A stretch of DNA of 49,404 bases from Thermoprotei archaeon (GTDB taxonomy: Archaea; Thermoproteota; Thermoprotei_A; Sulfolobales; Desulfurococcaceae), in assembly GCA_003661825.1 (NCBI GenBank), contig QMWW01000001.1, positions 1 through 49,404 on the forward strand. Reading direction: 5' to 3'. The position numbers and the translations under genes were made by a program. Below, piece by piece: positions 1 to 49,404 of this stretch. Each line of letters opens with the position of its first letter. The first letter of the stretch is position 1. The notes below the pieces were generated by a model, which had not been told where the DNA came from, searched no databases, and saw nothing but the letters and a program-made list of their open reading frames with translations.

Positions 1-691
1 GAACCAATACTCCGTTTCGTAGCTCGTAGACCCTATCCGCTAGGTCTAGGATCGGGAGAAATCTATGCTCAAAAACTAGTATCGAGACCCCCTTAGACTT
101 AAGCTCTACTAGGAGCTCTCTCAGCTTTACAGTACTATCATCGTCTAACCACATTAGTGGCTCATCGAGGAGGATGATGGAGGGATGGGTGATCGATGCC
201 TTAGCTATAGCCGTTCTCCTCAGCTCTCCTCCAGAGGCTTCAAAAATAGTTTTTCTAAGAATATCCCATGCACCAGTTGCGGCGGCCCAGCCCTCTACTT
301 CCCTAATAGCTTTCTCCCTATCTCCATATGCTTCTTCCGCGTACAAGAGGAGATCCACGCCTAGCCTGGGGTACACAAAGTGTGTATACGGGTTCTGGTT
401 TACCACCTTTACGTGACTAGCTGCTTCCTCCATAGATACTTCTCCGGAGAATGCACCGAGTATTGACACTTTACCACGTACTTCTCCTCCATAAACCTTT
501 ACGCCAATTCCTGATAGTGCTCTTACAAGAGAGGTTTTACCGGAACCGGTATCGCCTACTACGAGTATTATTTCCCCCCTATTCACTACAAGGTTCACTC
601 CTCTAAGCACCCACTCGCTATTGGGGTAGCGGAACCATAGGTTCTCTACTCTAAGTACTTCCCTACTGCTCGTATTCCTAGGCCTAGTCAT
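1..691 (-). CDS. ABC transporter ATP-binding protein, ECF/CbiO-like (partial; C-terminus runs off the window)
   Basis: Absent from the ORF track because it is truncated by the window edge. Manual translation from the start at 691 gives MTRPRNTSSREVLRVENLWFRYP... It has Walker A GDTGSGKTS, a Q-loop-like VNQNP, a signature-like SGGELRR and Walker B IILLDEP. A 14-nt gap separates it from the upstream membrane-protein gene. Confidence 0.85.
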   Translation of the reverse strand, partial: MTRPRNTSSREVLRVENLWFRYPNSEWVLRGVNLVVNRGEIILVVGDTGSGKTSLVRALSGIGVKVYGGEVRGKVSILGAFSGEVSMEEAASHVKVVNQNPYTHFVYPRLGVDLLLYAEEAYGDREKAIREVEGWAAATGAWDILRKTIFEASGGELRRTAIAKASITHPSIILLDEPLMWLDDDSTVKLRELLVELKSKGVSILVFEHRFLPILDLADRVYELRNGVLV

Positions 692-705
692 TGCTCACAA
701 TATCC

Positions 706-1311
706 TCAGATAGGTATTGTTCTGAGCTTCTTAAGGATACTTATAACGGGGAACGCCAATAGAACCGTGTATACAGCCGCTATAACGTTGAATAGTGATA
801 TAAGGTGCAGTATCTGGAGAACCATTAACAGTCCCTCCCAGTAATTTGTCGCTAACCCTAGGAAGTACATTAGGTAGAGTGGTGTAAAAGCTATGTTGAG
901 TAAAGCCATGAATACAACTCTCGACGCAGTAGCTAGTACTACTAGGAACATCTTTGTTTTCAGCGAATAACCCCACTTAGATACGAATTTTTCATGCATT
1001 AGTGCTACTGGTAAGTATGTGGAGAACTCTGCGAAAGCCTTCATAAAAGGACCTATAGGCTCAAGCGAACCTAGAGCCAGCACACCTAAGTAGAAGAGAG
1101 GAAGACCCATCAGAGTTGTAGCACGTAGAGAGACTAGACTGGCAACAACTAGTGGAACCCCGGCTAAGTCGAACAAGAGTATGGGTAGCAGTGGAAACGG
1201 TACTCTCACTACGTGTAGCGCAATAGCTGTAACCACGAGTAGTAGAACGAGGACAAGCCTGTGGAGACCAGTACTAGTACTTAAGCCTTGTCTAGCCATA
1301 CTACATGCCAC
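706..1311 (-). CDS. Polytopic membrane protein, possible ECF-transporter S (substrate-capture) component
   Basis: 201-aa ORF dominated by hydrophobic helices, located directly upstream of the ABC ATPase on the same strand. The family call is inferred from architecture and context only. Confidence 0.5.
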   Translation of the reverse strand: MACSMARQGLSTSTGLHRLVLVLLLVVTAIALHVVRVPFPLLPILLFDLAGVPLVVASLVSLRATTLMGLPLFYLGVLALGSLEPIGPFMKAFAEFSTYLPVALMHEKFVSKWGYSLKTKMFLVVLATASRVVFMALLNIAFTPLYLMYFLGLATNYWEGLLMVLQILHLISLFNVIAAVYTVLLAFPVISILKKLRTIPI

Positions 1312-1483
1312 CGGCTCGAACCGTGGACTGGAGGTTTTCGAGAAAGCACTTTAGCGCGAAGCCTATTCCGTTAAACACGTGTATCAGCTATAGCTCTTAA
1401 AACAGTATTGGTGCAATATGCTTCCCGCAACACATACGAGGAGGGAACGCTGGTTGAAGCTGGTCATAGCAGCGTATAGGTGG

Positions 1484-2290
1484 CTAAGGCTTAGCCGCTT
1501 TATTCAACGCTATAGCTAGCTCTAGCAGTTCCTTAGCCCTATCCCCATAGGATTCTAAAACCATAGTTATGGGGACTCCGCGCGTGGTACCAGACTCTTC
1601 CTCATAGCTTTCTCTAGAGGCTCCATCATTGGATGAGAACCCCTGTTTTAGCGGTGGATAAGTAGTGATAGCTAGTGCTACTGAATCTACCTCTCTACTC
1701 TCCGATCTCTCGACCGTCATATAGCGTCTCCTACTGAGAACTCCTACTATTACTCCTAAAGCTAAGAGAGCGGATCCTATAGCTATAGCGTAGCTTTGTG
1801 CGAGCAGATGCTCAATTAACATGGAGTAGATAGGCGTGAATACTAGGAGCAATAGGGAAGCTCCTAGAGCAGCTAGCACTACTCCTAGCGAGAGAAGCGG
1901 ATAGCTCAGCTTCCTAAGATGAGATAAGTAGAACATCTTTTCTATCCCACGGAAGGACCTAATACCCATTCTAGCTACATCGCTTAGGGGTAGGTAGAAG
2001 TACTGCACTAAATGACCTATACGTGAAGCTACTACAGCTTTCCCTCTTTCCTTACTGAATTCTCGTAGAAGCGTGGCACCATCTGCGGTTGACTGGAAAA
2101 AGACTAAGCGCTTATTAGTTAGAACAACCTCGAGATTCTTAAGGAAGAAGTAAGGATCACTACCGCTTACTAAGGGTATTATACTCAAGCCCTCGTATGC
2201 TTTGAGCTCGTCTACCCGAGCTCTATACAGGATCTTCTCTCCAGCTACTAGTAGTTCCTCGATCGCTACCGGTCTATACCCAGATTTCAA
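1484..2290 (-). CDS. Hypothetical membrane protein with an N-terminal PH/GRAM-like segment and two central TM helices
   Basis: 268-aa ORF with a TTG start that overlaps the upstream 89-aa ORF stop by 4 nt. The segment ...GEKILYRARV...VVLTNKRLVFFQ... resembles bacterial PH-like domains. Hydrophobic stretches are LLSLGVVLAALGASLLLLVF and AIAIGSALLALGVIVGVL. Confidence 0.5.
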   Translation of the reverse strand: MKSGYRPVAIEELLVAGEKILYRARVDELKAYEGLSIIPLVSGSDPYFFLKNLEVVLTNKRLVFFQSTADGATLLREFSKERGKAVVASRIGHLVQYFYLPLSDVARMGIRSFRGIEKMFYLSHLRKLSYPLLSLGVVLAALGASLLLLVFTPIYSMLIEHLLAQSYAIAIGSALLALGVIVGVLSRRRYMTVERSESREVDSVALAITTYPPLKQGFSSNDGASRESYEEESGTTRGVPITMVLESYGDRAKELLELAIALNKAAKP

Positions 2291-2556
2291 CGTAGCCCAC
2301 CTAAGGCTCTCCTGAGATCGCCTATTATCTGGTCAATTACTTGGCTTACCTCCCAGAGGATCTTAGACCTTAGCTCGCTCACATTCTCCTCGCTAAGGCG
2401 TAGTTCGCGCGAAATCTCTAGGAGTATGTTGTCGAGCTGTCTTGACAGCTGGTTATAGGCTTCTCTTAGGAGATCGTTTACCTCGTCGCGGGGCTCCCAT
2501 AGGTTGTTCAAGAACTTGTCGACATCGCCGAGTTCCCTGCCCAAAGTAACACCCAT
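2287..2556 (-). CDS. Hypothetical small coiled-coil protein
   Basis: 89-aa ORF, charged and heptad-like (LLREAYNQLSRQLDNILLEISRELRLSEENVSELRSKI). It appears translationally coupled to the downstream 268-aa ORF. Confidence 0.45.
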   Translation of the reverse strand: MGVTLGRELGDVDKFLNNLWEPRDEVNDLLREAYNQLSRQLDNILLEISRELRLSEENVSELRSKILWEVSQVIDQIIGDLRRALGGLR

Positions 2557-2708
2557 TCTCTAGTCCGTATAAAGCCGTCTACAACTATAAAATGCCGTGT
2601 TTATAAACTATTAAGTTTTGTTCTAGGCCCTGTTTCCTAAAGACCTAATCGCGGCTAAGACTTAATATCAAAGCCGTACTATACACTTCATTAAGGTGTA
2701 GCGTAGAG

Positions 2709-3584
2709 TTGGTTGACACTGGCTGGTTAGGTATAGATATTATCGGTTTCCTCTTCTGGATAGTCCTGTTATATGCTCTGATACATCCACAGCTCCGGAT
2801 GAGGAGTTTACAGCACGCAAGGCTACACATCATACAGAGCATTGAGAGAAAGTACGGCTGGCGCGTTATAACGATGATACACCGCCAGGAGAGGATAGGG
2901 TTCTTCGGCATACCGGTCTACAGGTACATAGACATAGAGGATTCAGAAGCTATACTGAGAGCTATAAGGAGTACACCGCCAGAACAACCTATAGCTCTGA
3001 TCCTACATACCCCTGGAGGACTAGTGCTAGCTGCTTCCCAGATAGCTATGGCTCTAAAGAAGCATAAAGGCGAGAAGATAGTTATAATCCCCCACTACGC
3101 TATGAGCGGAGGCACCCTTGTAGCACTCGCAGCCGATAAGATAATAATGGATCCAGACGCTGTCCTAGGACCTCTAGATCCCCAGCTACAGACCCCCAAG
3201 GGAGTGTTTCCAGCGCCCTCTCTAATCAAGATAGCTAGAACCAAGGGAAATAAGGCAAGCGATACAACGCTGATATACGCTGATGTAGCCGAGAAAGCTC
3301 TCAGCGAAATCCAGGAGATAATAGTGTATTTATTAAAAGACAGGCTCGGAGAAGATAAAGCGAGAGAAATAGCTAGGAAGTTGACCGAAGGCTACTATAC
3401 ACACGACTACCCAATAACAGCTGAGGAAGCCAAGGCTATGGGTCTTCCAGTATCGACAGATGTACCGCCAGAAATCTACGAGTTAATGGAGCTCTATCCC
3501 CAGGCAATACAGCAGAGACCAGGCGTCGAATATCTACCTAGGCCGCAAATACCCTACTACCATCACAGAGGTAGGGAGAGGTAG
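2709..3584 (+). CDS. SDH-family / ClpP-fold serine protease (SppA/NfeD-like), membrane anchored
   Basis: 291-aa ORF with a TTG start and an N-terminal TM helix. Motifs LILHTPGG and HYAMSGGTLVALAAD are typical of Clp-fold serine proteases. Confidence 0.75.
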   Translation: MVDTGWLGIDIIGFLFWIVLLYALIHPQLRMRSLQHARLHIIQSIERKYGWRVITMIHRQERIGFFGIPVYRYIDIEDSEAILRAIRSTPPEQPIALILHTPGGLVLAASQIAMALKKHKGEKIVIIPHYAMSGGTLVALAADKIIMDPDAVLGPLDPQLQTPKGVFPAPSLIKIARTKGNKASDTTLIYADVAEKALSEIQEIIVYLLKDRLGEDKAREIARKLTEGYYTHDYPITAEEAKAMGLPVSTDVPPEIYELMELYPQAIQQRPGVEYLPRPQIPYYHHRGRER

Positions 3585-3660
3585 CTGGGTATGCTGCAAC
3601 GATCCCGAAAGGCTCGAGCGGCTAGTTTATAGCTGTATAATGCAAAATATACTATAGGGG

Positions 3661-4032
3661 ATGAATCTAGTGGAAATATACAATATCCTAGCCGCAGAGA
3701 AAGGATTTGAGAGAACAATGGGCGATGTCCTCAGGGTATTAGGGCTATATCACAGGCTATGGCTATCCGAGATCTACGTTGAGATCAAGGGGATGAATAC
3801 TACGCTGAGAGAAGATATTCCAGAATACAGTGATATAGTAAAAGCCGTTAACGAGCTGAAGAACAAGGGATACGTATATGTTGAGAAAAGGACAAGGAGT
3901 TCTCTAGCAAGCACTGAAGGCGTAGAGGACTACCTTGTCTCGCTCGCCGGGCTCAGAGAAGTAGTACTAGCTCTACTCAGTGATAGGAAGCTAGTAGACT
4001 ACGTAAAAATTAAGCGGAGTATGTTCAGGTAA
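3661..4032 (+). CDS. Hypothetical protein, possible winged-helix DNA-binding protein
   Basis: 123-aa ORF in a clean intergenic context. I recognised no diagnostic motif. The winged-helix call is a weak impression from the helix-rich N-terminus and the KNKGYVYVEKR segment. Confidence 0.35.
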   Translation: MNLVEIYNILAAEKGFERTMGDVLRVLGLYHRLWLSEIYVEIKGMNTTLREDIPEYSDIVKAVNELKNKGYVYVEKRTRSSLASTEGVEDYLVSLAGLREVVLALLSDRKLVDYVKIKRSMFR

Positions 4033-4143
4033 ATCCGCGATGACGTAAACATACAGAGGATACCGTTAAACACTAGAAGCAAATTAGAGAGCGGAGCAAG
4101 GTATTTGGGCGGTTCTAGACATAGCTATTAGTAGACTCTGTAA

Positions 4144-5196
4144 GTGGTTGTTATGATTTCTACTTCTAGATCGGCTTGCATATGTATAGGCTTGAGAGAG
4201 CTGGTAGTACTTATCCTTATCTCAGCAGTAGCCGTAGCACTAGCCAGTTTTTTCGTCGCAAAACAGCTCGTAGAGAGTACTCAGCGCTTTACAGAGAACA
4301 GGGTGGACGGGGGAGATATAGCCGGGACTATACGTAGCTATATAGCCGCGGTAGAACCCGATATACGTAGAAGAGCGGTCGAGATCTTGGAGAAGTACCT
4401 AGCTACTAATAGGACTATTCTGTGGGATGTAGTGAAGGTCTACCCGGGCTCTTGGAGCATAGTTACATTCGAGGTTTACCCAAGCCTCGTCTACGAGATC
4501 AGGGTAAAGGTGCTAAAAACATGCCAGAAAGAATCCTGCGATGTAGTGGTTCTATTGAAGAACGCGAAGTGGAGCACTGTTAGGAACCTCGGTAGAGTAG
4601 CTGATGCAGAGTTCAGCTACACGCTATCGGGAGCTACGTGGAGAGAACACCACAGACTATACCTAGATAACACGTACTCTAACGAGACTAAGAGCGTAAT
4701 AGTTTCAATTAGCGTTCGCTTCCCCCAGTCCTTTATGAATAATGATGTCTTCAAGGTACATGCTATAAGTAGCTGGGTTAACGCGAACATAAAGTATCTC
4801 AGCGATCCATGGGGGCTAGAGTATGTGTCATCGCCTACAGAGGTAATAGAAGTAGGTGCTGGGGACTGCGAAGACTACGCTGTACTGCTAGCTACTCTCT
4901 ACCGTAGCGTAGGGCTAAAGGCTGCTGTAGGACTAGTCGATACAGATGGCGACGAATACGCTGAACACGCTGCTACCCTAGTCTACCTAGAGCGCGATAT
5001 CAGTAGCTTAGAGCTATTACTAGAGTCTATATCACAGGTTCTAGGCTATAGGGGTATTAGGTATCCATATATAAAAGCCGAGGATAACGAGCAGGCTGTA
5101 TGGGTTATAGTAGACCCTATAATGGCTATCGACCCTCCCAAAGACTGGAGGATAGGGCACGACTACTATAGCTTTATACTAGTGATAGATCCCTAG
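4144..5196 (+). CDS. Membrane-anchored transglutaminase-like (cysteine protease fold) protein
   Basis: 350-aa ORF with an N-terminal TM helix. The transglutaminase-core pattern GAGDCEDYAVLLATLYRSVGL is followed by EHAATLVY and VIVDP, giving a candidate Cys-His-Asp arrangement. Confidence 0.7.
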   Translation: MVVMISTSRSACICIGLRELVVLILISAVAVALASFFVAKQLVESTQRFTENRVDGGDIAGTIRSYIAAVEPDIRRRAVEILEKYLATNRTILWDVVKVYPGSWSIVTFEVYPSLVYEIRVKVLKTCQKESCDVVVLLKNAKWSTVRNLGRVADAEFSYTLSGATWREHHRLYLDNTYSNETKSVIVSISVRFPQSFMNNDVFKVHAISSWVNANIKYLSDPWGLEYVSSPTEVIEVGAGDCEDYAVLLATLYRSVGLKAAVGLVDTDGDEYAEHAATLVYLERDISSLELLLESISQVLGYRGIRYPYIKAEDNEQAVWVIVDPIMAIDPPKDWRIGHDYYSFILVIDP

Positions 5197-5218
5197 GATG
5201 TAAGTACTTCATAACTTG

Positions 5219-5878
5219 CTAAGGGATAATAGATACTTTCAGGAACCTATTGAGTAGAGAGTTTGTACCGAATAGGAATAGGAGAGAAGCAAGAATAAGC
5301 AGTAGCGCTTTGTACCTCTTGCTACTCATCACTCTCAGCCCTTTCCTAGCCAAGCCAGCTACAAAACCTAGCCACAGGAAATCCATCCATACATGGCTGG
5401 AGTACATGACTAGGATTCCAAGAATCCCTGTTCCAGCTAGTAGCGATATAAGGGTGAAGCCTATGCTCAGCCACCATAGCAGGAAGCATATGTTTAGACC
5501 GGTAAAAGCTATGCCGACTACTACGGGGTTTCTGAGTAGAGAACTGTTACTACTAGCACTACCTTCTAGCCAGGATCCTCTCAAGGAGTCTCTAACCAGC
5601 AGTACTGCGAAGTAGAATAGTACAAGTGATCCGCTAGCTACTAGGAGATCGCCGAAAACCCCGGTGAGTACAGCTTCTACTTGAGACATAAAATAAAATA
5701 GTACTGCTATGTAAGGTAGCTCTACGAGCATGTGCCCAAGAGCTACTAGGAGGCCTCCTTTAAACCCCTGCTTTGAGCCGATCGCTATAGTCGCTATAGT
5801 TAGAGGACGTGGGCTCAGAGCACCCGAGGGCGAGACCATAAGCGTTAAGTAGACTAGTGTGTATAGGCTTGAAGCCAT
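5219..5878 (-). CDS. LysE/RhtB-type translocator-like membrane protein
   Basis: 219-aa hydrophobic ORF. The N-terminal SPSGALSPRPLTIATIAIGSKQGFKGGLLVALGH segment resembles the LysE-family SPGP...G...G signature. Confidence 0.55.
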   Translation of the reverse strand: MASSLYTLVYLTLMVSPSGALSPRPLTIATIAIGSKQGFKGGLLVALGHMLVELPYIAVLFYFMSQVEAVLTGVFGDLLVASGSLVLFYFAVLLVRDSLRGSWLEGSASSNSSLLRNPVVVGIAFTGLNICFLLWWLSIGFTLISLLAGTGILGILVMYSSHVWMDFLWLGFVAGLARKGLRVMSSKRYKALLLILASLLFLFGTNSLLNRFLKVSIIP

Positions 5879-6155
5879 ATGCTCTAAACCCGCAGTGTTT
5901 TTTCTACCAAGCCTCCACGTTAGATGGTATCTAGGGCCCGCCCCTATACGGATCTACGCAAGATGCCATATAAAACTAGTACTATTCAACACTACTTGCT
6001 GACCAGCCTTCGCTGTAGAGCTACCAAACAGCTCTACCGGGTTAGTAGCTTATTTTAGCCGCTCTAGATGAGGCAAGAGCCCTCAAGAATAAATACAACA
6101 CGCAATACCTATTAGGATAAGGTATAGCTGTGCCAATTACTTGGTGGTGTAGCTG

Positions 6156-7154
6156 TTGTCGGTTGTCGTAGTCTTTTACAAGATTAGGAAAATGCTGATG
6201 AGGCTTTCCAAGAAGAAGGTCCTGATAGTAGTAATATTCTTTGTAACAACTCTGTTTTTCAACGCATCCCTGTTCTACTATGTGGAGAGCGTTATAGGTG
6301 GACGCGCTGATGTAGATTTCTATCTATCGATGTACTGGGCGCTGATAACTATGTCTACTATAGGCTATGGAGACGTTACTCCTAGAACAGAGCTGGGATA
6401 CGCTGTAGCATCTGTAGCTGCTGTAATGGGTATAGTGGTATATACCTTAACGATATCCGTTATAGCCGATGCATTCCTATCTAATATGTTGAAGAACCTG
6501 ATGGGGCTTGGTAAGATGAAGAAACAGATACTGGTAATTGGTGATAGTGGTTCTTGCGCCGAGGTAGTTGATGAGCTAGTTAAGAACAGGCTGGAAACAG
6601 TTACTGGATGGGTTAAAGGCGAAATGCCTAAGAACCCGCTACCAGTAGACTACGTCGTAGGGGATTACAGCGAGGACACTCTGAAGAGAGCTGGTGTAGA
6701 ACACGCTAAACACGTAATACTCTGTCTTGAAGACGACGACAAGGCTCTACACCTCTCCCTTCTCGTGAGGAAGCTTAACAAAAAAGCACGTATAACCGCT
6801 ATAGTGTCATCGGAGGAAACAAGAGAGCTTCTGCACGAGCTTAGAGTAGACTATATTCTATCTAGTAGGATGCTCGGCAGGCTCGCGGCTTCATCGGTGT
6901 TCGAACCCCTTGTAGTGAACTTCTTAACCGAGGTATCGACTGCGAGAGGCTACGCAGACCTAGTAGAGCATGTTGTAAGTGATAGAGAAGAAGGTATTAC
7001 TGTTGAGGAGCTCGAGCTTATGCTTGGTGGGAAGACGAAAGAAAAGTATAAAGCGCTACTGCTAGTAAGAGGTGAGCACAGCGTATTCCTCCCAGGACCG
7101 GATACCATGCTTAAACGCGGAGACCGCTTAGTTCTACTAAAAGCCCTGCACTAA
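6156..7154 (+). CDS. Potassium channel with C-terminal RCK/TrkA domains (MthK-like)
   Basis: Selectivity filter TIGYGD, followed by a Rossmann-like ILVIGDSGSCAEVVDEL segment and a TrkA-C-like tail. The true start may be an internal ATG (Met13 or Met15). Confidence 0.85.
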   Translation: MSVVVVFYKIRKMLMRLSKKKVLIVVIFFVTTLFFNASLFYYVESVIGGRADVDFYLSMYWALITMSTIGYGDVTPRTELGYAVASVAAVMGIVVYTLTISVIADAFLSNMLKNLMGLGKMKKQILVIGDSGSCAEVVDELVKNRLETVTGWVKGEMPKNPLPVDYVVGDYSEDTLKRAGVEHAKHVILCLEDDDKALHLSLLVRKLNKKARITAIVSSEETRELLHELRVDYILSSRMLGRLAASSVFEPLVVNFLTEVSTARGYADLVEHVVSDREEGITVEELELMLGGKTKEKYKALLLVRGEHSVFLPGPDTMLKRGDRLVLLKALH

Positions 7155-7217
7155 ACGGCTTGATCCGCTCGTCTGTTTATACGGGTAGTACCGCCTAGTA
7201 AGTCGTGGGGAGAACTA

Positions 7218-8561
7218 TTGGCTTCTGTATGCCCACTAAGCTACAGGTACGGTTCAGGGGAGATGCGGAACCTCTTGTCTAGAGAGAACCTTCTAAACAA
7301 GATGGTATATGTGGAGAAAGCAGTTATGCGGAGTTTAGAGGAAGCCGGGTTTGCGCCTAGAGGCTGTAGCGAGGAAGTGGAGAAAGCCGGGGCTCGAGTA
7401 GCAGTTGAAGACGTAGACAGGATGGAGAGGGAAACGGGACACGATACAGCGTCTCTAGCTATTCTCCTTGCAGAGCACAGCGGTATTTGCGGGCGCTACG
7501 TCCACTTAGGCGTTACGAGCAACGATGTCATCGATACTGCCTGGGCTTTAGTACTCCGCGAAGCACTAGACCTCTTACTGGATAGGCTAGCCAAGGTGAT
7601 CGCGAAGATAGCCTCTTTAGCTAGAGAGTACCGAGACCTCGTGTGTATTGGGAGAACTCATGGACAGCACGCTCTACCAATAACCCTGGGATTCAAGTTC
7701 GCGAACTATGTATATGAACTCGCTAGAAGCTACGAGCGTATCGTAGAAGCTAGGAAGAGGCTGGTTAGGTGCAAGATTTCCGGCGCCGTAGGCACTATGG
7801 CTGCTTGGGGAGAAAAGGGATTAATTGTACAGAGAACTGCATGTAGAGAGCTCGGTTTGGAACCACACTCTATCACGACTCAGATCGCTCCGCGCGACGG
7901 CTATGCAGAGCTCGTAGCTAATCTCTCCATCCTCGCTAGTCAGCTAGACAGGCTAGCCCTAGAGATCAGGGAGCTAGCTAGACCGGAGATAGGAGAAGTA
8001 GTTATCGCCCCGAAGATGATCGGGAGCAGTACTATGCCGCACAAGAACAACCCGGTAGTAGCTGAGAGGATCTCGGGGCTCTCCAGAATCCTACGCGGTT
8101 TAGCGGTATCAGCTCTAGAGAATATAGTTACCATGCACGAAAGAGACCTGAGTAATAGTAGCTGTGAGAGACTACTACTACCACACACTCTACTAGTAGC
8201 TGATCAGATGCTGATAGATACGGAGAAAGTCCTCGGATCAATTAGGATTAATAGAGAGGCTATCAAGAGGAACCTAGAGCTGTTAAGAGGAGTAATAGCT
8301 TCGGAGTGCTTAATGGTGAAACTTGTTCTGAAAAGCGGTATGCCTAGACACGAAGCACATAGAGCTCTCTCTTTACTAGTCCGTAGATCTTTAGATGAGA
8401 GAAGGGATTTCCTAGAGGTGTTTAGAGAGAGCGATCTCTCGTCAAAGCTGGATAGCAGCGATGCATACGAGTGCTTTAACTATGAAAACTACCTAGGTAG
8501 CTATAGAGAGCTTATAGATAGAGCGCTATCCTATGCTGAAAACGTCCTTGGAAAGAGGTGA
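7218..8561 (+). CDS. purB: Adenylosuccinate lyase
   Basis: 447-aa ORF carrying the fumarate-lyase signature GSSTMPHKNNP and the TSNDVIDTA motif. It sits adjacent to purA. Confidence 0.95.
   Translation: MASVCPLSYRYGSGEMRNLLSRENLLNKMVYVEKAVMRSLEEAGFAPRGCSEEVEKAGARVAVEDVDRMERETGHDTASLAILLAEHSGICGRYVHLGVTSNDVIDTAWALVLREALDLLLDRLAKVIAKIASLAREYRDLVCIGRTHGQHALPITLGFKFANYVYELARSYERIVEARKRLVRCKISGAVGTMAAWGEKGLIVQRTACRELGLEPHSITTQIAPRDGYAELVANLSILASQLDRLALEIRELARPEIGEVVIAPKMIGSSTMPHKNNPVVAERISGLSRILRGLAVSALENIVTMHERDLSNSSCERLLLPHTLLVADQMLIDTEKVLGSIRINREAIKRNLELLRGVIASECLMVKLVLKSGMPRHEAHRALSLLVRRSLDERRDFLEVFRESDLSSKLDSSDAYECFNYENYLGSYRELIDRALSYAENVLGKR
8555..8561 (+). promoter_or_regulatory. Shine-Dalgarno-like GAGGTGA upstream of purA, overlapping the purB stop codon
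   Basis: gaggtga ends 4 nt before the ATG at 8566. It is complementary to the conserved 16S 3' end, as expected for internal genes of archaeal operons. Confidence 0.45.
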
Positions 8562-8565
8562 TCAT

Positions 8566-9579
8566 ATGCTTGTGGTGATTGTTGGAGGATTCTTCGGTGA
8601 TGAAGGAAAGGGGAAGGTGGCATCCTACCTAGGATTAGTAGATAGACCAGATATAGCTATTAGGTGTGGAGCGGTTAACGCGGGACATACAGTAGTTTAC
8701 CGGGGTAGGATATGGAAGCTGAGAACACTGTCCTCAGCATTTCTATACGAGAGAGCTAGGCTCCTTATACCTCCCGGTGCTCTCACCAGGTTGGACGTAC
8801 TGTTTAAAGAAATAGATGAAACTAATGCTCGCGGTAGAGTCGTAGTAGACTATAGGACGGGGATCATAAGCGAGGAGCACGTAAATATGGAGAGAAGAAG
8901 CCAACACCTCTCGGGAGTTATAGGTTCTACGCTTCAAGGAGTTGGAGCGGCTATGGCAGACCGTGTTCTACGTAGACTAAAGCTGGCTGAAGACTATCCT
9001 GTGTTGAAGGATATGCTGGGCGACGCACCCAATATAGTTAATGAAGCACTAGATAAGGGGCAGAAAGTCCTAGTTGAGGGGACGCAAGGTACTTTCCTAA
9101 GCTTGTACCACGGTACTTATCCCTATGTGACTAGCCGCGATACTACTGCGTCGGCTTTTATATCCGAGATAGGGGTTGGGCCTAAGAGAGTGGATGAGGT
9201 AATAGTAGTGTTCAAGTCCTATATAACCCGTGTTGGTAAAGGGCCTCTACCAGGAGAAATACCTGTCGATGAAGCCGAGAAGAAGGGCATGGTTGAGAGA
9301 GCAAGTGTTACTGGGAGGTTAAGGCGGGTAGCGCCTTTCAGCGTAGACTTAGCTAGGAGAGCTATAGTACTCAACAGTGCTACACAGGCAGCGCTGACGA
9401 AGATCGACATTCTGTTTCCCGAAGCGCGCGGCGTAAAGGAGTGGAATAAGCTCCCTAAAGAGGCTAGGAAGTGGATCGAAGAGCTAGAGGACAAGCTAGG
9501 TATACCAGTAACACTCGTGAGCACAGGCGAGGACTCAGAGCACATGATTGACCGTAGAAGAGACTATGGATTGTTGTAG
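8566..9579 (+). CDS. purA: Adenylosuccinate synthetase (short archaeal type)
   Basis: GDEGKGK P-loop, AVNAGHTV and LVEGTQGTFLSL motifs. I chose the ATG at 8566 (MLVVIVGGFFGDEGKGK) rather than the track start at 8533, because it follows the SD-like site and avoids overlap with purB. Confidence 0.93.
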   Translation: MLVVIVGGFFGDEGKGKVASYLGLVDRPDIAIRCGAVNAGHTVVYRGRIWKLRTLSSAFLYERARLLIPPGALTRLDVLFKEIDETNARGRVVVDYRTGIISEEHVNMERRSQHLSGVIGSTLQGVGAAMADRVLRRLKLAEDYPVLKDMLGDAPNIVNEALDKGQKVLVEGTQGTFLSLYHGTYPYVTSRDTTASAFISEIGVGPKRVDEVIVVFKSYITRVGKGPLPGEIPVDEAEKKGMVERASVTGRLRRVAPFSVDLARRAIVLNSATQAALTKIDILFPEARGVKEWNKLPKEARKWIEELEDKLGIPVTLVSTGEDSEHMIDRRRDYGLL

Positions 9580-9590
9580 GTGGTAAGGGG

Positions 9591-11012
9591 TTGGAGTACG
9601 ATGTAGTAGTGATTGGTGCTGGTCCCGCAGGCCTCTTTGCAGCATACGAGCTAGCCGAGAAGAGCAGAGGTAGGCTGAGAATAGCCGTTGTCGAAAGAGG
9701 GGCTAGAGCTAGCGAGAGGAGGTGTCCGTTAACAGGATCCCAGAGGACTAGTTACGATGCCGTACAGAAATGCGTAGGCTGTAAACCATGCCATATCCTA
9801 CATGGAGTAGGTGGGGCAGGAGCTCTCAGTAGCGGAACAATAAACTTGAGACCAGATGTTGGAGGAGAGCTCCACAAGCTCGTAGGAAGCTGGAGAGAGG
9901 CGGAAGAGCTGATAGGCTATGTTGACAAGATATTCGTTGAACACGGGGCACCGTGCGATAGACTCTACATGCCTCCAAGCGATAGAACAAGCGAGCTCGA
10001 GAGGCTGGCGGCAAAAGCTGGCGCTAAGTTCATACCGACTCCGCAGAGACACATAGGTAGCGAGAATACTCCACGTGTAGTAGAGAGTATTGCCAAGCGG
10101 ATCGAGGAGAGAGGCGTTAGGTTCTACCTCAGAACGAGAGCGCTCGATCTAGAGCGTAGTGGGAGAACTGTAAGGGTTAAAACGGATCAAGGGATACTGA
10201 GTACTAGGTATGTAGTGCTAGCTCCAGGTAGAAGCGGTGCATCCTGGTTCGCCGACCTAGCTGCACGTAGAGGCATAGAGGTAGAGCCAGGACCCCTCGA
10301 TATAGGGGTAAGAGTCGAGATCCCCGCATATATCGCTGAGCCTATAACCAGCGTGATCAGGGATCCAAAGTTCATCATGTACACTAAGGTTTACGACGAC
10401 AAGGTTAGAACGTTCTGTGCAAATCCCTATGGCTTCGTGCTCGAGGAAAGATACGAAAACGGGGTAGTAGCTGTTAACGGTGAATCATATGCAGAGATTA
10501 AGTCTAAGAATACGAACTTCGCCCTACTCGTAACGATCAAGCTAACAGATCCCCTAGAGGATACTATAGCCTATGGTAGGTATATAGCTGGCCTAGCCAC
10601 AAGGCTTGGAGGAGGGAAACCGCTTATACAGAGATTCGGGGACCTAGAAGCGGGTAGGAGGAGTACCTGGGATAGAATAGATAGGAGCACGATCGAGCCA
10701 ACGCTCAAAAACGTTACACCAGGCGATATAGGCATGGCTCTACCATATAGAGTCGTAGCTAATCTAATCGAAGCTATGCATAGACTAGACACTATTATGC
10801 CAGGCGTAGCCTCCAACCAGACACTACTATATGCTCCAGAGATAAAGTTCTACAGCGTGAGAGCGGTCACCAGTAAAGAGCTTGAGACAACGCTGGAAAA
10901 CATATTTGTAGCAGGCGATGGAGCAGGTCTTTCCCGTGGAATAAACGTAGCAGCCGCTACAGGAGTTATAGCGGCTAGGAGCATACTGAGGAGAGAAGGG
11001 CTCTTACACTAG
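9591..11012 (+). CDS. FAD-dependent oxidoreductase (uncharacterised COG2509-like dehydrogenase)
   Basis: 473-aa ORF with an N-terminal dinucleotide-binding VVVIGAGPAGLFAAYEL motif and a C-terminal FVAGDGAG motif. The substrate is unknown. Confidence 0.75.
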   Translation: MEYDVVVIGAGPAGLFAAYELAEKSRGRLRIAVVERGARASERRCPLTGSQRTSYDAVQKCVGCKPCHILHGVGGAGALSSGTINLRPDVGGELHKLVGSWREAEELIGYVDKIFVEHGAPCDRLYMPPSDRTSELERLAAKAGAKFIPTPQRHIGSENTPRVVESIAKRIEERGVRFYLRTRALDLERSGRTVRVKTDQGILSTRYVVLAPGRSGASWFADLAARRGIEVEPGPLDIGVRVEIPAYIAEPITSVIRDPKFIMYTKVYDDKVRTFCANPYGFVLEERYENGVVAVNGESYAEIKSKNTNFALLVTIKLTDPLEDTIAYGRYIAGLATRLGGGKPLIQRFGDLEAGRRSTWDRIDRSTIEPTLKNVTPGDIGMALPYRVVANLIEAMHRLDTIMPGVASNQTLLYAPEIKFYSVRAVTSKELETTLENIFVAGDGAGLSRGINVAAATGVIAARSILRREGLLH

Positions 11013-11076
11013 AATACGTAGCCAAAAACCCTACGGAAGTATAGAGCTATGCCACCAGCCTCTAGCCGTAGCAAAG

Positions 11077-11104
11077 TTTATATGATTGTACATGTTTTTA
11101 TATG
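11077..11104 (+). repeat. Left terminal inverted repeat of the tnpB element
   Basis: tttatatgattgtacatgtttttatatg. The reverse complement of 12546..12571 is tttatatgcttgtatgattttatatg. Confidence 0.5.
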
Positions 11105-11108
11105 TTCT

Positions 11109-11261
11109 TCATGAGGCGTCTTCTTCGATTATTGCTATGACTTTGATTTTCTTTCCGTGGTGTTTCCTTAGTTTTTCTTGATATTGTTTGGGTGGGTATA
11201 TGATGTATCTTCCACGTCCATAGCTTATTATCTTGGCTTCAAACACGTAGACTATACTCAT
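11109..11261 (-). CDS. Small AbrB/SpoVT-like (swapped-hairpin) DNA-binding protein candidate, 50 aa
   Basis: Uses an internal ATG of the 80-aa track ORF: MSIVYVFEAKIISYGRGRYIIYPPKQYQEKLRKHHGKKIKVIAIIEEDAS. The G-x-G-x-Y-I-I-Y-P-P-K ... K-I-K-V-I pattern resembles AbrB/MazE-type domains. It sits 5 nt inside the left terminus and is divergent from tnpB. Confidence 0.4.
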   Translation of the reverse strand: MSIVYVFEAKIISYGRGRYIIYPPKQYQEKLRKHHGKKIKVIAIIEEDAS

Positions 11262-11330
11262 ACTCCCACCAATACTATAACATAGCGAAAAACTGACTCC
11301 AGAAAGAATATATATGAGGCGAAAACTCCG

Positions 11331-12578
11331 ATGAGGGAGAAGACCACCCATGAAATTTGGGTGGTTCCCCGAGGAGAGTATATGGTAACCCTAAAATCTC
11401 AAGGAGTTCTTGTTGAAGGCTCTCCCGAAGAGCTAAGAGAGGAACTATACTTAACTATGAAAGCAATACAACACGTTATAGATGCCCTATGGGAGCTAGA
11501 TAAGATACCAAGCATTAACCAACTACACCAGATGTTTTACAAAATACTCCGTGAGCAGGGTTTTAGAGCCCATCAATGCAAACAAATATACAAGTACGCT
11601 AGAGCACTAGCTAAATCAGCTAGGGAAAACAATGGGAAGAAACCAATCTTAAGAAAACTATCGGCTAGGGTAGACAAATACGATGCTAAGGTAGATTTAG
11701 AAAACCAGCTAGTCGTAGTAAAGCTTAGGAATAAAGAGTTCAAGATAAAACTACTACATCGTAGAGACTATGTGAAGAAGTTCATTTGTCGCAAATGGTA
11801 CGAGGTCATAGTAAGCATTGATAAACAGGGAAGAATATGGATAAGCATACCTTTCAGATGGGTATATAAACCATATGGGGCGAGAAGACTGATTTCTCTC
11901 GACGTTAATCTCAAGAAGATAGCTGTATATAATGGCAGGAAGGTAAGAAGAGTAAGTACTAGATTTACTGAAGCACTATATCTTAAACACCTTGCTGAAG
12001 AGGTGCAGAAGAGACATAGCTATGCTTGGAGACGTAACGATAAATGGCTAGGGATTATAAGGAATCTGCATAGACGCTCAAGAAACATTGTTGTCGATTG
12101 GTGTAGGAAGTTCGCTAAGTACATAGTCATTAAAGCTAAAAGAACTAGAAGTACTATCGTTCTTGAAGACCTTGAGAGGCTATGGTTTAACTCTTCGCAG
12201 AAATCTTCTAGTCTAGCTGATAAGCTGTCGAGATTCGCTTACCGTAAGCTACAACTAGCAATTATGACTAAGGCTATAGAGTACAATGTACCAATAGTAT
12301 TCGTTAATTCTAAAGATACCTCAGCAATGTGTCCAAGGTGTGAAGCGAAACTAGTCTATAACCGTAGACTAGCAACGTGTCCTAGATGCGGGTTCATGAC
12401 AGATAGAGATACTATTGGAGCAATGAATATCTACCTTAAGGCGCTTAAACATCTAGCCCCCAGCCCAGGGTCTGGGGGCACCCGCTCAATGACGGATGAA
12501 ACCCGACCGAAGAGCGGGTCTCCCAAAGATGAACCAATGACCATCCATATAAAATCATACAAGCATATAAAGAGGTGA
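11331..12578 (+). CDS. tnpB: TnpB (IS200/IS605 OrfB) RNA-guided endonuclease family protein
   Basis: Split RuvC motifs ISLDVN, IVLEDL and TDRDTIGAMNI, plus a zinc ribbon CPRCEAKLVYNRRLATCPRCG. The low-complexity tail (APSPGSGGTRSMTDETRPKSGSPKDE...) overlaps the predicted omega-RNA region. The true start may be the ATG at 11382. Confidence 0.9.
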   Translation: MREKTTHEIWVVPRGEYMVTLKSQGVLVEGSPEELREELYLTMKAIQHVIDALWELDKIPSINQLHQMFYKILREQGFRAHQCKQIYKYARALAKSARENNGKKPILRKLSARVDKYDAKVDLENQLVVVKLRNKEFKIKLLHRRDYVKKFICRKWYEVIVSIDKQGRIWISIPFRWVYKPYGARRLISLDVNLKKIAVYNGRKVRRVSTRFTEALYLKHLAEEVQKRHSYAWRRNDKWLGIIRNLHRRSRNIVVDWCRKFAKYIVIKAKRTRSTIVLEDLERLWFNSSQKSSSLADKLSRFAYRKLQLAIMTKAIEYNVPIVFVNSKDTSAMCPRCEAKLVYNRRLATCPRCGFMTDRDTIGAMNIYLKALKHLAPSPGSGGTRSMTDETRPKSGSPKDEPMTIHIKSYKHIKR

Positions 12579-12591
12579 ACCCTAAACTTTA
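12456..12591 (+). ncRNA. Candidate TnpB omega-RNA (reRNA) scaffold plus flanking guide
   Basis: Two adjacent perfect 8-bp stems: gcccccag (12456..12463) with ctgggggc (12472..12479), and acccgctc (12480..12487) with gagcgggt (12512..12519). They overlap the 3' end of tnpB and run to the right terminus at 12571. The extent is inferred by analogy with characterised TnpB systems. Confidence 0.4.
12546..12571 (-). repeat. Right terminal inverted repeat of the tnpB element
   Basis: catataaaatcatacaagcatataaa. This is the inverted counterpart of 11077..11104. Confidence 0.5.
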
Positions 12592-12618
12592 AAATTGCTG
12601 TGTACCGTGGAGTAGAGT

Positions 12619-14469
12619 ATGCGGAGCCTTCTAGTATTCTATGTAGCTCTACTGACTATCTCCCTGGGATTCGTAGCTCTTGTAGCTCGGAGAATGCAGA
12701 GAGCTATACCCTACGTAGCCGCTTCTCTTCTTCTAGTATCGCTCTCAGCATCGGCGTCTGCTCTTTTCCTACGGAGTAATCCTCTATACGAGTATGTATA
12801 CTACGAGGTCTTCCCTGGGCTCACCATTACGCTCTTATGGGGTTCTCTGAACATCGTGTTTATCTTGACGTTATCCCTAGTAGGGATAGCGGTTGTATTC
12901 TATAGCGCCTGGTACGTAGAGCTGGATTCCCATACCATCAGTAGATCGCACTACTGGTTTACATTGCTTCTACTACTGGGTATCCAGCTACTAATAGTTC
13001 AAGTATCTAGCCTCATAGGGTTCATAGTACTCCTAGAAGCCTCTACGCTAGTAGCGAGTATGCTGATAGCATCGGATGTGCAGAGACATCACTCGAGGGT
13101 AGCTGGTAGAATATACCTGATGGTAGATCTAGCTGCTAGTACGTTCGTGTTGATCGGCATAGCTACGCTCATAAGCTTAACAGGATACACCGATATCGAG
13201 AGCATACTCGCTACTAACGGTTATATAGTTGTAGCCCCTGGGTTGGGATTAGCACTAATGCTCATAGGCTTTCTCGTAAAAGCTGGCCTGTTCCCGTTCC
13301 ACGGATGGCTACCCCCCGTACACTCCGAAGCACCAGCTCCTGTTTCAGCACTGCTCAGCGGATACATCGTTAACGTAGGATTCTACGGACTGCTCCTATT
13401 CATGCCCCTGGCTAAAAGCTATAGCTACATCCTGTACTACACACTCCTCTTCACAGGGCTTGCAAGCATTATATATGGAGGGCTTTCAGCTCTAGCTCAA
13501 ACCGATCAGAAGAGGCTACTCGCGTGGAGCACTGTAGCTAGTAATGGATACATGGCTTTAGCGCTAGCTACTGCTATACACTATGGTAGCTATGAAGCTA
13601 TTCTAGCCGGGGCTATAGGGTTAAGCTCAGCAATGCTCTACATGGTTAGCCACAGCGTAGCTAAGTCTACGCTATTCCTCTTCTCAGGAATAGTAGAGGA
13701 AGCAAGTGGTACGCGGAGAATAAATCTGCTTGGTAGAGGATTAGAGAAATACAGGCCTATTAAAGCGCTACTACCTATAGCTTGTCTAATGCTCATAGGG
13801 CTTCCGCCGAGCCTGGGATTCCTGGCTAAGACTATGATACATACAGCTCTTCTAAGAGTACAGTTAACGTATATAGCAGACGTATCGATCGCTCTGTTCT
13901 CAACACTACTTACATCAATGTATACAGCTAAGTTCATGTACCCCGTATTTACGCGGTTCTCTAGCAATAACCGGGAAGGGGGCATGGGGGAGAGAAGGAT
14001 CCCTCAGTGGATCGCCCTATCGGCCGCCCTCCCCCTAGTAATCAACGTTATATGCTTAAACCCTGCACTACTCATACCGTTCATAAATAGCTTAACATCG
14101 TTCTACACTGTTGAGACTGGAATAGAGCAATATGTATCCTTTTATCCCTTCGTAGTCATTGTCAGAGAACTGCCTAGTTTACCTCCCCTGACTCTACTCG
14201 AAGAGATCCTAATAGTGGGTGTATCCCTACTAGCTACTCCTATAGCTGTTATCCTAGGCTTACTGTTCTGGAGAGGGTTTGAAGCACGCACCCACGCTAT
14301 TCTAGGCAGTGTAGAGAAGCTATTTATACGGCCCGCGATAATTTACTACAGTAAGGCTAAGGTTAGAGTAACGAGATATATCGAGCTATACGAAGACTAC
14401 TACACGTTATCCCTAGCTGTATCGATACTAACCCTACTAGCTCTGCTAGCGGTCTATCTGCTGAGCTAG
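12619..14469 (+). CDS. MrpA/MrpD-like (NuoL/M/N family) proton-translocating antiporter subunit
   Basis: 616-aa polytopic ORF with the family motif FHGWLPPVHSEAPAPVSALLSG. It is the first gene of a four-gene overlapping cluster. Confidence 0.8.
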   Translation: MRSLLVFYVALLTISLGFVALVARRMQRAIPYVAASLLLVSLSASASALFLRSNPLYEYVYYEVFPGLTITLLWGSLNIVFILTLSLVGIAVVFYSAWYVELDSHTISRSHYWFTLLLLLGIQLLIVQVSSLIGFIVLLEASTLVASMLIASDVQRHHSRVAGRIYLMVDLAASTFVLIGIATLISLTGYTDIESILATNGYIVVAPGLGLALMLIGFLVKAGLFPFHGWLPPVHSEAPAPVSALLSGYIVNVGFYGLLLFMPLAKSYSYILYYTLLFTGLASIIYGGLSALAQTDQKRLLAWSTVASNGYMALALATAIHYGSYEAILAGAIGLSSAMLYMVSHSVAKSTLFLFSGIVEEASGTRRINLLGRGLEKYRPIKALLPIACLMLIGLPPSLGFLAKTMIHTALLRVQLTYIADVSIALFSTLLTSMYTAKFMYPVFTRFSSNNREGGMGERRIPQWIALSAALPLVINVICLNPALLIPFINSLTSFYTVETGIEQYVSFYPFVVIVRELPSLPPLTLLEEILIVGVSLLATPIAVILGLLFWRGFEARTHAILGSVEKLFIRPAIIYYSKAKVRVTRYIELYEDYYTLSLAVSILTLLALLAVYLLS

Positions 14470-14489
14470 CTGGTCTCAAACCCGCCTAG

Positions 14490-15293
14490 GTGGTATTATT
14501 GAGGTCTAGACGTAGAGAGCTAGGCATAGCTCTGCTAATAGTAGCCGGTATTACTGCTCTCTCGGCCTTGTTAGGGTTAATGGGGGAGCTAGCTATACCG
14601 CTTACAGCTAGTAAGCGCTTACTCAAAGAACTGGTTGAAGAGCTAGCCTATAACCCGGATAATCCCTATTCAGCGTTTGCTCCAGCATATGTATCAGCTG
14701 TTGTATGGGACTTTAGGGGATTAGACACTCTATACGAAACCATAGTGTTCATAGCGGCCACAATATTTGCTCTAAACCTATACCACGAGTACCTAGGTGA
14801 AGCCGAGCTCAGTAGGCACAGACTATCTGTTATCCTCCAGAGCACGGCTAAGATCCAGATCGTGATGGCTACCGCTGTAAGCGCTTCACTAGTAGCAAGA
14901 GGCCATATAACGCCGGGTGGGGGGTTCCAGGGAGGAGCTCTTCTAGCAGCAGTCGTTATAGCGGCTACCACGATATACTCTCTAAAGTCTCTAGTAGGTA
15001 GGTTTATAAAGCACGAGCTAATACTGTGCCTACTCGGCTTAGCTACTCTCCTACTCCTCATCGCGTCCAGTAAGTGGGCTATAGTAGGCTTCTTCACCAG
15101 GGCTCCAGGCTATATTCTGCAGAACCAAGCAAAGCCCGGCTCTCTCCACGGATTCCTATTCTGGGATGGAGAGCACTGGGTATCGGGGTCGATCCTAGTG
15201 TACGACTTAATAGAGTACATTGTTATCGCGTGCGGCCTCATAGTACTACTACTAGTCGTGATCATAGGAGGGTATAGGGAGAGGGTTATTTGA
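14490..15293 (+). CDS. mrpB: MnhB/MrpB-domain antiporter subunit
   Basis: Hallmarks of the MnhB domain: DFRGLDTLYETIVF and GHITPGGGFQGG. Confidence 0.8.
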   Translation: MVLLRSRRRELGIALLIVAGITALSALLGLMGELAIPLTASKRLLKELVEELAYNPDNPYSAFAPAYVSAVVWDFRGLDTLYETIVFIAATIFALNLYHEYLGEAELSRHRLSVILQSTAKIQIVMATAVSASLVARGHITPGGGFQGGALLAAVVIAATTIYSLKSLVGRFIKHELILCLLGLATLLLLIASSKWAIVGFFTRAPGYILQNQAKPGSLHGFLFWDGEHWVSGSILVYDLIEYIVIACGLIVLLLVVIIGGYRERVI

Positions 15294-15682
15294 ACACGCT
15301 CATAGCGTTAAACATCATAGCTGTGTCGATGATCGTTAACATAGCTATAGCGGTCTACGGCATCGTTAAGAAGCCCAGTATGGTGAAGAAGATCATCTCA
15401 CTAGGGATTCTAAGCGACACCGTATGCCTTTTAGCTGTCTACATGGGGTTTACAGCTACGTCTCCCCACCCACCACTCTACGCCTCCGGCTACGGAGCTG
15501 GTAGAGGAGTCGACCCCGTTGTCCAAGCATTTGTCTTAACGGCGATCGTGATAGCCCTAGCGTTTACCGTGTTCTTAGCTACAATTACCCTCAGGATGTA
15601 CGAGGTTGCGAATTCAACCGATCTACATGAGTTGCTAAAACTCGAGATAGCGTCTGAGGAAATAGAGCAGCTGGAGGAATGA
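15290..15682 (+). CDS. mrpC: MnhC/MrpC (NuoK-like) antiporter subunit
   Basis: 130-aa protein with 3 TM helices and a DPVVQAFVLTAIVIALAF motif. It has 4-nt overlaps with both neighbouring genes. Confidence 0.75.
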   Translation: MNTLIALNIIAVSMIVNIAIAVYGIVKKPSMVKKIISLGILSDTVCLLAVYMGFTATSPHPPLYASGYGAGRGVDPVVQAFVLTAIVIALAFTVFLATITLRMYEVANSTDLHELLKLEIASEEIEQLEE

Positions 15683-17286
15683 AGAGTTTGCATGGATTAT
15701 CACAGGTACTAGGCTTTACTCCTCTAGTACCGGTTGCTGCTGCAACGCTTATACTACTGATCTATGTTCTAAAGCTAAGGGATAGAACCCTGTATAATTT
15801 AGTGCTTCTCGTTGGCTCTAGCCTAACCGCGGCGTCTACACTAGTAGTACTAAGCGAGACTATCTACGGAGGCTTTGCGTGGTACTGCTTCGGTGGATGG
15901 GGTGCTCCACTAGGGATCTGCTACTACGCCGACGAGCTGAGCGCTTATTACGCCGCAGTAACTAGCGCTGTTTTCACCGCTGTAGCAGTATATGCTGTCT
16001 GGTACTCGAGGCACGTAAAGCACACCGCCCTACTTTATGTTCTGCTACTGCTTCACTTAAGCGGATTACTAGCAGTATACTATACGGTTGATCTATTCAA
16101 CTTATTTGTCTCACTAGAGCTAGTGGGTATAACTGGGTATAGCCTCGTATCGTTCTACCACTACAGGGCTAAAGCGCTAGTAGCTGCAGCTAGATACGCT
16201 GTGGCTGGAGGCCTTATGACCACTTTCCTCCTACTAGGCGTACTCCTAATCTATACCGCCACCGGCGCTGTCAATATCGGCGTACTCGGAGCTAAGCTAT
16301 CCGTAGCATGGTCTCCCCCCGATCAGATGGGGTTTTTCAATAAAAACCTCTACGCTGACACGAGCCTAGTTATAATAGCTATTGCAATGATCCTATGGAC
16401 AGCTCTATTCATATCGGCTATCTTTCCAAACCACTTCTGGCTACCGGATGCACACAGCGAAGCCCCAGTACCTGTGTCGGCGGTGTTGTCGGGTTTAACT
16501 ACTGCGATGGGGTTCTACGTACTAGCAAGGATAGCCTATACTGTCCTCGCAGAAAGCGTATTAGCAGGTTTTCTCTCCACGCTACTCCCCGTTATCGGCT
16601 TCCTCGGTATAGTGAGCGTTTTCTATGGAGCGATTATGATCGGGGTAGAGGACGACGTTAAGAGGATCTTAGCGTACAGCACTATACTTAACAATGGCTA
16701 CATCTTAATGGGGTTAAGCCAGGGTACGGCTCTAGGTATAGCCGCCTCGCTATACCACATTCTAAACCATGCTGTAGGAAAAGCGCTCGCATTCCTGTGT
16801 ATAGGGTATATGGTGAGAAGGTATAGGACTAGGAACATATATGCTCTAGAAGGAGCGGGGAGAGCCCAGCCAATAGTAGGTAGCGTACTCGCTTTCGCTC
16901 TCTTACACTTGATAGGGGTTCCACCAACCAGCGGGTTCTTCGGCAAGTTCTACCTATTTAAAGCATTTATAGATGCTGATAACCTAGCATACGCACTAGT
17001 AGTTATAGCGGGCTCGGTTATATCGGCGTATGGGTACATCAGGGTAATGGAGCACACAGTATATGTTTCTAAACCCGAGATCGTTGGGAAAGAGCACTTA
17101 TCAATAATAGTGACTATAACGCTTACGACTCTTTCAACCGTAATACTCTTGCTCGGAATAGCTAATCAGTGGGTAATAGACTACCTTACATATACGGCTT
17201 CGACACTAGTACTTGACAGCACTGTATATATTGAGAGAATATACGGTCTATGCCAGAGCCTACTAAGCACTATTAGTTATCCCTAG
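15679..17286 (+). CDS. mrpD: MnhD/MrpD (NuoM/N-like) antiporter subunit
   Basis: 535-aa polytopic ORF with the motif FWLPDAHSEAPVPVSAVLSG. Confidence 0.85.
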   Translation: MKSLHGLSQVLGFTPLVPVAAATLILLIYVLKLRDRTLYNLVLLVGSSLTAASTLVVLSETIYGGFAWYCFGGWGAPLGICYYADELSAYYAAVTSAVFTAVAVYAVWYSRHVKHTALLYVLLLLHLSGLLAVYYTVDLFNLFVSLELVGITGYSLVSFYHYRAKALVAAARYAVAGGLMTTFLLLGVLLIYTATGAVNIGVLGAKLSVAWSPPDQMGFFNKNLYADTSLVIIAIAMILWTALFISAIFPNHFWLPDAHSEAPVPVSAVLSGLTTAMGFYVLARIAYTVLAESVLAGFLSTLLPVIGFLGIVSVFYGAIMIGVEDDVKRILAYSTILNNGYILMGLSQGTALGIAASLYHILNHAVGKALAFLCIGYMVRRYRTRNIYALEGAGRAQPIVGSVLAFALLHLIGVPPTSGFFGKFYLFKAFIDADNLAYALVVIAGSVISAYGYIRVMEHTVYVSKPEIVGKEHLSIIVTITLTTLSTVILLLGIANQWVIDYLTYTASTLVLDSTVYIERIYGLCQSLLSTISYP

Positions 17287-17338
17287 CACAGCCAGCCATA
17301 CGCGGTCTCCAGGTACTTTAGAGCTATATGAACCCCTA

Positions 17339-18055
17339 CTAGAAGCACTTCATACAAATGCTGTTTAGAACGCATACTTCACAGCGCGGCTTCCTAGCTT
17401 TACAGACTTCTCTAGATAGATCCAGTACTCCTAGGTTGAAGTCCAAAGCTAGATCAGCACTACTCGGCAACAGGCTCAAAGCTAATAAGCGTAGACTATC
17501 GTAGAGTTCCAAAGCCTTCTACTACTATGGAATTAATAGGTAACGCTTAAAGCACTCATTACTCTACTTATCATAATCAACAACGACTTAACACTTGGTC
17601 CTGGCCTAAGCTAGTGATGAGTCAGCGGGGACTGATAGGTGAAGAACCCACCCTTTGCTGATAGCTGTGGAACGAGCCTTTCCAGCGTCAAAGCTATGTC
17701 TCTACATATGTTCATCCTGTTATCCTATGGTTTAGCTCTAGTAGTAGATGTTGTACTGTACCTAGTTTACAGTACGAAGAACTATACTGGGTACTTCTGT
17801 AAAACTGTTGTGGGGACTAGCTAGAATACATAGCCCAGCAGTAGCCTCTGCAGCGGCGTTTAGATACGTAAGGCTTGAGCTAAAATGGTCTATACGCGAT
17901 TGCTTTAGAGGGAGGCCAGGGTATAGCGTTCTTCTCTCTAGCCCCTCTAGTCTTCTACGTTGCTCTATGGGTATCTACGTGTTATCCGTATTGACAACCA
18001 GGTTATTCTATATCAAAGCTCTAGCAAATGCCCTCCAAGTATCTAGACAACACAT
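17339..18055 (-). pseudogene. nth: Decayed endonuclease III / HhH-GPD glycosylase gene
   Basis: One reading frame, read on the mirror copy 31350..32066, carries the family landmarks in canonical order. These are LVVNTDNT (LSxxTxD-like), DAGKARSTA (HhH GxGxxTA-like), VPADS (VDTH-like) and an intact 4Fe-4S loop CKARKPRCEVCVLNSIC (C-x6-C-x2-C-x5-C). The frame is broken by 13 in-frame stops (10 TAG, 3 TAA). Confidence 0.6.
17610..17665 (+). ncRNA. Candidate archaeal C/D-box sRNA (2'-O-methylation guide)
   Basis: Layout: gcta - C box gtgatga (17614..17620) - 11-nt guide - D' ctga (17632..17635) - tag - C' gtgaaga (17639..17645) - 12-nt guide - D ctga (17658..17661) - tagc. The terminal gcta/tagc can form a 4-bp closing stem. 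Confidence 0.55.
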
Positions 18056-18562
18056 ACCCCATAGCGCGTTATCAGCTGTACTGGTGATCCAGCTAGTACT
18101 AGGCTAGTCTCTGCAGTAACTATTAGCGCCTCGTGCGCGCTAGGTGAAGAGATAGTATGGAGGTGTTTTCCCTACAATCTACTCGGTGGAAGCCCCCGTT
18201 TCCTACTACGGTGTGCGGGGCTTCTGGCACTTCTCGACAACCGTCTTCCTAGGATACAATTACCCCACAATCGGGACTTTGGGAATAACGTTCTATACGC
18301 TCCTCCTGACCCCGTAAGCGCCGTCATGGTGATACTAGTTGATAGCGCGTCATCCGCGCTACTGGCTGTATCGTTTCAAAAGCCCTAAACGCTTTGTAGT
18401 CTCTCACCGCTACATCGGCCCCTCTAAAGCCTAGGCTTAGAGAAGTACTAGCTGGTCTTGGAGCGCTCGGCGCGCTTTCCTGGACTGCAATAGCTATTCT
18501 GCTCTACGCGTTCGAGCTAGTACTCGGGGAGCAGAGCACGGAAACACTAGCTGTAGAAGGGC

Positions 18563-19738
18563 TTAAGCCAAGTAAGCGAGAACAAGGGCTATTATGATGA
18601 GAGCTACTCCTACTAGGAATTCTATCGCGTTAGCGTTGTTTCTAAGCCAGTTAGCTATCCTCTTCTCGCGCCCCATAACCGCTACTAGCACGAACAGCAG
18701 AATTAGGGGCGTTACAAACACTACGTTGTATAGCATGATAGCCGGGATCGCTATGAACTCTGGGAAGTCTTTGAGGAAAGCTATGAATAGTACGAGGGGG
18801 CCGGAGGTACATGGGAGGAGGAATATAACTGATATGCTGGATAGTACTAAGGCTACAAAGTACTTATTACCCATGAGCTTGTTCAAGAACCCTAACCTCT
18901 CGCACCACTCGCACTTTAGAGAAGGCATTCTCTCCCTACCCGACCTAACGATCGTGTATATACCTATAGCTAGAGCTAGAGCTATGAACACTATCCTCGG
19001 TATATACGCTGCAACTACTAGTAGCCCCATAGCGAGAGCGAGATAGCCTACATATATTACCATGATAAACAGTACAGGGGGTCCATACAGCCTCTTAGTA
19101 CTGCTTAAACACGTAGCTAGAAAGGCGAAGTATAGCATTAGTGTGCAGGGGTTTACAGAGTCTAGGAGTCCTAGCACTAGTGCAGCCGGCATAACGTTTA
19201 GTATCGAGACTTCGAGTTCCGGCTTCTCGGGCTCCGTTTCGCACCCGCGGCGCAGATAGTATTCGATGAACTCTCTATGGGTTTTATTACCTAGCTCTAT
19301 GTATCCAGCCAGCGTAGTACCACTAGGCGACACCAAGTATATGGGGATCCTGTTCTCGCTGTTAGTCTTCATTAGCTGCTCGAAGAAGCTAGCGTTCTCG
19401 TACTCTCCTATAACTAGAGCTGATACAGTACCATTGTACACGACAAATATCGCTGGGATGTACCCAGGAACTCCTAGACGGACCAGCTCGCTGTACTTCT
19501 CGCTACAAGTATGGTCCTTGTATATCTCGCATGCGAAGAATCTTTGTTCACCGAAGGATTCTATGAGGAACTCCTTCATAGCTCTACAGTGTGGACAAGC
19601 ATCTGCACCGAACATGTAGAAGTATGACGTATTGCTATCCGTAGCGCTTACGATGAGCCAAGCCGTAAATCCTAAGAACAGGGATGCTAAGAGCAGGAGG
19701 TGGTAGGTCATTCTCAGTACTTGGCCCAAAGCCCTCAC
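18563..19738 (-). CDS. Thioredoxin-like domain fused to a DsbD/CcdA-type transmembrane thiol-disulfide transporter
   Basis: N-terminal anchor, then FGADACPHCRAM (CxxC). The membrane domain carries DSVNPCTLMLYF and LLPCTSGPL, the paired PC motifs of CcdA/DsbD. Confidence 0.8.
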   Translation of the reverse strand: MRALGQVLRMTYHLLLLASLFLGFTAWLIVSATDSNTSYFYMFGADACPHCRAMKEFLIESFGEQRFFACEIYKDHTCSEKYSELVRLGVPGYIPAIFVVYNGTVSALVIGEYENASFFEQLMKTNSENRIPIYLVSPSGTTLAGYIELGNKTHREFIEYYLRRGCETEPEKPELEVSILNVMPAALVLGLLDSVNPCTLMLYFAFLATCLSSTKRLYGPPVLFIMVIYVGYLALAMGLLVVAAYIPRIVFIALALAIGIYTIVRSGRERMPSLKCEWCERLGFLNKLMGNKYFVALVLSSISVIFLLPCTSGPLVLFIAFLKDFPEFIAIPAIMLYNVVFVTPLILLFVLVAVMGREKRIANWLRNNANAIEFLVGVALIIIALVLAYLA

Positions 19739-19982
19739 ACATACTACTTAATGAGCCATTATCCACGATTAAAAGCTTTACCTCTTATTTATCTTATCCG
19801 TACTCACGGCTTATCAAGCACTCCATCTAGTGAACACGTTTTATTATAGTGTTAATCATAATGCTTTTATACTAGATCAATTATTCTGATAGCTTGACCG
19901 AGTAGCAAGGTCCTAGTATGTCTGCACCAATACGATGTACACTACTTTTTGGACTCCACTCTGCTAAACGAGGGGCCTTGCA

Positions 19983-21374
19983 ATGCTGTTCTCTTTTGGA
20001 GTACCCGATTTAGACAAGTTATATGGAGAGGCTTTGGAGGAGAAGACAACTATAGTCATAGCGGGTCATCCAGGATCCGGTAAGACCACGCTGGCCTCGA
20101 TAATATGCTTTAAGAACGCGGTTAACGGCAATAGGTGTCTCTACATAGGGCTACAGGAAGATAGAGATAAGGTATATGGTAGGATGAGGAAGCTAGGAGT
20201 AGATCTAGAGAGAGCTGAGGAAAAAGGCATCTATAAGTTCGTAAAGTTACCGATAACGCGTTCTATTACGGACTTAGCTGAATGGATTATCCGGCTTGTA
20301 TCCGAGTATAAGCCTAAGATATTAGTAATAGATCCTGTAACCGCAGTGCTGGAAGTAATAGACGAGAAGAGCCAGCGTGGATGGCTTCAGAACTTCTTCT
20401 ACGAGCTCTCTAGTACCGTAAAGGGATTAACAGTACTAGTAGCTGAAACTCCACCATGGAGCAAAGGCATAGAGCCTAGTAAGATAGAGTTCATAGCTGA
20501 TGTGATCATAGTGCTCAAGCACAGGGTTGAGAGAGGACTAGTTGTTAGAACGCTAGAGCTTAAGAAAGCACGTAGCTCTGCACTACTGTTAGCAGAGATC
20601 CCGTTTACCCTAGTCGAGGGACGGGGTCTACAGGTATATCTTCCACCGATTATACCGGATATACCTGCAGAGCTGGAAGAGCTTAGTCTGCCGTGCAAGA
20701 GTCTGGCAGAGTCTGTACCCGGGCTAAAAGGCGGTTTAGGTAGGGGTAGAGTAGTCTATGTATCTTATCCGCCCGAAGCACGTGGTATAGAGCCTCTAAT
20801 CCTTGCTTTGTTCCTAGCTATAGCTAACAACACTAAAGTACACTATATTAGCTACCGAGTTTCGCCTAGCTCTATGCGGGAAGACATAAAGAGAAATCTG
20901 TGCAAGCTAGGGGTAGATGGGGACGTAGCCGAGGAGGTTCTGGAGGAATATGCGGCGTTCCATAGTACAAACCCGTTCGCACGCACAGCGCCAGAGCTGT
21001 ATGTTGGTTTAGCTAGGCTCGTTGAGAGAGAAGACACGGGTATTATAGTGATCCATGCAGCCGATCTCTACGCGTTAGCTCTCGGGGAAGACTTTGTTCC
21101 AACCTACTATAATACTGTGAACTACGCGAAGAAGCTGGGTAAGAGCCTAATAGCCGTGGCCTCGAGGATAGATGCACGAATACATAGAGTGCTATCTAGG
21201 CTTGCCGATGTGGTGGTGAACGTAAGAGTTGTTAGAAGGCTTGCGTGGAGCTATGCTAGAACAGTCTATGTATGGGTTAGAGGAGAAGAGCCTAGAGAGA
21301 TACCAACCGATGTATTTAATGCATGCTTTGCTGAAGCCGTAGGGATGATTAAGCAGTTGAAAAGCGCTACATAG
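19983..21374 (+). CDS. KaiC-like / RecA-superfamily ATPase with two domains, the second degenerate
   Basis: The first domain has Walker A GHPGSGKTT and Walker B-like KILVIDP. The second half aligns in architecture but lacks a P-loop (GLGRGRVVYVSYPPEARG). Confidence 0.75.
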   Translation: MLFSFGVPDLDKLYGEALEEKTTIVIAGHPGSGKTTLASIICFKNAVNGNRCLYIGLQEDRDKVYGRMRKLGVDLERAEEKGIYKFVKLPITRSITDLAEWIIRLVSEYKPKILVIDPVTAVLEVIDEKSQRGWLQNFFYELSSTVKGLTVLVAETPPWSKGIEPSKIEFIADVIIVLKHRVERGLVVRTLELKKARSSALLLAEIPFTLVEGRGLQVYLPPIIPDIPAELEELSLPCKSLAESVPGLKGGLGRGRVVYVSYPPEARGIEPLILALFLAIANNTKVHYISYRVSPSSMREDIKRNLCKLGVDGDVAEEVLEEYAAFHSTNPFARTAPELYVGLARLVEREDTGIIVIHAADLYALALGEDFVPTYYNTVNYAKKLGKSLIAVASRIDARIHRVLSRLADVVVNVRVVRRLAWSYARTVYVWVRGEEPREIPTDVFNACFAEAVGMIKQLKSAT

Positions 21375-21398
21375 GAAGTAGCGGTACACTATCGAGAT

Positions 21399-22592
21399 CT
21401 ACTGCTCTCTGCTCTCCTCGCTTAGCACTCCTTCAAGCATCTCCATGTACTTCGTCCCGTGGTCTGGGAACACCACTACTACGTCGCCTTCTATCGCGCC
21501 TTCAGATACTAGTTTATGGGTAGTGTAGGCTACAGCACCAGCGCTCAAACCTATCAGTAACCCGTCTTCTCCAGCTACGCGTAGTACGCCTTGAACCGCT
21601 TCTTCTAGCGATACCTCTAGCACTTTATCAACCGCTACGTGGTGGATCCACTTCATCCCTGTCTCTACTCTGCGGATCCCGGGTATGGATGCTCCTTGCT
21701 TCGGTTCTACGGCGAATATCTTGACGCTATCACCGTACTTGCTCTTGAAGTAGAATGATATAGCCGATAGATGCCCCGAAGTACCTATTCCACCCACAAT
21801 GGCATCTGGCGTGAATCCCGCCATTCTTGACTGATAGTCTATCTCTTTCGCGGTATACCTAAAGTGTACGTAGAAGTTGTAGTCGTTCTCGAACTGGTTT
21901 AGGTTGACAGCGTTGTCGCGTAGCGCTTCTTCCTTGACCTCGTCGATCACCTCGGTTGTAATAGATGCTTGTTTGCGTACTACGCTGGCCCCCAATGCTT
22001 TAAACAAGTAGTCAACGCACTTCTGCGCAGTGCGTGGTAGGTAGAGCTTGGTCTTTATACCGTAGTAGTTGGCTAAGCCGGCTAGAGCTAAGCCTGTATT
22101 TGTCGATGTAGCTTCGTATACTACTCTGAGTTTTTCACCGTATTCTTCGAAGGCTTTTACAAGCATGTACCACGCTATTCTATCCTTAACGCTTAGGCTG
22201 AATGGATTATACCACTCTAGCTTAGCCCATACAGTTGTGCTCTTGTTTGACAGCGACTTTAGCTTAACGATTGGTGTAGGCCAGTTCCCATAGAGCAGTT
22301 TTACCACGTTATCGAAAACTCTCGCTCTACTAGTATTTTCCCTGAACTCCCAGTACGGGTCTAGGAGATCTAGCGGTACTTCTCGCTCGCTCTCATCCCT
22401 GGATACAGGGATATACTTTGTACCGAGTACTTTGAGAGCATAGCACACGCTACTATTCCCTATAGCCTCCATCTTATCGTTTACTAGAACAGGCTTTGTC
22501 CTCCACTTGGATAGAAGAGGACGAAGCATAGCTAAGGCTTTATTCAACGGCTCTGGCTCGCACTTAACGGTATCTGCCTCAGCTAATTGCAT
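21399..22592 (-). CDS. PLP-dependent cysteine synthase / O-phosphoserine sulfhydrylase family enzyme with an N-terminal extension of about 100 aa
   Basis: PLP-lysine motif FSLSVKDR, TSTNTGLALAGLA, and glycine loop GGIGTSGH. Its size and N-terminal extension resemble crenarchaeal OPSS-type enzymes. Confidence 0.85.
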   Translation of the reverse strand: MQLAEADTVKCEPEPLNKALAMLRPLLSKWRTKPVLVNDKMEAIGNSSVCYALKVLGTKYIPVSRDESEREVPLDLLDPYWEFRENTSRARVFDNVVKLLYGNWPTPIVKLKSLSNKSTTVWAKLEWYNPFSLSVKDRIAWYMLVKAFEEYGEKLRVVYEATSTNTGLALAGLANYYGIKTKLYLPRTAQKCVDYLFKALGASVVRKQASITTEVIDEVKEEALRDNAVNLNQFENDYNFYVHFRYTAKEIDYQSRMAGFTPDAIVGGIGTSGHLSAISFYFKSKYGDSVKIFAVEPKQGASIPGIRRVETGMKWIHHVAVDKVLEVSLEEAVQGVLRVAGEDGLLIGLSAGAVAYTTHKLVSEGAIEGDVVVVFPDHGTKYMEMLEGVLSEESREQ

Positions 22593-22688
22593 GGCAATCC
22601 CTTCTATAACATTGTTATAACGACTACTAATAACCGTTTTGTTAGAAGAGCCTAACAGCAGATAGCATCAGGTTCAAACGCTTTAGGG

Positions 22689-22889
22689 CTACACTTCGGG
22701 GATTCCGGCAAATTTCTCGTAGTAGTCTTCGTAGCCGCAGCGGGGACACTTCACGTACTTACAGTTACCGAACGTTACATATGGACATCCCCCACAGGAC
22801 ATAGCACGCGAATACGATATGTCGAATCTAAAGCCGCACCGCGGACAGCGTAGTAGAGCCACAGCAACCCCCAGCCTAGCCTGCTCCAC
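22689..22889 (-). CDS. Small zinc-ribbon protein (three CxxC pairs)
   Basis: 66 aa with CPRCG...CGGCP...CPRCG and a GTG start. It lies between the RHH gene and the cysteine synthase gene. Confidence 0.55.
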   Translation of the reverse strand: MEQARLGVAVALLRCPRCGFRFDISYSRAMSCGGCPYVTFGNCKYVKCPRCGYEDYYEKFAGIPEV

Positions 22890-22951
22890 TCCATAGGTTT
22901 AACATAGGCAAGAGAAGCTAATTAAGCTATAGAAAAACTGTTCTTTCCCGG

Positions 22952-23179
22952 CTAGTCTATGTACCCTAGAGATCGGAGCCTCTCCTTTATCCTCTCTTCA
23001 TCTTCTGGCGATAGAGATGCCTCAGTTTCTTCTTCCTCCACTATCTGTTCTAGCAGAAAAGTTAAGAACTCGTTGAAGCTGTTAAAACCAGCTTCTCGCC
23101 CCCTCTCAACAGCTTTTTCGTAGAGCTCTTTTGGCAACAGTACTTCTACCCTGACCTTATCCTCCGACGCCAAGGCCAT
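22952..23179 (-). CDS. Ribbon-helix-helix (CopG/Arc/MetJ-type) protein with an acidic linker and an LGYI tail
   Basis: 75 aa. It has an N-terminal beta-strand plus two helices (VRVEVLLPKELYEKAVERGREAGFNSFNEFLTFLLEQI) and the tail SPEDEERIKERLRSLGYID. It is a paralogue of the 77-aa ORF on the other side of sat. Confidence 0.65.
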   Translation of the reverse strand: MALASEDKVRVEVLLPKELYEKAVERGREAGFNSFNEFLTFLLEQIVEEEETEASLSPEDEERIKERLRSLGYID

Positions 23180-23255
23180 ACCCCCGCGTATGACTAGTAC
23201 TAGGCTATTGTCTAGCCTAGACTAAGCTAATTAATGTTGCCTTTAGAGAGAACAG

Positions 23256-24404
23256 CTACTCTATAAACGGGTTCCCAGCCTCTATAACGGCTCTCGCTAC
23301 TTCCGGCCTCATCACGTACTCGGGCGGTGTTTTTCCGCGTCTAAGCATATCCCTTATAGCTGTACCGCTTATCCTTATACGGTGTTCTTCCCCGTGGGGA
23401 CATACTTTCTCGTTCACCATACCGCCGCATTTCTTGCAGTAGAAAGCTTCTCTTATGAACAGCGGAGTTATACCGAGATCCGGGAACTCGTTGAATATAG
23501 TCCATGCCTCATAGGGGGCATAGTAATTTCCTACACCTGCATGGTCTCTACCAATAATGATGTGCGTACAGCCGAAGTTCTTCCTCACTATAGCGTGATG
23601 TACGGCTTCGCGCGGTCCAGCATAGTGCATGTTCATGAGGAGCCCGGCAAGGACTACTGTGTCTCGGGGATAGTAGTGTTTTATAAGTGCTTCGTAAGCC
23701 ATGAATATTACCTCGTCGCGGTAGTCTCCAGGCTTCTTCCAACCTATCAATGGGTGGATCAGCAAGCCGTCGGCGAACGTAAGCGCTGCTTTCTGAACGT
23801 ACTCATGCCCTAAGTGGGGGACATTGCGCGTCTGAAAAGCAACTATACGCTCCCACTTCTTCTCCCTGAAGAGAACACGGGTTTCAATAGGCCATAGCAC
23901 TCTGTGCTTTACAGGATACTCTATCTCGTTCAAAAGGTCTACTAAGCCTCCTACTAGTAGCTCTTTTCTCTTCATAGTCTTAGCTACTCCTGGATGACGG
24001 AGATCAAGGGTTTTATATATGTGTTCAGCGTACTCCCGCTTATCCCATCCGTAGATCTCGTCGATCCTCACAACGGCTACGATGGTTTCACCATGCTTTA
24101 GAGCTACGTAGTCTCCCTCCTTAATGCCGCTTATCTCGTCTGGATCGACATCTAGCACCACTGGAATAGTCCAGGGAAGATCGTTTGAAAGCCTCATATC
24201 GTGTAGTACGCTTAGATAATCGCTTTGTACCATAAAGCCTTCAAGTGGGCTGAAGACACCATGAGCAATATCTACTACATCAACTGCTCTCTCATAGCTA
24301 ATACTAAGTACTGGTAGCTCTTCCGCCTCTAAGACCAAGCGATCCCTTTTCTCACCAGTGACTACACGGTTAACTAGCTTACCTCCATGAGGCTTAGGTA
24401 TCAA
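23256..24404 (-). CDS. sat: Sulfate adenylyltransferase (ATP sulfurylase)
   Basis: 382 aa with FQTRNVPHLGHEY (QxRNPxHxxH) and IIGRDHAGVG motifs. TTG start. Confidence 0.93.
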   Translation of the reverse strand: MIPKPHGGKLVNRVVTGEKRDRLVLEAEELPVLSISYERAVDVVDIAHGVFSPLEGFMVQSDYLSVLHDMRLSNDLPWTIPVVLDVDPDEISGIKEGDYVALKHGETIVAVVRIDEIYGWDKREYAEHIYKTLDLRHPGVAKTMKRKELLVGGLVDLLNEIEYPVKHRVLWPIETRVLFREKKWERIVAFQTRNVPHLGHEYVQKAALTFADGLLIHPLIGWKKPGDYRDEVIFMAYEALIKHYYPRDTVVLAGLLMNMHYAGPREAVHHAIVRKNFGCTHIIIGRDHAGVGNYYAPYEAWTIFNEFPDLGITPLFIREAFYCKKCGGMVNEKVCPHGEEHRIRISGTAIRDMLRRGKTPPEYVMRPEVARAVIEAGNPFIE

Positions 24405-24421
24405 GAAGTATCAACCCCTAG

Positions 24422-24655
24422 CTATATATAGCCTAGTCTACGCAGTTTCTCGAGGATCTTCTCCCTATCCTCATCTGTAAAGGGTTCTTCGTATTTTCTC
24501 TCTTCATGAGCAGCAACTATTTCGCGTAGTACGTAAGCTACGTACTGGGATACACTTGTAAAACCTGTTCCCTCGATAAGCTTCTTAATCCTATTATATA
24601 GGGTAACGGGTATGGATACCGTTGTATACCTGCCTTCTCTTCTATACTCAGTCAC
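24422..24655 (-). CDS. Ribbon-helix-helix (CopG-type) protein with an acidic linker and an LGYI tail
   Basis: 77 aa with a GTG start: YTTVSIPVTLYNRIKKLIEGTGFTSVSQYVAYVLREIV, tail TDEDREKILEKLRRLGYI. It lies 17 nt upstream of sat on the same strand. Confidence 0.65.
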   Translation of the reverse strand: MTEYRREGRYTTVSIPVTLYNRIKKLIEGTGFTSVSQYVAYVLREIVAAHEERKYEEPFTDEDREKILEKLRRLGYI

Positions 24656-24690
24656 CCTGGGACACCCCGCCGTTAGTTCTACGGTAATGC

Positions 24691-24714
24691 TTATTAATTA
24701 TATATAATTAATAA
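24691..24714. repeat. Palindrome centre: 24-nt AT-only dyad ttattaattata|tataattaataa
   Basis: The symmetry axis lies between 24702 and 24703, 47 nt from the GTG start of each RHH gene copy. The composition is TATA-box-like. Confidence 0.9.
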
Positions 24715-24749
24715 GCATTACCGTAGAACTAACGGCGGGGTGTCCCAGG

Positions 24750-24983
24750 GTGACTGAGTATAGAAGAGAAGGCAGGTATACAACGGTATCCATACCCGTT
24801 ACCCTATATAATAGGATTAAGAAGCTTATCGAGGGAACAGGTTTTACAAGTGTATCCCAGTACGTAGCTTACGTACTACGCGAAATAGTTGCTGCTCATG
24901 AAGAGAGAAAATACGAAGAACCCTTTACAGATGAGGATAGGGAGAAGATCCTCGAGAAACTGCGTAGACTAGGCTATATATAG
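24750..24983 (+). CDS. RHH (CopG-type) protein; mirror copy of 24422..24655
   Basis: Exact mirror with identical translation. Confidence 0.65.
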   Translation: MTEYRREGRYTTVSIPVTLYNRIKKLIEGTGFTSVSQYVAYVLREIVAAHEERKYEEPFTDEDREKILEKLRRLGYI

Positions 24984-25000
24984 CTAGGGGTTGATACTTC

Positions 25001-26149
25001 TTGATACCTAAGCCTCATGGAGGTAAGCTAGTTAACCGTGTAGTCACTGGTGAGAAAAGGGATCGCTTGGTCTTAGAGGCGGAAGAGCTACCAGTACTTA
25101 GTATTAGCTATGAGAGAGCAGTTGATGTAGTAGATATTGCTCATGGTGTCTTCAGCCCACTTGAAGGCTTTATGGTACAAAGCGATTATCTAAGCGTACT
25201 ACACGATATGAGGCTTTCAAACGATCTTCCCTGGACTATTCCAGTGGTGCTAGATGTCGATCCAGACGAGATAAGCGGCATTAAGGAGGGAGACTACGTA
25301 GCTCTAAAGCATGGTGAAACCATCGTAGCCGTTGTGAGGATCGACGAGATCTACGGATGGGATAAGCGGGAGTACGCTGAACACATATATAAAACCCTTG
25401 ATCTCCGTCATCCAGGAGTAGCTAAGACTATGAAGAGAAAAGAGCTACTAGTAGGAGGCTTAGTAGACCTTTTGAACGAGATAGAGTATCCTGTAAAGCA
25501 CAGAGTGCTATGGCCTATTGAAACCCGTGTTCTCTTCAGGGAGAAGAAGTGGGAGCGTATAGTTGCTTTTCAGACGCGCAATGTCCCCCACTTAGGGCAT
25601 GAGTACGTTCAGAAAGCAGCGCTTACGTTCGCCGACGGCTTGCTGATCCACCCATTGATAGGTTGGAAGAAGCCTGGAGACTACCGCGACGAGGTAATAT
25701 TCATGGCTTACGAAGCACTTATAAAACACTACTATCCCCGAGACACAGTAGTCCTTGCCGGGCTCCTCATGAACATGCACTATGCTGGACCGCGCGAAGC
25801 CGTACATCACGCTATAGTGAGGAAGAACTTCGGCTGTACGCACATCATTATTGGTAGAGACCATGCAGGTGTAGGAAATTACTATGCCCCCTATGAGGCA
25901 TGGACTATATTCAACGAGTTCCCGGATCTCGGTATAACTCCGCTGTTCATAAGAGAAGCTTTCTACTGCAAGAAATGCGGCGGTATGGTGAACGAGAAAG
26001 TATGTCCCCACGGGGAAGAACACCGTATAAGGATAAGCGGTACAGCTATAAGGGATATGCTTAGACGCGGAAAAACACCGCCCGAGTACGTGATGAGGCC
26101 GGAAGTAGCGAGAGCCGTTATAGAGGCTGGGAACCCGTTTATAGAGTAG
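25001..26149 (+). CDS. sat: Sulfate adenylyltransferase; mirror copy of 23256..24404
   Basis: Exact mirror with identical translation. Confidence 0.93.
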   Translation: MIPKPHGGKLVNRVVTGEKRDRLVLEAEELPVLSISYERAVDVVDIAHGVFSPLEGFMVQSDYLSVLHDMRLSNDLPWTIPVVLDVDPDEISGIKEGDYVALKHGETIVAVVRIDEIYGWDKREYAEHIYKTLDLRHPGVAKTMKRKELLVGGLVDLLNEIEYPVKHRVLWPIETRVLFREKKWERIVAFQTRNVPHLGHEYVQKAALTFADGLLIHPLIGWKKPGDYRDEVIFMAYEALIKHYYPRDTVVLAGLLMNMHYAGPREAVHHAIVRKNFGCTHIIIGRDHAGVGNYYAPYEAWTIFNEFPDLGITPLFIREAFYCKKCGGMVNEKVCPHGEEHRIRISGTAIRDMLRRGKTPPEYVMRPEVARAVIEAGNPFIE

Positions 26150-26225
26150 CTGTTCTCTCTAAAGGCAACATTAATTAGCTTAGTCTAGGCTAGACAATAG
26201 CCTAGTACTAGTCATACGCGGGGGT

Positions 26226-26453
26226 ATGGCCTTGGCGTCGGAGGATAAGGTCAGGGTAGAAGTACTGTTGCCAAAAGAGCTCTACGAAAAAGCTGTTGAG
26301 AGGGGGCGAGAAGCTGGTTTTAACAGCTTCAACGAGTTCTTAACTTTTCTGCTAGAACAGATAGTGGAGGAAGAAGAAACTGAGGCATCTCTATCGCCAG
26401 AAGATGAAGAGAGGATAAAGGAGAGGCTCCGATCTCTAGGGTACATAGACTAG
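26226..26453 (+). CDS. RHH (CopG-type) protein; mirror copy of 22952..23179
   Basis: Exact mirror with identical translation. Confidence 0.65.
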   Translation: MALASEDKVRVEVLLPKELYEKAVERGREAGFNSFNEFLTFLLEQIVEEEETEASLSPEDEERIKERLRSLGYID

Positions 26454-26515
26454 CCGGGAAAGAACAGTTTTTCTATAGCTTAATTAGCTTCTCTTGCCTA
26501 TGTTAAACCTATGGA

Positions 26516-26716
26516 GTGGAGCAGGCTAGGCTGGGGGTTGCTGTGGCTCTACTACGCTGTCCGCGGTGCGGCTTTAGATTCGACATATCGTATTCGCGTG
26601 CTATGTCCTGTGGGGGATGTCCATATGTAACGTTCGGTAACTGTAAGTACGTGAAGTGTCCCCGCTGCGGCTACGAAGACTACTACGAGAAATTTGCCGG
26701 AATCCCCGAAGTGTAG
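26516..26716 (+). CDS. Small zinc-ribbon protein; mirror copy of 22689..22889
   Basis: Exact mirror with identical translation. Confidence 0.55.
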   Translation: MEQARLGVAVALLRCPRCGFRFDISYSRAMSCGGCPYVTFGNCKYVKCPRCGYEDYYEKFAGIPEV

Positions 26717-26812
26717 CCCTAAAGCGTTTGAACCTGATGCTATCTGCTGTTAGGCTCTTCTAACAAAACGGTTATTAGTAGTCGTTATAACAATGTTATA
26801 GAAGGGATTGCC

Positions 26813-28006
26813 ATGCAATTAGCTGAGGCAGATACCGTTAAGTGCGAGCCAGAGCCGTTGAATAAAGCCTTAGCTATGCTTCGTCCTCTTCTATCCAAGT
26901 GGAGGACAAAGCCTGTTCTAGTAAACGATAAGATGGAGGCTATAGGGAATAGTAGCGTGTGCTATGCTCTCAAAGTACTCGGTACAAAGTATATCCCTGT
27001 ATCCAGGGATGAGAGCGAGCGAGAAGTACCGCTAGATCTCCTAGACCCGTACTGGGAGTTCAGGGAAAATACTAGTAGAGCGAGAGTTTTCGATAACGTG
27101 GTAAAACTGCTCTATGGGAACTGGCCTACACCAATCGTTAAGCTAAAGTCGCTGTCAAACAAGAGCACAACTGTATGGGCTAAGCTAGAGTGGTATAATC
27201 CATTCAGCCTAAGCGTTAAGGATAGAATAGCGTGGTACATGCTTGTAAAAGCCTTCGAAGAATACGGTGAAAAACTCAGAGTAGTATACGAAGCTACATC
27301 GACAAATACAGGCTTAGCTCTAGCCGGCTTAGCCAACTACTACGGTATAAAGACCAAGCTCTACCTACCACGCACTGCGCAGAAGTGCGTTGACTACTTG
27401 TTTAAAGCATTGGGGGCCAGCGTAGTACGCAAACAAGCATCTATTACAACCGAGGTGATCGACGAGGTCAAGGAAGAAGCGCTACGCGACAACGCTGTCA
27501 ACCTAAACCAGTTCGAGAACGACTACAACTTCTACGTACACTTTAGGTATACCGCGAAAGAGATAGACTATCAGTCAAGAATGGCGGGATTCACGCCAGA
27601 TGCCATTGTGGGTGGAATAGGTACTTCGGGGCATCTATCGGCTATATCATTCTACTTCAAGAGCAAGTACGGTGATAGCGTCAAGATATTCGCCGTAGAA
27701 CCGAAGCAAGGAGCATCCATACCCGGGATCCGCAGAGTAGAGACAGGGATGAAGTGGATCCACCACGTAGCGGTTGATAAAGTGCTAGAGGTATCGCTAG
27801 AAGAAGCGGTTCAAGGCGTACTACGCGTAGCTGGAGAAGACGGGTTACTGATAGGTTTGAGCGCTGGTGCTGTAGCCTACACTACCCATAAACTAGTATC
27901 TGAAGGCGCGATAGAAGGCGACGTAGTAGTGGTGTTCCCAGACCACGGGACGAAGTACATGGAGATGCTTGAAGGAGTGCTAAGCGAGGAGAGCAGAGAG
28001 CAGTAG
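26813..28006 (+). CDS. Cysteine synthase / O-phosphoserine sulfhydrylase family enzyme; mirror copy of 21399..22592
   Basis: Exact mirror with identical translation. Confidence 0.85.
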   Translation: MQLAEADTVKCEPEPLNKALAMLRPLLSKWRTKPVLVNDKMEAIGNSSVCYALKVLGTKYIPVSRDESEREVPLDLLDPYWEFRENTSRARVFDNVVKLLYGNWPTPIVKLKSLSNKSTTVWAKLEWYNPFSLSVKDRIAWYMLVKAFEEYGEKLRVVYEATSTNTGLALAGLANYYGIKTKLYLPRTAQKCVDYLFKALGASVVRKQASITTEVIDEVKEEALRDNAVNLNQFENDYNFYVHFRYTAKEIDYQSRMAGFTPDAIVGGIGTSGHLSAISFYFKSKYGDSVKIFAVEPKQGASIPGIRRVETGMKWIHHVAVDKVLEVSLEEAVQGVLRVAGEDGLLIGLSAGAVAYTTHKLVSEGAIEGDVVVVFPDHGTKYMEMLEGVLSEESREQ

Positions 28007-28030
28007 ATCTCGATAGTGTACCGCTACTTC

Positions 28031-29422
28031 CTATGTAGCGCTTTTCAACTGCTTAATCATCCCTACGGCTTCAGCAAAGCATGCATTAAATACATCGGTT
28101 GGTATCTCTCTAGGCTCTTCTCCTCTAACCCATACATAGACTGTTCTAGCATAGCTCCACGCAAGCCTTCTAACAACTCTTACGTTCACCACCACATCGG
28201 CAAGCCTAGATAGCACTCTATGTATTCGTGCATCTATCCTCGAGGCCACGGCTATTAGGCTCTTACCCAGCTTCTTCGCGTAGTTCACAGTATTATAGTA
28301 GGTTGGAACAAAGTCTTCCCCGAGAGCTAACGCGTAGAGATCGGCTGCATGGATCACTATAATACCCGTGTCTTCTCTCTCAACGAGCCTAGCTAAACCA
28401 ACATACAGCTCTGGCGCTGTGCGTGCGAACGGGTTTGTACTATGGAACGCCGCATATTCCTCCAGAACCTCCTCGGCTACGTCCCCATCTACCCCTAGCT
28501 TGCACAGATTTCTCTTTATGTCTTCCCGCATAGAGCTAGGCGAAACTCGGTAGCTAATATAGTGTACTTTAGTGTTGTTAGCTATAGCTAGGAACAAAGC
28601 AAGGATTAGAGGCTCTATACCACGTGCTTCGGGCGGATAAGATACATAGACTACTCTACCCCTACCTAAACCGCCTTTTAGCCCGGGTACAGACTCTGCC
28701 AGACTCTTGCACGGCAGACTAAGCTCTTCCAGCTCTGCAGGTATATCCGGTATAATCGGTGGAAGATATACCTGTAGACCCCGTCCCTCGACTAGGGTAA
28801 ACGGGATCTCTGCTAACAGTAGTGCAGAGCTACGTGCTTTCTTAAGCTCTAGCGTTCTAACAACTAGTCCTCTCTCAACCCTGTGCTTGAGCACTATGAT
28901 CACATCAGCTATGAACTCTATCTTACTAGGCTCTATGCCTTTGCTCCATGGTGGAGTTTCAGCTACTAGTACTGTTAATCCCTTTACGGTACTAGAGAGC
29001 TCGTAGAAGAAGTTCTGAAGCCATCCACGCTGGCTCTTCTCGTCTATTACTTCCAGCACTGCGGTTACAGGATCTATTACTAATATCTTAGGCTTATACT
29101 CGGATACAAGCCGGATAATCCATTCAGCTAAGTCCGTAATAGAACGCGTTATCGGTAACTTTACGAACTTATAGATGCCTTTTTCCTCAGCTCTCTCTAG
29201 ATCTACTCCTAGCTTCCTCATCCTACCATATACCTTATCTCTATCTTCCTGTAGCCCTATGTAGAGACACCTATTGCCGTTAACCGCGTTCTTAAAGCAT
29301 ATTATCGAGGCCAGCGTGGTCTTACCGGATCCTGGATGACCCGCTATGACTATAGTTGTCTTCTCCTCCAAAGCCTCTCCATATAACTTGTCTAAATCGG
29401 GTACTCCAAAAGAGAACAGCAT
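28031..29422 (-). CDS. KaiC-like ATPase; mirror copy of 19983..21374
   Basis: Exact mirror with identical translation. Confidence 0.75.
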   Translation of the reverse strand: MLFSFGVPDLDKLYGEALEEKTTIVIAGHPGSGKTTLASIICFKNAVNGNRCLYIGLQEDRDKVYGRMRKLGVDLERAEEKGIYKFVKLPITRSITDLAEWIIRLVSEYKPKILVIDPVTAVLEVIDEKSQRGWLQNFFYELSSTVKGLTVLVAETPPWSKGIEPSKIEFIADVIIVLKHRVERGLVVRTLELKKARSSALLLAEIPFTLVEGRGLQVYLPPIIPDIPAELEELSLPCKSLAESVPGLKGGLGRGRVVYVSYPPEARGIEPLILALFLAIANNTKVHYISYRVSPSSMREDIKRNLCKLGVDGDVAEEVLEEYAAFHSTNPFARTAPELYVGLARLVEREDTGIIVIHAADLYALALGEDFVPTYYNTVNYAKKLGKSLIAVASRIDARIHRVLSRLADVVVNVRVVRRLAWSYARTVYVWVRGEEPREIPTDVFNACFAEAVGMIKQLKSAT

Positions 29423-29666
29423 TGCAAGGCCCCTCGTTTAGCAGAGTGGAGTCCAAAAAGTAGTGTACATCGTATTGGTGCAGACATACTAGGACCTTGC
29501 TACTCGGTCAAGCTATCAGAATAATTGATCTAGTATAAAAGCATTATGATTAACACTATAATAAAACGTGTTCACTAGATGGAGTGCTTGATAAGCCGTG
29601 AGTACGGATAAGATAAATAAGAGGTAAAGCTTTTAATCGTGGATAATGGCTCATTAAGTAGTATGT

Positions 29667-30842
29667 GTGAGGGCTTTGGGCCAAGTACTGAGAATGACCT
29701 ACCACCTCCTGCTCTTAGCATCCCTGTTCTTAGGATTTACGGCTTGGCTCATCGTAAGCGCTACGGATAGCAATACGTCATACTTCTACATGTTCGGTGC
29801 AGATGCTTGTCCACACTGTAGAGCTATGAAGGAGTTCCTCATAGAATCCTTCGGTGAACAAAGATTCTTCGCATGCGAGATATACAAGGACCATACTTGT
29901 AGCGAGAAGTACAGCGAGCTGGTCCGTCTAGGAGTTCCTGGGTACATCCCAGCGATATTTGTCGTGTACAATGGTACTGTATCAGCTCTAGTTATAGGAG
30001 AGTACGAGAACGCTAGCTTCTTCGAGCAGCTAATGAAGACTAACAGCGAGAACAGGATCCCCATATACTTGGTGTCGCCTAGTGGTACTACGCTGGCTGG
30101 ATACATAGAGCTAGGTAATAAAACCCATAGAGAGTTCATCGAATACTATCTGCGCCGCGGGTGCGAAACGGAGCCCGAGAAGCCGGAACTCGAAGTCTCG
30201 ATACTAAACGTTATGCCGGCTGCACTAGTGCTAGGACTCCTAGACTCTGTAAACCCCTGCACACTAATGCTATACTTCGCCTTTCTAGCTACGTGTTTAA
30301 GCAGTACTAAGAGGCTGTATGGACCCCCTGTACTGTTTATCATGGTAATATATGTAGGCTATCTCGCTCTCGCTATGGGGCTACTAGTAGTTGCAGCGTA
30401 TATACCGAGGATAGTGTTCATAGCTCTAGCTCTAGCTATAGGTATATACACGATCGTTAGGTCGGGTAGGGAGAGAATGCCTTCTCTAAAGTGCGAGTGG
30501 TGCGAGAGGTTAGGGTTCTTGAACAAGCTCATGGGTAATAAGTACTTTGTAGCCTTAGTACTATCCAGCATATCAGTTATATTCCTCCTCCCATGTACCT
30601 CCGGCCCCCTCGTACTATTCATAGCTTTCCTCAAAGACTTCCCAGAGTTCATAGCGATCCCGGCTATCATGCTATACAACGTAGTGTTTGTAACGCCCCT
30701 AATTCTGCTGTTCGTGCTAGTAGCGGTTATGGGGCGCGAGAAGAGGATAGCTAACTGGCTTAGAAACAACGCTAACGCGATAGAATTCCTAGTAGGAGTA
30801 GCTCTCATCATAATAGCCCTTGTTCTCGCTTACTTGGCTTAA
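29667..30842 (+). CDS. Thioredoxin-DsbD/CcdA fusion; mirror copy of 18563..19738
   Basis: Exact mirror with identical translation. Confidence 0.8.
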   Translation: MRALGQVLRMTYHLLLLASLFLGFTAWLIVSATDSNTSYFYMFGADACPHCRAMKEFLIESFGEQRFFACEIYKDHTCSEKYSELVRLGVPGYIPAIFVVYNGTVSALVIGEYENASFFEQLMKTNSENRIPIYLVSPSGTTLAGYIELGNKTHREFIEYYLRRGCETEPEKPELEVSILNVMPAALVLGLLDSVNPCTLMLYFAFLATCLSSTKRLYGPPVLFIMVIYVGYLALAMGLLVVAAYIPRIVFIALALAIGIYTIVRSGRERMPSLKCEWCERLGFLNKLMGNKYFVALVLSSISVIFLLPCTSGPLVLFIAFLKDFPEFIAIPAIMLYNVVFVTPLILLFVLVAVMGREKRIANWLRNNANAIEFLVGVALIIIALVLAYLA

Positions 30843-31349
30843 GCCCTTCTACAGCTAGTGTTTCCGTGCTCTGCTCCCCGAGTACTAGCTCGAACGCGTA
30901 GAGCAGAATAGCTATTGCAGTCCAGGAAAGCGCGCCGAGCGCTCCAAGACCAGCTAGTACTTCTCTAAGCCTAGGCTTTAGAGGGGCCGATGTAGCGGTG
31001 AGAGACTACAAAGCGTTTAGGGCTTTTGAAACGATACAGCCAGTAGCGCGGATGACGCGCTATCAACTAGTATCACCATGACGGCGCTTACGGGGTCAGG
31101 AGGAGCGTATAGAACGTTATTCCCAAAGTCCCGATTGTGGGGTAATTGTATCCTAGGAAGACGGTTGTCGAGAAGTGCCAGAAGCCCCGCACACCGTAGT
31201 AGGAAACGGGGGCTTCCACCGAGTAGATTGTAGGGAAAACACCTCCATACTATCTCTTCACCTAGCGCGCACGAGGCGCTAATAGTTACTGCAGAGACTA
31301 GCCTAGTACTAGCTGGATCACCAGTACAGCTGATAACGCGCTATGGGGT

Positions 31350-32066
31350 ATGTGTTGTCTAGATACTTGGAGGGCATTTGCTAGAGCTTTGATATAGAAT
31401 AACCTGGTTGTCAATACGGATAACACGTAGATACCCATAGAGCAACGTAGAAGACTAGAGGGGCTAGAGAGAAGAACGCTATACCCTGGCCTCCCTCTAA
31501 AGCAATCGCGTATAGACCATTTTAGCTCAAGCCTTACGTATCTAAACGCCGCTGCAGAGGCTACTGCTGGGCTATGTATTCTAGCTAGTCCCCACAACAG
31601 TTTTACAGAAGTACCCAGTATAGTTCTTCGTACTGTAAACTAGGTACAGTACAACATCTACTACTAGAGCTAAACCATAGGATAACAGGATGAACATATG
31701 TAGAGACATAGCTTTGACGCTGGAAAGGCTCGTTCCACAGCTATCAGCAAAGGGTGGGTTCTTCACCTATCAGTCCCCGCTGACTCATCACTAGCTTAGG
31801 CCAGGACCAAGTGTTAAGTCGTTGTTGATTATGATAAGTAGAGTAATGAGTGCTTTAAGCGTTACCTATTAATTCCATAGTAGTAGAAGGCTTTGGAACT
31901 CTACGATAGTCTACGCTTATTAGCTTTGAGCCTGTTGCCGAGTAGTGCTGATCTAGCTTTGGACTTCAACCTAGGAGTACTGGATCTATCTAGAGAAGTC
32001 TGTAAAGCTAGGAAGCCGCGCTGTGAAGTATGCGTTCTAAACAGCATTTGTATGAAGTGCTTCTAG
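31350..32066 (+). pseudogene. nth: Decayed endonuclease III / HhH-GPD gene; mirror copy of 17339..18055
   Basis: I translated this frame manually. It contains 13 in-frame stops and ends ...SREVCKARKPRCEVCVLNSICMKCF followed by TAG at 32064..32066. Confidence 0.6.
31740..31795 (-). ncRNA. Candidate C/D-box sRNA; mirror copy of 17610..17665
   Basis: Exact mirror of the left-arm candidate. Confidence 0.55.
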
Positions 32067-32118
32067 TAGGGGTTCATATAGCTCTAAAGTACCTGGAGAC
32101 CGCGTATGGCTGGCTGTG

Positions 32119-33726
32119 CTAGGGATAACTAATAGTGCTTAGTAGGCTCTGGCATAGACCGTATATTCTCTCAATATATACAGTGCTGTCAAGTACTAGT
32201 GTCGAAGCCGTATATGTAAGGTAGTCTATTACCCACTGATTAGCTATTCCGAGCAAGAGTATTACGGTTGAAAGAGTCGTAAGCGTTATAGTCACTATTA
32301 TTGATAAGTGCTCTTTCCCAACGATCTCGGGTTTAGAAACATATACTGTGTGCTCCATTACCCTGATGTACCCATACGCCGATATAACCGAGCCCGCTAT
32401 AACTACTAGTGCGTATGCTAGGTTATCAGCATCTATAAATGCTTTAAATAGGTAGAACTTGCCGAAGAACCCGCTGGTTGGTGGAACCCCTATCAAGTGT
32501 AAGAGAGCGAAAGCGAGTACGCTACCTACTATTGGCTGGGCTCTCCCCGCTCCTTCTAGAGCATATATGTTCCTAGTCCTATACCTTCTCACCATATACC
32601 CTATACACAGGAATGCGAGCGCTTTTCCTACAGCATGGTTTAGAATGTGGTATAGCGAGGCGGCTATACCTAGAGCCGTACCCTGGCTTAACCCCATTAA
32701 GATGTAGCCATTGTTAAGTATAGTGCTGTACGCTAAGATCCTCTTAACGTCGTCCTCTACCCCGATCATAATCGCTCCATAGAAAACGCTCACTATACCG
32801 AGGAAGCCGATAACGGGGAGTAGCGTGGAGAGAAAACCTGCTAATACGCTTTCTGCGAGGACAGTATAGGCTATCCTTGCTAGTACGTAGAACCCCATCG
32901 CAGTAGTTAAACCCGACAACACCGCCGACACAGGTACTGGGGCTTCGCTGTGTGCATCCGGTAGCCAGAAGTGGTTTGGAAAGATAGCCGATATGAATAG
33001 AGCTGTCCATAGGATCATTGCAATAGCTATTATAACTAGGCTCGTGTCAGCGTAGAGGTTTTTATTGAAAAACCCCATCTGATCGGGGGGAGACCATGCT
33101 ACGGATAGCTTAGCTCCGAGTACGCCGATATTGACAGCGCCGGTGGCGGTATAGATTAGGAGTACGCCTAGTAGGAGGAAAGTGGTCATAAGGCCTCCAG
33201 CCACAGCGTATCTAGCTGCAGCTACTAGCGCTTTAGCCCTGTAGTGGTAGAACGATACGAGGCTATACCCAGTTATACCCACTAGCTCTAGTGAGACAAA
33301 TAAGTTGAATAGATCAACCGTATAGTATACTGCTAGTAATCCGCTTAAGTGAAGCAGTAGCAGAACATAAAGTAGGGCGGTGTGCTTTACGTGCCTCGAG
33401 TACCAGACAGCATATACTGCTACAGCGGTGAAAACAGCGCTAGTTACTGCGGCGTAATAAGCGCTCAGCTCGTCGGCGTAGTAGCAGATCCCTAGTGGAG
33501 CACCCCATCCACCGAAGCAGTACCACGCAAAGCCTCCGTAGATAGTCTCGCTTAGTACTACTAGTGTAGACGCCGCGGTTAGGCTAGAGCCAACGAGAAG
33601 CACTAAATTATACAGGGTTCTATCCCTTAGCTTTAGAACATAGATCAGTAGTATAAGCGTTGCAGCAGCAACCGGTACTAGAGGAGTAAAGCCTAGTACC
33701 TGTGATAATCCATGCAAACTCTTCAT
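32119..33726 (-). CDS. mrpD: MnhD/MrpD antiporter subunit; mirror copy of 15679..17286
   Basis: Exact mirror with identical translation. Confidence 0.85.
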   Translation of the reverse strand: MKSLHGLSQVLGFTPLVPVAAATLILLIYVLKLRDRTLYNLVLLVGSSLTAASTLVVLSETIYGGFAWYCFGGWGAPLGICYYADELSAYYAAVTSAVFTAVAVYAVWYSRHVKHTALLYVLLLLHLSGLLAVYYTVDLFNLFVSLELVGITGYSLVSFYHYRAKALVAAARYAVAGGLMTTFLLLGVLLIYTATGAVNIGVLGAKLSVAWSPPDQMGFFNKNLYADTSLVIIAIAMILWTALFISAIFPNHFWLPDAHSEAPVPVSAVLSGLTTAMGFYVLARIAYTVLAESVLAGFLSTLLPVIGFLGIVSVFYGAIMIGVEDDVKRILAYSTILNNGYILMGLSQGTALGIAASLYHILNHAVGKALAFLCIGYMVRRYRTRNIYALEGAGRAQPIVGSVLAFALLHLIGVPPTSGFFGKFYLFKAFIDADNLAYALVVIAGSVISAYGYIRVMEHTVYVSKPEIVGKEHLSIIVTITLTTLSTVILLLGIANQWVIDYLTYTASTLVLDSTVYIERIYGLCQSLLSTISYP

Positions 33727-34115
33727 TCCTCCAGCTGCTCTATTTCCTCAGACGCTATCTCGAGTTTTAGCAACTCATGTAGATCGGTTGAATTCGCAAC
33801 CTCGTACATCCTGAGGGTAATTGTAGCTAAGAACACGGTAAACGCTAGGGCTATCACGATCGCCGTTAAGACAAATGCTTGGACAACGGGGTCGACTCCT
33901 CTACCAGCTCCGTAGCCGGAGGCGTAGAGTGGTGGGTGGGGAGACGTAGCTGTAAACCCCATGTAGACAGCTAAAAGGCATACGGTGTCGCTTAGAATCC
34001 CTAGTGAGATGATCTTCTTCACCATACTGGGCTTCTTAACGATGCCGTAGACCGCTATAGCTATGTTAACGATCATCGACACAGCTATGATGTTTAACGC
34101 TATGAGCGTGTTCAA
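33723..34115 (-). CDS. mrpC: MnhC/MrpC antiporter subunit; mirror copy of 15290..15682
   Basis: Exact mirror with identical translation. Confidence 0.75.
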   Translation of the reverse strand: MNTLIALNIIAVSMIVNIAIAVYGIVKKPSMVKKIISLGILSDTVCLLAVYMGFTATSPHPPLYASGYGAGRGVDPVVQAFVLTAIVIALAFTVFLATITLRMYEVANSTDLHELLKLEIASEEIEQLEE

Positions 34116-34915
34116 ATAACCCTCTCCCTATACCCTCCTATGATCACGACTAGTAGTAGTACTATGAGGCCGCACGCGATAACAATGTACTCTATTAAGT
34201 CGTACACTAGGATCGACCCCGATACCCAGTGCTCTCCATCCCAGAATAGGAATCCGTGGAGAGAGCCGGGCTTTGCTTGGTTCTGCAGAATATAGCCTGG
34301 AGCCCTGGTGAAGAAGCCTACTATAGCCCACTTACTGGACGCGATGAGGAGTAGGAGAGTAGCTAAGCCGAGTAGGCACAGTATTAGCTCGTGCTTTATA
34401 AACCTACCTACTAGAGACTTTAGAGAGTATATCGTGGTAGCCGCTATAACGACTGCTGCTAGAAGAGCTCCTCCCTGGAACCCCCCACCCGGCGTTATAT
34501 GGCCTCTTGCTACTAGTGAAGCGCTTACAGCGGTAGCCATCACGATCTGGATCTTAGCCGTGCTCTGGAGGATAACAGATAGTCTGTGCCTACTGAGCTC
34601 GGCTTCACCTAGGTACTCGTGGTATAGGTTTAGAGCAAATATTGTGGCCGCTATGAACACTATGGTTTCGTATAGAGTGTCTAATCCCCTAAAGTCCCAT
34701 ACAACAGCTGATACATATGCTGGAGCAAACGCTGAATAGGGATTATCCGGGTTATAGGCTAGCTCTTCAACCAGTTCTTTGAGTAAGCGCTTACTAGCTG
34801 TAAGCGGTATAGCTAGCTCCCCCATTAACCCTAACAAGGCCGAGAGAGCAGTAATACCGGCTACTATTAGCAGAGCTATGCCTAGCTCTCTACGTCTAGA
34901 CCTCAATAATACCAC
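34112..34915 (-). CDS. mrpB: MnhB/MrpB-domain subunit; mirror copy of 14490..15293
   Basis: Exact mirror with identical translation. Confidence 0.8.
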   Translation of the reverse strand: MVLLRSRRRELGIALLIVAGITALSALLGLMGELAIPLTASKRLLKELVEELAYNPDNPYSAFAPAYVSAVVWDFRGLDTLYETIVFIAATIFALNLYHEYLGEAELSRHRLSVILQSTAKIQIVMATAVSASLVARGHITPGGGFQGGALLAAVVIAATTIYSLKSLVGRFIKHELILCLLGLATLLLLIASSKWAIVGFFTRAPGYILQNQAKPGSLHGFLFWDGEHWVSGSILVYDLIEYIVIACGLIVLLLVVIIGGYRERVI

Positions 34916-34935
34916 CTAGGCGGGTTTGAGACCAG

Positions 34936-36786
34936 CTAGCTCAGCAGATAGACCGCTAGCAGAGCTAGTAGGGTTAGTATCGATACAGCTAGGGATAACG
35001 TGTAGTAGTCTTCGTATAGCTCGATATATCTCGTTACTCTAACCTTAGCCTTACTGTAGTAAATTATCGCGGGCCGTATAAATAGCTTCTCTACACTGCC
35101 TAGAATAGCGTGGGTGCGTGCTTCAAACCCTCTCCAGAACAGTAAGCCTAGGATAACAGCTATAGGAGTAGCTAGTAGGGATACACCCACTATTAGGATC
35201 TCTTCGAGTAGAGTCAGGGGAGGTAAACTAGGCAGTTCTCTGACAATGACTACGAAGGGATAAAAGGATACATATTGCTCTATTCCAGTCTCAACAGTGT
35301 AGAACGATGTTAAGCTATTTATGAACGGTATGAGTAGTGCAGGGTTTAAGCATATAACGTTGATTACTAGGGGGAGGGCGGCCGATAGGGCGATCCACTG
35401 AGGGATCCTTCTCTCCCCCATGCCCCCTTCCCGGTTATTGCTAGAGAACCGCGTAAATACGGGGTACATGAACTTAGCTGTATACATTGATGTAAGTAGT
35501 GTTGAGAACAGAGCGATCGATACGTCTGCTATATACGTTAACTGTACTCTTAGAAGAGCTGTATGTATCATAGTCTTAGCCAGGAATCCCAGGCTCGGCG
35601 GAAGCCCTATGAGCATTAGACAAGCTATAGGTAGTAGCGCTTTAATAGGCCTGTATTTCTCTAATCCTCTACCAAGCAGATTTATTCTCCGCGTACCACT
35701 TGCTTCCTCTACTATTCCTGAGAAGAGGAATAGCGTAGACTTAGCTACGCTGTGGCTAACCATGTAGAGCATTGCTGAGCTTAACCCTATAGCCCCGGCT
35801 AGAATAGCTTCATAGCTACCATAGTGTATAGCAGTAGCTAGCGCTAAAGCCATGTATCCATTACTAGCTACAGTGCTCCACGCGAGTAGCCTCTTCTGAT
35901 CGGTTTGAGCTAGAGCTGAAAGCCCTCCATATATAATGCTTGCAAGCCCTGTGAAGAGGAGTGTGTAGTACAGGATGTAGCTATAGCTTTTAGCCAGGGG
36001 CATGAATAGGAGCAGTCCGTAGAATCCTACGTTAACGATGTATCCGCTGAGCAGTGCTGAAACAGGAGCTGGTGCTTCGGAGTGTACGGGGGGTAGCCAT
36101 CCGTGGAACGGGAACAGGCCAGCTTTTACGAGAAAGCCTATGAGCATTAGTGCTAATCCCAACCCAGGGGCTACAACTATATAACCGTTAGTAGCGAGTA
36201 TGCTCTCGATATCGGTGTATCCTGTTAAGCTTATGAGCGTAGCTATGCCGATCAACACGAACGTACTAGCAGCTAGATCTACCATCAGGTATATTCTACC
36301 AGCTACCCTCGAGTGATGTCTCTGCACATCCGATGCTATCAGCATACTCGCTACTAGCGTAGAGGCTTCTAGGAGTACTATGAACCCTATGAGGCTAGAT
36401 ACTTGAACTATTAGTAGCTGGATACCCAGTAGTAGAAGCAATGTAAACCAGTAGTGCGATCTACTGATGGTATGGGAATCCAGCTCTACGTACCAGGCGC
36501 TATAGAATACAACCGCTATCCCTACTAGGGATAACGTCAAGATAAACACGATGTTCAGAGAACCCCATAAGAGCGTAATGGTGAGCCCAGGGAAGACCTC
36601 GTAGTATACATACTCGTATAGAGGATTACTCCGTAGGAAAAGAGCAGACGCCGATGCTGAGAGCGATACTAGAAGAAGAGAAGCGGCTACGTAGGGTATA
36701 GCTCTCTGCATTCTCCGAGCTACAAGAGCTACGAATCCCAGGGAGATAGTCAGTAGAGCTACATAGAATACTAGAAGGCTCCGCAT
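34936..36786 (-). CDS. MrpA/MrpD-like antiporter subunit; mirror copy of 12619..14469
   Basis: Exact mirror with identical translation. Confidence 0.8.
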   Translation of the reverse strand: MRSLLVFYVALLTISLGFVALVARRMQRAIPYVAASLLLVSLSASASALFLRSNPLYEYVYYEVFPGLTITLLWGSLNIVFILTLSLVGIAVVFYSAWYVELDSHTISRSHYWFTLLLLLGIQLLIVQVSSLIGFIVLLEASTLVASMLIASDVQRHHSRVAGRIYLMVDLAASTFVLIGIATLISLTGYTDIESILATNGYIVVAPGLGLALMLIGFLVKAGLFPFHGWLPPVHSEAPAPVSALLSGYIVNVGFYGLLLFMPLAKSYSYILYYTLLFTGLASIIYGGLSALAQTDQKRLLAWSTVASNGYMALALATAIHYGSYEAILAGAIGLSSAMLYMVSHSVAKSTLFLFSGIVEEASGTRRINLLGRGLEKYRPIKALLPIACLMLIGLPPSLGFLAKTMIHTALLRVQLTYIADVSIALFSTLLTSMYTAKFMYPVFTRFSSNNREGGMGERRIPQWIALSAALPLVINVICLNPALLIPFINSLTSFYTVETGIEQYVSFYPFVVIVRELPSLPPLTLLEEILIVGVSLLATPIAVILGLLFWRGFEARTHAILGSVEKLFIRPAIIYYSKAKVRVTRYIELYEDYYTLSLAVSILTLLALLAVYLLS

Positions 36787-36813
36787 ACTCTACTCCACGG
36801 TACACAGCAATTT

Positions 36814-36949
36814 TAAAGTTTAGGGTTCACCTCTTTATATGCTTGTATGATTTTATATGGATGGTCATTGGTTCATCTTTGGGAGACCCGCTCTTCGGTC
36901 GGGTTTCATCCGTCATTGAGCGGGTGCCCCCAGACCCTGGGCTGGGGGC
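36814..36949 (-). ncRNA. Candidate TnpB omega-RNA; mirror copy of 12456..12591
   Basis: Exact mirror of the left-arm candidate. Confidence 0.4.
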
Positions 36950-38074
36950 TAGATGTTTAAGCGCCTTAAGGTAGATATTCATTGCTCCAATAGTATCTCT
37001 ATCTGTCATGAACCCGCATCTAGGACACGTTGCTAGTCTACGGTTATAGACTAGTTTCGCTTCACACCTTGGACACATTGCTGAGGTATCTTTAGAATTA
37101 ACGAATACTATTGGTACATTGTACTCTATAGCCTTAGTCATAATTGCTAGTTGTAGCTTACGGTAAGCGAATCTCGACAGCTTATCAGCTAGACTAGAAG
37201 ATTTCTGCGAAGAGTTAAACCATAGCCTCTCAAGGTCTTCAAGAACGATAGTACTTCTAGTTCTTTTAGCTTTAATGACTATGTACTTAGCGAACTTCCT
37301 ACACCAATCGACAACAATGTTTCTTGAGCGTCTATGCAGATTCCTTATAATCCCTAGCCATTTATCGTTACGTCTCCAAGCATAGCTATGTCTCTTCTGC
37401 ACCTCTTCAGCAAGGTGTTTAAGATATAGTGCTTCAGTAAATCTAGTACTTACTCTTCTTACCTTCCTGCCATTATATACAGCTATCTTCTTGAGATTAA
37501 CGTCGAGAGAAATCAGTCTTCTCGCCCCATATGGTTTATATACCCATCTGAAAGGTATGCTTATCCATATTCTTCCCTGTTTATCAATGCTTACTATGAC
37601 CTCGTACCATTTGCGACAAATGAACTTCTTCACATAGTCTCTACGATGTAGTAGTTTTATCTTGAACTCTTTATTCCTAAGCTTTACTACGACTAGCTGG
37701 TTTTCTAAATCTACCTTAGCATCGTATTTGTCTACCCTAGCCGATAGTTTTCTTAAGATTGGTTTCTTCCCATTGTTTTCCCTAGCTGATTTAGCTAGTG
37801 CTCTAGCGTACTTGTATATTTGTTTGCATTGATGGGCTCTAAAACCCTGCTCACGGAGTATTTTGTAAAACATCTGGTGTAGTTGGTTAATGCTTGGTAT
37901 CTTATCTAGCTCCCATAGGGCATCTATAACGTGTTGTATTGCTTTCATAGTTAAGTATAGTTCCTCTCTTAGCTCTTCGGGAGAGCCTTCAACAAGAACT
38001 CCTTGAGATTTTAGGGTTACCATATACTCTCCTCGGGGAACCACCCAAATTTCATGGGTGGTCTTCTCCCTCAT
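36827..38074 (-). CDS. tnpB: TnpB family protein; mirror copy of 11331..12578
   Basis: Exact mirror with identical translation. Confidence 0.9.
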   Translation of the reverse strand: MREKTTHEIWVVPRGEYMVTLKSQGVLVEGSPEELREELYLTMKAIQHVIDALWELDKIPSINQLHQMFYKILREQGFRAHQCKQIYKYARALAKSARENNGKKPILRKLSARVDKYDAKVDLENQLVVVKLRNKEFKIKLLHRRDYVKKFICRKWYEVIVSIDKQGRIWISIPFRWVYKPYGARRLISLDVNLKKIAVYNGRKVRRVSTRFTEALYLKHLAEEVQKRHSYAWRRNDKWLGIIRNLHRRSRNIVVDWCRKFAKYIVIKAKRTRSTIVLEDLERLWFNSSQKSSSLADKLSRFAYRKLQLAIMTKAIEYNVPIVFVNSKDTSAMCPRCEAKLVYNRRLATCPRCGFMTDRDTIGAMNIYLKALKHLAPSPGSGGTRSMTDETRPKSGSPKDEPMTIHIKSYKHIKR

Positions 38075-38328
38075 CGGAGTTTTCGCCTCATATATATTCT
38101 TTCTGGAGTCAGTTTTTCGCTATGTTATAGTATTGGTGGGAGTATGAGTATAGTCTACGTGTTTGAAGCCAAGATAATAAGCTATGGACGTGGAAGATAC
38201 ATCATATACCCACCCAAACAATATCAAGAAAAACTAAGGAAACACCACGGAAAGAAAATCAAAGTCATAGCAATAATCGAAGAAGACGCCTCATGAAGAA
38301 CATATAAAAACATGTACAATCATATAAA
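36834..38328 (-). mobile_element. tnpB-only IS element; mirror copy of 11077..12571
   Basis: Exact mirror. The termini are at 36834..36859 and 38301..38328. Confidence 0.55.
38144..38296 (+). CDS. Small AbrB-like ORF; mirror copy of 11109..11261
   Basis: Exact mirror with identical translation. Confidence 0.4.
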   Translation: MSIVYVFEAKIISYGRGRYIIYPPKQYQEKLRKHHGKKIKVIAIIEEDAS

Positions 38329-38392
38329 CTTTGCTACGGCTAGAGGCTGGTGGCATAGCTCTATACTTCCGTAGGGTTTTTGGCTACGTATT

Positions 38393-39814
38393 CTAGTGTA
38401 AGAGCCCTTCTCTCCTCAGTATGCTCCTAGCCGCTATAACTCCTGTAGCGGCTGCTACGTTTATTCCACGGGAAAGACCTGCTCCATCGCCTGCTACAAA
38501 TATGTTTTCCAGCGTTGTCTCAAGCTCTTTACTGGTGACCGCTCTCACGCTGTAGAACTTTATCTCTGGAGCATATAGTAGTGTCTGGTTGGAGGCTACG
38601 CCTGGCATAATAGTGTCTAGTCTATGCATAGCTTCGATTAGATTAGCTACGACTCTATATGGTAGAGCCATGCCTATATCGCCTGGTGTAACGTTTTTGA
38701 GCGTTGGCTCGATCGTGCTCCTATCTATTCTATCCCAGGTACTCCTCCTACCCGCTTCTAGGTCCCCGAATCTCTGTATAAGCGGTTTCCCTCCTCCAAG
38801 CCTTGTGGCTAGGCCAGCTATATACCTACCATAGGCTATAGTATCCTCTAGGGGATCTGTTAGCTTGATCGTTACGAGTAGGGCGAAGTTCGTATTCTTA
38901 GACTTAATCTCTGCATATGATTCACCGTTAACAGCTACTACCCCGTTTTCGTATCTTTCCTCGAGCACGAAGCCATAGGGATTTGCACAGAACGTTCTAA
39001 CCTTGTCGTCGTAAACCTTAGTGTACATGATGAACTTTGGATCCCTGATCACGCTGGTTATAGGCTCAGCGATATATGCGGGGATCTCGACTCTTACCCC
39101 TATATCGAGGGGTCCTGGCTCTACCTCTATGCCTCTACGTGCAGCTAGGTCGGCGAACCAGGATGCACCGCTTCTACCTGGAGCTAGCACTACATACCTA
39201 GTACTCAGTATCCCTTGATCCGTTTTAACCCTTACAGTTCTCCCACTACGCTCTAGATCGAGCGCTCTCGTTCTGAGGTAGAACCTAACGCCTCTCTCCT
39301 CGATCCGCTTGGCAATACTCTCTACTACACGTGGAGTATTCTCGCTACCTATGTGTCTCTGCGGAGTCGGTATGAACTTAGCGCCAGCTTTTGCCGCCAG
39401 CCTCTCGAGCTCGCTTGTTCTATCGCTTGGAGGCATGTAGAGTCTATCGCACGGTGCCCCGTGTTCAACGAATATCTTGTCAACATAGCCTATCAGCTCT
39501 TCCGCCTCTCTCCAGCTTCCTACGAGCTTGTGGAGCTCTCCTCCAACATCTGGTCTCAAGTTTATTGTTCCGCTACTGAGAGCTCCTGCCCCACCTACTC
39601 CATGTAGGATATGGCATGGTTTACAGCCTACGCATTTCTGTACGGCATCGTAACTAGTCCTCTGGGATCCTGTTAACGGACACCTCCTCTCGCTAGCTCT
39701 AGCCCCTCTTTCGACAACGGCTATTCTCAGCCTACCTCTGCTCTTCTCGGCTAGCTCGTATGCTGCAAAGAGGCCTGCGGGACCAGCACCAATCACTACT
39801 ACATCGTACTCCAA
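38393..39814 (-). CDS. FAD-dependent oxidoreductase; mirror copy of 9591..11012
   Basis: Exact mirror with identical translation. Confidence 0.75.
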   Translation of the reverse strand: MEYDVVVIGAGPAGLFAAYELAEKSRGRLRIAVVERGARASERRCPLTGSQRTSYDAVQKCVGCKPCHILHGVGGAGALSSGTINLRPDVGGELHKLVGSWREAEELIGYVDKIFVEHGAPCDRLYMPPSDRTSELERLAAKAGAKFIPTPQRHIGSENTPRVVESIAKRIEERGVRFYLRTRALDLERSGRTVRVKTDQGILSTRYVVLAPGRSGASWFADLAARRGIEVEPGPLDIGVRVEIPAYIAEPITSVIRDPKFIMYTKVYDDKVRTFCANPYGFVLEERYENGVVAVNGESYAEIKSKNTNFALLVTIKLTDPLEDTIAYGRYIAGLATRLGGGKPLIQRFGDLEAGRRSTWDRIDRSTIEPTLKNVTPGDIGMALPYRVVANLIEAMHRLDTIMPGVASNQTLLYAPEIKFYSVRAVTSKELETTLENIFVAGDGAGLSRGINVAAATGVIAARSILRREGLLH

Positions 39815-39825
39815 CCCCTTACCAC

Positions 39826-40839
39826 CTACAACAATCCATAGTCTCTTCTACGGTCAATCATGTGCTCTGAGTCCTCGCCTGTGCTCACGAGTGTTACTGG
39901 TATACCTAGCTTGTCCTCTAGCTCTTCGATCCACTTCCTAGCCTCTTTAGGGAGCTTATTCCACTCCTTTACGCCGCGCGCTTCGGGAAACAGAATGTCG
40001 ATCTTCGTCAGCGCTGCCTGTGTAGCACTGTTGAGTACTATAGCTCTCCTAGCTAAGTCTACGCTGAAAGGCGCTACCCGCCTTAACCTCCCAGTAACAC
40101 TTGCTCTCTCAACCATGCCCTTCTTCTCGGCTTCATCGACAGGTATTTCTCCTGGTAGAGGCCCTTTACCAACACGGGTTATATAGGACTTGAACACTAC
40201 TATTACCTCATCCACTCTCTTAGGCCCAACCCCTATCTCGGATATAAAAGCCGACGCAGTAGTATCGCGGCTAGTCACATAGGGATAAGTACCGTGGTAC
40301 AAGCTTAGGAAAGTACCTTGCGTCCCCTCAACTAGGACTTTCTGCCCCTTATCTAGTGCTTCATTAACTATATTGGGTGCGTCGCCCAGCATATCCTTCA
40401 ACACAGGATAGTCTTCAGCCAGCTTTAGTCTACGTAGAACACGGTCTGCCATAGCCGCTCCAACTCCTTGAAGCGTAGAACCTATAACTCCCGAGAGGTG
40501 TTGGCTTCTTCTCTCCATATTTACGTGCTCCTCGCTTATGATCCCCGTCCTATAGTCTACTACGACTCTACCGCGAGCATTAGTTTCATCTATTTCTTTA
40601 AACAGTACGTCCAACCTGGTGAGAGCACCGGGAGGTATAAGGAGCCTAGCTCTCTCGTATAGAAATGCTGAGGACAGTGTTCTCAGCTTCCATATCCTAC
40701 CCCGGTAAACTACTGTATGTCCCGCGTTAACCGCTCCACACCTAATAGCTATATCTGGTCTATCTACTAATCCTAGGTAGGATGCCACCTTCCCCTTTCC
40801 TTCATCACCGAAGAATCCTCCAACAATCACCACAAGCAT
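39826..40839 (-). CDS. purA: Adenylosuccinate synthetase; mirror copy of 8566..9579
   Basis: Exact mirror with identical translation. Confidence 0.93.
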   Translation of the reverse strand: MLVVIVGGFFGDEGKGKVASYLGLVDRPDIAIRCGAVNAGHTVVYRGRIWKLRTLSSAFLYERARLLIPPGALTRLDVLFKEIDETNARGRVVVDYRTGIISEEHVNMERRSQHLSGVIGSTLQGVGAAMADRVLRRLKLAEDYPVLKDMLGDAPNIVNEALDKGQKVLVEGTQGTFLSLYHGTYPYVTSRDTTASAFISEIGVGPKRVDEVIVVFKSYITRVGKGPLPGEIPVDEAEKKGMVERASVTGRLRRVAPFSVDLARRAIVLNSATQAALTKIDILFPEARGVKEWNKLPKEARKWIEELEDKLGIPVTLVSTGEDSEHMIDRRRDYGLL

Positions 40840-40843
40840 ATGA

Positions 40844-42187
40844 TCACCTCTTTCCAAGGACGTTTTCAGCATAGGATAGCGCTCTATCTATAAGCTCTCT
40901 ATAGCTACCTAGGTAGTTTTCATAGTTAAAGCACTCGTATGCATCGCTGCTATCCAGCTTTGACGAGAGATCGCTCTCTCTAAACACCTCTAGGAAATCC
41001 CTTCTCTCATCTAAAGATCTACGGACTAGTAAAGAGAGAGCTCTATGTGCTTCGTGTCTAGGCATACCGCTTTTCAGAACAAGTTTCACCATTAAGCACT
41101 CCGAAGCTATTACTCCTCTTAACAGCTCTAGGTTCCTCTTGATAGCCTCTCTATTAATCCTAATTGATCCGAGGACTTTCTCCGTATCTATCAGCATCTG
41201 ATCAGCTACTAGTAGAGTGTGTGGTAGTAGTAGTCTCTCACAGCTACTATTACTCAGGTCTCTTTCGTGCATGGTAACTATATTCTCTAGAGCTGATACC
41301 GCTAAACCGCGTAGGATTCTGGAGAGCCCCGAGATCCTCTCAGCTACTACCGGGTTGTTCTTGTGCGGCATAGTACTGCTCCCGATCATCTTCGGGGCGA
41401 TAACTACTTCTCCTATCTCCGGTCTAGCTAGCTCCCTGATCTCTAGGGCTAGCCTGTCTAGCTGACTAGCGAGGATGGAGAGATTAGCTACGAGCTCTGC
41501 ATAGCCGTCGCGCGGAGCGATCTGAGTCGTGATAGAGTGTGGTTCCAAACCGAGCTCTCTACATGCAGTTCTCTGTACAATTAATCCCTTTTCTCCCCAA
41601 GCAGCCATAGTGCCTACGGCGCCGGAAATCTTGCACCTAACCAGCCTCTTCCTAGCTTCTACGATACGCTCGTAGCTTCTAGCGAGTTCATATACATAGT
41701 TCGCGAACTTGAATCCCAGGGTTATTGGTAGAGCGTGCTGTCCATGAGTTCTCCCAATACACACGAGGTCTCGGTACTCTCTAGCTAAAGAGGCTATCTT
41801 CGCGATCACCTTGGCTAGCCTATCCAGTAAGAGGTCTAGTGCTTCGCGGAGTACTAAAGCCCAGGCAGTATCGATGACATCGTTGCTCGTAACGCCTAAG
41901 TGGACGTAGCGCCCGCAAATACCGCTGTGCTCTGCAAGGAGAATAGCTAGAGACGCTGTATCGTGTCCCGTTTCCCTCTCCATCCTGTCTACGTCTTCAA
42001 CTGCTACTCGAGCCCCGGCTTTCTCCACTTCCTCGCTACAGCCTCTAGGCGCAAACCCGGCTTCCTCTAAACTCCGCATAACTGCTTTCTCCACATATAC
42101 CATCTTGTTTAGAAGGTTCTCTCTAGACAAGAGGTTCCGCATCTCCCCTGAACCGTACCTGTAGCTTAGTGGGCATACAGAAGCCAA
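40844..42187 (-). CDS. purB: Adenylosuccinate lyase; mirror copy of 7218..8561
   Basis: Exact mirror with identical translation. Confidence 0.95.
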   Translation of the reverse strand: MASVCPLSYRYGSGEMRNLLSRENLLNKMVYVEKAVMRSLEEAGFAPRGCSEEVEKAGARVAVEDVDRMERETGHDTASLAILLAEHSGICGRYVHLGVTSNDVIDTAWALVLREALDLLLDRLAKVIAKIASLAREYRDLVCIGRTHGQHALPITLGFKFANYVYELARSYERIVEARKRLVRCKISGAVGTMAAWGEKGLIVQRTACRELGLEPHSITTQIAPRDGYAELVANLSILASQLDRLALEIRELARPEIGEVVIAPKMIGSSTMPHKNNPVVAERISGLSRILRGLAVSALENIVTMHERDLSNSSCERLLLPHTLLVADQMLIDTEKVLGSIRINREAIKRNLELLRGVIASECLMVKLVLKSGMPRHEAHRALSLLVRRSLDERRDFLEVFRESDLSSKLDSSDAYECFNYENYLGSYRELIDRALSYAENVLGKR

Positions 42188-42250
42188 TAGTTCTCCCCAC
42201 GACTTACTAGGCGGTACTACCCGTATAAACAGACGAGCGGATCAAGCCGT

Positions 42251-43249
42251 TTAGTGCAGGGCTTTTAGTAGAACTAAGCGGTCTCCGCGTTTAAGCATGG
42301 TATCCGGTCCTGGGAGGAATACGCTGTGCTCACCTCTTACTAGCAGTAGCGCTTTATACTTTTCTTTCGTCTTCCCACCAAGCATAAGCTCGAGCTCCTC
42401 AACAGTAATACCTTCTTCTCTATCACTTACAACATGCTCTACTAGGTCTGCGTAGCCTCTCGCAGTCGATACCTCGGTTAAGAAGTTCACTACAAGGGGT
42501 TCGAACACCGATGAAGCCGCGAGCCTGCCGAGCATCCTACTAGATAGAATATAGTCTACTCTAAGCTCGTGCAGAAGCTCTCTTGTTTCCTCCGATGACA
42601 CTATAGCGGTTATACGTGCTTTTTTGTTAAGCTTCCTCACGAGAAGGGAGAGGTGTAGAGCCTTGTCGTCGTCTTCAAGACAGAGTATTACGTGTTTAGC
42701 GTGTTCTACACCAGCTCTCTTCAGAGTGTCCTCGCTGTAATCCCCTACGACGTAGTCTACTGGTAGCGGGTTCTTAGGCATTTCGCCTTTAACCCATCCA
42801 GTAACTGTTTCCAGCCTGTTCTTAACTAGCTCATCAACTACCTCGGCGCAAGAACCACTATCACCAATTACCAGTATCTGTTTCTTCATCTTACCAAGCC
42901 CCATCAGGTTCTTCAACATATTAGATAGGAATGCATCGGCTATAACGGATATCGTTAAGGTATATACCACTATACCCATTACAGCAGCTACAGATGCTAC
43001 AGCGTATCCCAGCTCTGTTCTAGGAGTAACGTCTCCATAGCCTATAGTAGACATAGTTATCAGCGCCCAGTACATCGATAGATAGAAATCTACATCAGCG
43101 CGTCCACCTATAACGCTCTCCACATAGTAGAACAGGGATGCGTTGAAAAACAGAGTTGTTACAAAGAATATTACTACTATCAGGACCTTCTTCTTGGAAA
43201 GCCTCATCAGCATTTTCCTAATCTTGTAAAAGACTACGACAACCGACAA
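42251..43249 (-). CDS. RCK-domain potassium channel; mirror copy of 6156..7154
   Basis: Exact mirror with identical translation. Confidence 0.85.
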   Translation of the reverse strand: MSVVVVFYKIRKMLMRLSKKKVLIVVIFFVTTLFFNASLFYYVESVIGGRADVDFYLSMYWALITMSTIGYGDVTPRTELGYAVASVAAVMGIVVYTLTISVIADAFLSNMLKNLMGLGKMKKQILVIGDSGSCAEVVDELVKNRLETVTGWVKGEMPKNPLPVDYVVGDYSEDTLKRAGVEHAKHVILCLEDDDKALHLSLLVRKLNKKARITAIVSSEETRELLHELRVDYILSSRMLGRLAASSVFEPLVVNFLTEVSTARGYADLVEHVVSDREEGITVEELELMLGGKTKEKYKALLLVRGEHSVFLPGPDTMLKRGDRLVLLKALH

Positions 43250-43526
43250 CAGCTACACCACCAAGTAATTGGCACAGCTATACCTTATCCTAATAGGTAT
43301 TGCGTGTTGTATTTATTCTTGAGGGCTCTTGCCTCATCTAGAGCGGCTAAAATAAGCTACTAACCCGGTAGAGCTGTTTGGTAGCTCTACAGCGAAGGCT
43401 GGTCAGCAAGTAGTGTTGAATAGTACTAGTTTTATATGGCATCTTGCGTAGATCCGTATAGGGGCGGGCCCTAGATACCATCTAACGTGGAGGCTTGGTA
43501 GAAAAAACACTGCGGGTTTAGAGCAT

Positions 43527-44186
43527 ATGGCTTCAAGCCTATACACACTAGTCTACTTAACGCTTATGGTCTCGCCCTCGGGTGCTCTGAGCCCACGTCC
43601 TCTAACTATAGCGACTATAGCGATCGGCTCAAAGCAGGGGTTTAAAGGAGGCCTCCTAGTAGCTCTTGGGCACATGCTCGTAGAGCTACCTTACATAGCA
43701 GTACTATTTTATTTTATGTCTCAAGTAGAAGCTGTACTCACCGGGGTTTTCGGCGATCTCCTAGTAGCTAGCGGATCACTTGTACTATTCTACTTCGCAG
43801 TACTGCTGGTTAGAGACTCCTTGAGAGGATCCTGGCTAGAAGGTAGTGCTAGTAGTAACAGTTCTCTACTCAGAAACCCCGTAGTAGTCGGCATAGCTTT
43901 TACCGGTCTAAACATATGCTTCCTGCTATGGTGGCTGAGCATAGGCTTCACCCTTATATCGCTACTAGCTGGAACAGGGATTCTTGGAATCCTAGTCATG
44001 TACTCCAGCCATGTATGGATGGATTTCCTGTGGCTAGGTTTTGTAGCTGGCTTGGCTAGGAAAGGGCTGAGAGTGATGAGTAGCAAGAGGTACAAAGCGC
44101 TACTGCTTATTCTTGCTTCTCTCCTATTCCTATTCGGTACAAACTCTCTACTCAATAGGTTCCTGAAAGTATCTATTATCCCTTAG
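43527..44186 (+). CDS. LysE/RhtB-like membrane protein; mirror copy of 5219..5878
   Basis: Exact mirror with identical translation. Confidence 0.55.
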   Translation: MASSLYTLVYLTLMVSPSGALSPRPLTIATIAIGSKQGFKGGLLVALGHMLVELPYIAVLFYFMSQVEAVLTGVFGDLLVASGSLVLFYFAVLLVRDSLRGSWLEGSASSNSSLLRNPVVVGIAFTGLNICFLLWWLSIGFTLISLLAGTGILGILVMYSSHVWMDFLWLGFVAGLARKGLRVMSSKRYKALLLILASLLFLFGTNSLLNRFLKVSIIP

Positions 44187-44208
44187 CAAGTTATGAAGTA
44201 CTTACATC

Positions 44209-45261
44209 CTAGGGATCTATCACTAGTATAAAGCTATAGTAGTCGTGCCCTATCCTCCAGTCTTTGGGAGGGTCGATAGCCATTATAGGGTCTACTATAA
44301 CCCATACAGCCTGCTCGTTATCCTCGGCTTTTATATATGGATACCTAATACCCCTATAGCCTAGAACCTGTGATATAGACTCTAGTAATAGCTCTAAGCT
44401 ACTGATATCGCGCTCTAGGTAGACTAGGGTAGCAGCGTGTTCAGCGTATTCGTCGCCATCTGTATCGACTAGTCCTACAGCAGCCTTTAGCCCTACGCTA
44501 CGGTAGAGAGTAGCTAGCAGTACAGCGTAGTCTTCGCAGTCCCCAGCACCTACTTCTATTACCTCTGTAGGCGATGACACATACTCTAGCCCCCATGGAT
44601 CGCTGAGATACTTTATGTTCGCGTTAACCCAGCTACTTATAGCATGTACCTTGAAGACATCATTATTCATAAAGGACTGGGGGAAGCGAACGCTAATTGA
44701 AACTATTACGCTCTTAGTCTCGTTAGAGTACGTGTTATCTAGGTATAGTCTGTGGTGTTCTCTCCACGTAGCTCCCGATAGCGTGTAGCTGAACTCTGCA
44801 TCAGCTACTCTACCGAGGTTCCTAACAGTGCTCCACTTCGCGTTCTTCAATAGAACCACTACATCGCAGGATTCTTTCTGGCATGTTTTTAGCACCTTTA
44901 CCCTGATCTCGTAGACGAGGCTTGGGTAAACCTCGAATGTAACTATGCTCCAAGAGCCCGGGTAGACCTTCACTACATCCCACAGAATAGTCCTATTAGT
45001 AGCTAGGTACTTCTCCAAGATCTCGACCGCTCTTCTACGTATATCGGGTTCTACCGCGGCTATATAGCTACGTATAGTCCCGGCTATATCTCCCCCGTCC
45101 ACCCTGTTCTCTGTAAAGCGCTGAGTACTCTCTACGAGCTGTTTTGCGACGAAAAAACTGGCTAGTGCTACGGCTACTGCTGAGATAAGGATAAGTACTA
45201 CCAGCTCTCTCAAGCCTATACATATGCAAGCCGATCTAGAAGTAGAAATCATAACAACCAC
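44209..45261 (-). CDS. Transglutaminase-like protein; mirror copy of 4144..5196
   Basis: Exact mirror with identical translation. Confidence 0.7.
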   Translation of the reverse strand: MVVMISTSRSACICIGLRELVVLILISAVAVALASFFVAKQLVESTQRFTENRVDGGDIAGTIRSYIAAVEPDIRRRAVEILEKYLATNRTILWDVVKVYPGSWSIVTFEVYPSLVYEIRVKVLKTCQKESCDVVVLLKNAKWSTVRNLGRVADAEFSYTLSGATWREHHRLYLDNTYSNETKSVIVSISVRFPQSFMNNDVFKVHAISSWVNANIKYLSDPWGLEYVSSPTEVIEVGAGDCEDYAVLLATLYRSVGLKAAVGLVDTDGDEYAEHAATLVYLERDISSLELLLESISQVLGYRGIRYPYIKAEDNEQAVWVIVDPIMAIDPPKDWRIGHDYYSFILVIDP

Positions 45262-45372
45262 TTACAGAGTCTACTAATAGCTATGTCTAGAACCGCCCAA
45301 ATACCTTGCTCCGCTCTCTAATTTGCTTCTAGTGTTTAACGGTATCCTCTGTATGTTTACGTCATCGCGGAT

Positions 45373-45744
45373 TTACCTGAACATACTCCGCTTAATTTTT
45401 ACGTAGTCTACTAGCTTCCTATCACTGAGTAGAGCTAGTACTACTTCTCTGAGCCCGGCGAGCGAGACAAGGTAGTCCTCTACGCCTTCAGTGCTTGCTA
45501 GAGAACTCCTTGTCCTTTTCTCAACATATACGTATCCCTTGTTCTTCAGCTCGTTAACGGCTTTTACTATATCACTGTATTCTGGAATATCTTCTCTCAG
45601 CGTAGTATTCATCCCCTTGATCTCAACGTAGATCTCGGATAGCCATAGCCTGTGATATAGCCCTAATACCCTGAGGACATCGCCCATTGTTCTCTCAAAT
45701 CCTTTCTCTGCGGCTAGGATATTGTATATTTCCACTAGATTCAT
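45373..45744 (-). CDS. Hypothetical protein (possible winged helix); mirror copy of 3661..4032
   Basis: Exact mirror with identical translation. Confidence 0.35.
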   Translation of the reverse strand: MNLVEIYNILAAEKGFERTMGDVLRVLGLYHRLWLSEIYVEIKGMNTTLREDIPEYSDIVKAVNELKNKGYVYVEKRTRSSLASTEGVEDYLVSLAGLREVVLALLSDRKLVDYVKIKRSMFR

Positions 45745-45820
45745 CCCCTATAGTATATTTTGCATTATACAGCTATAAACTAGCCGCTCGAGCCTTTCGG
45801 GATCGTTGCAGCATACCCAG

Positions 45821-46696
45821 CTACCTCTCCCTACCTCTGTGATGGTAGTAGGGTATTTGCGGCCTAGGTAGATATTCGACGCCTGGTCTCTGCTGTATTG
45901 CCTGGGGATAGAGCTCCATTAACTCGTAGATTTCTGGCGGTACATCTGTCGATACTGGAAGACCCATAGCCTTGGCTTCCTCAGCTGTTATTGGGTAGTC
46001 GTGTGTATAGTAGCCTTCGGTCAACTTCCTAGCTATTTCTCTCGCTTTATCTTCTCCGAGCCTGTCTTTTAATAAATACACTATTATCTCCTGGATTTCG
46101 CTGAGAGCTTTCTCGGCTACATCAGCGTATATCAGCGTTGTATCGCTTGCCTTATTTCCCTTGGTTCTAGCTATCTTGATTAGAGAGGGCGCTGGAAACA
46201 CTCCCTTGGGGGTCTGTAGCTGGGGATCTAGAGGTCCTAGGACAGCGTCTGGATCCATTATTATCTTATCGGCTGCGAGTGCTACAAGGGTGCCTCCGCT
46301 CATAGCGTAGTGGGGGATTATAACTATCTTCTCGCCTTTATGCTTCTTTAGAGCCATAGCTATCTGGGAAGCAGCTAGCACTAGTCCTCCAGGGGTATGT
46401 AGGATCAGAGCTATAGGTTGTTCTGGCGGTGTACTCCTTATAGCTCTCAGTATAGCTTCTGAATCCTCTATGTCTATGTACCTGTAGACCGGTATGCCGA
46501 AGAACCCTATCCTCTCCTGGCGGTGTATCATCGTTATAACGCGCCAGCCGTACTTTCTCTCAATGCTCTGTATGATGTGTAGCCTTGCGTGCTGTAAACT
46601 CCTCATCCGGAGCTGTGGATGTATCAGAGCATATAACAGGACTATCCAGAAGAGGAAACCGATAATATCTATACCTAACCAGCCAGTGTCAACCAA
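45821..46696 (-). CDS. SDH/ClpP-fold serine protease; mirror copy of 2709..3584
   Basis: Exact mirror with identical translation. Confidence 0.75.
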   Translation of the reverse strand: MVDTGWLGIDIIGFLFWIVLLYALIHPQLRMRSLQHARLHIIQSIERKYGWRVITMIHRQERIGFFGIPVYRYIDIEDSEAILRAIRSTPPEQPIALILHTPGGLVLAASQIAMALKKHKGEKIVIIPHYAMSGGTLVALAADKIIMDPDAVLGPLDPQLQTPKGVFPAPSLIKIARTKGNKASDTTLIYADVAEKALSEIQEIIVYLLKDRLGEDKAREIARKLTEGYYTHDYPITAEEAKAMGLPVSTDVPPEIYELMELYPQAIQQRPGVEYLPRPQIPYYHHRGRER

Positions 46697-46848
46697 CTCT
46701 ACGCTACACCTTAATGAAGTGTATAGTACGGCTTTGATATTAAGTCTTAGCCGCGATTAGGTCTTTAGGAAACAGGGCCTAGAACAAAACTTAATAGTTT
46801 ATAAACACGGCATTTTATAGTTGTAGACGGCTTTATACGGACTAGAGA

Positions 46849-47118
46849 ATGGGTGTTACTTTGGGCAGGGAACTCGGCGATGTCGACAAGTTCTTGAACA
46901 ACCTATGGGAGCCCCGCGACGAGGTAAACGATCTCCTAAGAGAAGCCTATAACCAGCTGTCAAGACAGCTCGACAACATACTCCTAGAGATTTCGCGCGA
47001 ACTACGCCTTAGCGAGGAGAATGTGAGCGAGCTAAGGTCTAAGATCCTCTGGGAGGTAAGCCAAGTAATTGACCAGATAATAGGCGATCTCAGGAGAGCC
47101 TTAGGTGGGCTACGTTGA
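46849..47118 (+). CDS. Hypothetical coiled-coil protein; mirror copy of 2287..2556
   Basis: Exact mirror with identical translation. Confidence 0.45.
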   Translation: MGVTLGRELGDVDKFLNNLWEPRDEVNDLLREAYNQLSRQLDNILLEISRELRLSEENVSELRSKILWEVSQVIDQIIGDLRRALGGLR

Positions 47119-47921
47119 AATCTGGGTATAGACCGGTAGCGATCGAGGAACTACTAGTAGCTGGAGAGAAGATCCTGTATAGAGCTCGGGTAGACGAGCT
47201 CAAAGCATACGAGGGCTTGAGTATAATACCCTTAGTAAGCGGTAGTGATCCTTACTTCTTCCTTAAGAATCTCGAGGTTGTTCTAACTAATAAGCGCTTA
47301 GTCTTTTTCCAGTCAACCGCAGATGGTGCCACGCTTCTACGAGAATTCAGTAAGGAAAGAGGGAAAGCTGTAGTAGCTTCACGTATAGGTCATTTAGTGC
47401 AGTACTTCTACCTACCCCTAAGCGATGTAGCTAGAATGGGTATTAGGTCCTTCCGTGGGATAGAAAAGATGTTCTACTTATCTCATCTTAGGAAGCTGAG
47501 CTATCCGCTTCTCTCGCTAGGAGTAGTGCTAGCTGCTCTAGGAGCTTCCCTATTGCTCCTAGTATTCACGCCTATCTACTCCATGTTAATTGAGCATCTG
47601 CTCGCACAAAGCTACGCTATAGCTATAGGATCCGCTCTCTTAGCTTTAGGAGTAATAGTAGGAGTTCTCAGTAGGAGACGCTATATGACGGTCGAGAGAT
47701 CGGAGAGTAGAGAGGTAGATTCAGTAGCACTAGCTATCACTACTTATCCACCGCTAAAACAGGGGTTCTCATCCAATGATGGAGCCTCTAGAGAAAGCTA
47801 TGAGGAAGAGTCTGGTACCACGCGCGGAGTCCCCATAACTATGGTTTTAGAATCCTATGGGGATAGGGCTAAGGAACTGCTAGAGCTAGCTATAGCGTTG
47901 AATAAAGCGGCTAAGCCTTAG
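47115..47921 (+). CDS. Hypothetical PH-like membrane protein; mirror copy of 1484..2290
   Basis: Exact mirror with identical translation. Confidence 0.5.
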   Translation: MKSGYRPVAIEELLVAGEKILYRARVDELKAYEGLSIIPLVSGSDPYFFLKNLEVVLTNKRLVFFQSTADGATLLREFSKERGKAVVASRIGHLVQYFYLPLSDVARMGIRSFRGIEKMFYLSHLRKLSYPLLSLGVVLAALGASLLLLVFTPIYSMLIEHLLAQSYAIAIGSALLALGVIVGVLSRRRYMTVERSESREVDSVALAITTYPPLKQGFSSNDGASRESYEEESGTTRGVPITMVLESYGDRAKELLELAIALNKAAKP

Positions 47922-48093
47922 CCACCTATACGCTGCTATGACCAGCTTCAACCAGCGTTCCCTCCTCGTATGTGTTGCGGGAAGCATATTGCACCAATAC
48001 TGTTTTAAGAGCTATAGCTGATACACGTGTTTAACGGAATAGGCTTCGCGCTAAAGTGCTTTCTCGAAAACCTCCAGTCCACGGTTCGAGCCG

Positions 48094-48699
48094 GTGGCAT
48101 GTAGTATGGCTAGACAAGGCTTAAGTACTAGTACTGGTCTCCACAGGCTTGTCCTCGTTCTACTACTCGTGGTTACAGCTATTGCGCTACACGTAGTGAG
48201 AGTACCGTTTCCACTGCTACCCATACTCTTGTTCGACTTAGCCGGGGTTCCACTAGTTGTTGCCAGTCTAGTCTCTCTACGTGCTACAACTCTGATGGGT
48301 CTTCCTCTCTTCTACTTAGGTGTGCTGGCTCTAGGTTCGCTTGAGCCTATAGGTCCTTTTATGAAGGCTTTCGCAGAGTTCTCCACATACTTACCAGTAG
48401 CACTAATGCATGAAAAATTCGTATCTAAGTGGGGTTATTCGCTGAAAACAAAGATGTTCCTAGTAGTACTAGCTACTGCGTCGAGAGTTGTATTCATGGC
48501 TTTACTCAACATAGCTTTTACACCACTCTACCTAATGTACTTCCTAGGGTTAGCGACAAATTACTGGGAGGGACTGTTAATGGTTCTCCAGATACTGCAC
48601 CTTATATCACTATTCAACGTTATAGCGGCTGTATACACGGTTCTATTGGCGTTCCCCGTTATAAGTATCCTTAAGAAGCTCAGAACAATACCTATCTGA
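48094..48699 (+). CDS. Possible ECF S-component membrane protein; mirror copy of 706..1311
   Basis: Exact mirror with identical translation. Confidence 0.5.
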   Translation: MACSMARQGLSTSTGLHRLVLVLLLVVTAIALHVVRVPFPLLPILLFDLAGVPLVVASLVSLRATTLMGLPLFYLGVLALGSLEPIGPFMKAFAEFSTYLPVALMHEKFVSKWGYSLKTKMFLVVLATASRVVFMALLNIAFTPLYLMYFLGLATNYWEGLLMVLQILHLISLFNVIAAVYTVLLAFPVISILKKLRTIPI

Positions 48700-48713
48700 G
48701 GATATTGTGAGCA

Positions 48714-49404
48714 ATGACTAGGCCTAGGAATACGAGCAGTAGGGAAGTACTTAGAGTAGAGAACCTATGGTTCCGCTACCCCAATAGCGAGTGGGTGCTT
48801 AGAGGAGTGAACCTTGTAGTGAATAGGGGGGAAATAATACTCGTAGTAGGCGATACCGGTTCCGGTAAAACCTCTCTTGTAAGAGCACTATCAGGAATTG
48901 GCGTAAAGGTTTATGGAGGAGAAGTACGTGGTAAAGTGTCAATACTCGGTGCATTCTCCGGAGAAGTATCTATGGAGGAAGCAGCTAGTCACGTAAAGGT
49001 GGTAAACCAGAACCCGTATACACACTTTGTGTACCCCAGGCTAGGCGTGGATCTCCTCTTGTACGCGGAAGAAGCATATGGAGATAGGGAGAAAGCTATT
49101 AGGGAAGTAGAGGGCTGGGCCGCCGCAACTGGTGCATGGGATATTCTTAGAAAAACTATTTTTGAAGCCTCTGGAGGAGAGCTGAGGAGAACGGCTATAG
49201 CTAAGGCATCGATCACCCATCCCTCCATCATCCTCCTCGATGAGCCACTAATGTGGTTAGACGATGATAGTACTGTAAAGCTGAGAGAGCTCCTAGTAGA
49301 GCTTAAGTCTAAGGGGGTCTCGATACTAGTTTTTGAGCATAGATTTCTCCCGATCCTAGACCTAGCGGATAGGGTCTACGAGCTACGAAACGGAGTATTG
49401 GTTC
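48714..49404 (+). CDS. ABC transporter ATP-binding protein (partial); mirror copy of 1..691
   Basis: I translated it manually from the ATG at 48714. It has Walker A GDTGSGKTS, SGGELRR and IILLDEP, and it runs off the window end. Confidence 0.85.
   Translation, partial: MTRPRNTSSREVLRVENLWFRYPNSEWVLRGVNLVVNRGEIILVVGDTGSGKTSLVRALSGIGVKVYGGEVRGKVSILGAFSGEVSMEEAASHVKVVNQNPYTHFVYPRLGVDLLLYAEEAYGDREKAIREVEGWAAATGAWDILRKTIFEASGGELRRTAIAKASITHPSIILLDEPLMWLDDDSTVKLRELLVELKSKGVSILVFEHRFLPILDLADRVYELRNGVLV

Follow-up and report, generated by a model that had tools for sequence, protein, structure and literature searches.

Symmetry and gene content of the window

Why should an archaeal contig filled with ordinary genes read identically on its two strands? 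For the window, the whole 49,404-nt stretch analysed here, the question is whether such a palindrome exists in the genome or was created during amplification, sequencing or assembly. An earlier note on this DNA had described it as a perfect palindrome of 2 x 24,702 nt with no spacer, and direct comparison of the full-length window with its own reverse complement confirms the description: there are 0 mismatches across 49,404 nt, the length is even, the mirror axis falls between 24702 and 24703 without a spacer, and the base counts give A=T and G=C exactly. The reported ORF pairs with coordinates summing to 49405 were recovered as well (706+48699, 12619+36786, 23256+26149), and only 24,702 nt are unique, in line with the claim that the duplicates are reflections. 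Chance cannot be the source of an exact mirror of this size. Copies that had evolved or been sequenced separately would be expected to differ, so the lack of a single mismatch fits one unitig written twice.

All seemingly duplicated genes in the window are mirror images, and the features of the arms are collected in Table 1. The housekeeping cargo attributed to this DNA (purA, purB, sat, Mrp) is confirmed by Pfam. The ABC-transporter ATPase gene was said to be cut at both ends, and this holds, given its Pfam ABC_tran match and the Walker A (GDTGSGKTS), signature (SGGELRR) and Walker B (ILLDEP) motifs of ORF 2-694(-). The window end inside this gene is an ordinary contig break; a separate contig (L060), collinear with arm positions 18933-24638, stops 64 nt short of the break point. 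Rfam and tRNA scans of the arm gave no match, nor did exact-protein look-ups of the 201-aa ORF (706-1311) and of purA, where start codons or alleles probably differ.

Table 1. Positions of the arms, the junction elements and the genes in the window
Feature	Position	Strand	Remarks
Arm A	1..24702		Exact reverse complement of arm B; one copy of the sole unique 24.7 kb
Arm B	24703..49404		RHH-like gene and sat on the + strand; collinear with native contigs
ABC-transporter ATPase gene, cut by window end	2..694	-	Mirrored at 48711-49403(+); Pfam ABC_tran, E=8e-19
purB	7218-8561		Pfam-confirmed
purA	8533-9579		Pfam-confirmed
Mrp-type subunits	12619-17286		Pfam-confirmed
First chimeric base (arm B as native side)	24688		T in the window, A in every native contig reaching there
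28-nt palindrome	24689..24716		GCTTATTAATTATA followed by TATAATTAATAAGC; perfect and native; centre exactly at the window axis
77-aa RHH-like protein gene	24750..24983	+	Mirrored at 24422-24655(-); first gene of the RHH-like/sat operon
sat, ATP sulfurylase, 382 aa	25001..26149	+	Mirrored at 23256-24404(-); PF01747, E=4e-92; PF14306, E=3e-53

The native junction in other assemblies

The earlier note had proposed asking of the raw reads whether any of them leaves the RHH gene for non-mirrored DNA. Public assemblies, used here in place of reads, answer this decisive question: on the far side of the axis, four contigs of the same population (99.7-99.9% identity) show no mirror image but an APS kinase flank. 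The four are ENA ERZ27248349 k141_559886 (MEGAHIT k141; L001 and L004 are this one contig), ENA ERZ1742239 NODE_12165 (a NODE-style name; L002), Logan SRR7051320_63231 (L005) and JGI Ga0190363_1006967 (L006). All four encode an identical RHH-like protein, and three of them an identical sat product too. Beyond the axis, a divergent APS kinase gene comes first, followed by MatE, phosphodiesterase and Mrp-like genes, and the chromosome can be followed for up to ~10 kb (L004); 1500/1500 nt of the upstream flank are the same in L004, L005 and L006. On the other side, arm B is collinear with L004 (7,781 nt, 17 SNPs), L002 (8,170 nt), L005, L006 and a further contig, L003. From 24688 outward (24717 by symmetry, with arm A as the native side) there is no relation between the window and native DNA, and the divergence begins at the first base outside the 28-nt palindrome. 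Paralogous Mrp-like clusters on either side of the axis were considered as the cause of an inversion and rejected, the native left flank and the arm having no nucleotide similarity at E<1e-20.

The mirrored arrangement was sought elsewhere. The mirrored-junction pattern (GRTAAWGC...GCATTACC) had 0 matches in the genome and viral contig collections, and in the metagenome contig collection the same pattern retrieved the native junction only. Among 53 loci from related archaea, one of them on a 1.24-Mb contig and another in the complete genome of Ignicoccus pacificus, there was no mirrored RHH-like/sat pair. Large contigs of relatives carry cysC, the RHH-like gene and sat hundreds of kb from their start, e.g., at 528-535 kb of 1.24 Mb in L023, well inside the contig. 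One synonymous SNP, at arm position 140 (24842, mirror 24563), is private to the window and lacking in all five other contigs, which themselves comprise at least two haplotypes; the window is therefore derived from another dataset or strain than these five. No native-junction contig was found for its own SNP-bearing strain. The real chromosome of this uncultured Desulfurococcales/Thermoprotei archaeon would read MatE, APS kinase(-), the 28-nt palindrome, RHH-like(+), sat(+) and, further on, the ABC ATPase.

With ordinary, different genes beyond the axis in other assemblies of this organism, an artefactual origin is favoured, and the same observation bears on the end of a linear replicon. Hairpin-ended linear replicons are known from Borrelia, phage N15 and rudiviruses, and reading through a covalently closed hairpin telomere, or through a replicated telomere junction, would yield a spacer-less perfect palindrome like the one seen here. 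In this case, however, DNA extends past the axis in four contigs, the relatives keep the same neighbourhood deep inside large contigs, and the gene content is chromosomal housekeeping; no telomere-resolvase (protelomerase) family was among the Pfam/NCBIfam matches of the listed ORFs, within the 24.7 kb. The continuation of the chromosome in the native contigs and in the relatives effectively refutes this alternative, which the earlier note had listed and which now has a negligible probability.

A natural palindrome at the axis

The 28-nt palindrome is identical in the five other contigs, and of the whole junction it alone spans the axis in the real genome. It is also the only spacer-less palindrome with arms of at least 8 nt in 17.7 kb of native contig L004, and no further one was found in the 24.7-kb arm (~42 kb of native sequence in all). 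In 200 shuffles the longest palindrome arm was 12 nt, versus 14 nt here, and the probability that a random fold point meets the centre of this element is roughly 1 in 10^4-10^5. The 49.4-kb palindrome is almost certainly 24.7 kb of archaeal chromosome fused to its own reverse complement at this natural 28-base element, since the other assemblies run on past this point.

The placement of the axis at the exact centre of a native palindrome favours mechanisms that depend on self-complementarity. The artefact ranked first in the earlier note is thus both supported and sharpened by the native contigs and by the position of the axis, and its individual routes fare differently: a hairpin in the k-mer graph and fold-back self-priming gain in credibility, whereas SMRTbell or nanopore read-through loses it, the axis not being random. 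Adapter-less SMRTbells and nanopore template-to-complement read-through are known sources of mirrored reads, and if such a read were kept by the assembler, polishing would render the arms identical. Long reads, however, fold at random fragment ends, and the odds that one did so precisely at the midpoint of the single long palindrome in ~42 kb are roughly 1 in 10^4 or lower, which makes this origin highly improbable.

A palindromic duplication could also have arisen in vivo: after resection of a double-strand break beside the 28-nt palindrome, the 3' end would have snapped back on itself to prime synthesis, and the hairpin-capped end would then have been copied by replication in some cells. In yeast and mammalian cells, short inverted repeats near breaks seed giant palindromes centred on the repeat (PMC7999016), and the window is likewise centred on a short inverted repeat that existed beforehand, a trait that it would equally have under the artefact models and that does not discriminate between them. 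The private SNP, which sets the strain of the window apart from the five other contigs, is compatible with such an event. The eukaryotic palindromes are nevertheless experimentally demonstrated chromosomal molecules, whereas the window is known from assembled sequence alone and every other assembly reaching past the palindrome has the normal junction; the 53 related loci show no mirrored pair. The arms show zero divergence over 24.7 kb and end at the same base, as expected of one unitig written twice, and a duplication would, in addition, have deleted or disconnected the APS kinase side. Long spacer-less palindromes are cleaved by Mre11-Rad50-type nucleases, and whole-contig palindromes are a documented assembler error. 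A duplication in the cell is accordingly very unlikely, and the native junction in other assemblies upholds the earlier note in placing it below an artefact. If it were real, some members of this hyperthermophilic Desulfurococcales population would carry a spacer-less inverted duplication of at least 49 kb seeded at an operator-like palindrome, to our knowledge the first chromosomal palindrome in an archaeon seeded by a short inverted repeat; no comparable case in archaeal chromosomes was found in the literature searched.

A probable fold-back in the assembly graph

The remaining artefactual routes differ in where the join was made, and here the k-mer content of the junction is informative. 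All k-mers of the mirrored junction are present in the native sequence for k=21-29, while at k >= 30 the number missing is k-29. For an assembler stage whose (k+1)-mer is no longer than the native palindrome at the fold point, the junction needs no k-mer foreign to the true genome. A toy de Bruijn walk on the native sequence halts at position 9940 of L004, the left edge of the palindrome, with A and T as possible continuations; when the left flank is left unsampled, the walk returns as an exact mirror of itself at k=21, 27 and 29, but not at k=31 or 33. The MEGAHIT contig L003 (ERZ27227320 k141_301518) terminates exactly at the palindrome edge, starting with GCTTATTAATTATA, and the element therefore demonstrably disturbs graph assembly. 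A pure graph fold-back requires an assembler stage with k <= 29; with larger k only, junction-spanning chimeric reads are needed.

The divergence of the window from native sequence at the palindrome edge, the axis at the palindrome centre and the k-mer equivalence at k <= 29 together support an artefact, and the window is probably a mis-assembled contig in which one unitig was folded back in the de Bruijn graph rather than a palindrome of the genome. In the proposed course of events, the 28-nt palindrome exceeds the small starting k of multi-k de Bruijn assemblers (e.g., k=21), and a path arriving from the sat side would meet two exits, the true flank (next base A) and its own reverse complement (T). 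The fold-back exit would have been taken, presumably since the true flank had low coverage, was removed as a tip or was interrupted by strain variation. A single 24,702-nt unitig would then be output forwards and backwards, giving an even-length, spacer-less and error-free palindrome with both ends at the same base.

Whole-contig palindromes have been reported as assembly errors in 81 contigs from SPAdes assemblies of M. bovis (PMC9455707) and in cyanobacterial single-cell assemblies (bioRxiv 10.1101/2023.06.06.543983), and the authors of rnaSPAdes describe hairpin edges, in which an edge is connected with its reverse complement, as a possible source of chimeric palindromic sequence (bioRxiv 10.1101/420208). 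Like the window, these contigs consist of a sequence followed by its exact reverse complement, with mirrored genes; they differ in that the cited reports name no seed, whereas in the window the seed can be pinned to a 28-nt palindrome of at least k+1 bases and the fold reproduced from native sequence.

Alternatively, the palindrome may have been made in vitro, if during MDA or library preparation a single strand with its 3' end at the 28-nt palindrome folded onto itself and was extended, the product being sequenced and faithfully assembled. Hairpin self-priming predicts an axis at the centre of the self-complementary 28-mer and would work for assemblers with k above 29 too. MDA chimeras are mostly inverted and primed at 2-21 nt of complementarity (Lasken and Stockwell 2007, PMC1855051), a range that includes the 14-nt arms found here, and similar hairpin connections have been noted for MDA data in the rnaSPAdes preprint. 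The typical MDA product, however, carries an intervening deletion (more than 85% of the rearrangements are inverted with intervening deletions), while the window has neither deletion nor spacer and is symmetric to the last base. Chimeric reads from one site would also need to outcompete native reads to dominate a 24.7-kb contig, and the graph mechanism explains everything from native sequence alone. A chimeric molecule is thus rather unlikely, and we infer that the join arose in the assembler and not in the library.

Implications for genome quality and for a possible regulation of sat

As biology, the large palindrome has no significance: no more than 24.7 kb of it is real, and what matters about the fold is quality control. 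Palindromic contigs inflate genome size and duplicate marker genes, which raises the apparent contamination of a bin, and their spurious inverted terminal repeats could lead completeness tools to take the contig for a finished linear element. The clean and reproducible rule that emerges from this case is that multi-k de Bruijn assemblers can break, or fold back on themselves, where the native sequence has a perfect palindrome of k+1 bases or more. A simple check is to ask whether a contig equals its own reverse complement and, if so, to trim it to one arm.

The gene next to the palindrome had been labelled RHH, and this label receives weak support. With a profile built from 16 homologues, positions 10-55 align to the NikR RHH domain of Pyrococcus (2bj1) at a weak E=0.02, and the predicted secondary structure places helices at 17-27, 35-51 and 61-74. 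Single-sequence searches of the 77-aa protein against Pfam, NCBIfam and PDB gave no match (CheR_N only, below threshold, in Pfam); its single-sequence AlphaFold model is mediocre (pLDDT 70), and a Foldseek search with this model had no match at E<1. The protein is likely to bind the 28-nt palindrome, a prediction for which a limited literature search returned no relevant paper on an RHH regulator of sat in archaea.

Within the palindrome, a conserved core, TTAATTA-N4-TAATTAA, occupies 24694-24711, and 37 of 45 relatives share this motif in front of the RHH-like/sat operon. The motif is a candidate operator for the sulfate-activation genes of hyperthermophilic archaea. The artefact has in this way exposed a real biological element, a conserved TTAATTA-N4-TAATTAA upstream of a conserved RHH-like gene and sat.

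Mirror Symmetry and Gene Content

The earlier note described the window as a perfect palindrome without a spacer, with ORFs in mirrored pairs and the same gene cut at both ends, and all of this was borne out: 49,404/49,404 positions equal their own reverse complement around an axis at 24702/24703, the coordinates of paired ORFs sum to 49405, and both ends interrupt one ABC-ATPase gene. The window holds only 24,702 nt of unique sequence. Its far end is an ordinary contig break; L060, a contig of another assembly, stops 64 nt earlier inside the same gene.

Genes of one arm, with mirror coordinates where reported
Feature	Coordinates	Mirror	Strand	Family match
ABC ATPase fragment	2-694		-	Pfam ABC_tran, E=8e-19
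SDH-type ClpP-like protease	2709-3584
Transglutaminase-like protein	4144-5196
LysE-type translocator	5219-5878
K+ channel with TrkA-N domain	6156-7154
purB	7218-8561
purA	8533-9579
FAD-dependent oxidoreductase	9591-11012
TnpB-like protein, 415 aa	11331-12578	36827-38074(-)	+	PF07282, E=9e-15
Mrp-type antiporter subunits (four)	12619-17286
KaiC-like ATPase	19983-21374
CysK/M-like PLP enzyme, 397 aa	21399-22592		-
Small RHH-like paralogue, 75 aa	22952-23179	26226-26453(+)	-
sat (ATP sulfurylase)	23256-24404
Small RHH-like paralogue, 77 aa	24422-24655	24750-24983(+)	-

The gene of the TnpB-like protein, an IS200/IS605 accessory protein related to Cas12f, separates the FAD oxidoreductase gene from the Mrp cluster; the protein scores 93.6 bits against NCBIfam guided_TnpB, slightly under the cut-off of 100. 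No TnpA was seen in family scans of the arm, and Rfam gave no ncRNA match there. The CysK/CysM-like enzyme has an N-terminal extension of ~100 aa without any family match and falls far under the cysteine-synthase equivalog cut-offs (166 bits vs 344). Its gene, sat, the RHH-like genes and the APS kinase gene (cysC) of the native locus suggest a sulfur-assimilation island.

The Native Junction in Other Contigs

Exact-protein look-ups with sat and the 77-aa protein retrieved L001/L004 (one contig, ENA ERZ27248349 k141_559886, 22,967 nt), L002 (ENA ERZ1742239 NODE_12165), L003 (ENA ERZ27227320 k141_301518) and L005 (Logan SRR7051320_63231), and a pattern scan added L006 (JGI Ga0190363_1006967). 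The retrieved contigs are 99.7-99.9% identical to the arm, and the five accessions come from several assembly pipelines and include two or more haplotypes. A synonymous SNP at arm position 140 is private to the window against all five, which assigns the window to another dataset or strain.

In L004, L002, L005 and L006 the RHH-like gene is preceded by non-mirrored sequence carrying an APS kinase gene on the opposite strand (PF01583, E=6.5e-60). Past this gene, L004 has MatE and phosphodiesterase genes as well as an Mrp-like cluster. Upstream, L004, L005 and L006 are identical to one another at 1500/1500 positions. A right-aligned comparison showed that the window shares the native sequence through GCTTATTAATTATATATAATTAATAAGC, directly to the left of which the sequences are unrelated, the first differing base lying at 24688 (T in the window, A in native). 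Read-through of a hairpin terminus, which the earlier note had listed as an alternative, is contradicted by these contigs, in which the chromosome runs on past the axis, and a hairpin telomere retains virtually no probability.

The terminal 54 nt of L002 (8210-8263) have no match to the genome and contain a stretch beginning with CTGTCTCTTATACACATCT, which we take to be the Nextera transposase adapter; this end is an untrimmed adapter assembled onto the contig terminus. At 1-4640, L004 carries a further Mrp/Mbx-like cluster (MnhB, Oxidored_q2, MNHE, Proton_antipo_M, NADHdh) that is paralogous to the Mrp cluster of the window, is located ~5-10 kb across the axis and, like the latter, is oriented toward it. 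This quasi-symmetry was considered as a cause of the fold-back and rejected as coincidental, since the two clusters have no nucleotide similarity (at E<1e-20).

Probable Fold-Back at a Native Palindrome

The axis of the window is the exact centre of GCTTATTAATTATATATAATTAATAAGC, a perfect 28-nt palindrome that is the sole spacer-less palindrome with arms of at least 8 nt in 17.7 kb of native contig L004; the 24.7-kb arm contains none, and the longest palindrome arm in 200 shuffles was 12. The 28-nt palindrome itself is authentic and conserved. Its coincidence with the axis argues against folding at random fragment ends, as expected of SMRTbell molecules lacking an adapter or of nanopore template-to-complement read-through; of the artefact sources proposed in the earlier note these two consequently lose ground and are very unlikely, while traversal of an assembler graph is favoured. 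The axis position is compatible with mechanisms that depend on self-complementarity, namely a graph hairpin, in-vitro snap-back priming and in-vivo fold-back priming.

For k=21 to 29, all k-mers of the mirrored junction (±120 nt) are already present in each native contig, whereas at k=30 and above the junction contains exactly k-29 k-mers that native sequence lacks. We then ran a toy de Bruijn walk on k-mers of native L004 only, beginning within the RHH-like gene and moving toward the palindrome. It halted at the palindrome's left edge (L004 position 9940) with A and T as possible next bases. When the native left flank was omitted, to imitate missing coverage or tip clipping, the walk retraced its own reverse complement unambiguously and mirrored itself exactly at k=21, 27 and 29, but not at k=31 or 33. 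The MEGAHIT contig L003 starts exactly with GCTTATTAATTATA and so terminates at the same palindrome edge, which is the appearance expected of a unitig broken at the A/T branch; the palindrome is thus a demonstrated obstacle to graph assembly in this population. It broke the contig in one assembly, and in that of the window the fold-back branch would have been taken. The Logan contig L005 spans the palindrome in native form; Logan assemblies use k=31, which would fit the limit of k≤29.

The 49.4-kb palindrome is almost certainly not a real genomic feature. The artefact preferred in the earlier note is supported by the four contigs with a non-mirrored flank and can be refined: the window is probably a fold-back at the native 28-nt palindrome made by a de Bruijn-graph assembler. 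A graph hairpin is favoured because it needs nothing beyond the native sequence and accounts for the perfect match between the arms, their common end point and the break in L003. Chimeric molecules formed in vitro, by snap-back priming during MDA or library preparation, would also place the axis at the centre of a self-complementary palindrome; however, an intervening deletion is usual in MDA chimeras (PMC1855051) and is missing from the window, and such an origin seems unlikely. Yeast and mammalian cells do form palindromes at short inverted repeats (PMC7999016), and a duplication in vivo, by fold-back priming after a double-strand break, would likewise fit the axis, but it is very unlikely because every contig spanning the junction, and all relatives, have the normal arrangement.

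A Conserved Motif Upstream of sat and Small Proteins Flanking It

Scanning one genome per species yielded 53 loci with a sat relative (56-79% amino-acid identity) from Desulfurococcales, Pyrodictiaceae, Acidilobaceae, Caldisphaera, Thermococcus, Geoglobus and others, on which basis the window is assigned to an uncultured Desulfurococcales/Thermoprotei archaeon. A mirrored pair occurs in 0/53; in most of them a small RHH-like gene immediately precedes sat, and cysC is close by in many. The 77-aa protein is highly conserved. A profile of 16 homologues aligns weakly with the RHH DNA-binding domain of Pyrococcus NikR (E=0.02), and other family or fold searches gave no support for the RHH label. 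The 77-aa and 75-aa proteins, encoded on either side of sat, are paralogues (35% identical) sharing a conserved acidic linker and the C-terminal tail ...E(D/E)xxxIxE(K/R)LRxLGY(I/L); neither falls into a Pfam or NCBIfam family. The two appear to represent an uncharacterised family that is conserved widely in archaea.

Of 45 usable loci, 37 carry the repeat TTAATTA-N4-TAATTAA, with up to two mismatches allowed, no more than 120 nt upstream of the small gene; there are 49 hits in 5.4 kb of such upstream sequence, compared with 16 in the other 274 kb of these loci. Loci with the motif include Desulfurococcales, Pyrodictiaceae, Caldisphaera, Thermococcus and Geoglobus, at 25-120 nt from the RHH-like gene, and some have two copies 22-47 nt apart; in the window it occurs once, at the axis (24694-24711), within the native palindrome (24689-24716). 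A limited literature search found no papers on this repeat, a candidate for the operator that controls sulfate-activation genes. The palindrome may serve, within a bidirectional promoter region, as the operator through which an RHH-like regulator of sulfate activation controls its own expression.

Follow-up and report, generated by a model that had tools for sequence, protein, structure and literature searches.

Positions 17610-17665 on the plus strand of the window (the whole 49,404-nt stretch of DNA that was analysed) probably hold a functional box C/D sRNA gene. Its D guide would act on helix 91 of 23S rRNA, its C'-D half is homologous to sR160 of Ignicoccus hospitalis, its D' target is tentative, and it lies as an island beside the remnant of an nth-like gene; we put the probability of this reading at about 0.82. 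The order read at these positions is gcta-GTGATGA-gtcagcgggga-CTGA-tag-GTGAAGA-acccaccctttg-CTGA-tagc, which confirms every box, spacer and stem half as the initial annotation had placed them. The gene and its parts are as follows.

17610-17665, plus strand: candidate box C/D sRNA gene of 56 nt, with the C'/D half homologous to Ignicoccus hospitalis sR160
17610-17613, plus strand: 5' half of the terminal stem, GCUA, a perfect complement of 17662-17665 and paired in the MFE fold
17614-17620, plus strand: box C, GUGAUGA, a perfect RUGAUGA, with U-G-A-U-G-A invariant in the three-genome alignment
17621-17631, plus strand: D' guide, GUCAGCGGGGA, 11 nt, with G17627 as its +5 nucleotide
17632-17635, plus strand: box D', CUGA, which is CUGA also in G016 and CCGA in G001
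17636-17638, plus strand: D'-C' spacer, UAG, 3 nt, of the K-loop type as judged from the sequence
17639-17645, plus strand: box C', GUGAAGA, with a single deviation at the fifth position
17646-17657, plus strand: D guide, ACCCACCCUUUG, 12 nt, with C17653 as its +5 nucleotide
17658-17661, plus strand: box D, CUGA, invariant in G000, G001 and G016
17662-17665, plus strand: 3' half of the terminal stem, UAGC, the complement of 17610-17613 in the MFE fold

The features that mark membership in the C/D class are present, with box C near the 5' end, box D near the 3' end and the boxes in the order C-D'-C'-D, and the guide lengths of 11 and 12 nt are within the published range of 10-12 nt (PMC4644070). 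The 4-bp GCUA/UAGC terminal stem appears in the MFE fold itself; the kink-turn and the binding of L7Ae are predicted only. Across homologues the fifth position of box C' can be A, C, G or U, so that the box takes the form nUGAnGA, and the D'-C' spacer also varies in the alignment (10-11 nt in homologues versus 3 nt here). The description of this element as a compact archaeal C/D box sRNA is now backed by conservation, by a published homologue verified by RNA-seq, and by a target in the genome's own 23S rRNA.

Conservation carries most of this argument. When 1.35 kb was compared by blastn with 40 relatives, only the sRNA island of ~50-55 nt matched, in G016 and in G001, a genome of the same genus. 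In both, boxes and D guide are wholly or almost unchanged relative to the window copy, and the relatives score 63-71 bits in a CM search. The flanks, on the other hand, align with those of G001 and G016 no better than shuffles do, and an island that is kept while same-genus flanks can no longer be aligned is a signature of purifying selection. At greater distances, the pattern UGAnGA-ACCCRCCCUU-nn-CUGA occurs in 28 of 251 genomes of the order (30 forward matches, versus 0 for a reversed-pattern control), and the half made up of box C', D guide and box D recurs in at least five families of the order. The initial annotation had named conservation of the boxes in relatives as a check on the gene, and the island in G001 and G016 together with the C'-D half in five families answers it in the gene's favour. 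Positions 3-11 of the D guide (CCCACCCUU) are common to the homologues in families f1, f5, f9 and f10, with a few copies one base off, and no constraint is seen at positions 1, 2 and 12; in the sole copy from f4 (ACCUACCCUU), the guide sits in the D' slot. The sR160-type family is patchy, being absent from most f1 genomes searched. One homologue, in G081, is letter-identical to IHOsR160, an sRNA verified by RNA-seq (coverage of 5660 reads) with 23S G2817 as its target (Dennis et al. 2015, BMC Genomics 16:632, PMC4644070, Additional files 1 and 3). The one-mismatch matches in the Sulfolobaceae-size genomes of f13 carry ACCCAACCUUA, which does not fit helix 91 of those genomes (CAAGGGUAGGG), and we treated them as a different sRNA.

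We took as the target criterion a run of at least 9 consecutive Watson-Crick pairs to rRNA or tRNA that covers the +5 position (Dennis et al. 2015, PMC4644070), and the D guide forms such a run through positions 3-11 on the 23S fragment of its own MAG. This fragment, on contig C99, reads ...CCCCCAAGGGUGGGGCUGCCCGCCC..., and guide positions 1 and 3-11 pair with CCAAGGGUGGGG within it, giving 9 consecutive Watson-Crick pairs around +5 and a mismatch at position 2 (U opposite C). The +5 nucleotide lies opposite the first G of AAGGGUGGG, within helix 91, in the register of the sR160-type family. The predicted site would thus be a Gm at E. coli G2543 (pan-archaeal G2817), nine nucleotides before the equivalent of A-loop U2552, and G2817 is the site already published for Ignicoccus hospitalis sR160 and Methanopyrus kandleri sR38 (PMC4644070). 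A 9-bp run is weak when taken alone, as 12-13% of shuffled guides of matched composition do as well on the 16S and 23S set of the family, and the case for this target therefore rests on conservation and not on complementarity by itself. The homologue in G004 forms 11 pairs with G004's own 23S. Most likely, then, the sRNA directs a 2'-O-methyl group onto 23S rRNA beside the A loop.

The exact 11-12-nt targets given by the initial annotation (TCCCCGCTGAC and CAAAGGGTGGGT) are found in the MAG only as the sRNA's own complement, and one 10-mer of them occurs in an unannotated stretch of contig C77. The search of rRNA and tRNA that it had suggested thus succeeded for the D guide, with 9 pairs in 23S helix 91, failed for the full-length targets, and left 16S helix 17 as a tentative best target of the D' guide. 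Two other candidates were rejected. A hairpin resembling 23S helix 66 (UCCCCGCUAGC-CC-GAAAGGGUGUGU) was considered as a joint target of both guides and gave only 8 consecutive pairs with each; for the D guide it was set aside once helix 91 had been fixed by the homologues and the literature. The T and acceptor arms of tRNA-Val and tRNA-Arg (UCCCCGCGGGC), which resemble GC-rich stems of a generic kind, gave 7 consecutive pairs.

The proteins with which such an RNA would work are encoded in the same genome. Fibrillarin (358.6 bits) and Nop5 (255.3 bits) are adjacent on contig C22, and genes of the L7Ae family are present on C3 (best 111.3 bits), all above curated cut-offs. By analogy with known C/D RNPs, the 4-bp stem would close a terminal kink-turn made by boxes C and D, and an internal K-loop would arise from D' and C'; L7Ae would bind both, and Nop5 and fibrillarin would assemble there. 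Each guide would pair with its target RNA, and fibrillarin would 2'-O-methylate the target nucleotide that faces the fifth guide position, counted upstream from D or D'.

The assignment of the D' guide is less firm. Its core GCGGGG is kept in G001 and G016, and the variation falls at positions 1 and 8-10. With 16S and most of 23S missing from the MAG, the D' target was tested on relatives only; in 16S sequences of the family, guide positions 1-9 form 9 consecutive Watson-Crick pairs with helix 17 (UCCCCGCUG). Because 8-9% of composition-matched shuffled guides do equally well, helix 17 is a tentative target, and equally tentative is the methylation site it would imply, the fourth C of UCCCCGC in the 5' strand, opposite +5. 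The D' guide may also be an orphan guide, and it appears, tentatively, to be specific to the genus-level lineage of G000, G001 and G016. Helix 89 of 23S rRNA (ACCCCGCGGUU, invariant in 26 genomes of the family) was rejected as a D' target, with only 6 consecutive pairs to the window guide; it fits the D' guide of G001 with 9 Watson-Crick and 2 GU pairs.

A possible history, which we offer as speculative and think somewhat doubtful, is that an ancestral sR160-type RNA kept its helix-91 guide and swapped its D' guide for one that has the GCGGGG core, pairs with 16S helix 17 along its 5' strand and tracks the variable apex of that helix (guide positions 8-10 differ among G000, G001 and G016). If true, the swapped guide would make one sRNA bridge the RNAs of both ribosomal subunits, and would add a methylation site at about 16S C451 (pan-archaeal numbering), which was unpredicted in the seven species surveyed in 2015. 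Pairing with helix 17 predicts the apices CCCCGCUGA(C) for the window genome, CCCCGCAGU for G001 and CCCCGCUUU for G016. Were the family-majority apex CCCCGCUGUA present in all three, the 9-bp duplex of the window guide would be intact and the guides of G001 and G016 would be orphans.

The surroundings of the sRNA, and its second copy in the window, can be listed as follows.

17339-17518, minus strand: HhH-GPD/endonuclease III-like 3' remnant, the last ~55 codons with a 4Fe-4S Cys motif, lying antisense to the sRNA with 91 nt between it and the sRNA's 5' end
17519-18562, no strand: ~1 kb around the sRNA that is without a credible ORF in the ORF lists, with nothing recognisable except the sRNA
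31740-31795, minus strand: the same sRNA in the second palindrome arm, identical in sequence and probably no separate gene

The host is a hyperthermophilic archaeon of the same order as Ignicoccus hospitalis, with DNA from hydrothermal-vent and sediment metagenomes; among the sequencing runs listed as containing the window DNA, two are DNA runs and none is an RNA run. As assembled, the window as a whole is a perfect palindrome, with arms 1-24702 and 24703-49404 that are 100% complementary and 0 nt between them. The mirror copy reported in the initial annotation therefore exists, but only as part of the palindrome's second arm and probably not as an independent gene. Downstream of the sRNA, the fold of 17666-18562 (z=-0.44) shows no sign of a second structured RNA, and Rfam at E<=1 gives no match in 17950-18650. 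Over 17666-18562 the remnants of a G001 ABC permease are not significant (E=0.11) and the methyltransferase of G016 has no match at E<=1. A 10-bp inverted repeat that brackets the sRNA (17518-27 and 17739-48) is no more than chance would give, and it is not a repeated element.

This setting is one ground for the most probable of the alternatives, in which the sRNA is a decaying relic, a once-functional sR160-type gene now silent and out of use, stranded with the nth remnant in degraded DNA. About 1.2 kb of decayed DNA without an intact gene surrounds it, no clear archaeal promoter element was identified upstream, and the divergence of the D' guide at positions 1 and 8-10 among the three orthologues and the patchiness of the family fit the same picture, as does the mismatch at position 2 of the D guide. 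That position, however, varies freely in the homologues, those of the RNA-seq-verified Ignicoccus hospitalis sR160 family included, and all four boxes, the terminal stem and the 9-nt guide core are intact although the same-genus flanks have become unalignable. We therefore regard decay as improbable and a functional gene as the better reading.

A second alternative gives the RNA a role towards nth, either as an antisense or regulatory RNA on an nth-like transcript or as a sequence that doubles as (former) coding sequence for the HhH and catalytic-Asp region. The sRNA does run antisense to the remnant of nth, the G001 copy is divergent from an intact nth orthologue and situated 238 nt upstream of that gene, and antisense overlaps of sRNA genes are known in Pyrobaculum (PMC6009581). 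The extent of the recognisable nth argues against such a role. With the G001 orthologue as query, tblastn recovers residues 151-205 only (44% identity, E=8e-14); Pfam finds EndIII_4Fe-2S in the remnant (E=1.2e-6), which is also its only match on the read-through frame (residues 218-234), and an HMM of 12 nth orthologues, run at --max, aligns positions 156-205 only. Recognisable nth is thus confined to the C-terminal ~50-55 codons at 17339-17509 and stops ~100 nt short of the sRNA, and neither Pfam on the read-through nor the orthologue HMM at --max gives, in any frame, an HhH-GPD signal across the sRNA or 5' to it. These results give no support to the initial annotation's placement of the sRNA over the HhH/VDTH part of an nth pseudogene. 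One minus-strand frame at the sRNA does read DAGKARSTA...SVPADSSLA, but the peptide SVPADSSLA, with its VPADS motif, is what box C and the D' guide of the sRNA itself spell when read in reverse complement, and the G001 copy, which lies outside the intact nth, reads a similar SDPAVSSL when its reverse complement is translated by hand. The nth frame proposed earlier holds 13 stops in 239 codons, by rough estimate about what a random frame at such G+C content would hold. No nth gene lies within the 3-kb loci of G016 and the homologues in other families, the intact nth of G001, the single same-genus genome, carries no sRNA at its HhH region, and the nth here is broken, which leaves nothing to regulate. 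A role towards nth is thus very unlikely; on the favoured reading the sRNA gene is an island preserved by selection next to what is left of the 3' end of a decayed nth-like gene, and does not belong to nth. With flank alignments to G001 and G016 at the level of shuffles, we can only infer that nth lost its 5' part to a deletion.

Eight Rfam C/D box models match at the same place and strand, the best four over the whole length, led by sR28 (27.7 bits, E=3.3e-5) and snoPyro_CD (26.8 bits), and all 8 score below gathering. At gathering thresholds Rfam gives no match anywhere in the window and, at 10 homologue loci, only a tRNA and an rRNA end; Rfam has no family for the sR160-type guide. A strict regex for the architecture finds 4 matches in the 1.12-Mb MAG versus 0 in each of 20 Markov shuffles, which, with the Rfam E-value, supports the earlier judgement that a chance origin of the full design was unlikely. 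The short box motifs and the sub-gathering scores are what could be said for a fortuitous likeness to C/D RNAs in DNA that holds no RNA gene, an explanation already effectively refuted by the empty shuffled genomes, the isolated island kept in relatives, the reversed-pattern control (0 versus 30 forward matches in 251 genomes) and the homologue letter-identical to a published, sequenced sRNA.

The sRNA is an ordinary archaeal C/D box gene. Current understanding is unchanged: in hyperthermophilic archaea such genes number roughly a hundred, and helices 90-93 of 23S rRNA are a known methylation hotspot. Modifications in H90-92 were reportedly mapped by Hansen et al. in 2002. What is added, for an uncultured vent archaeon, is one confidently assigned guide RNA together with a predicted site of rRNA methylation, the 23S G that corresponds to E. 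coli G2543, by the peptidyl transferase A loop. The sR160-type guide proves to occur in five or more families of the order even though it is without an Rfam model. With one guide frozen and the other apparently replaced, the gene would be a clean case of modular sRNA evolution, and it is the only conserved element that survives in a kilobase of decayed DNA.

Among known systems, Ignicoccus hospitalis sR160 shares with the window sRNA the nUGAnGA form of box C', the D guide core ACCCACCCUU, box D as CUGA, the size (~56-65 nt), the box order and the register, which puts +5 at G2817 of 23S helix 91 (E. coli G2543). It differs in the D' guide, which is GACCUU(U/A)GGG in Ignicoccus hospitalis, G004, G003 and f9 and nnnnGCGGGGn in the window, G001 and G016. 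The published target of the Ignicoccus hospitalis D' guide is 23S U2556 in alignment numbering (PMC4644070), and the D' guide of G004 forms 11 Watson-Crick pairs with 23S GCCCAAAGGUC; because the window carries GUCAGCGGGGA in place of this guide, only the C'-D half is homologous. Guide positions 1-2 of the window copy are GU and not GG, giving 9 rather than 11 consecutive pairs, its D'-C' spacer is 3 nt, and the genomic context is different. The D guide of Methanopyrus kandleri sR38 also contains ACCCACCCUU and has 23S G2817 as its predicted target, but this is a distant euryarchaeon, in which the D' guide targets 23S G2736 and box D is CCGA (PMC4644070). The Pyrococcus models sR28 (RF01136) and snoPyro_CD (RF00095) resemble the window sRNA in box arrangement, spacing and length, matching end to end at 17610-17664, but their guides are unrelated and the scores fall short of gathering (27.7 versus 39 bits and 26.8 versus 45 bits), so that the matches are at the level of architecture and indicate no family membership. 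In Pyrobaculum, C/D sRNAs overlap or abut protein genes and orphan guides occur (Lui et al. 2018, NAR 46:5678, PMC6009581). The neighbour in the window is instead a dead remnant, with no demonstrable overlap with recognisable coding sequence, but the window sRNA shares with those of Pyrobaculum a dynamic position relative to neighbouring genes and a pattern in which one guide is kept as the other diverges or its target is lost.

On sequence grounds, the stretch at 17610-17665 holds a genuine C/D box sRNA gene, a new member of an sR160-type family that has no Rfam model. The initial annotation was right to identify it as a C/D sRNA, given its architecture compared with shuffled genomes, its conservation and its link to IHOsR160 (sR160), a C/D sRNA of Ignicoccus hospitalis published in Dennis et al. 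2015 (PMC4644070). The layout of boxes, guides, spacer and stem reads exactly as first described:

17610-17665, + strand, C/D sRNA: gcta-GTGATGA-gtcagcgggga-CTGA-tag-GTGAAGA-acccaccctttg-CTGA-tagc

A strict regular expression for the order C-guide-D'-spacer-C'-guide-D matched 4 sites in the MAG (the palindrome of the window counted once) and 0 sites in 20 Markov-shuffled genomes. When 17300-18000 was scanned with Rfam at permissive settings, eight C/D box families matched, every one on the + strand, with alignments that start at 17610-17611 except for a weak sR48 match at 17632, and the top four models aligned across their full length (sR28, 27.7 bits, E = 3.3e-5; snoPyro_CD, 26.8 bits, E = 0.0023). 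All eight scores lie below their gathering scores and the gathering-level scan gave no match; the C/D architecture is thus recognised by Rfam models, yet the sRNA is covered by no Rfam family. The fold is not significant (MFE -17 kcal/mol, z = -0.99), and intramolecular pairing is possible between 17621-17630 and 17651-17662, that is, between GUCAGCGGGG of the D' guide and CCCUUUGCUGAU, which comprises the 3' end of the D guide and box D.

Such an sRNA is an ordinary gene for a hyperthermophilic archaeon, and the MAG encodes the methylation machinery together with other C/D candidates:

C22:9249-9926, fibrillarin (358.6 bits)
C22:10085-10762, Nop5, adjoining fibrillarin (255.3 bits)
C3, two L7Ae-family genes
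C44:6173, + strand, C/D sRNA candidate
C137:783, - strand, C/D sRNA candidate whose D guide GGGAUCAACCGG is that of Ignicoccus sR155
C140:578, - strand, C/D sRNA candidate resembling Ignicoccus sR422 (Dennis et al. list, PMC4644070)
C148:3295-3350, - strand, C/D sRNA candidate also found by covariance model

The mirror copy noted at 31740-31795 is indeed identical in sequence, but it is probably not an independent second copy, since the window, the whole of contig C1 in a MAG of 1.15 Mb, 156 contigs and 78.6% completeness, is a perfect palindrome (arms 1-24702 and 24703-49404, 100% complementary, no spacer, axis 24702/24703). Each feature of the window therefore appears twice, only 24.7 kb is unique, and the sRNA is in all likelihood single-copy. 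The inverted duplication looks more like an assembly or amplification fold-back than biology.

Using 1.35 kb around the sRNA as a blastn query against 40 relatives, we obtained matches at the sRNA in G016 (79% over 48 nt) and in the same-genus genome G001 (73% over 51 nt), and outside it nothing but two matches of 25-29 nt with borderline E-values; in alignments to G001 and G016, the flanks on both sides are no better than shuffled sequence. The homologues read AUGAUGA-gaaagcggggc-CUGA-(10 nt)-AUGAAGA-acccacccuuug-CUGA in G016 and GUGAUGA-gacugcggggu-CCGA-(11 nt)-GUGACGA-acccacccuuua-CUGA in G001. Boxes and D guide are kept among the three, while the D' guide has mostly diverged, retaining only a GCGGGG core and a 5' G. 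With a sequence-only covariance model the three sRNAs reach 63-71 bits, and weaker matches appear in three further relatives (G004, G003 and G009).

We searched 251 genomes of the order for the C'/D half (pattern TGANGA-ACCCRCCCTT-NN-CTGA, at most 1 mismatch) and found it in 28, and the reversed-pattern control gave 0 matches in the same genomes. Members occur in families f1, f5, f9 and f10, with one permuted copy in f4. Guide positions 3-11 (CCCACCCUU) are common to most copies, a few having one-base differences there, and positions 1, 2 and 12 vary freely. The D' guides sort into classes by lineage:

GACCUU(U/A)GGG: f9, f10, G004 and G003
AGAAUGGGAAGAG: f5
nnnnGCGGGGn: the present MAG, G001 and G016

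Matches in family f13 (L071-L079) have the guide ACCCAACCUUA in the D' slot; this guide does not fit helix 91 of the same genomes, and the matches were set aside as a different sRNA. In these loci and in L057 (G027) the look-alike guide stands in the order UGAAGA-guide-CUGA-nn-GUGAUGA, so that the guide module appears permuted relative to the sRNA of the window. In the Ignicoccus family f10, one homologue (L064 of G033, 1-399, - strand) lies about 1.1 kb upstream of a 23S 5' end on the same strand, and in I. hospitalis (L063) a tRNA lies 3' of the sRNA, also on the same strand.

The match in the complete 1.3-Mb genome G081 (C1:1219592-1219613, - strand) belongs to an sRNA letter-identical to IHOsR160, which is listed at position 1219644 on the negative strand with a coverage of 5660 reads in a catalogue built from RNA-seq (PMC4644070, Additional file 1). 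The published targets of sR160 are 23S G2817 and U2556, and G2817 is also assigned to Methanopyrus kandleri sR38 (PMC4644070), whose D guide likewise contains ACCCACCCUU. The published 23S alignment places its labels I160 and K38 over ...CCCCCAAGGGUGGGGCUGCCCGCCC... (PMC4644070). Counting from the start of the alignment block, G2817 is the first G of AAGGG. With C2830 equal to E. coli C2556, an offset of 274, this G corresponds to E. coli G2543; it belongs to helix 91, precedes the equivalent of A-loop U2552 by nine nucleotides and lies within helices 90-93, a methylation hotspot (PMC4644070).

Covariance model searches of the MAG found neither 16S nor 23S; blastn with a relative's 23S as query located a 3' fragment at the end of C99 that matches 2692-3099 of the G004 23S at 87% identity and reads ...GGGGGUGCAGCAGCCCCCAAGGGUGGGGCUGCCCGCCCAUUAAAGGGG... 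When the D guide, 3'-GUUUCCCACCCA-5', is set against CCAAGGGUGGGG, position 1 is paired, position 2 is mismatched (U opposite C), positions 3-11 form nine consecutive Watson-Crick pairs that include +5 (the fifth guide position upstream of box D or D'), and position 12 is mismatched. The exact targets predicted in the initial annotation were wrong. Published work asks for nine or more consecutive Watson-Crick pairs across +5 (PMC4644070), and this site has nine. The G004 homologue (ACCCACCCUUGG) forms 11 consecutive pairs with its own 23S. Complementarity by itself is not strong evidence: when D guides are shuffled at matched composition, 12-13% of them get to 9 bp on the family 16S and 23S set as well. 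The case is carried by the paired positions being exactly those conserved across five families, and by guide and target having already been assigned in two RNA-seq-supported species. From pairing and conservation we predict that the D guide very probably serves to 2'-O-methylate the 23S G that corresponds to E. coli G2543.

23S 3'-end fragments lie at two places in the MAG (C99:4199-4625 and C25:1-196, 87% and 90% identical to G004), which suggests either a second rRNA copy or a fragment that strayed into the bin from some other organism. Several members of the family have intron-like 23S insertions at the helix 91/92 junction or beside it (L031 of G006, L036 of G066, L046 of G009, L047 of G044, L042 of G017 and L045 of G054), some beginning directly after ...AAGGG(U/C)GGGGCU, within a few nucleotides of the site that the D guide pairs with.

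For the D' guide, GUCAGCGGGGA, several GC-rich sequences come close to a match; the best of them is the 5' strand of 16S helix 17, UCCCCGCUG(UA), with nine consecutive pairs at positions 1-9. The full 11-mer UCCCCGCUGUA is present in 24/29 family 16S sequences, and +5 falls on the fourth C of the site, about C451 in pan-archaeal numbering; no guide is listed for 16S C448-G452, and nearby G442 and U446 are predicted sites (PMC4644070). The hairpin apex varies in the family (UGU, UCU, UUU, CGU), and the G016 guide would form nine pairs with the UUU variant of G054, which hints that the variable guide positions 8-10 may track the variable target. We propose helix 17 only tentatively as the target of this lineage-specific guide, since 8-9% of shuffled guides match the result, the pairing was judged on relatives' 16S (those of the MAG, G001 and G016 are all missing), and alternatives offer 6-8 consecutive pairs (a 23S helix-66-like hairpin with 8; helix 89, which better fits the G001 guide; tRNA T/acceptor arms). 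There would be nothing unusual in a D' guide that is an orphan, as about one-third of catalogued archaeal sRNAs have no significant complementarity to 16S or 23S rRNA (PMC4644070).

The sRNA lies in a gap in which ORF lists contain no credible ORF:

15679-17286, + strand, MrpD-like gene
17339-17518, - strand, remnant of nth (HhH-GPD/endonuclease III-like gene), 59 uninterrupted residues ending in C-x6-C-x2-C-x5-C
18563-19738, - strand, DsbD-like gene

The view that the sRNA is embedded in the HhH/VDTH region of nth was not borne out, as only a C-terminal remnant is recognisable. This remnant matches Pfam EndIII_4Fe-2S and, over residues 151-205, the intact HhH-GPD protein that G001 encodes (206 aa; 44% identity, E = 8e-14). 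With X at stops, the originally proposed frame matched in Pfam the Fe-S motif and nothing further upstream, and an HMM from 12 orthologues with all filters off aligned at its positions 156-205 only. That frame has 13 stops in 239 codons, close to a random frame (a rough estimate, not computed, of ~5-6% of codons at this G+C content), and zero in the last 59 codons, so decay is not uniform. 'SVPADSSLA', taken for the VDTH motif, is what box D', the D' guide and box C spell when read in antisense; hand translation of the G001 sRNA's reverse complement gives 'SDPAVSSL', and that sRNA lies 238 nt outside an intact nth. On the most economical reading, the common ancestor with G001 would have had the sRNA on the upstream side of nth, the two being divergent, and the 5' three-quarters of nth would then have been deleted or overwritten in the present lineage, so that sRNA and 3' remnant now stand 91 nt apart, their relative orientation unchanged. 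We infer this arrangement and loss, since the flanks can no longer be aligned.

Elsewhere in the gap, no Rfam model matched and the folding was not unusual. A perfect 10-bp inverted repeat (TCTACTACTA / TAGTAGTAGA, 17518-17527 and 17739-17748; by estimate ~0.3 such pairs expected by chance) flanks the sRNA and starts where the remnant frame ends; the segment it encloses is not repeated elsewhere in the MAG. G016 has the DsbD-like gene in common as neighbour, about 1 kb from its sRNA, and homologues in other families have neither nth nor the DsbD-like gene in common. These changing neighbours of sR160-type homologues agree with the mobile genomic positions of Pyrobaculum sRNAs (PMC6009581).
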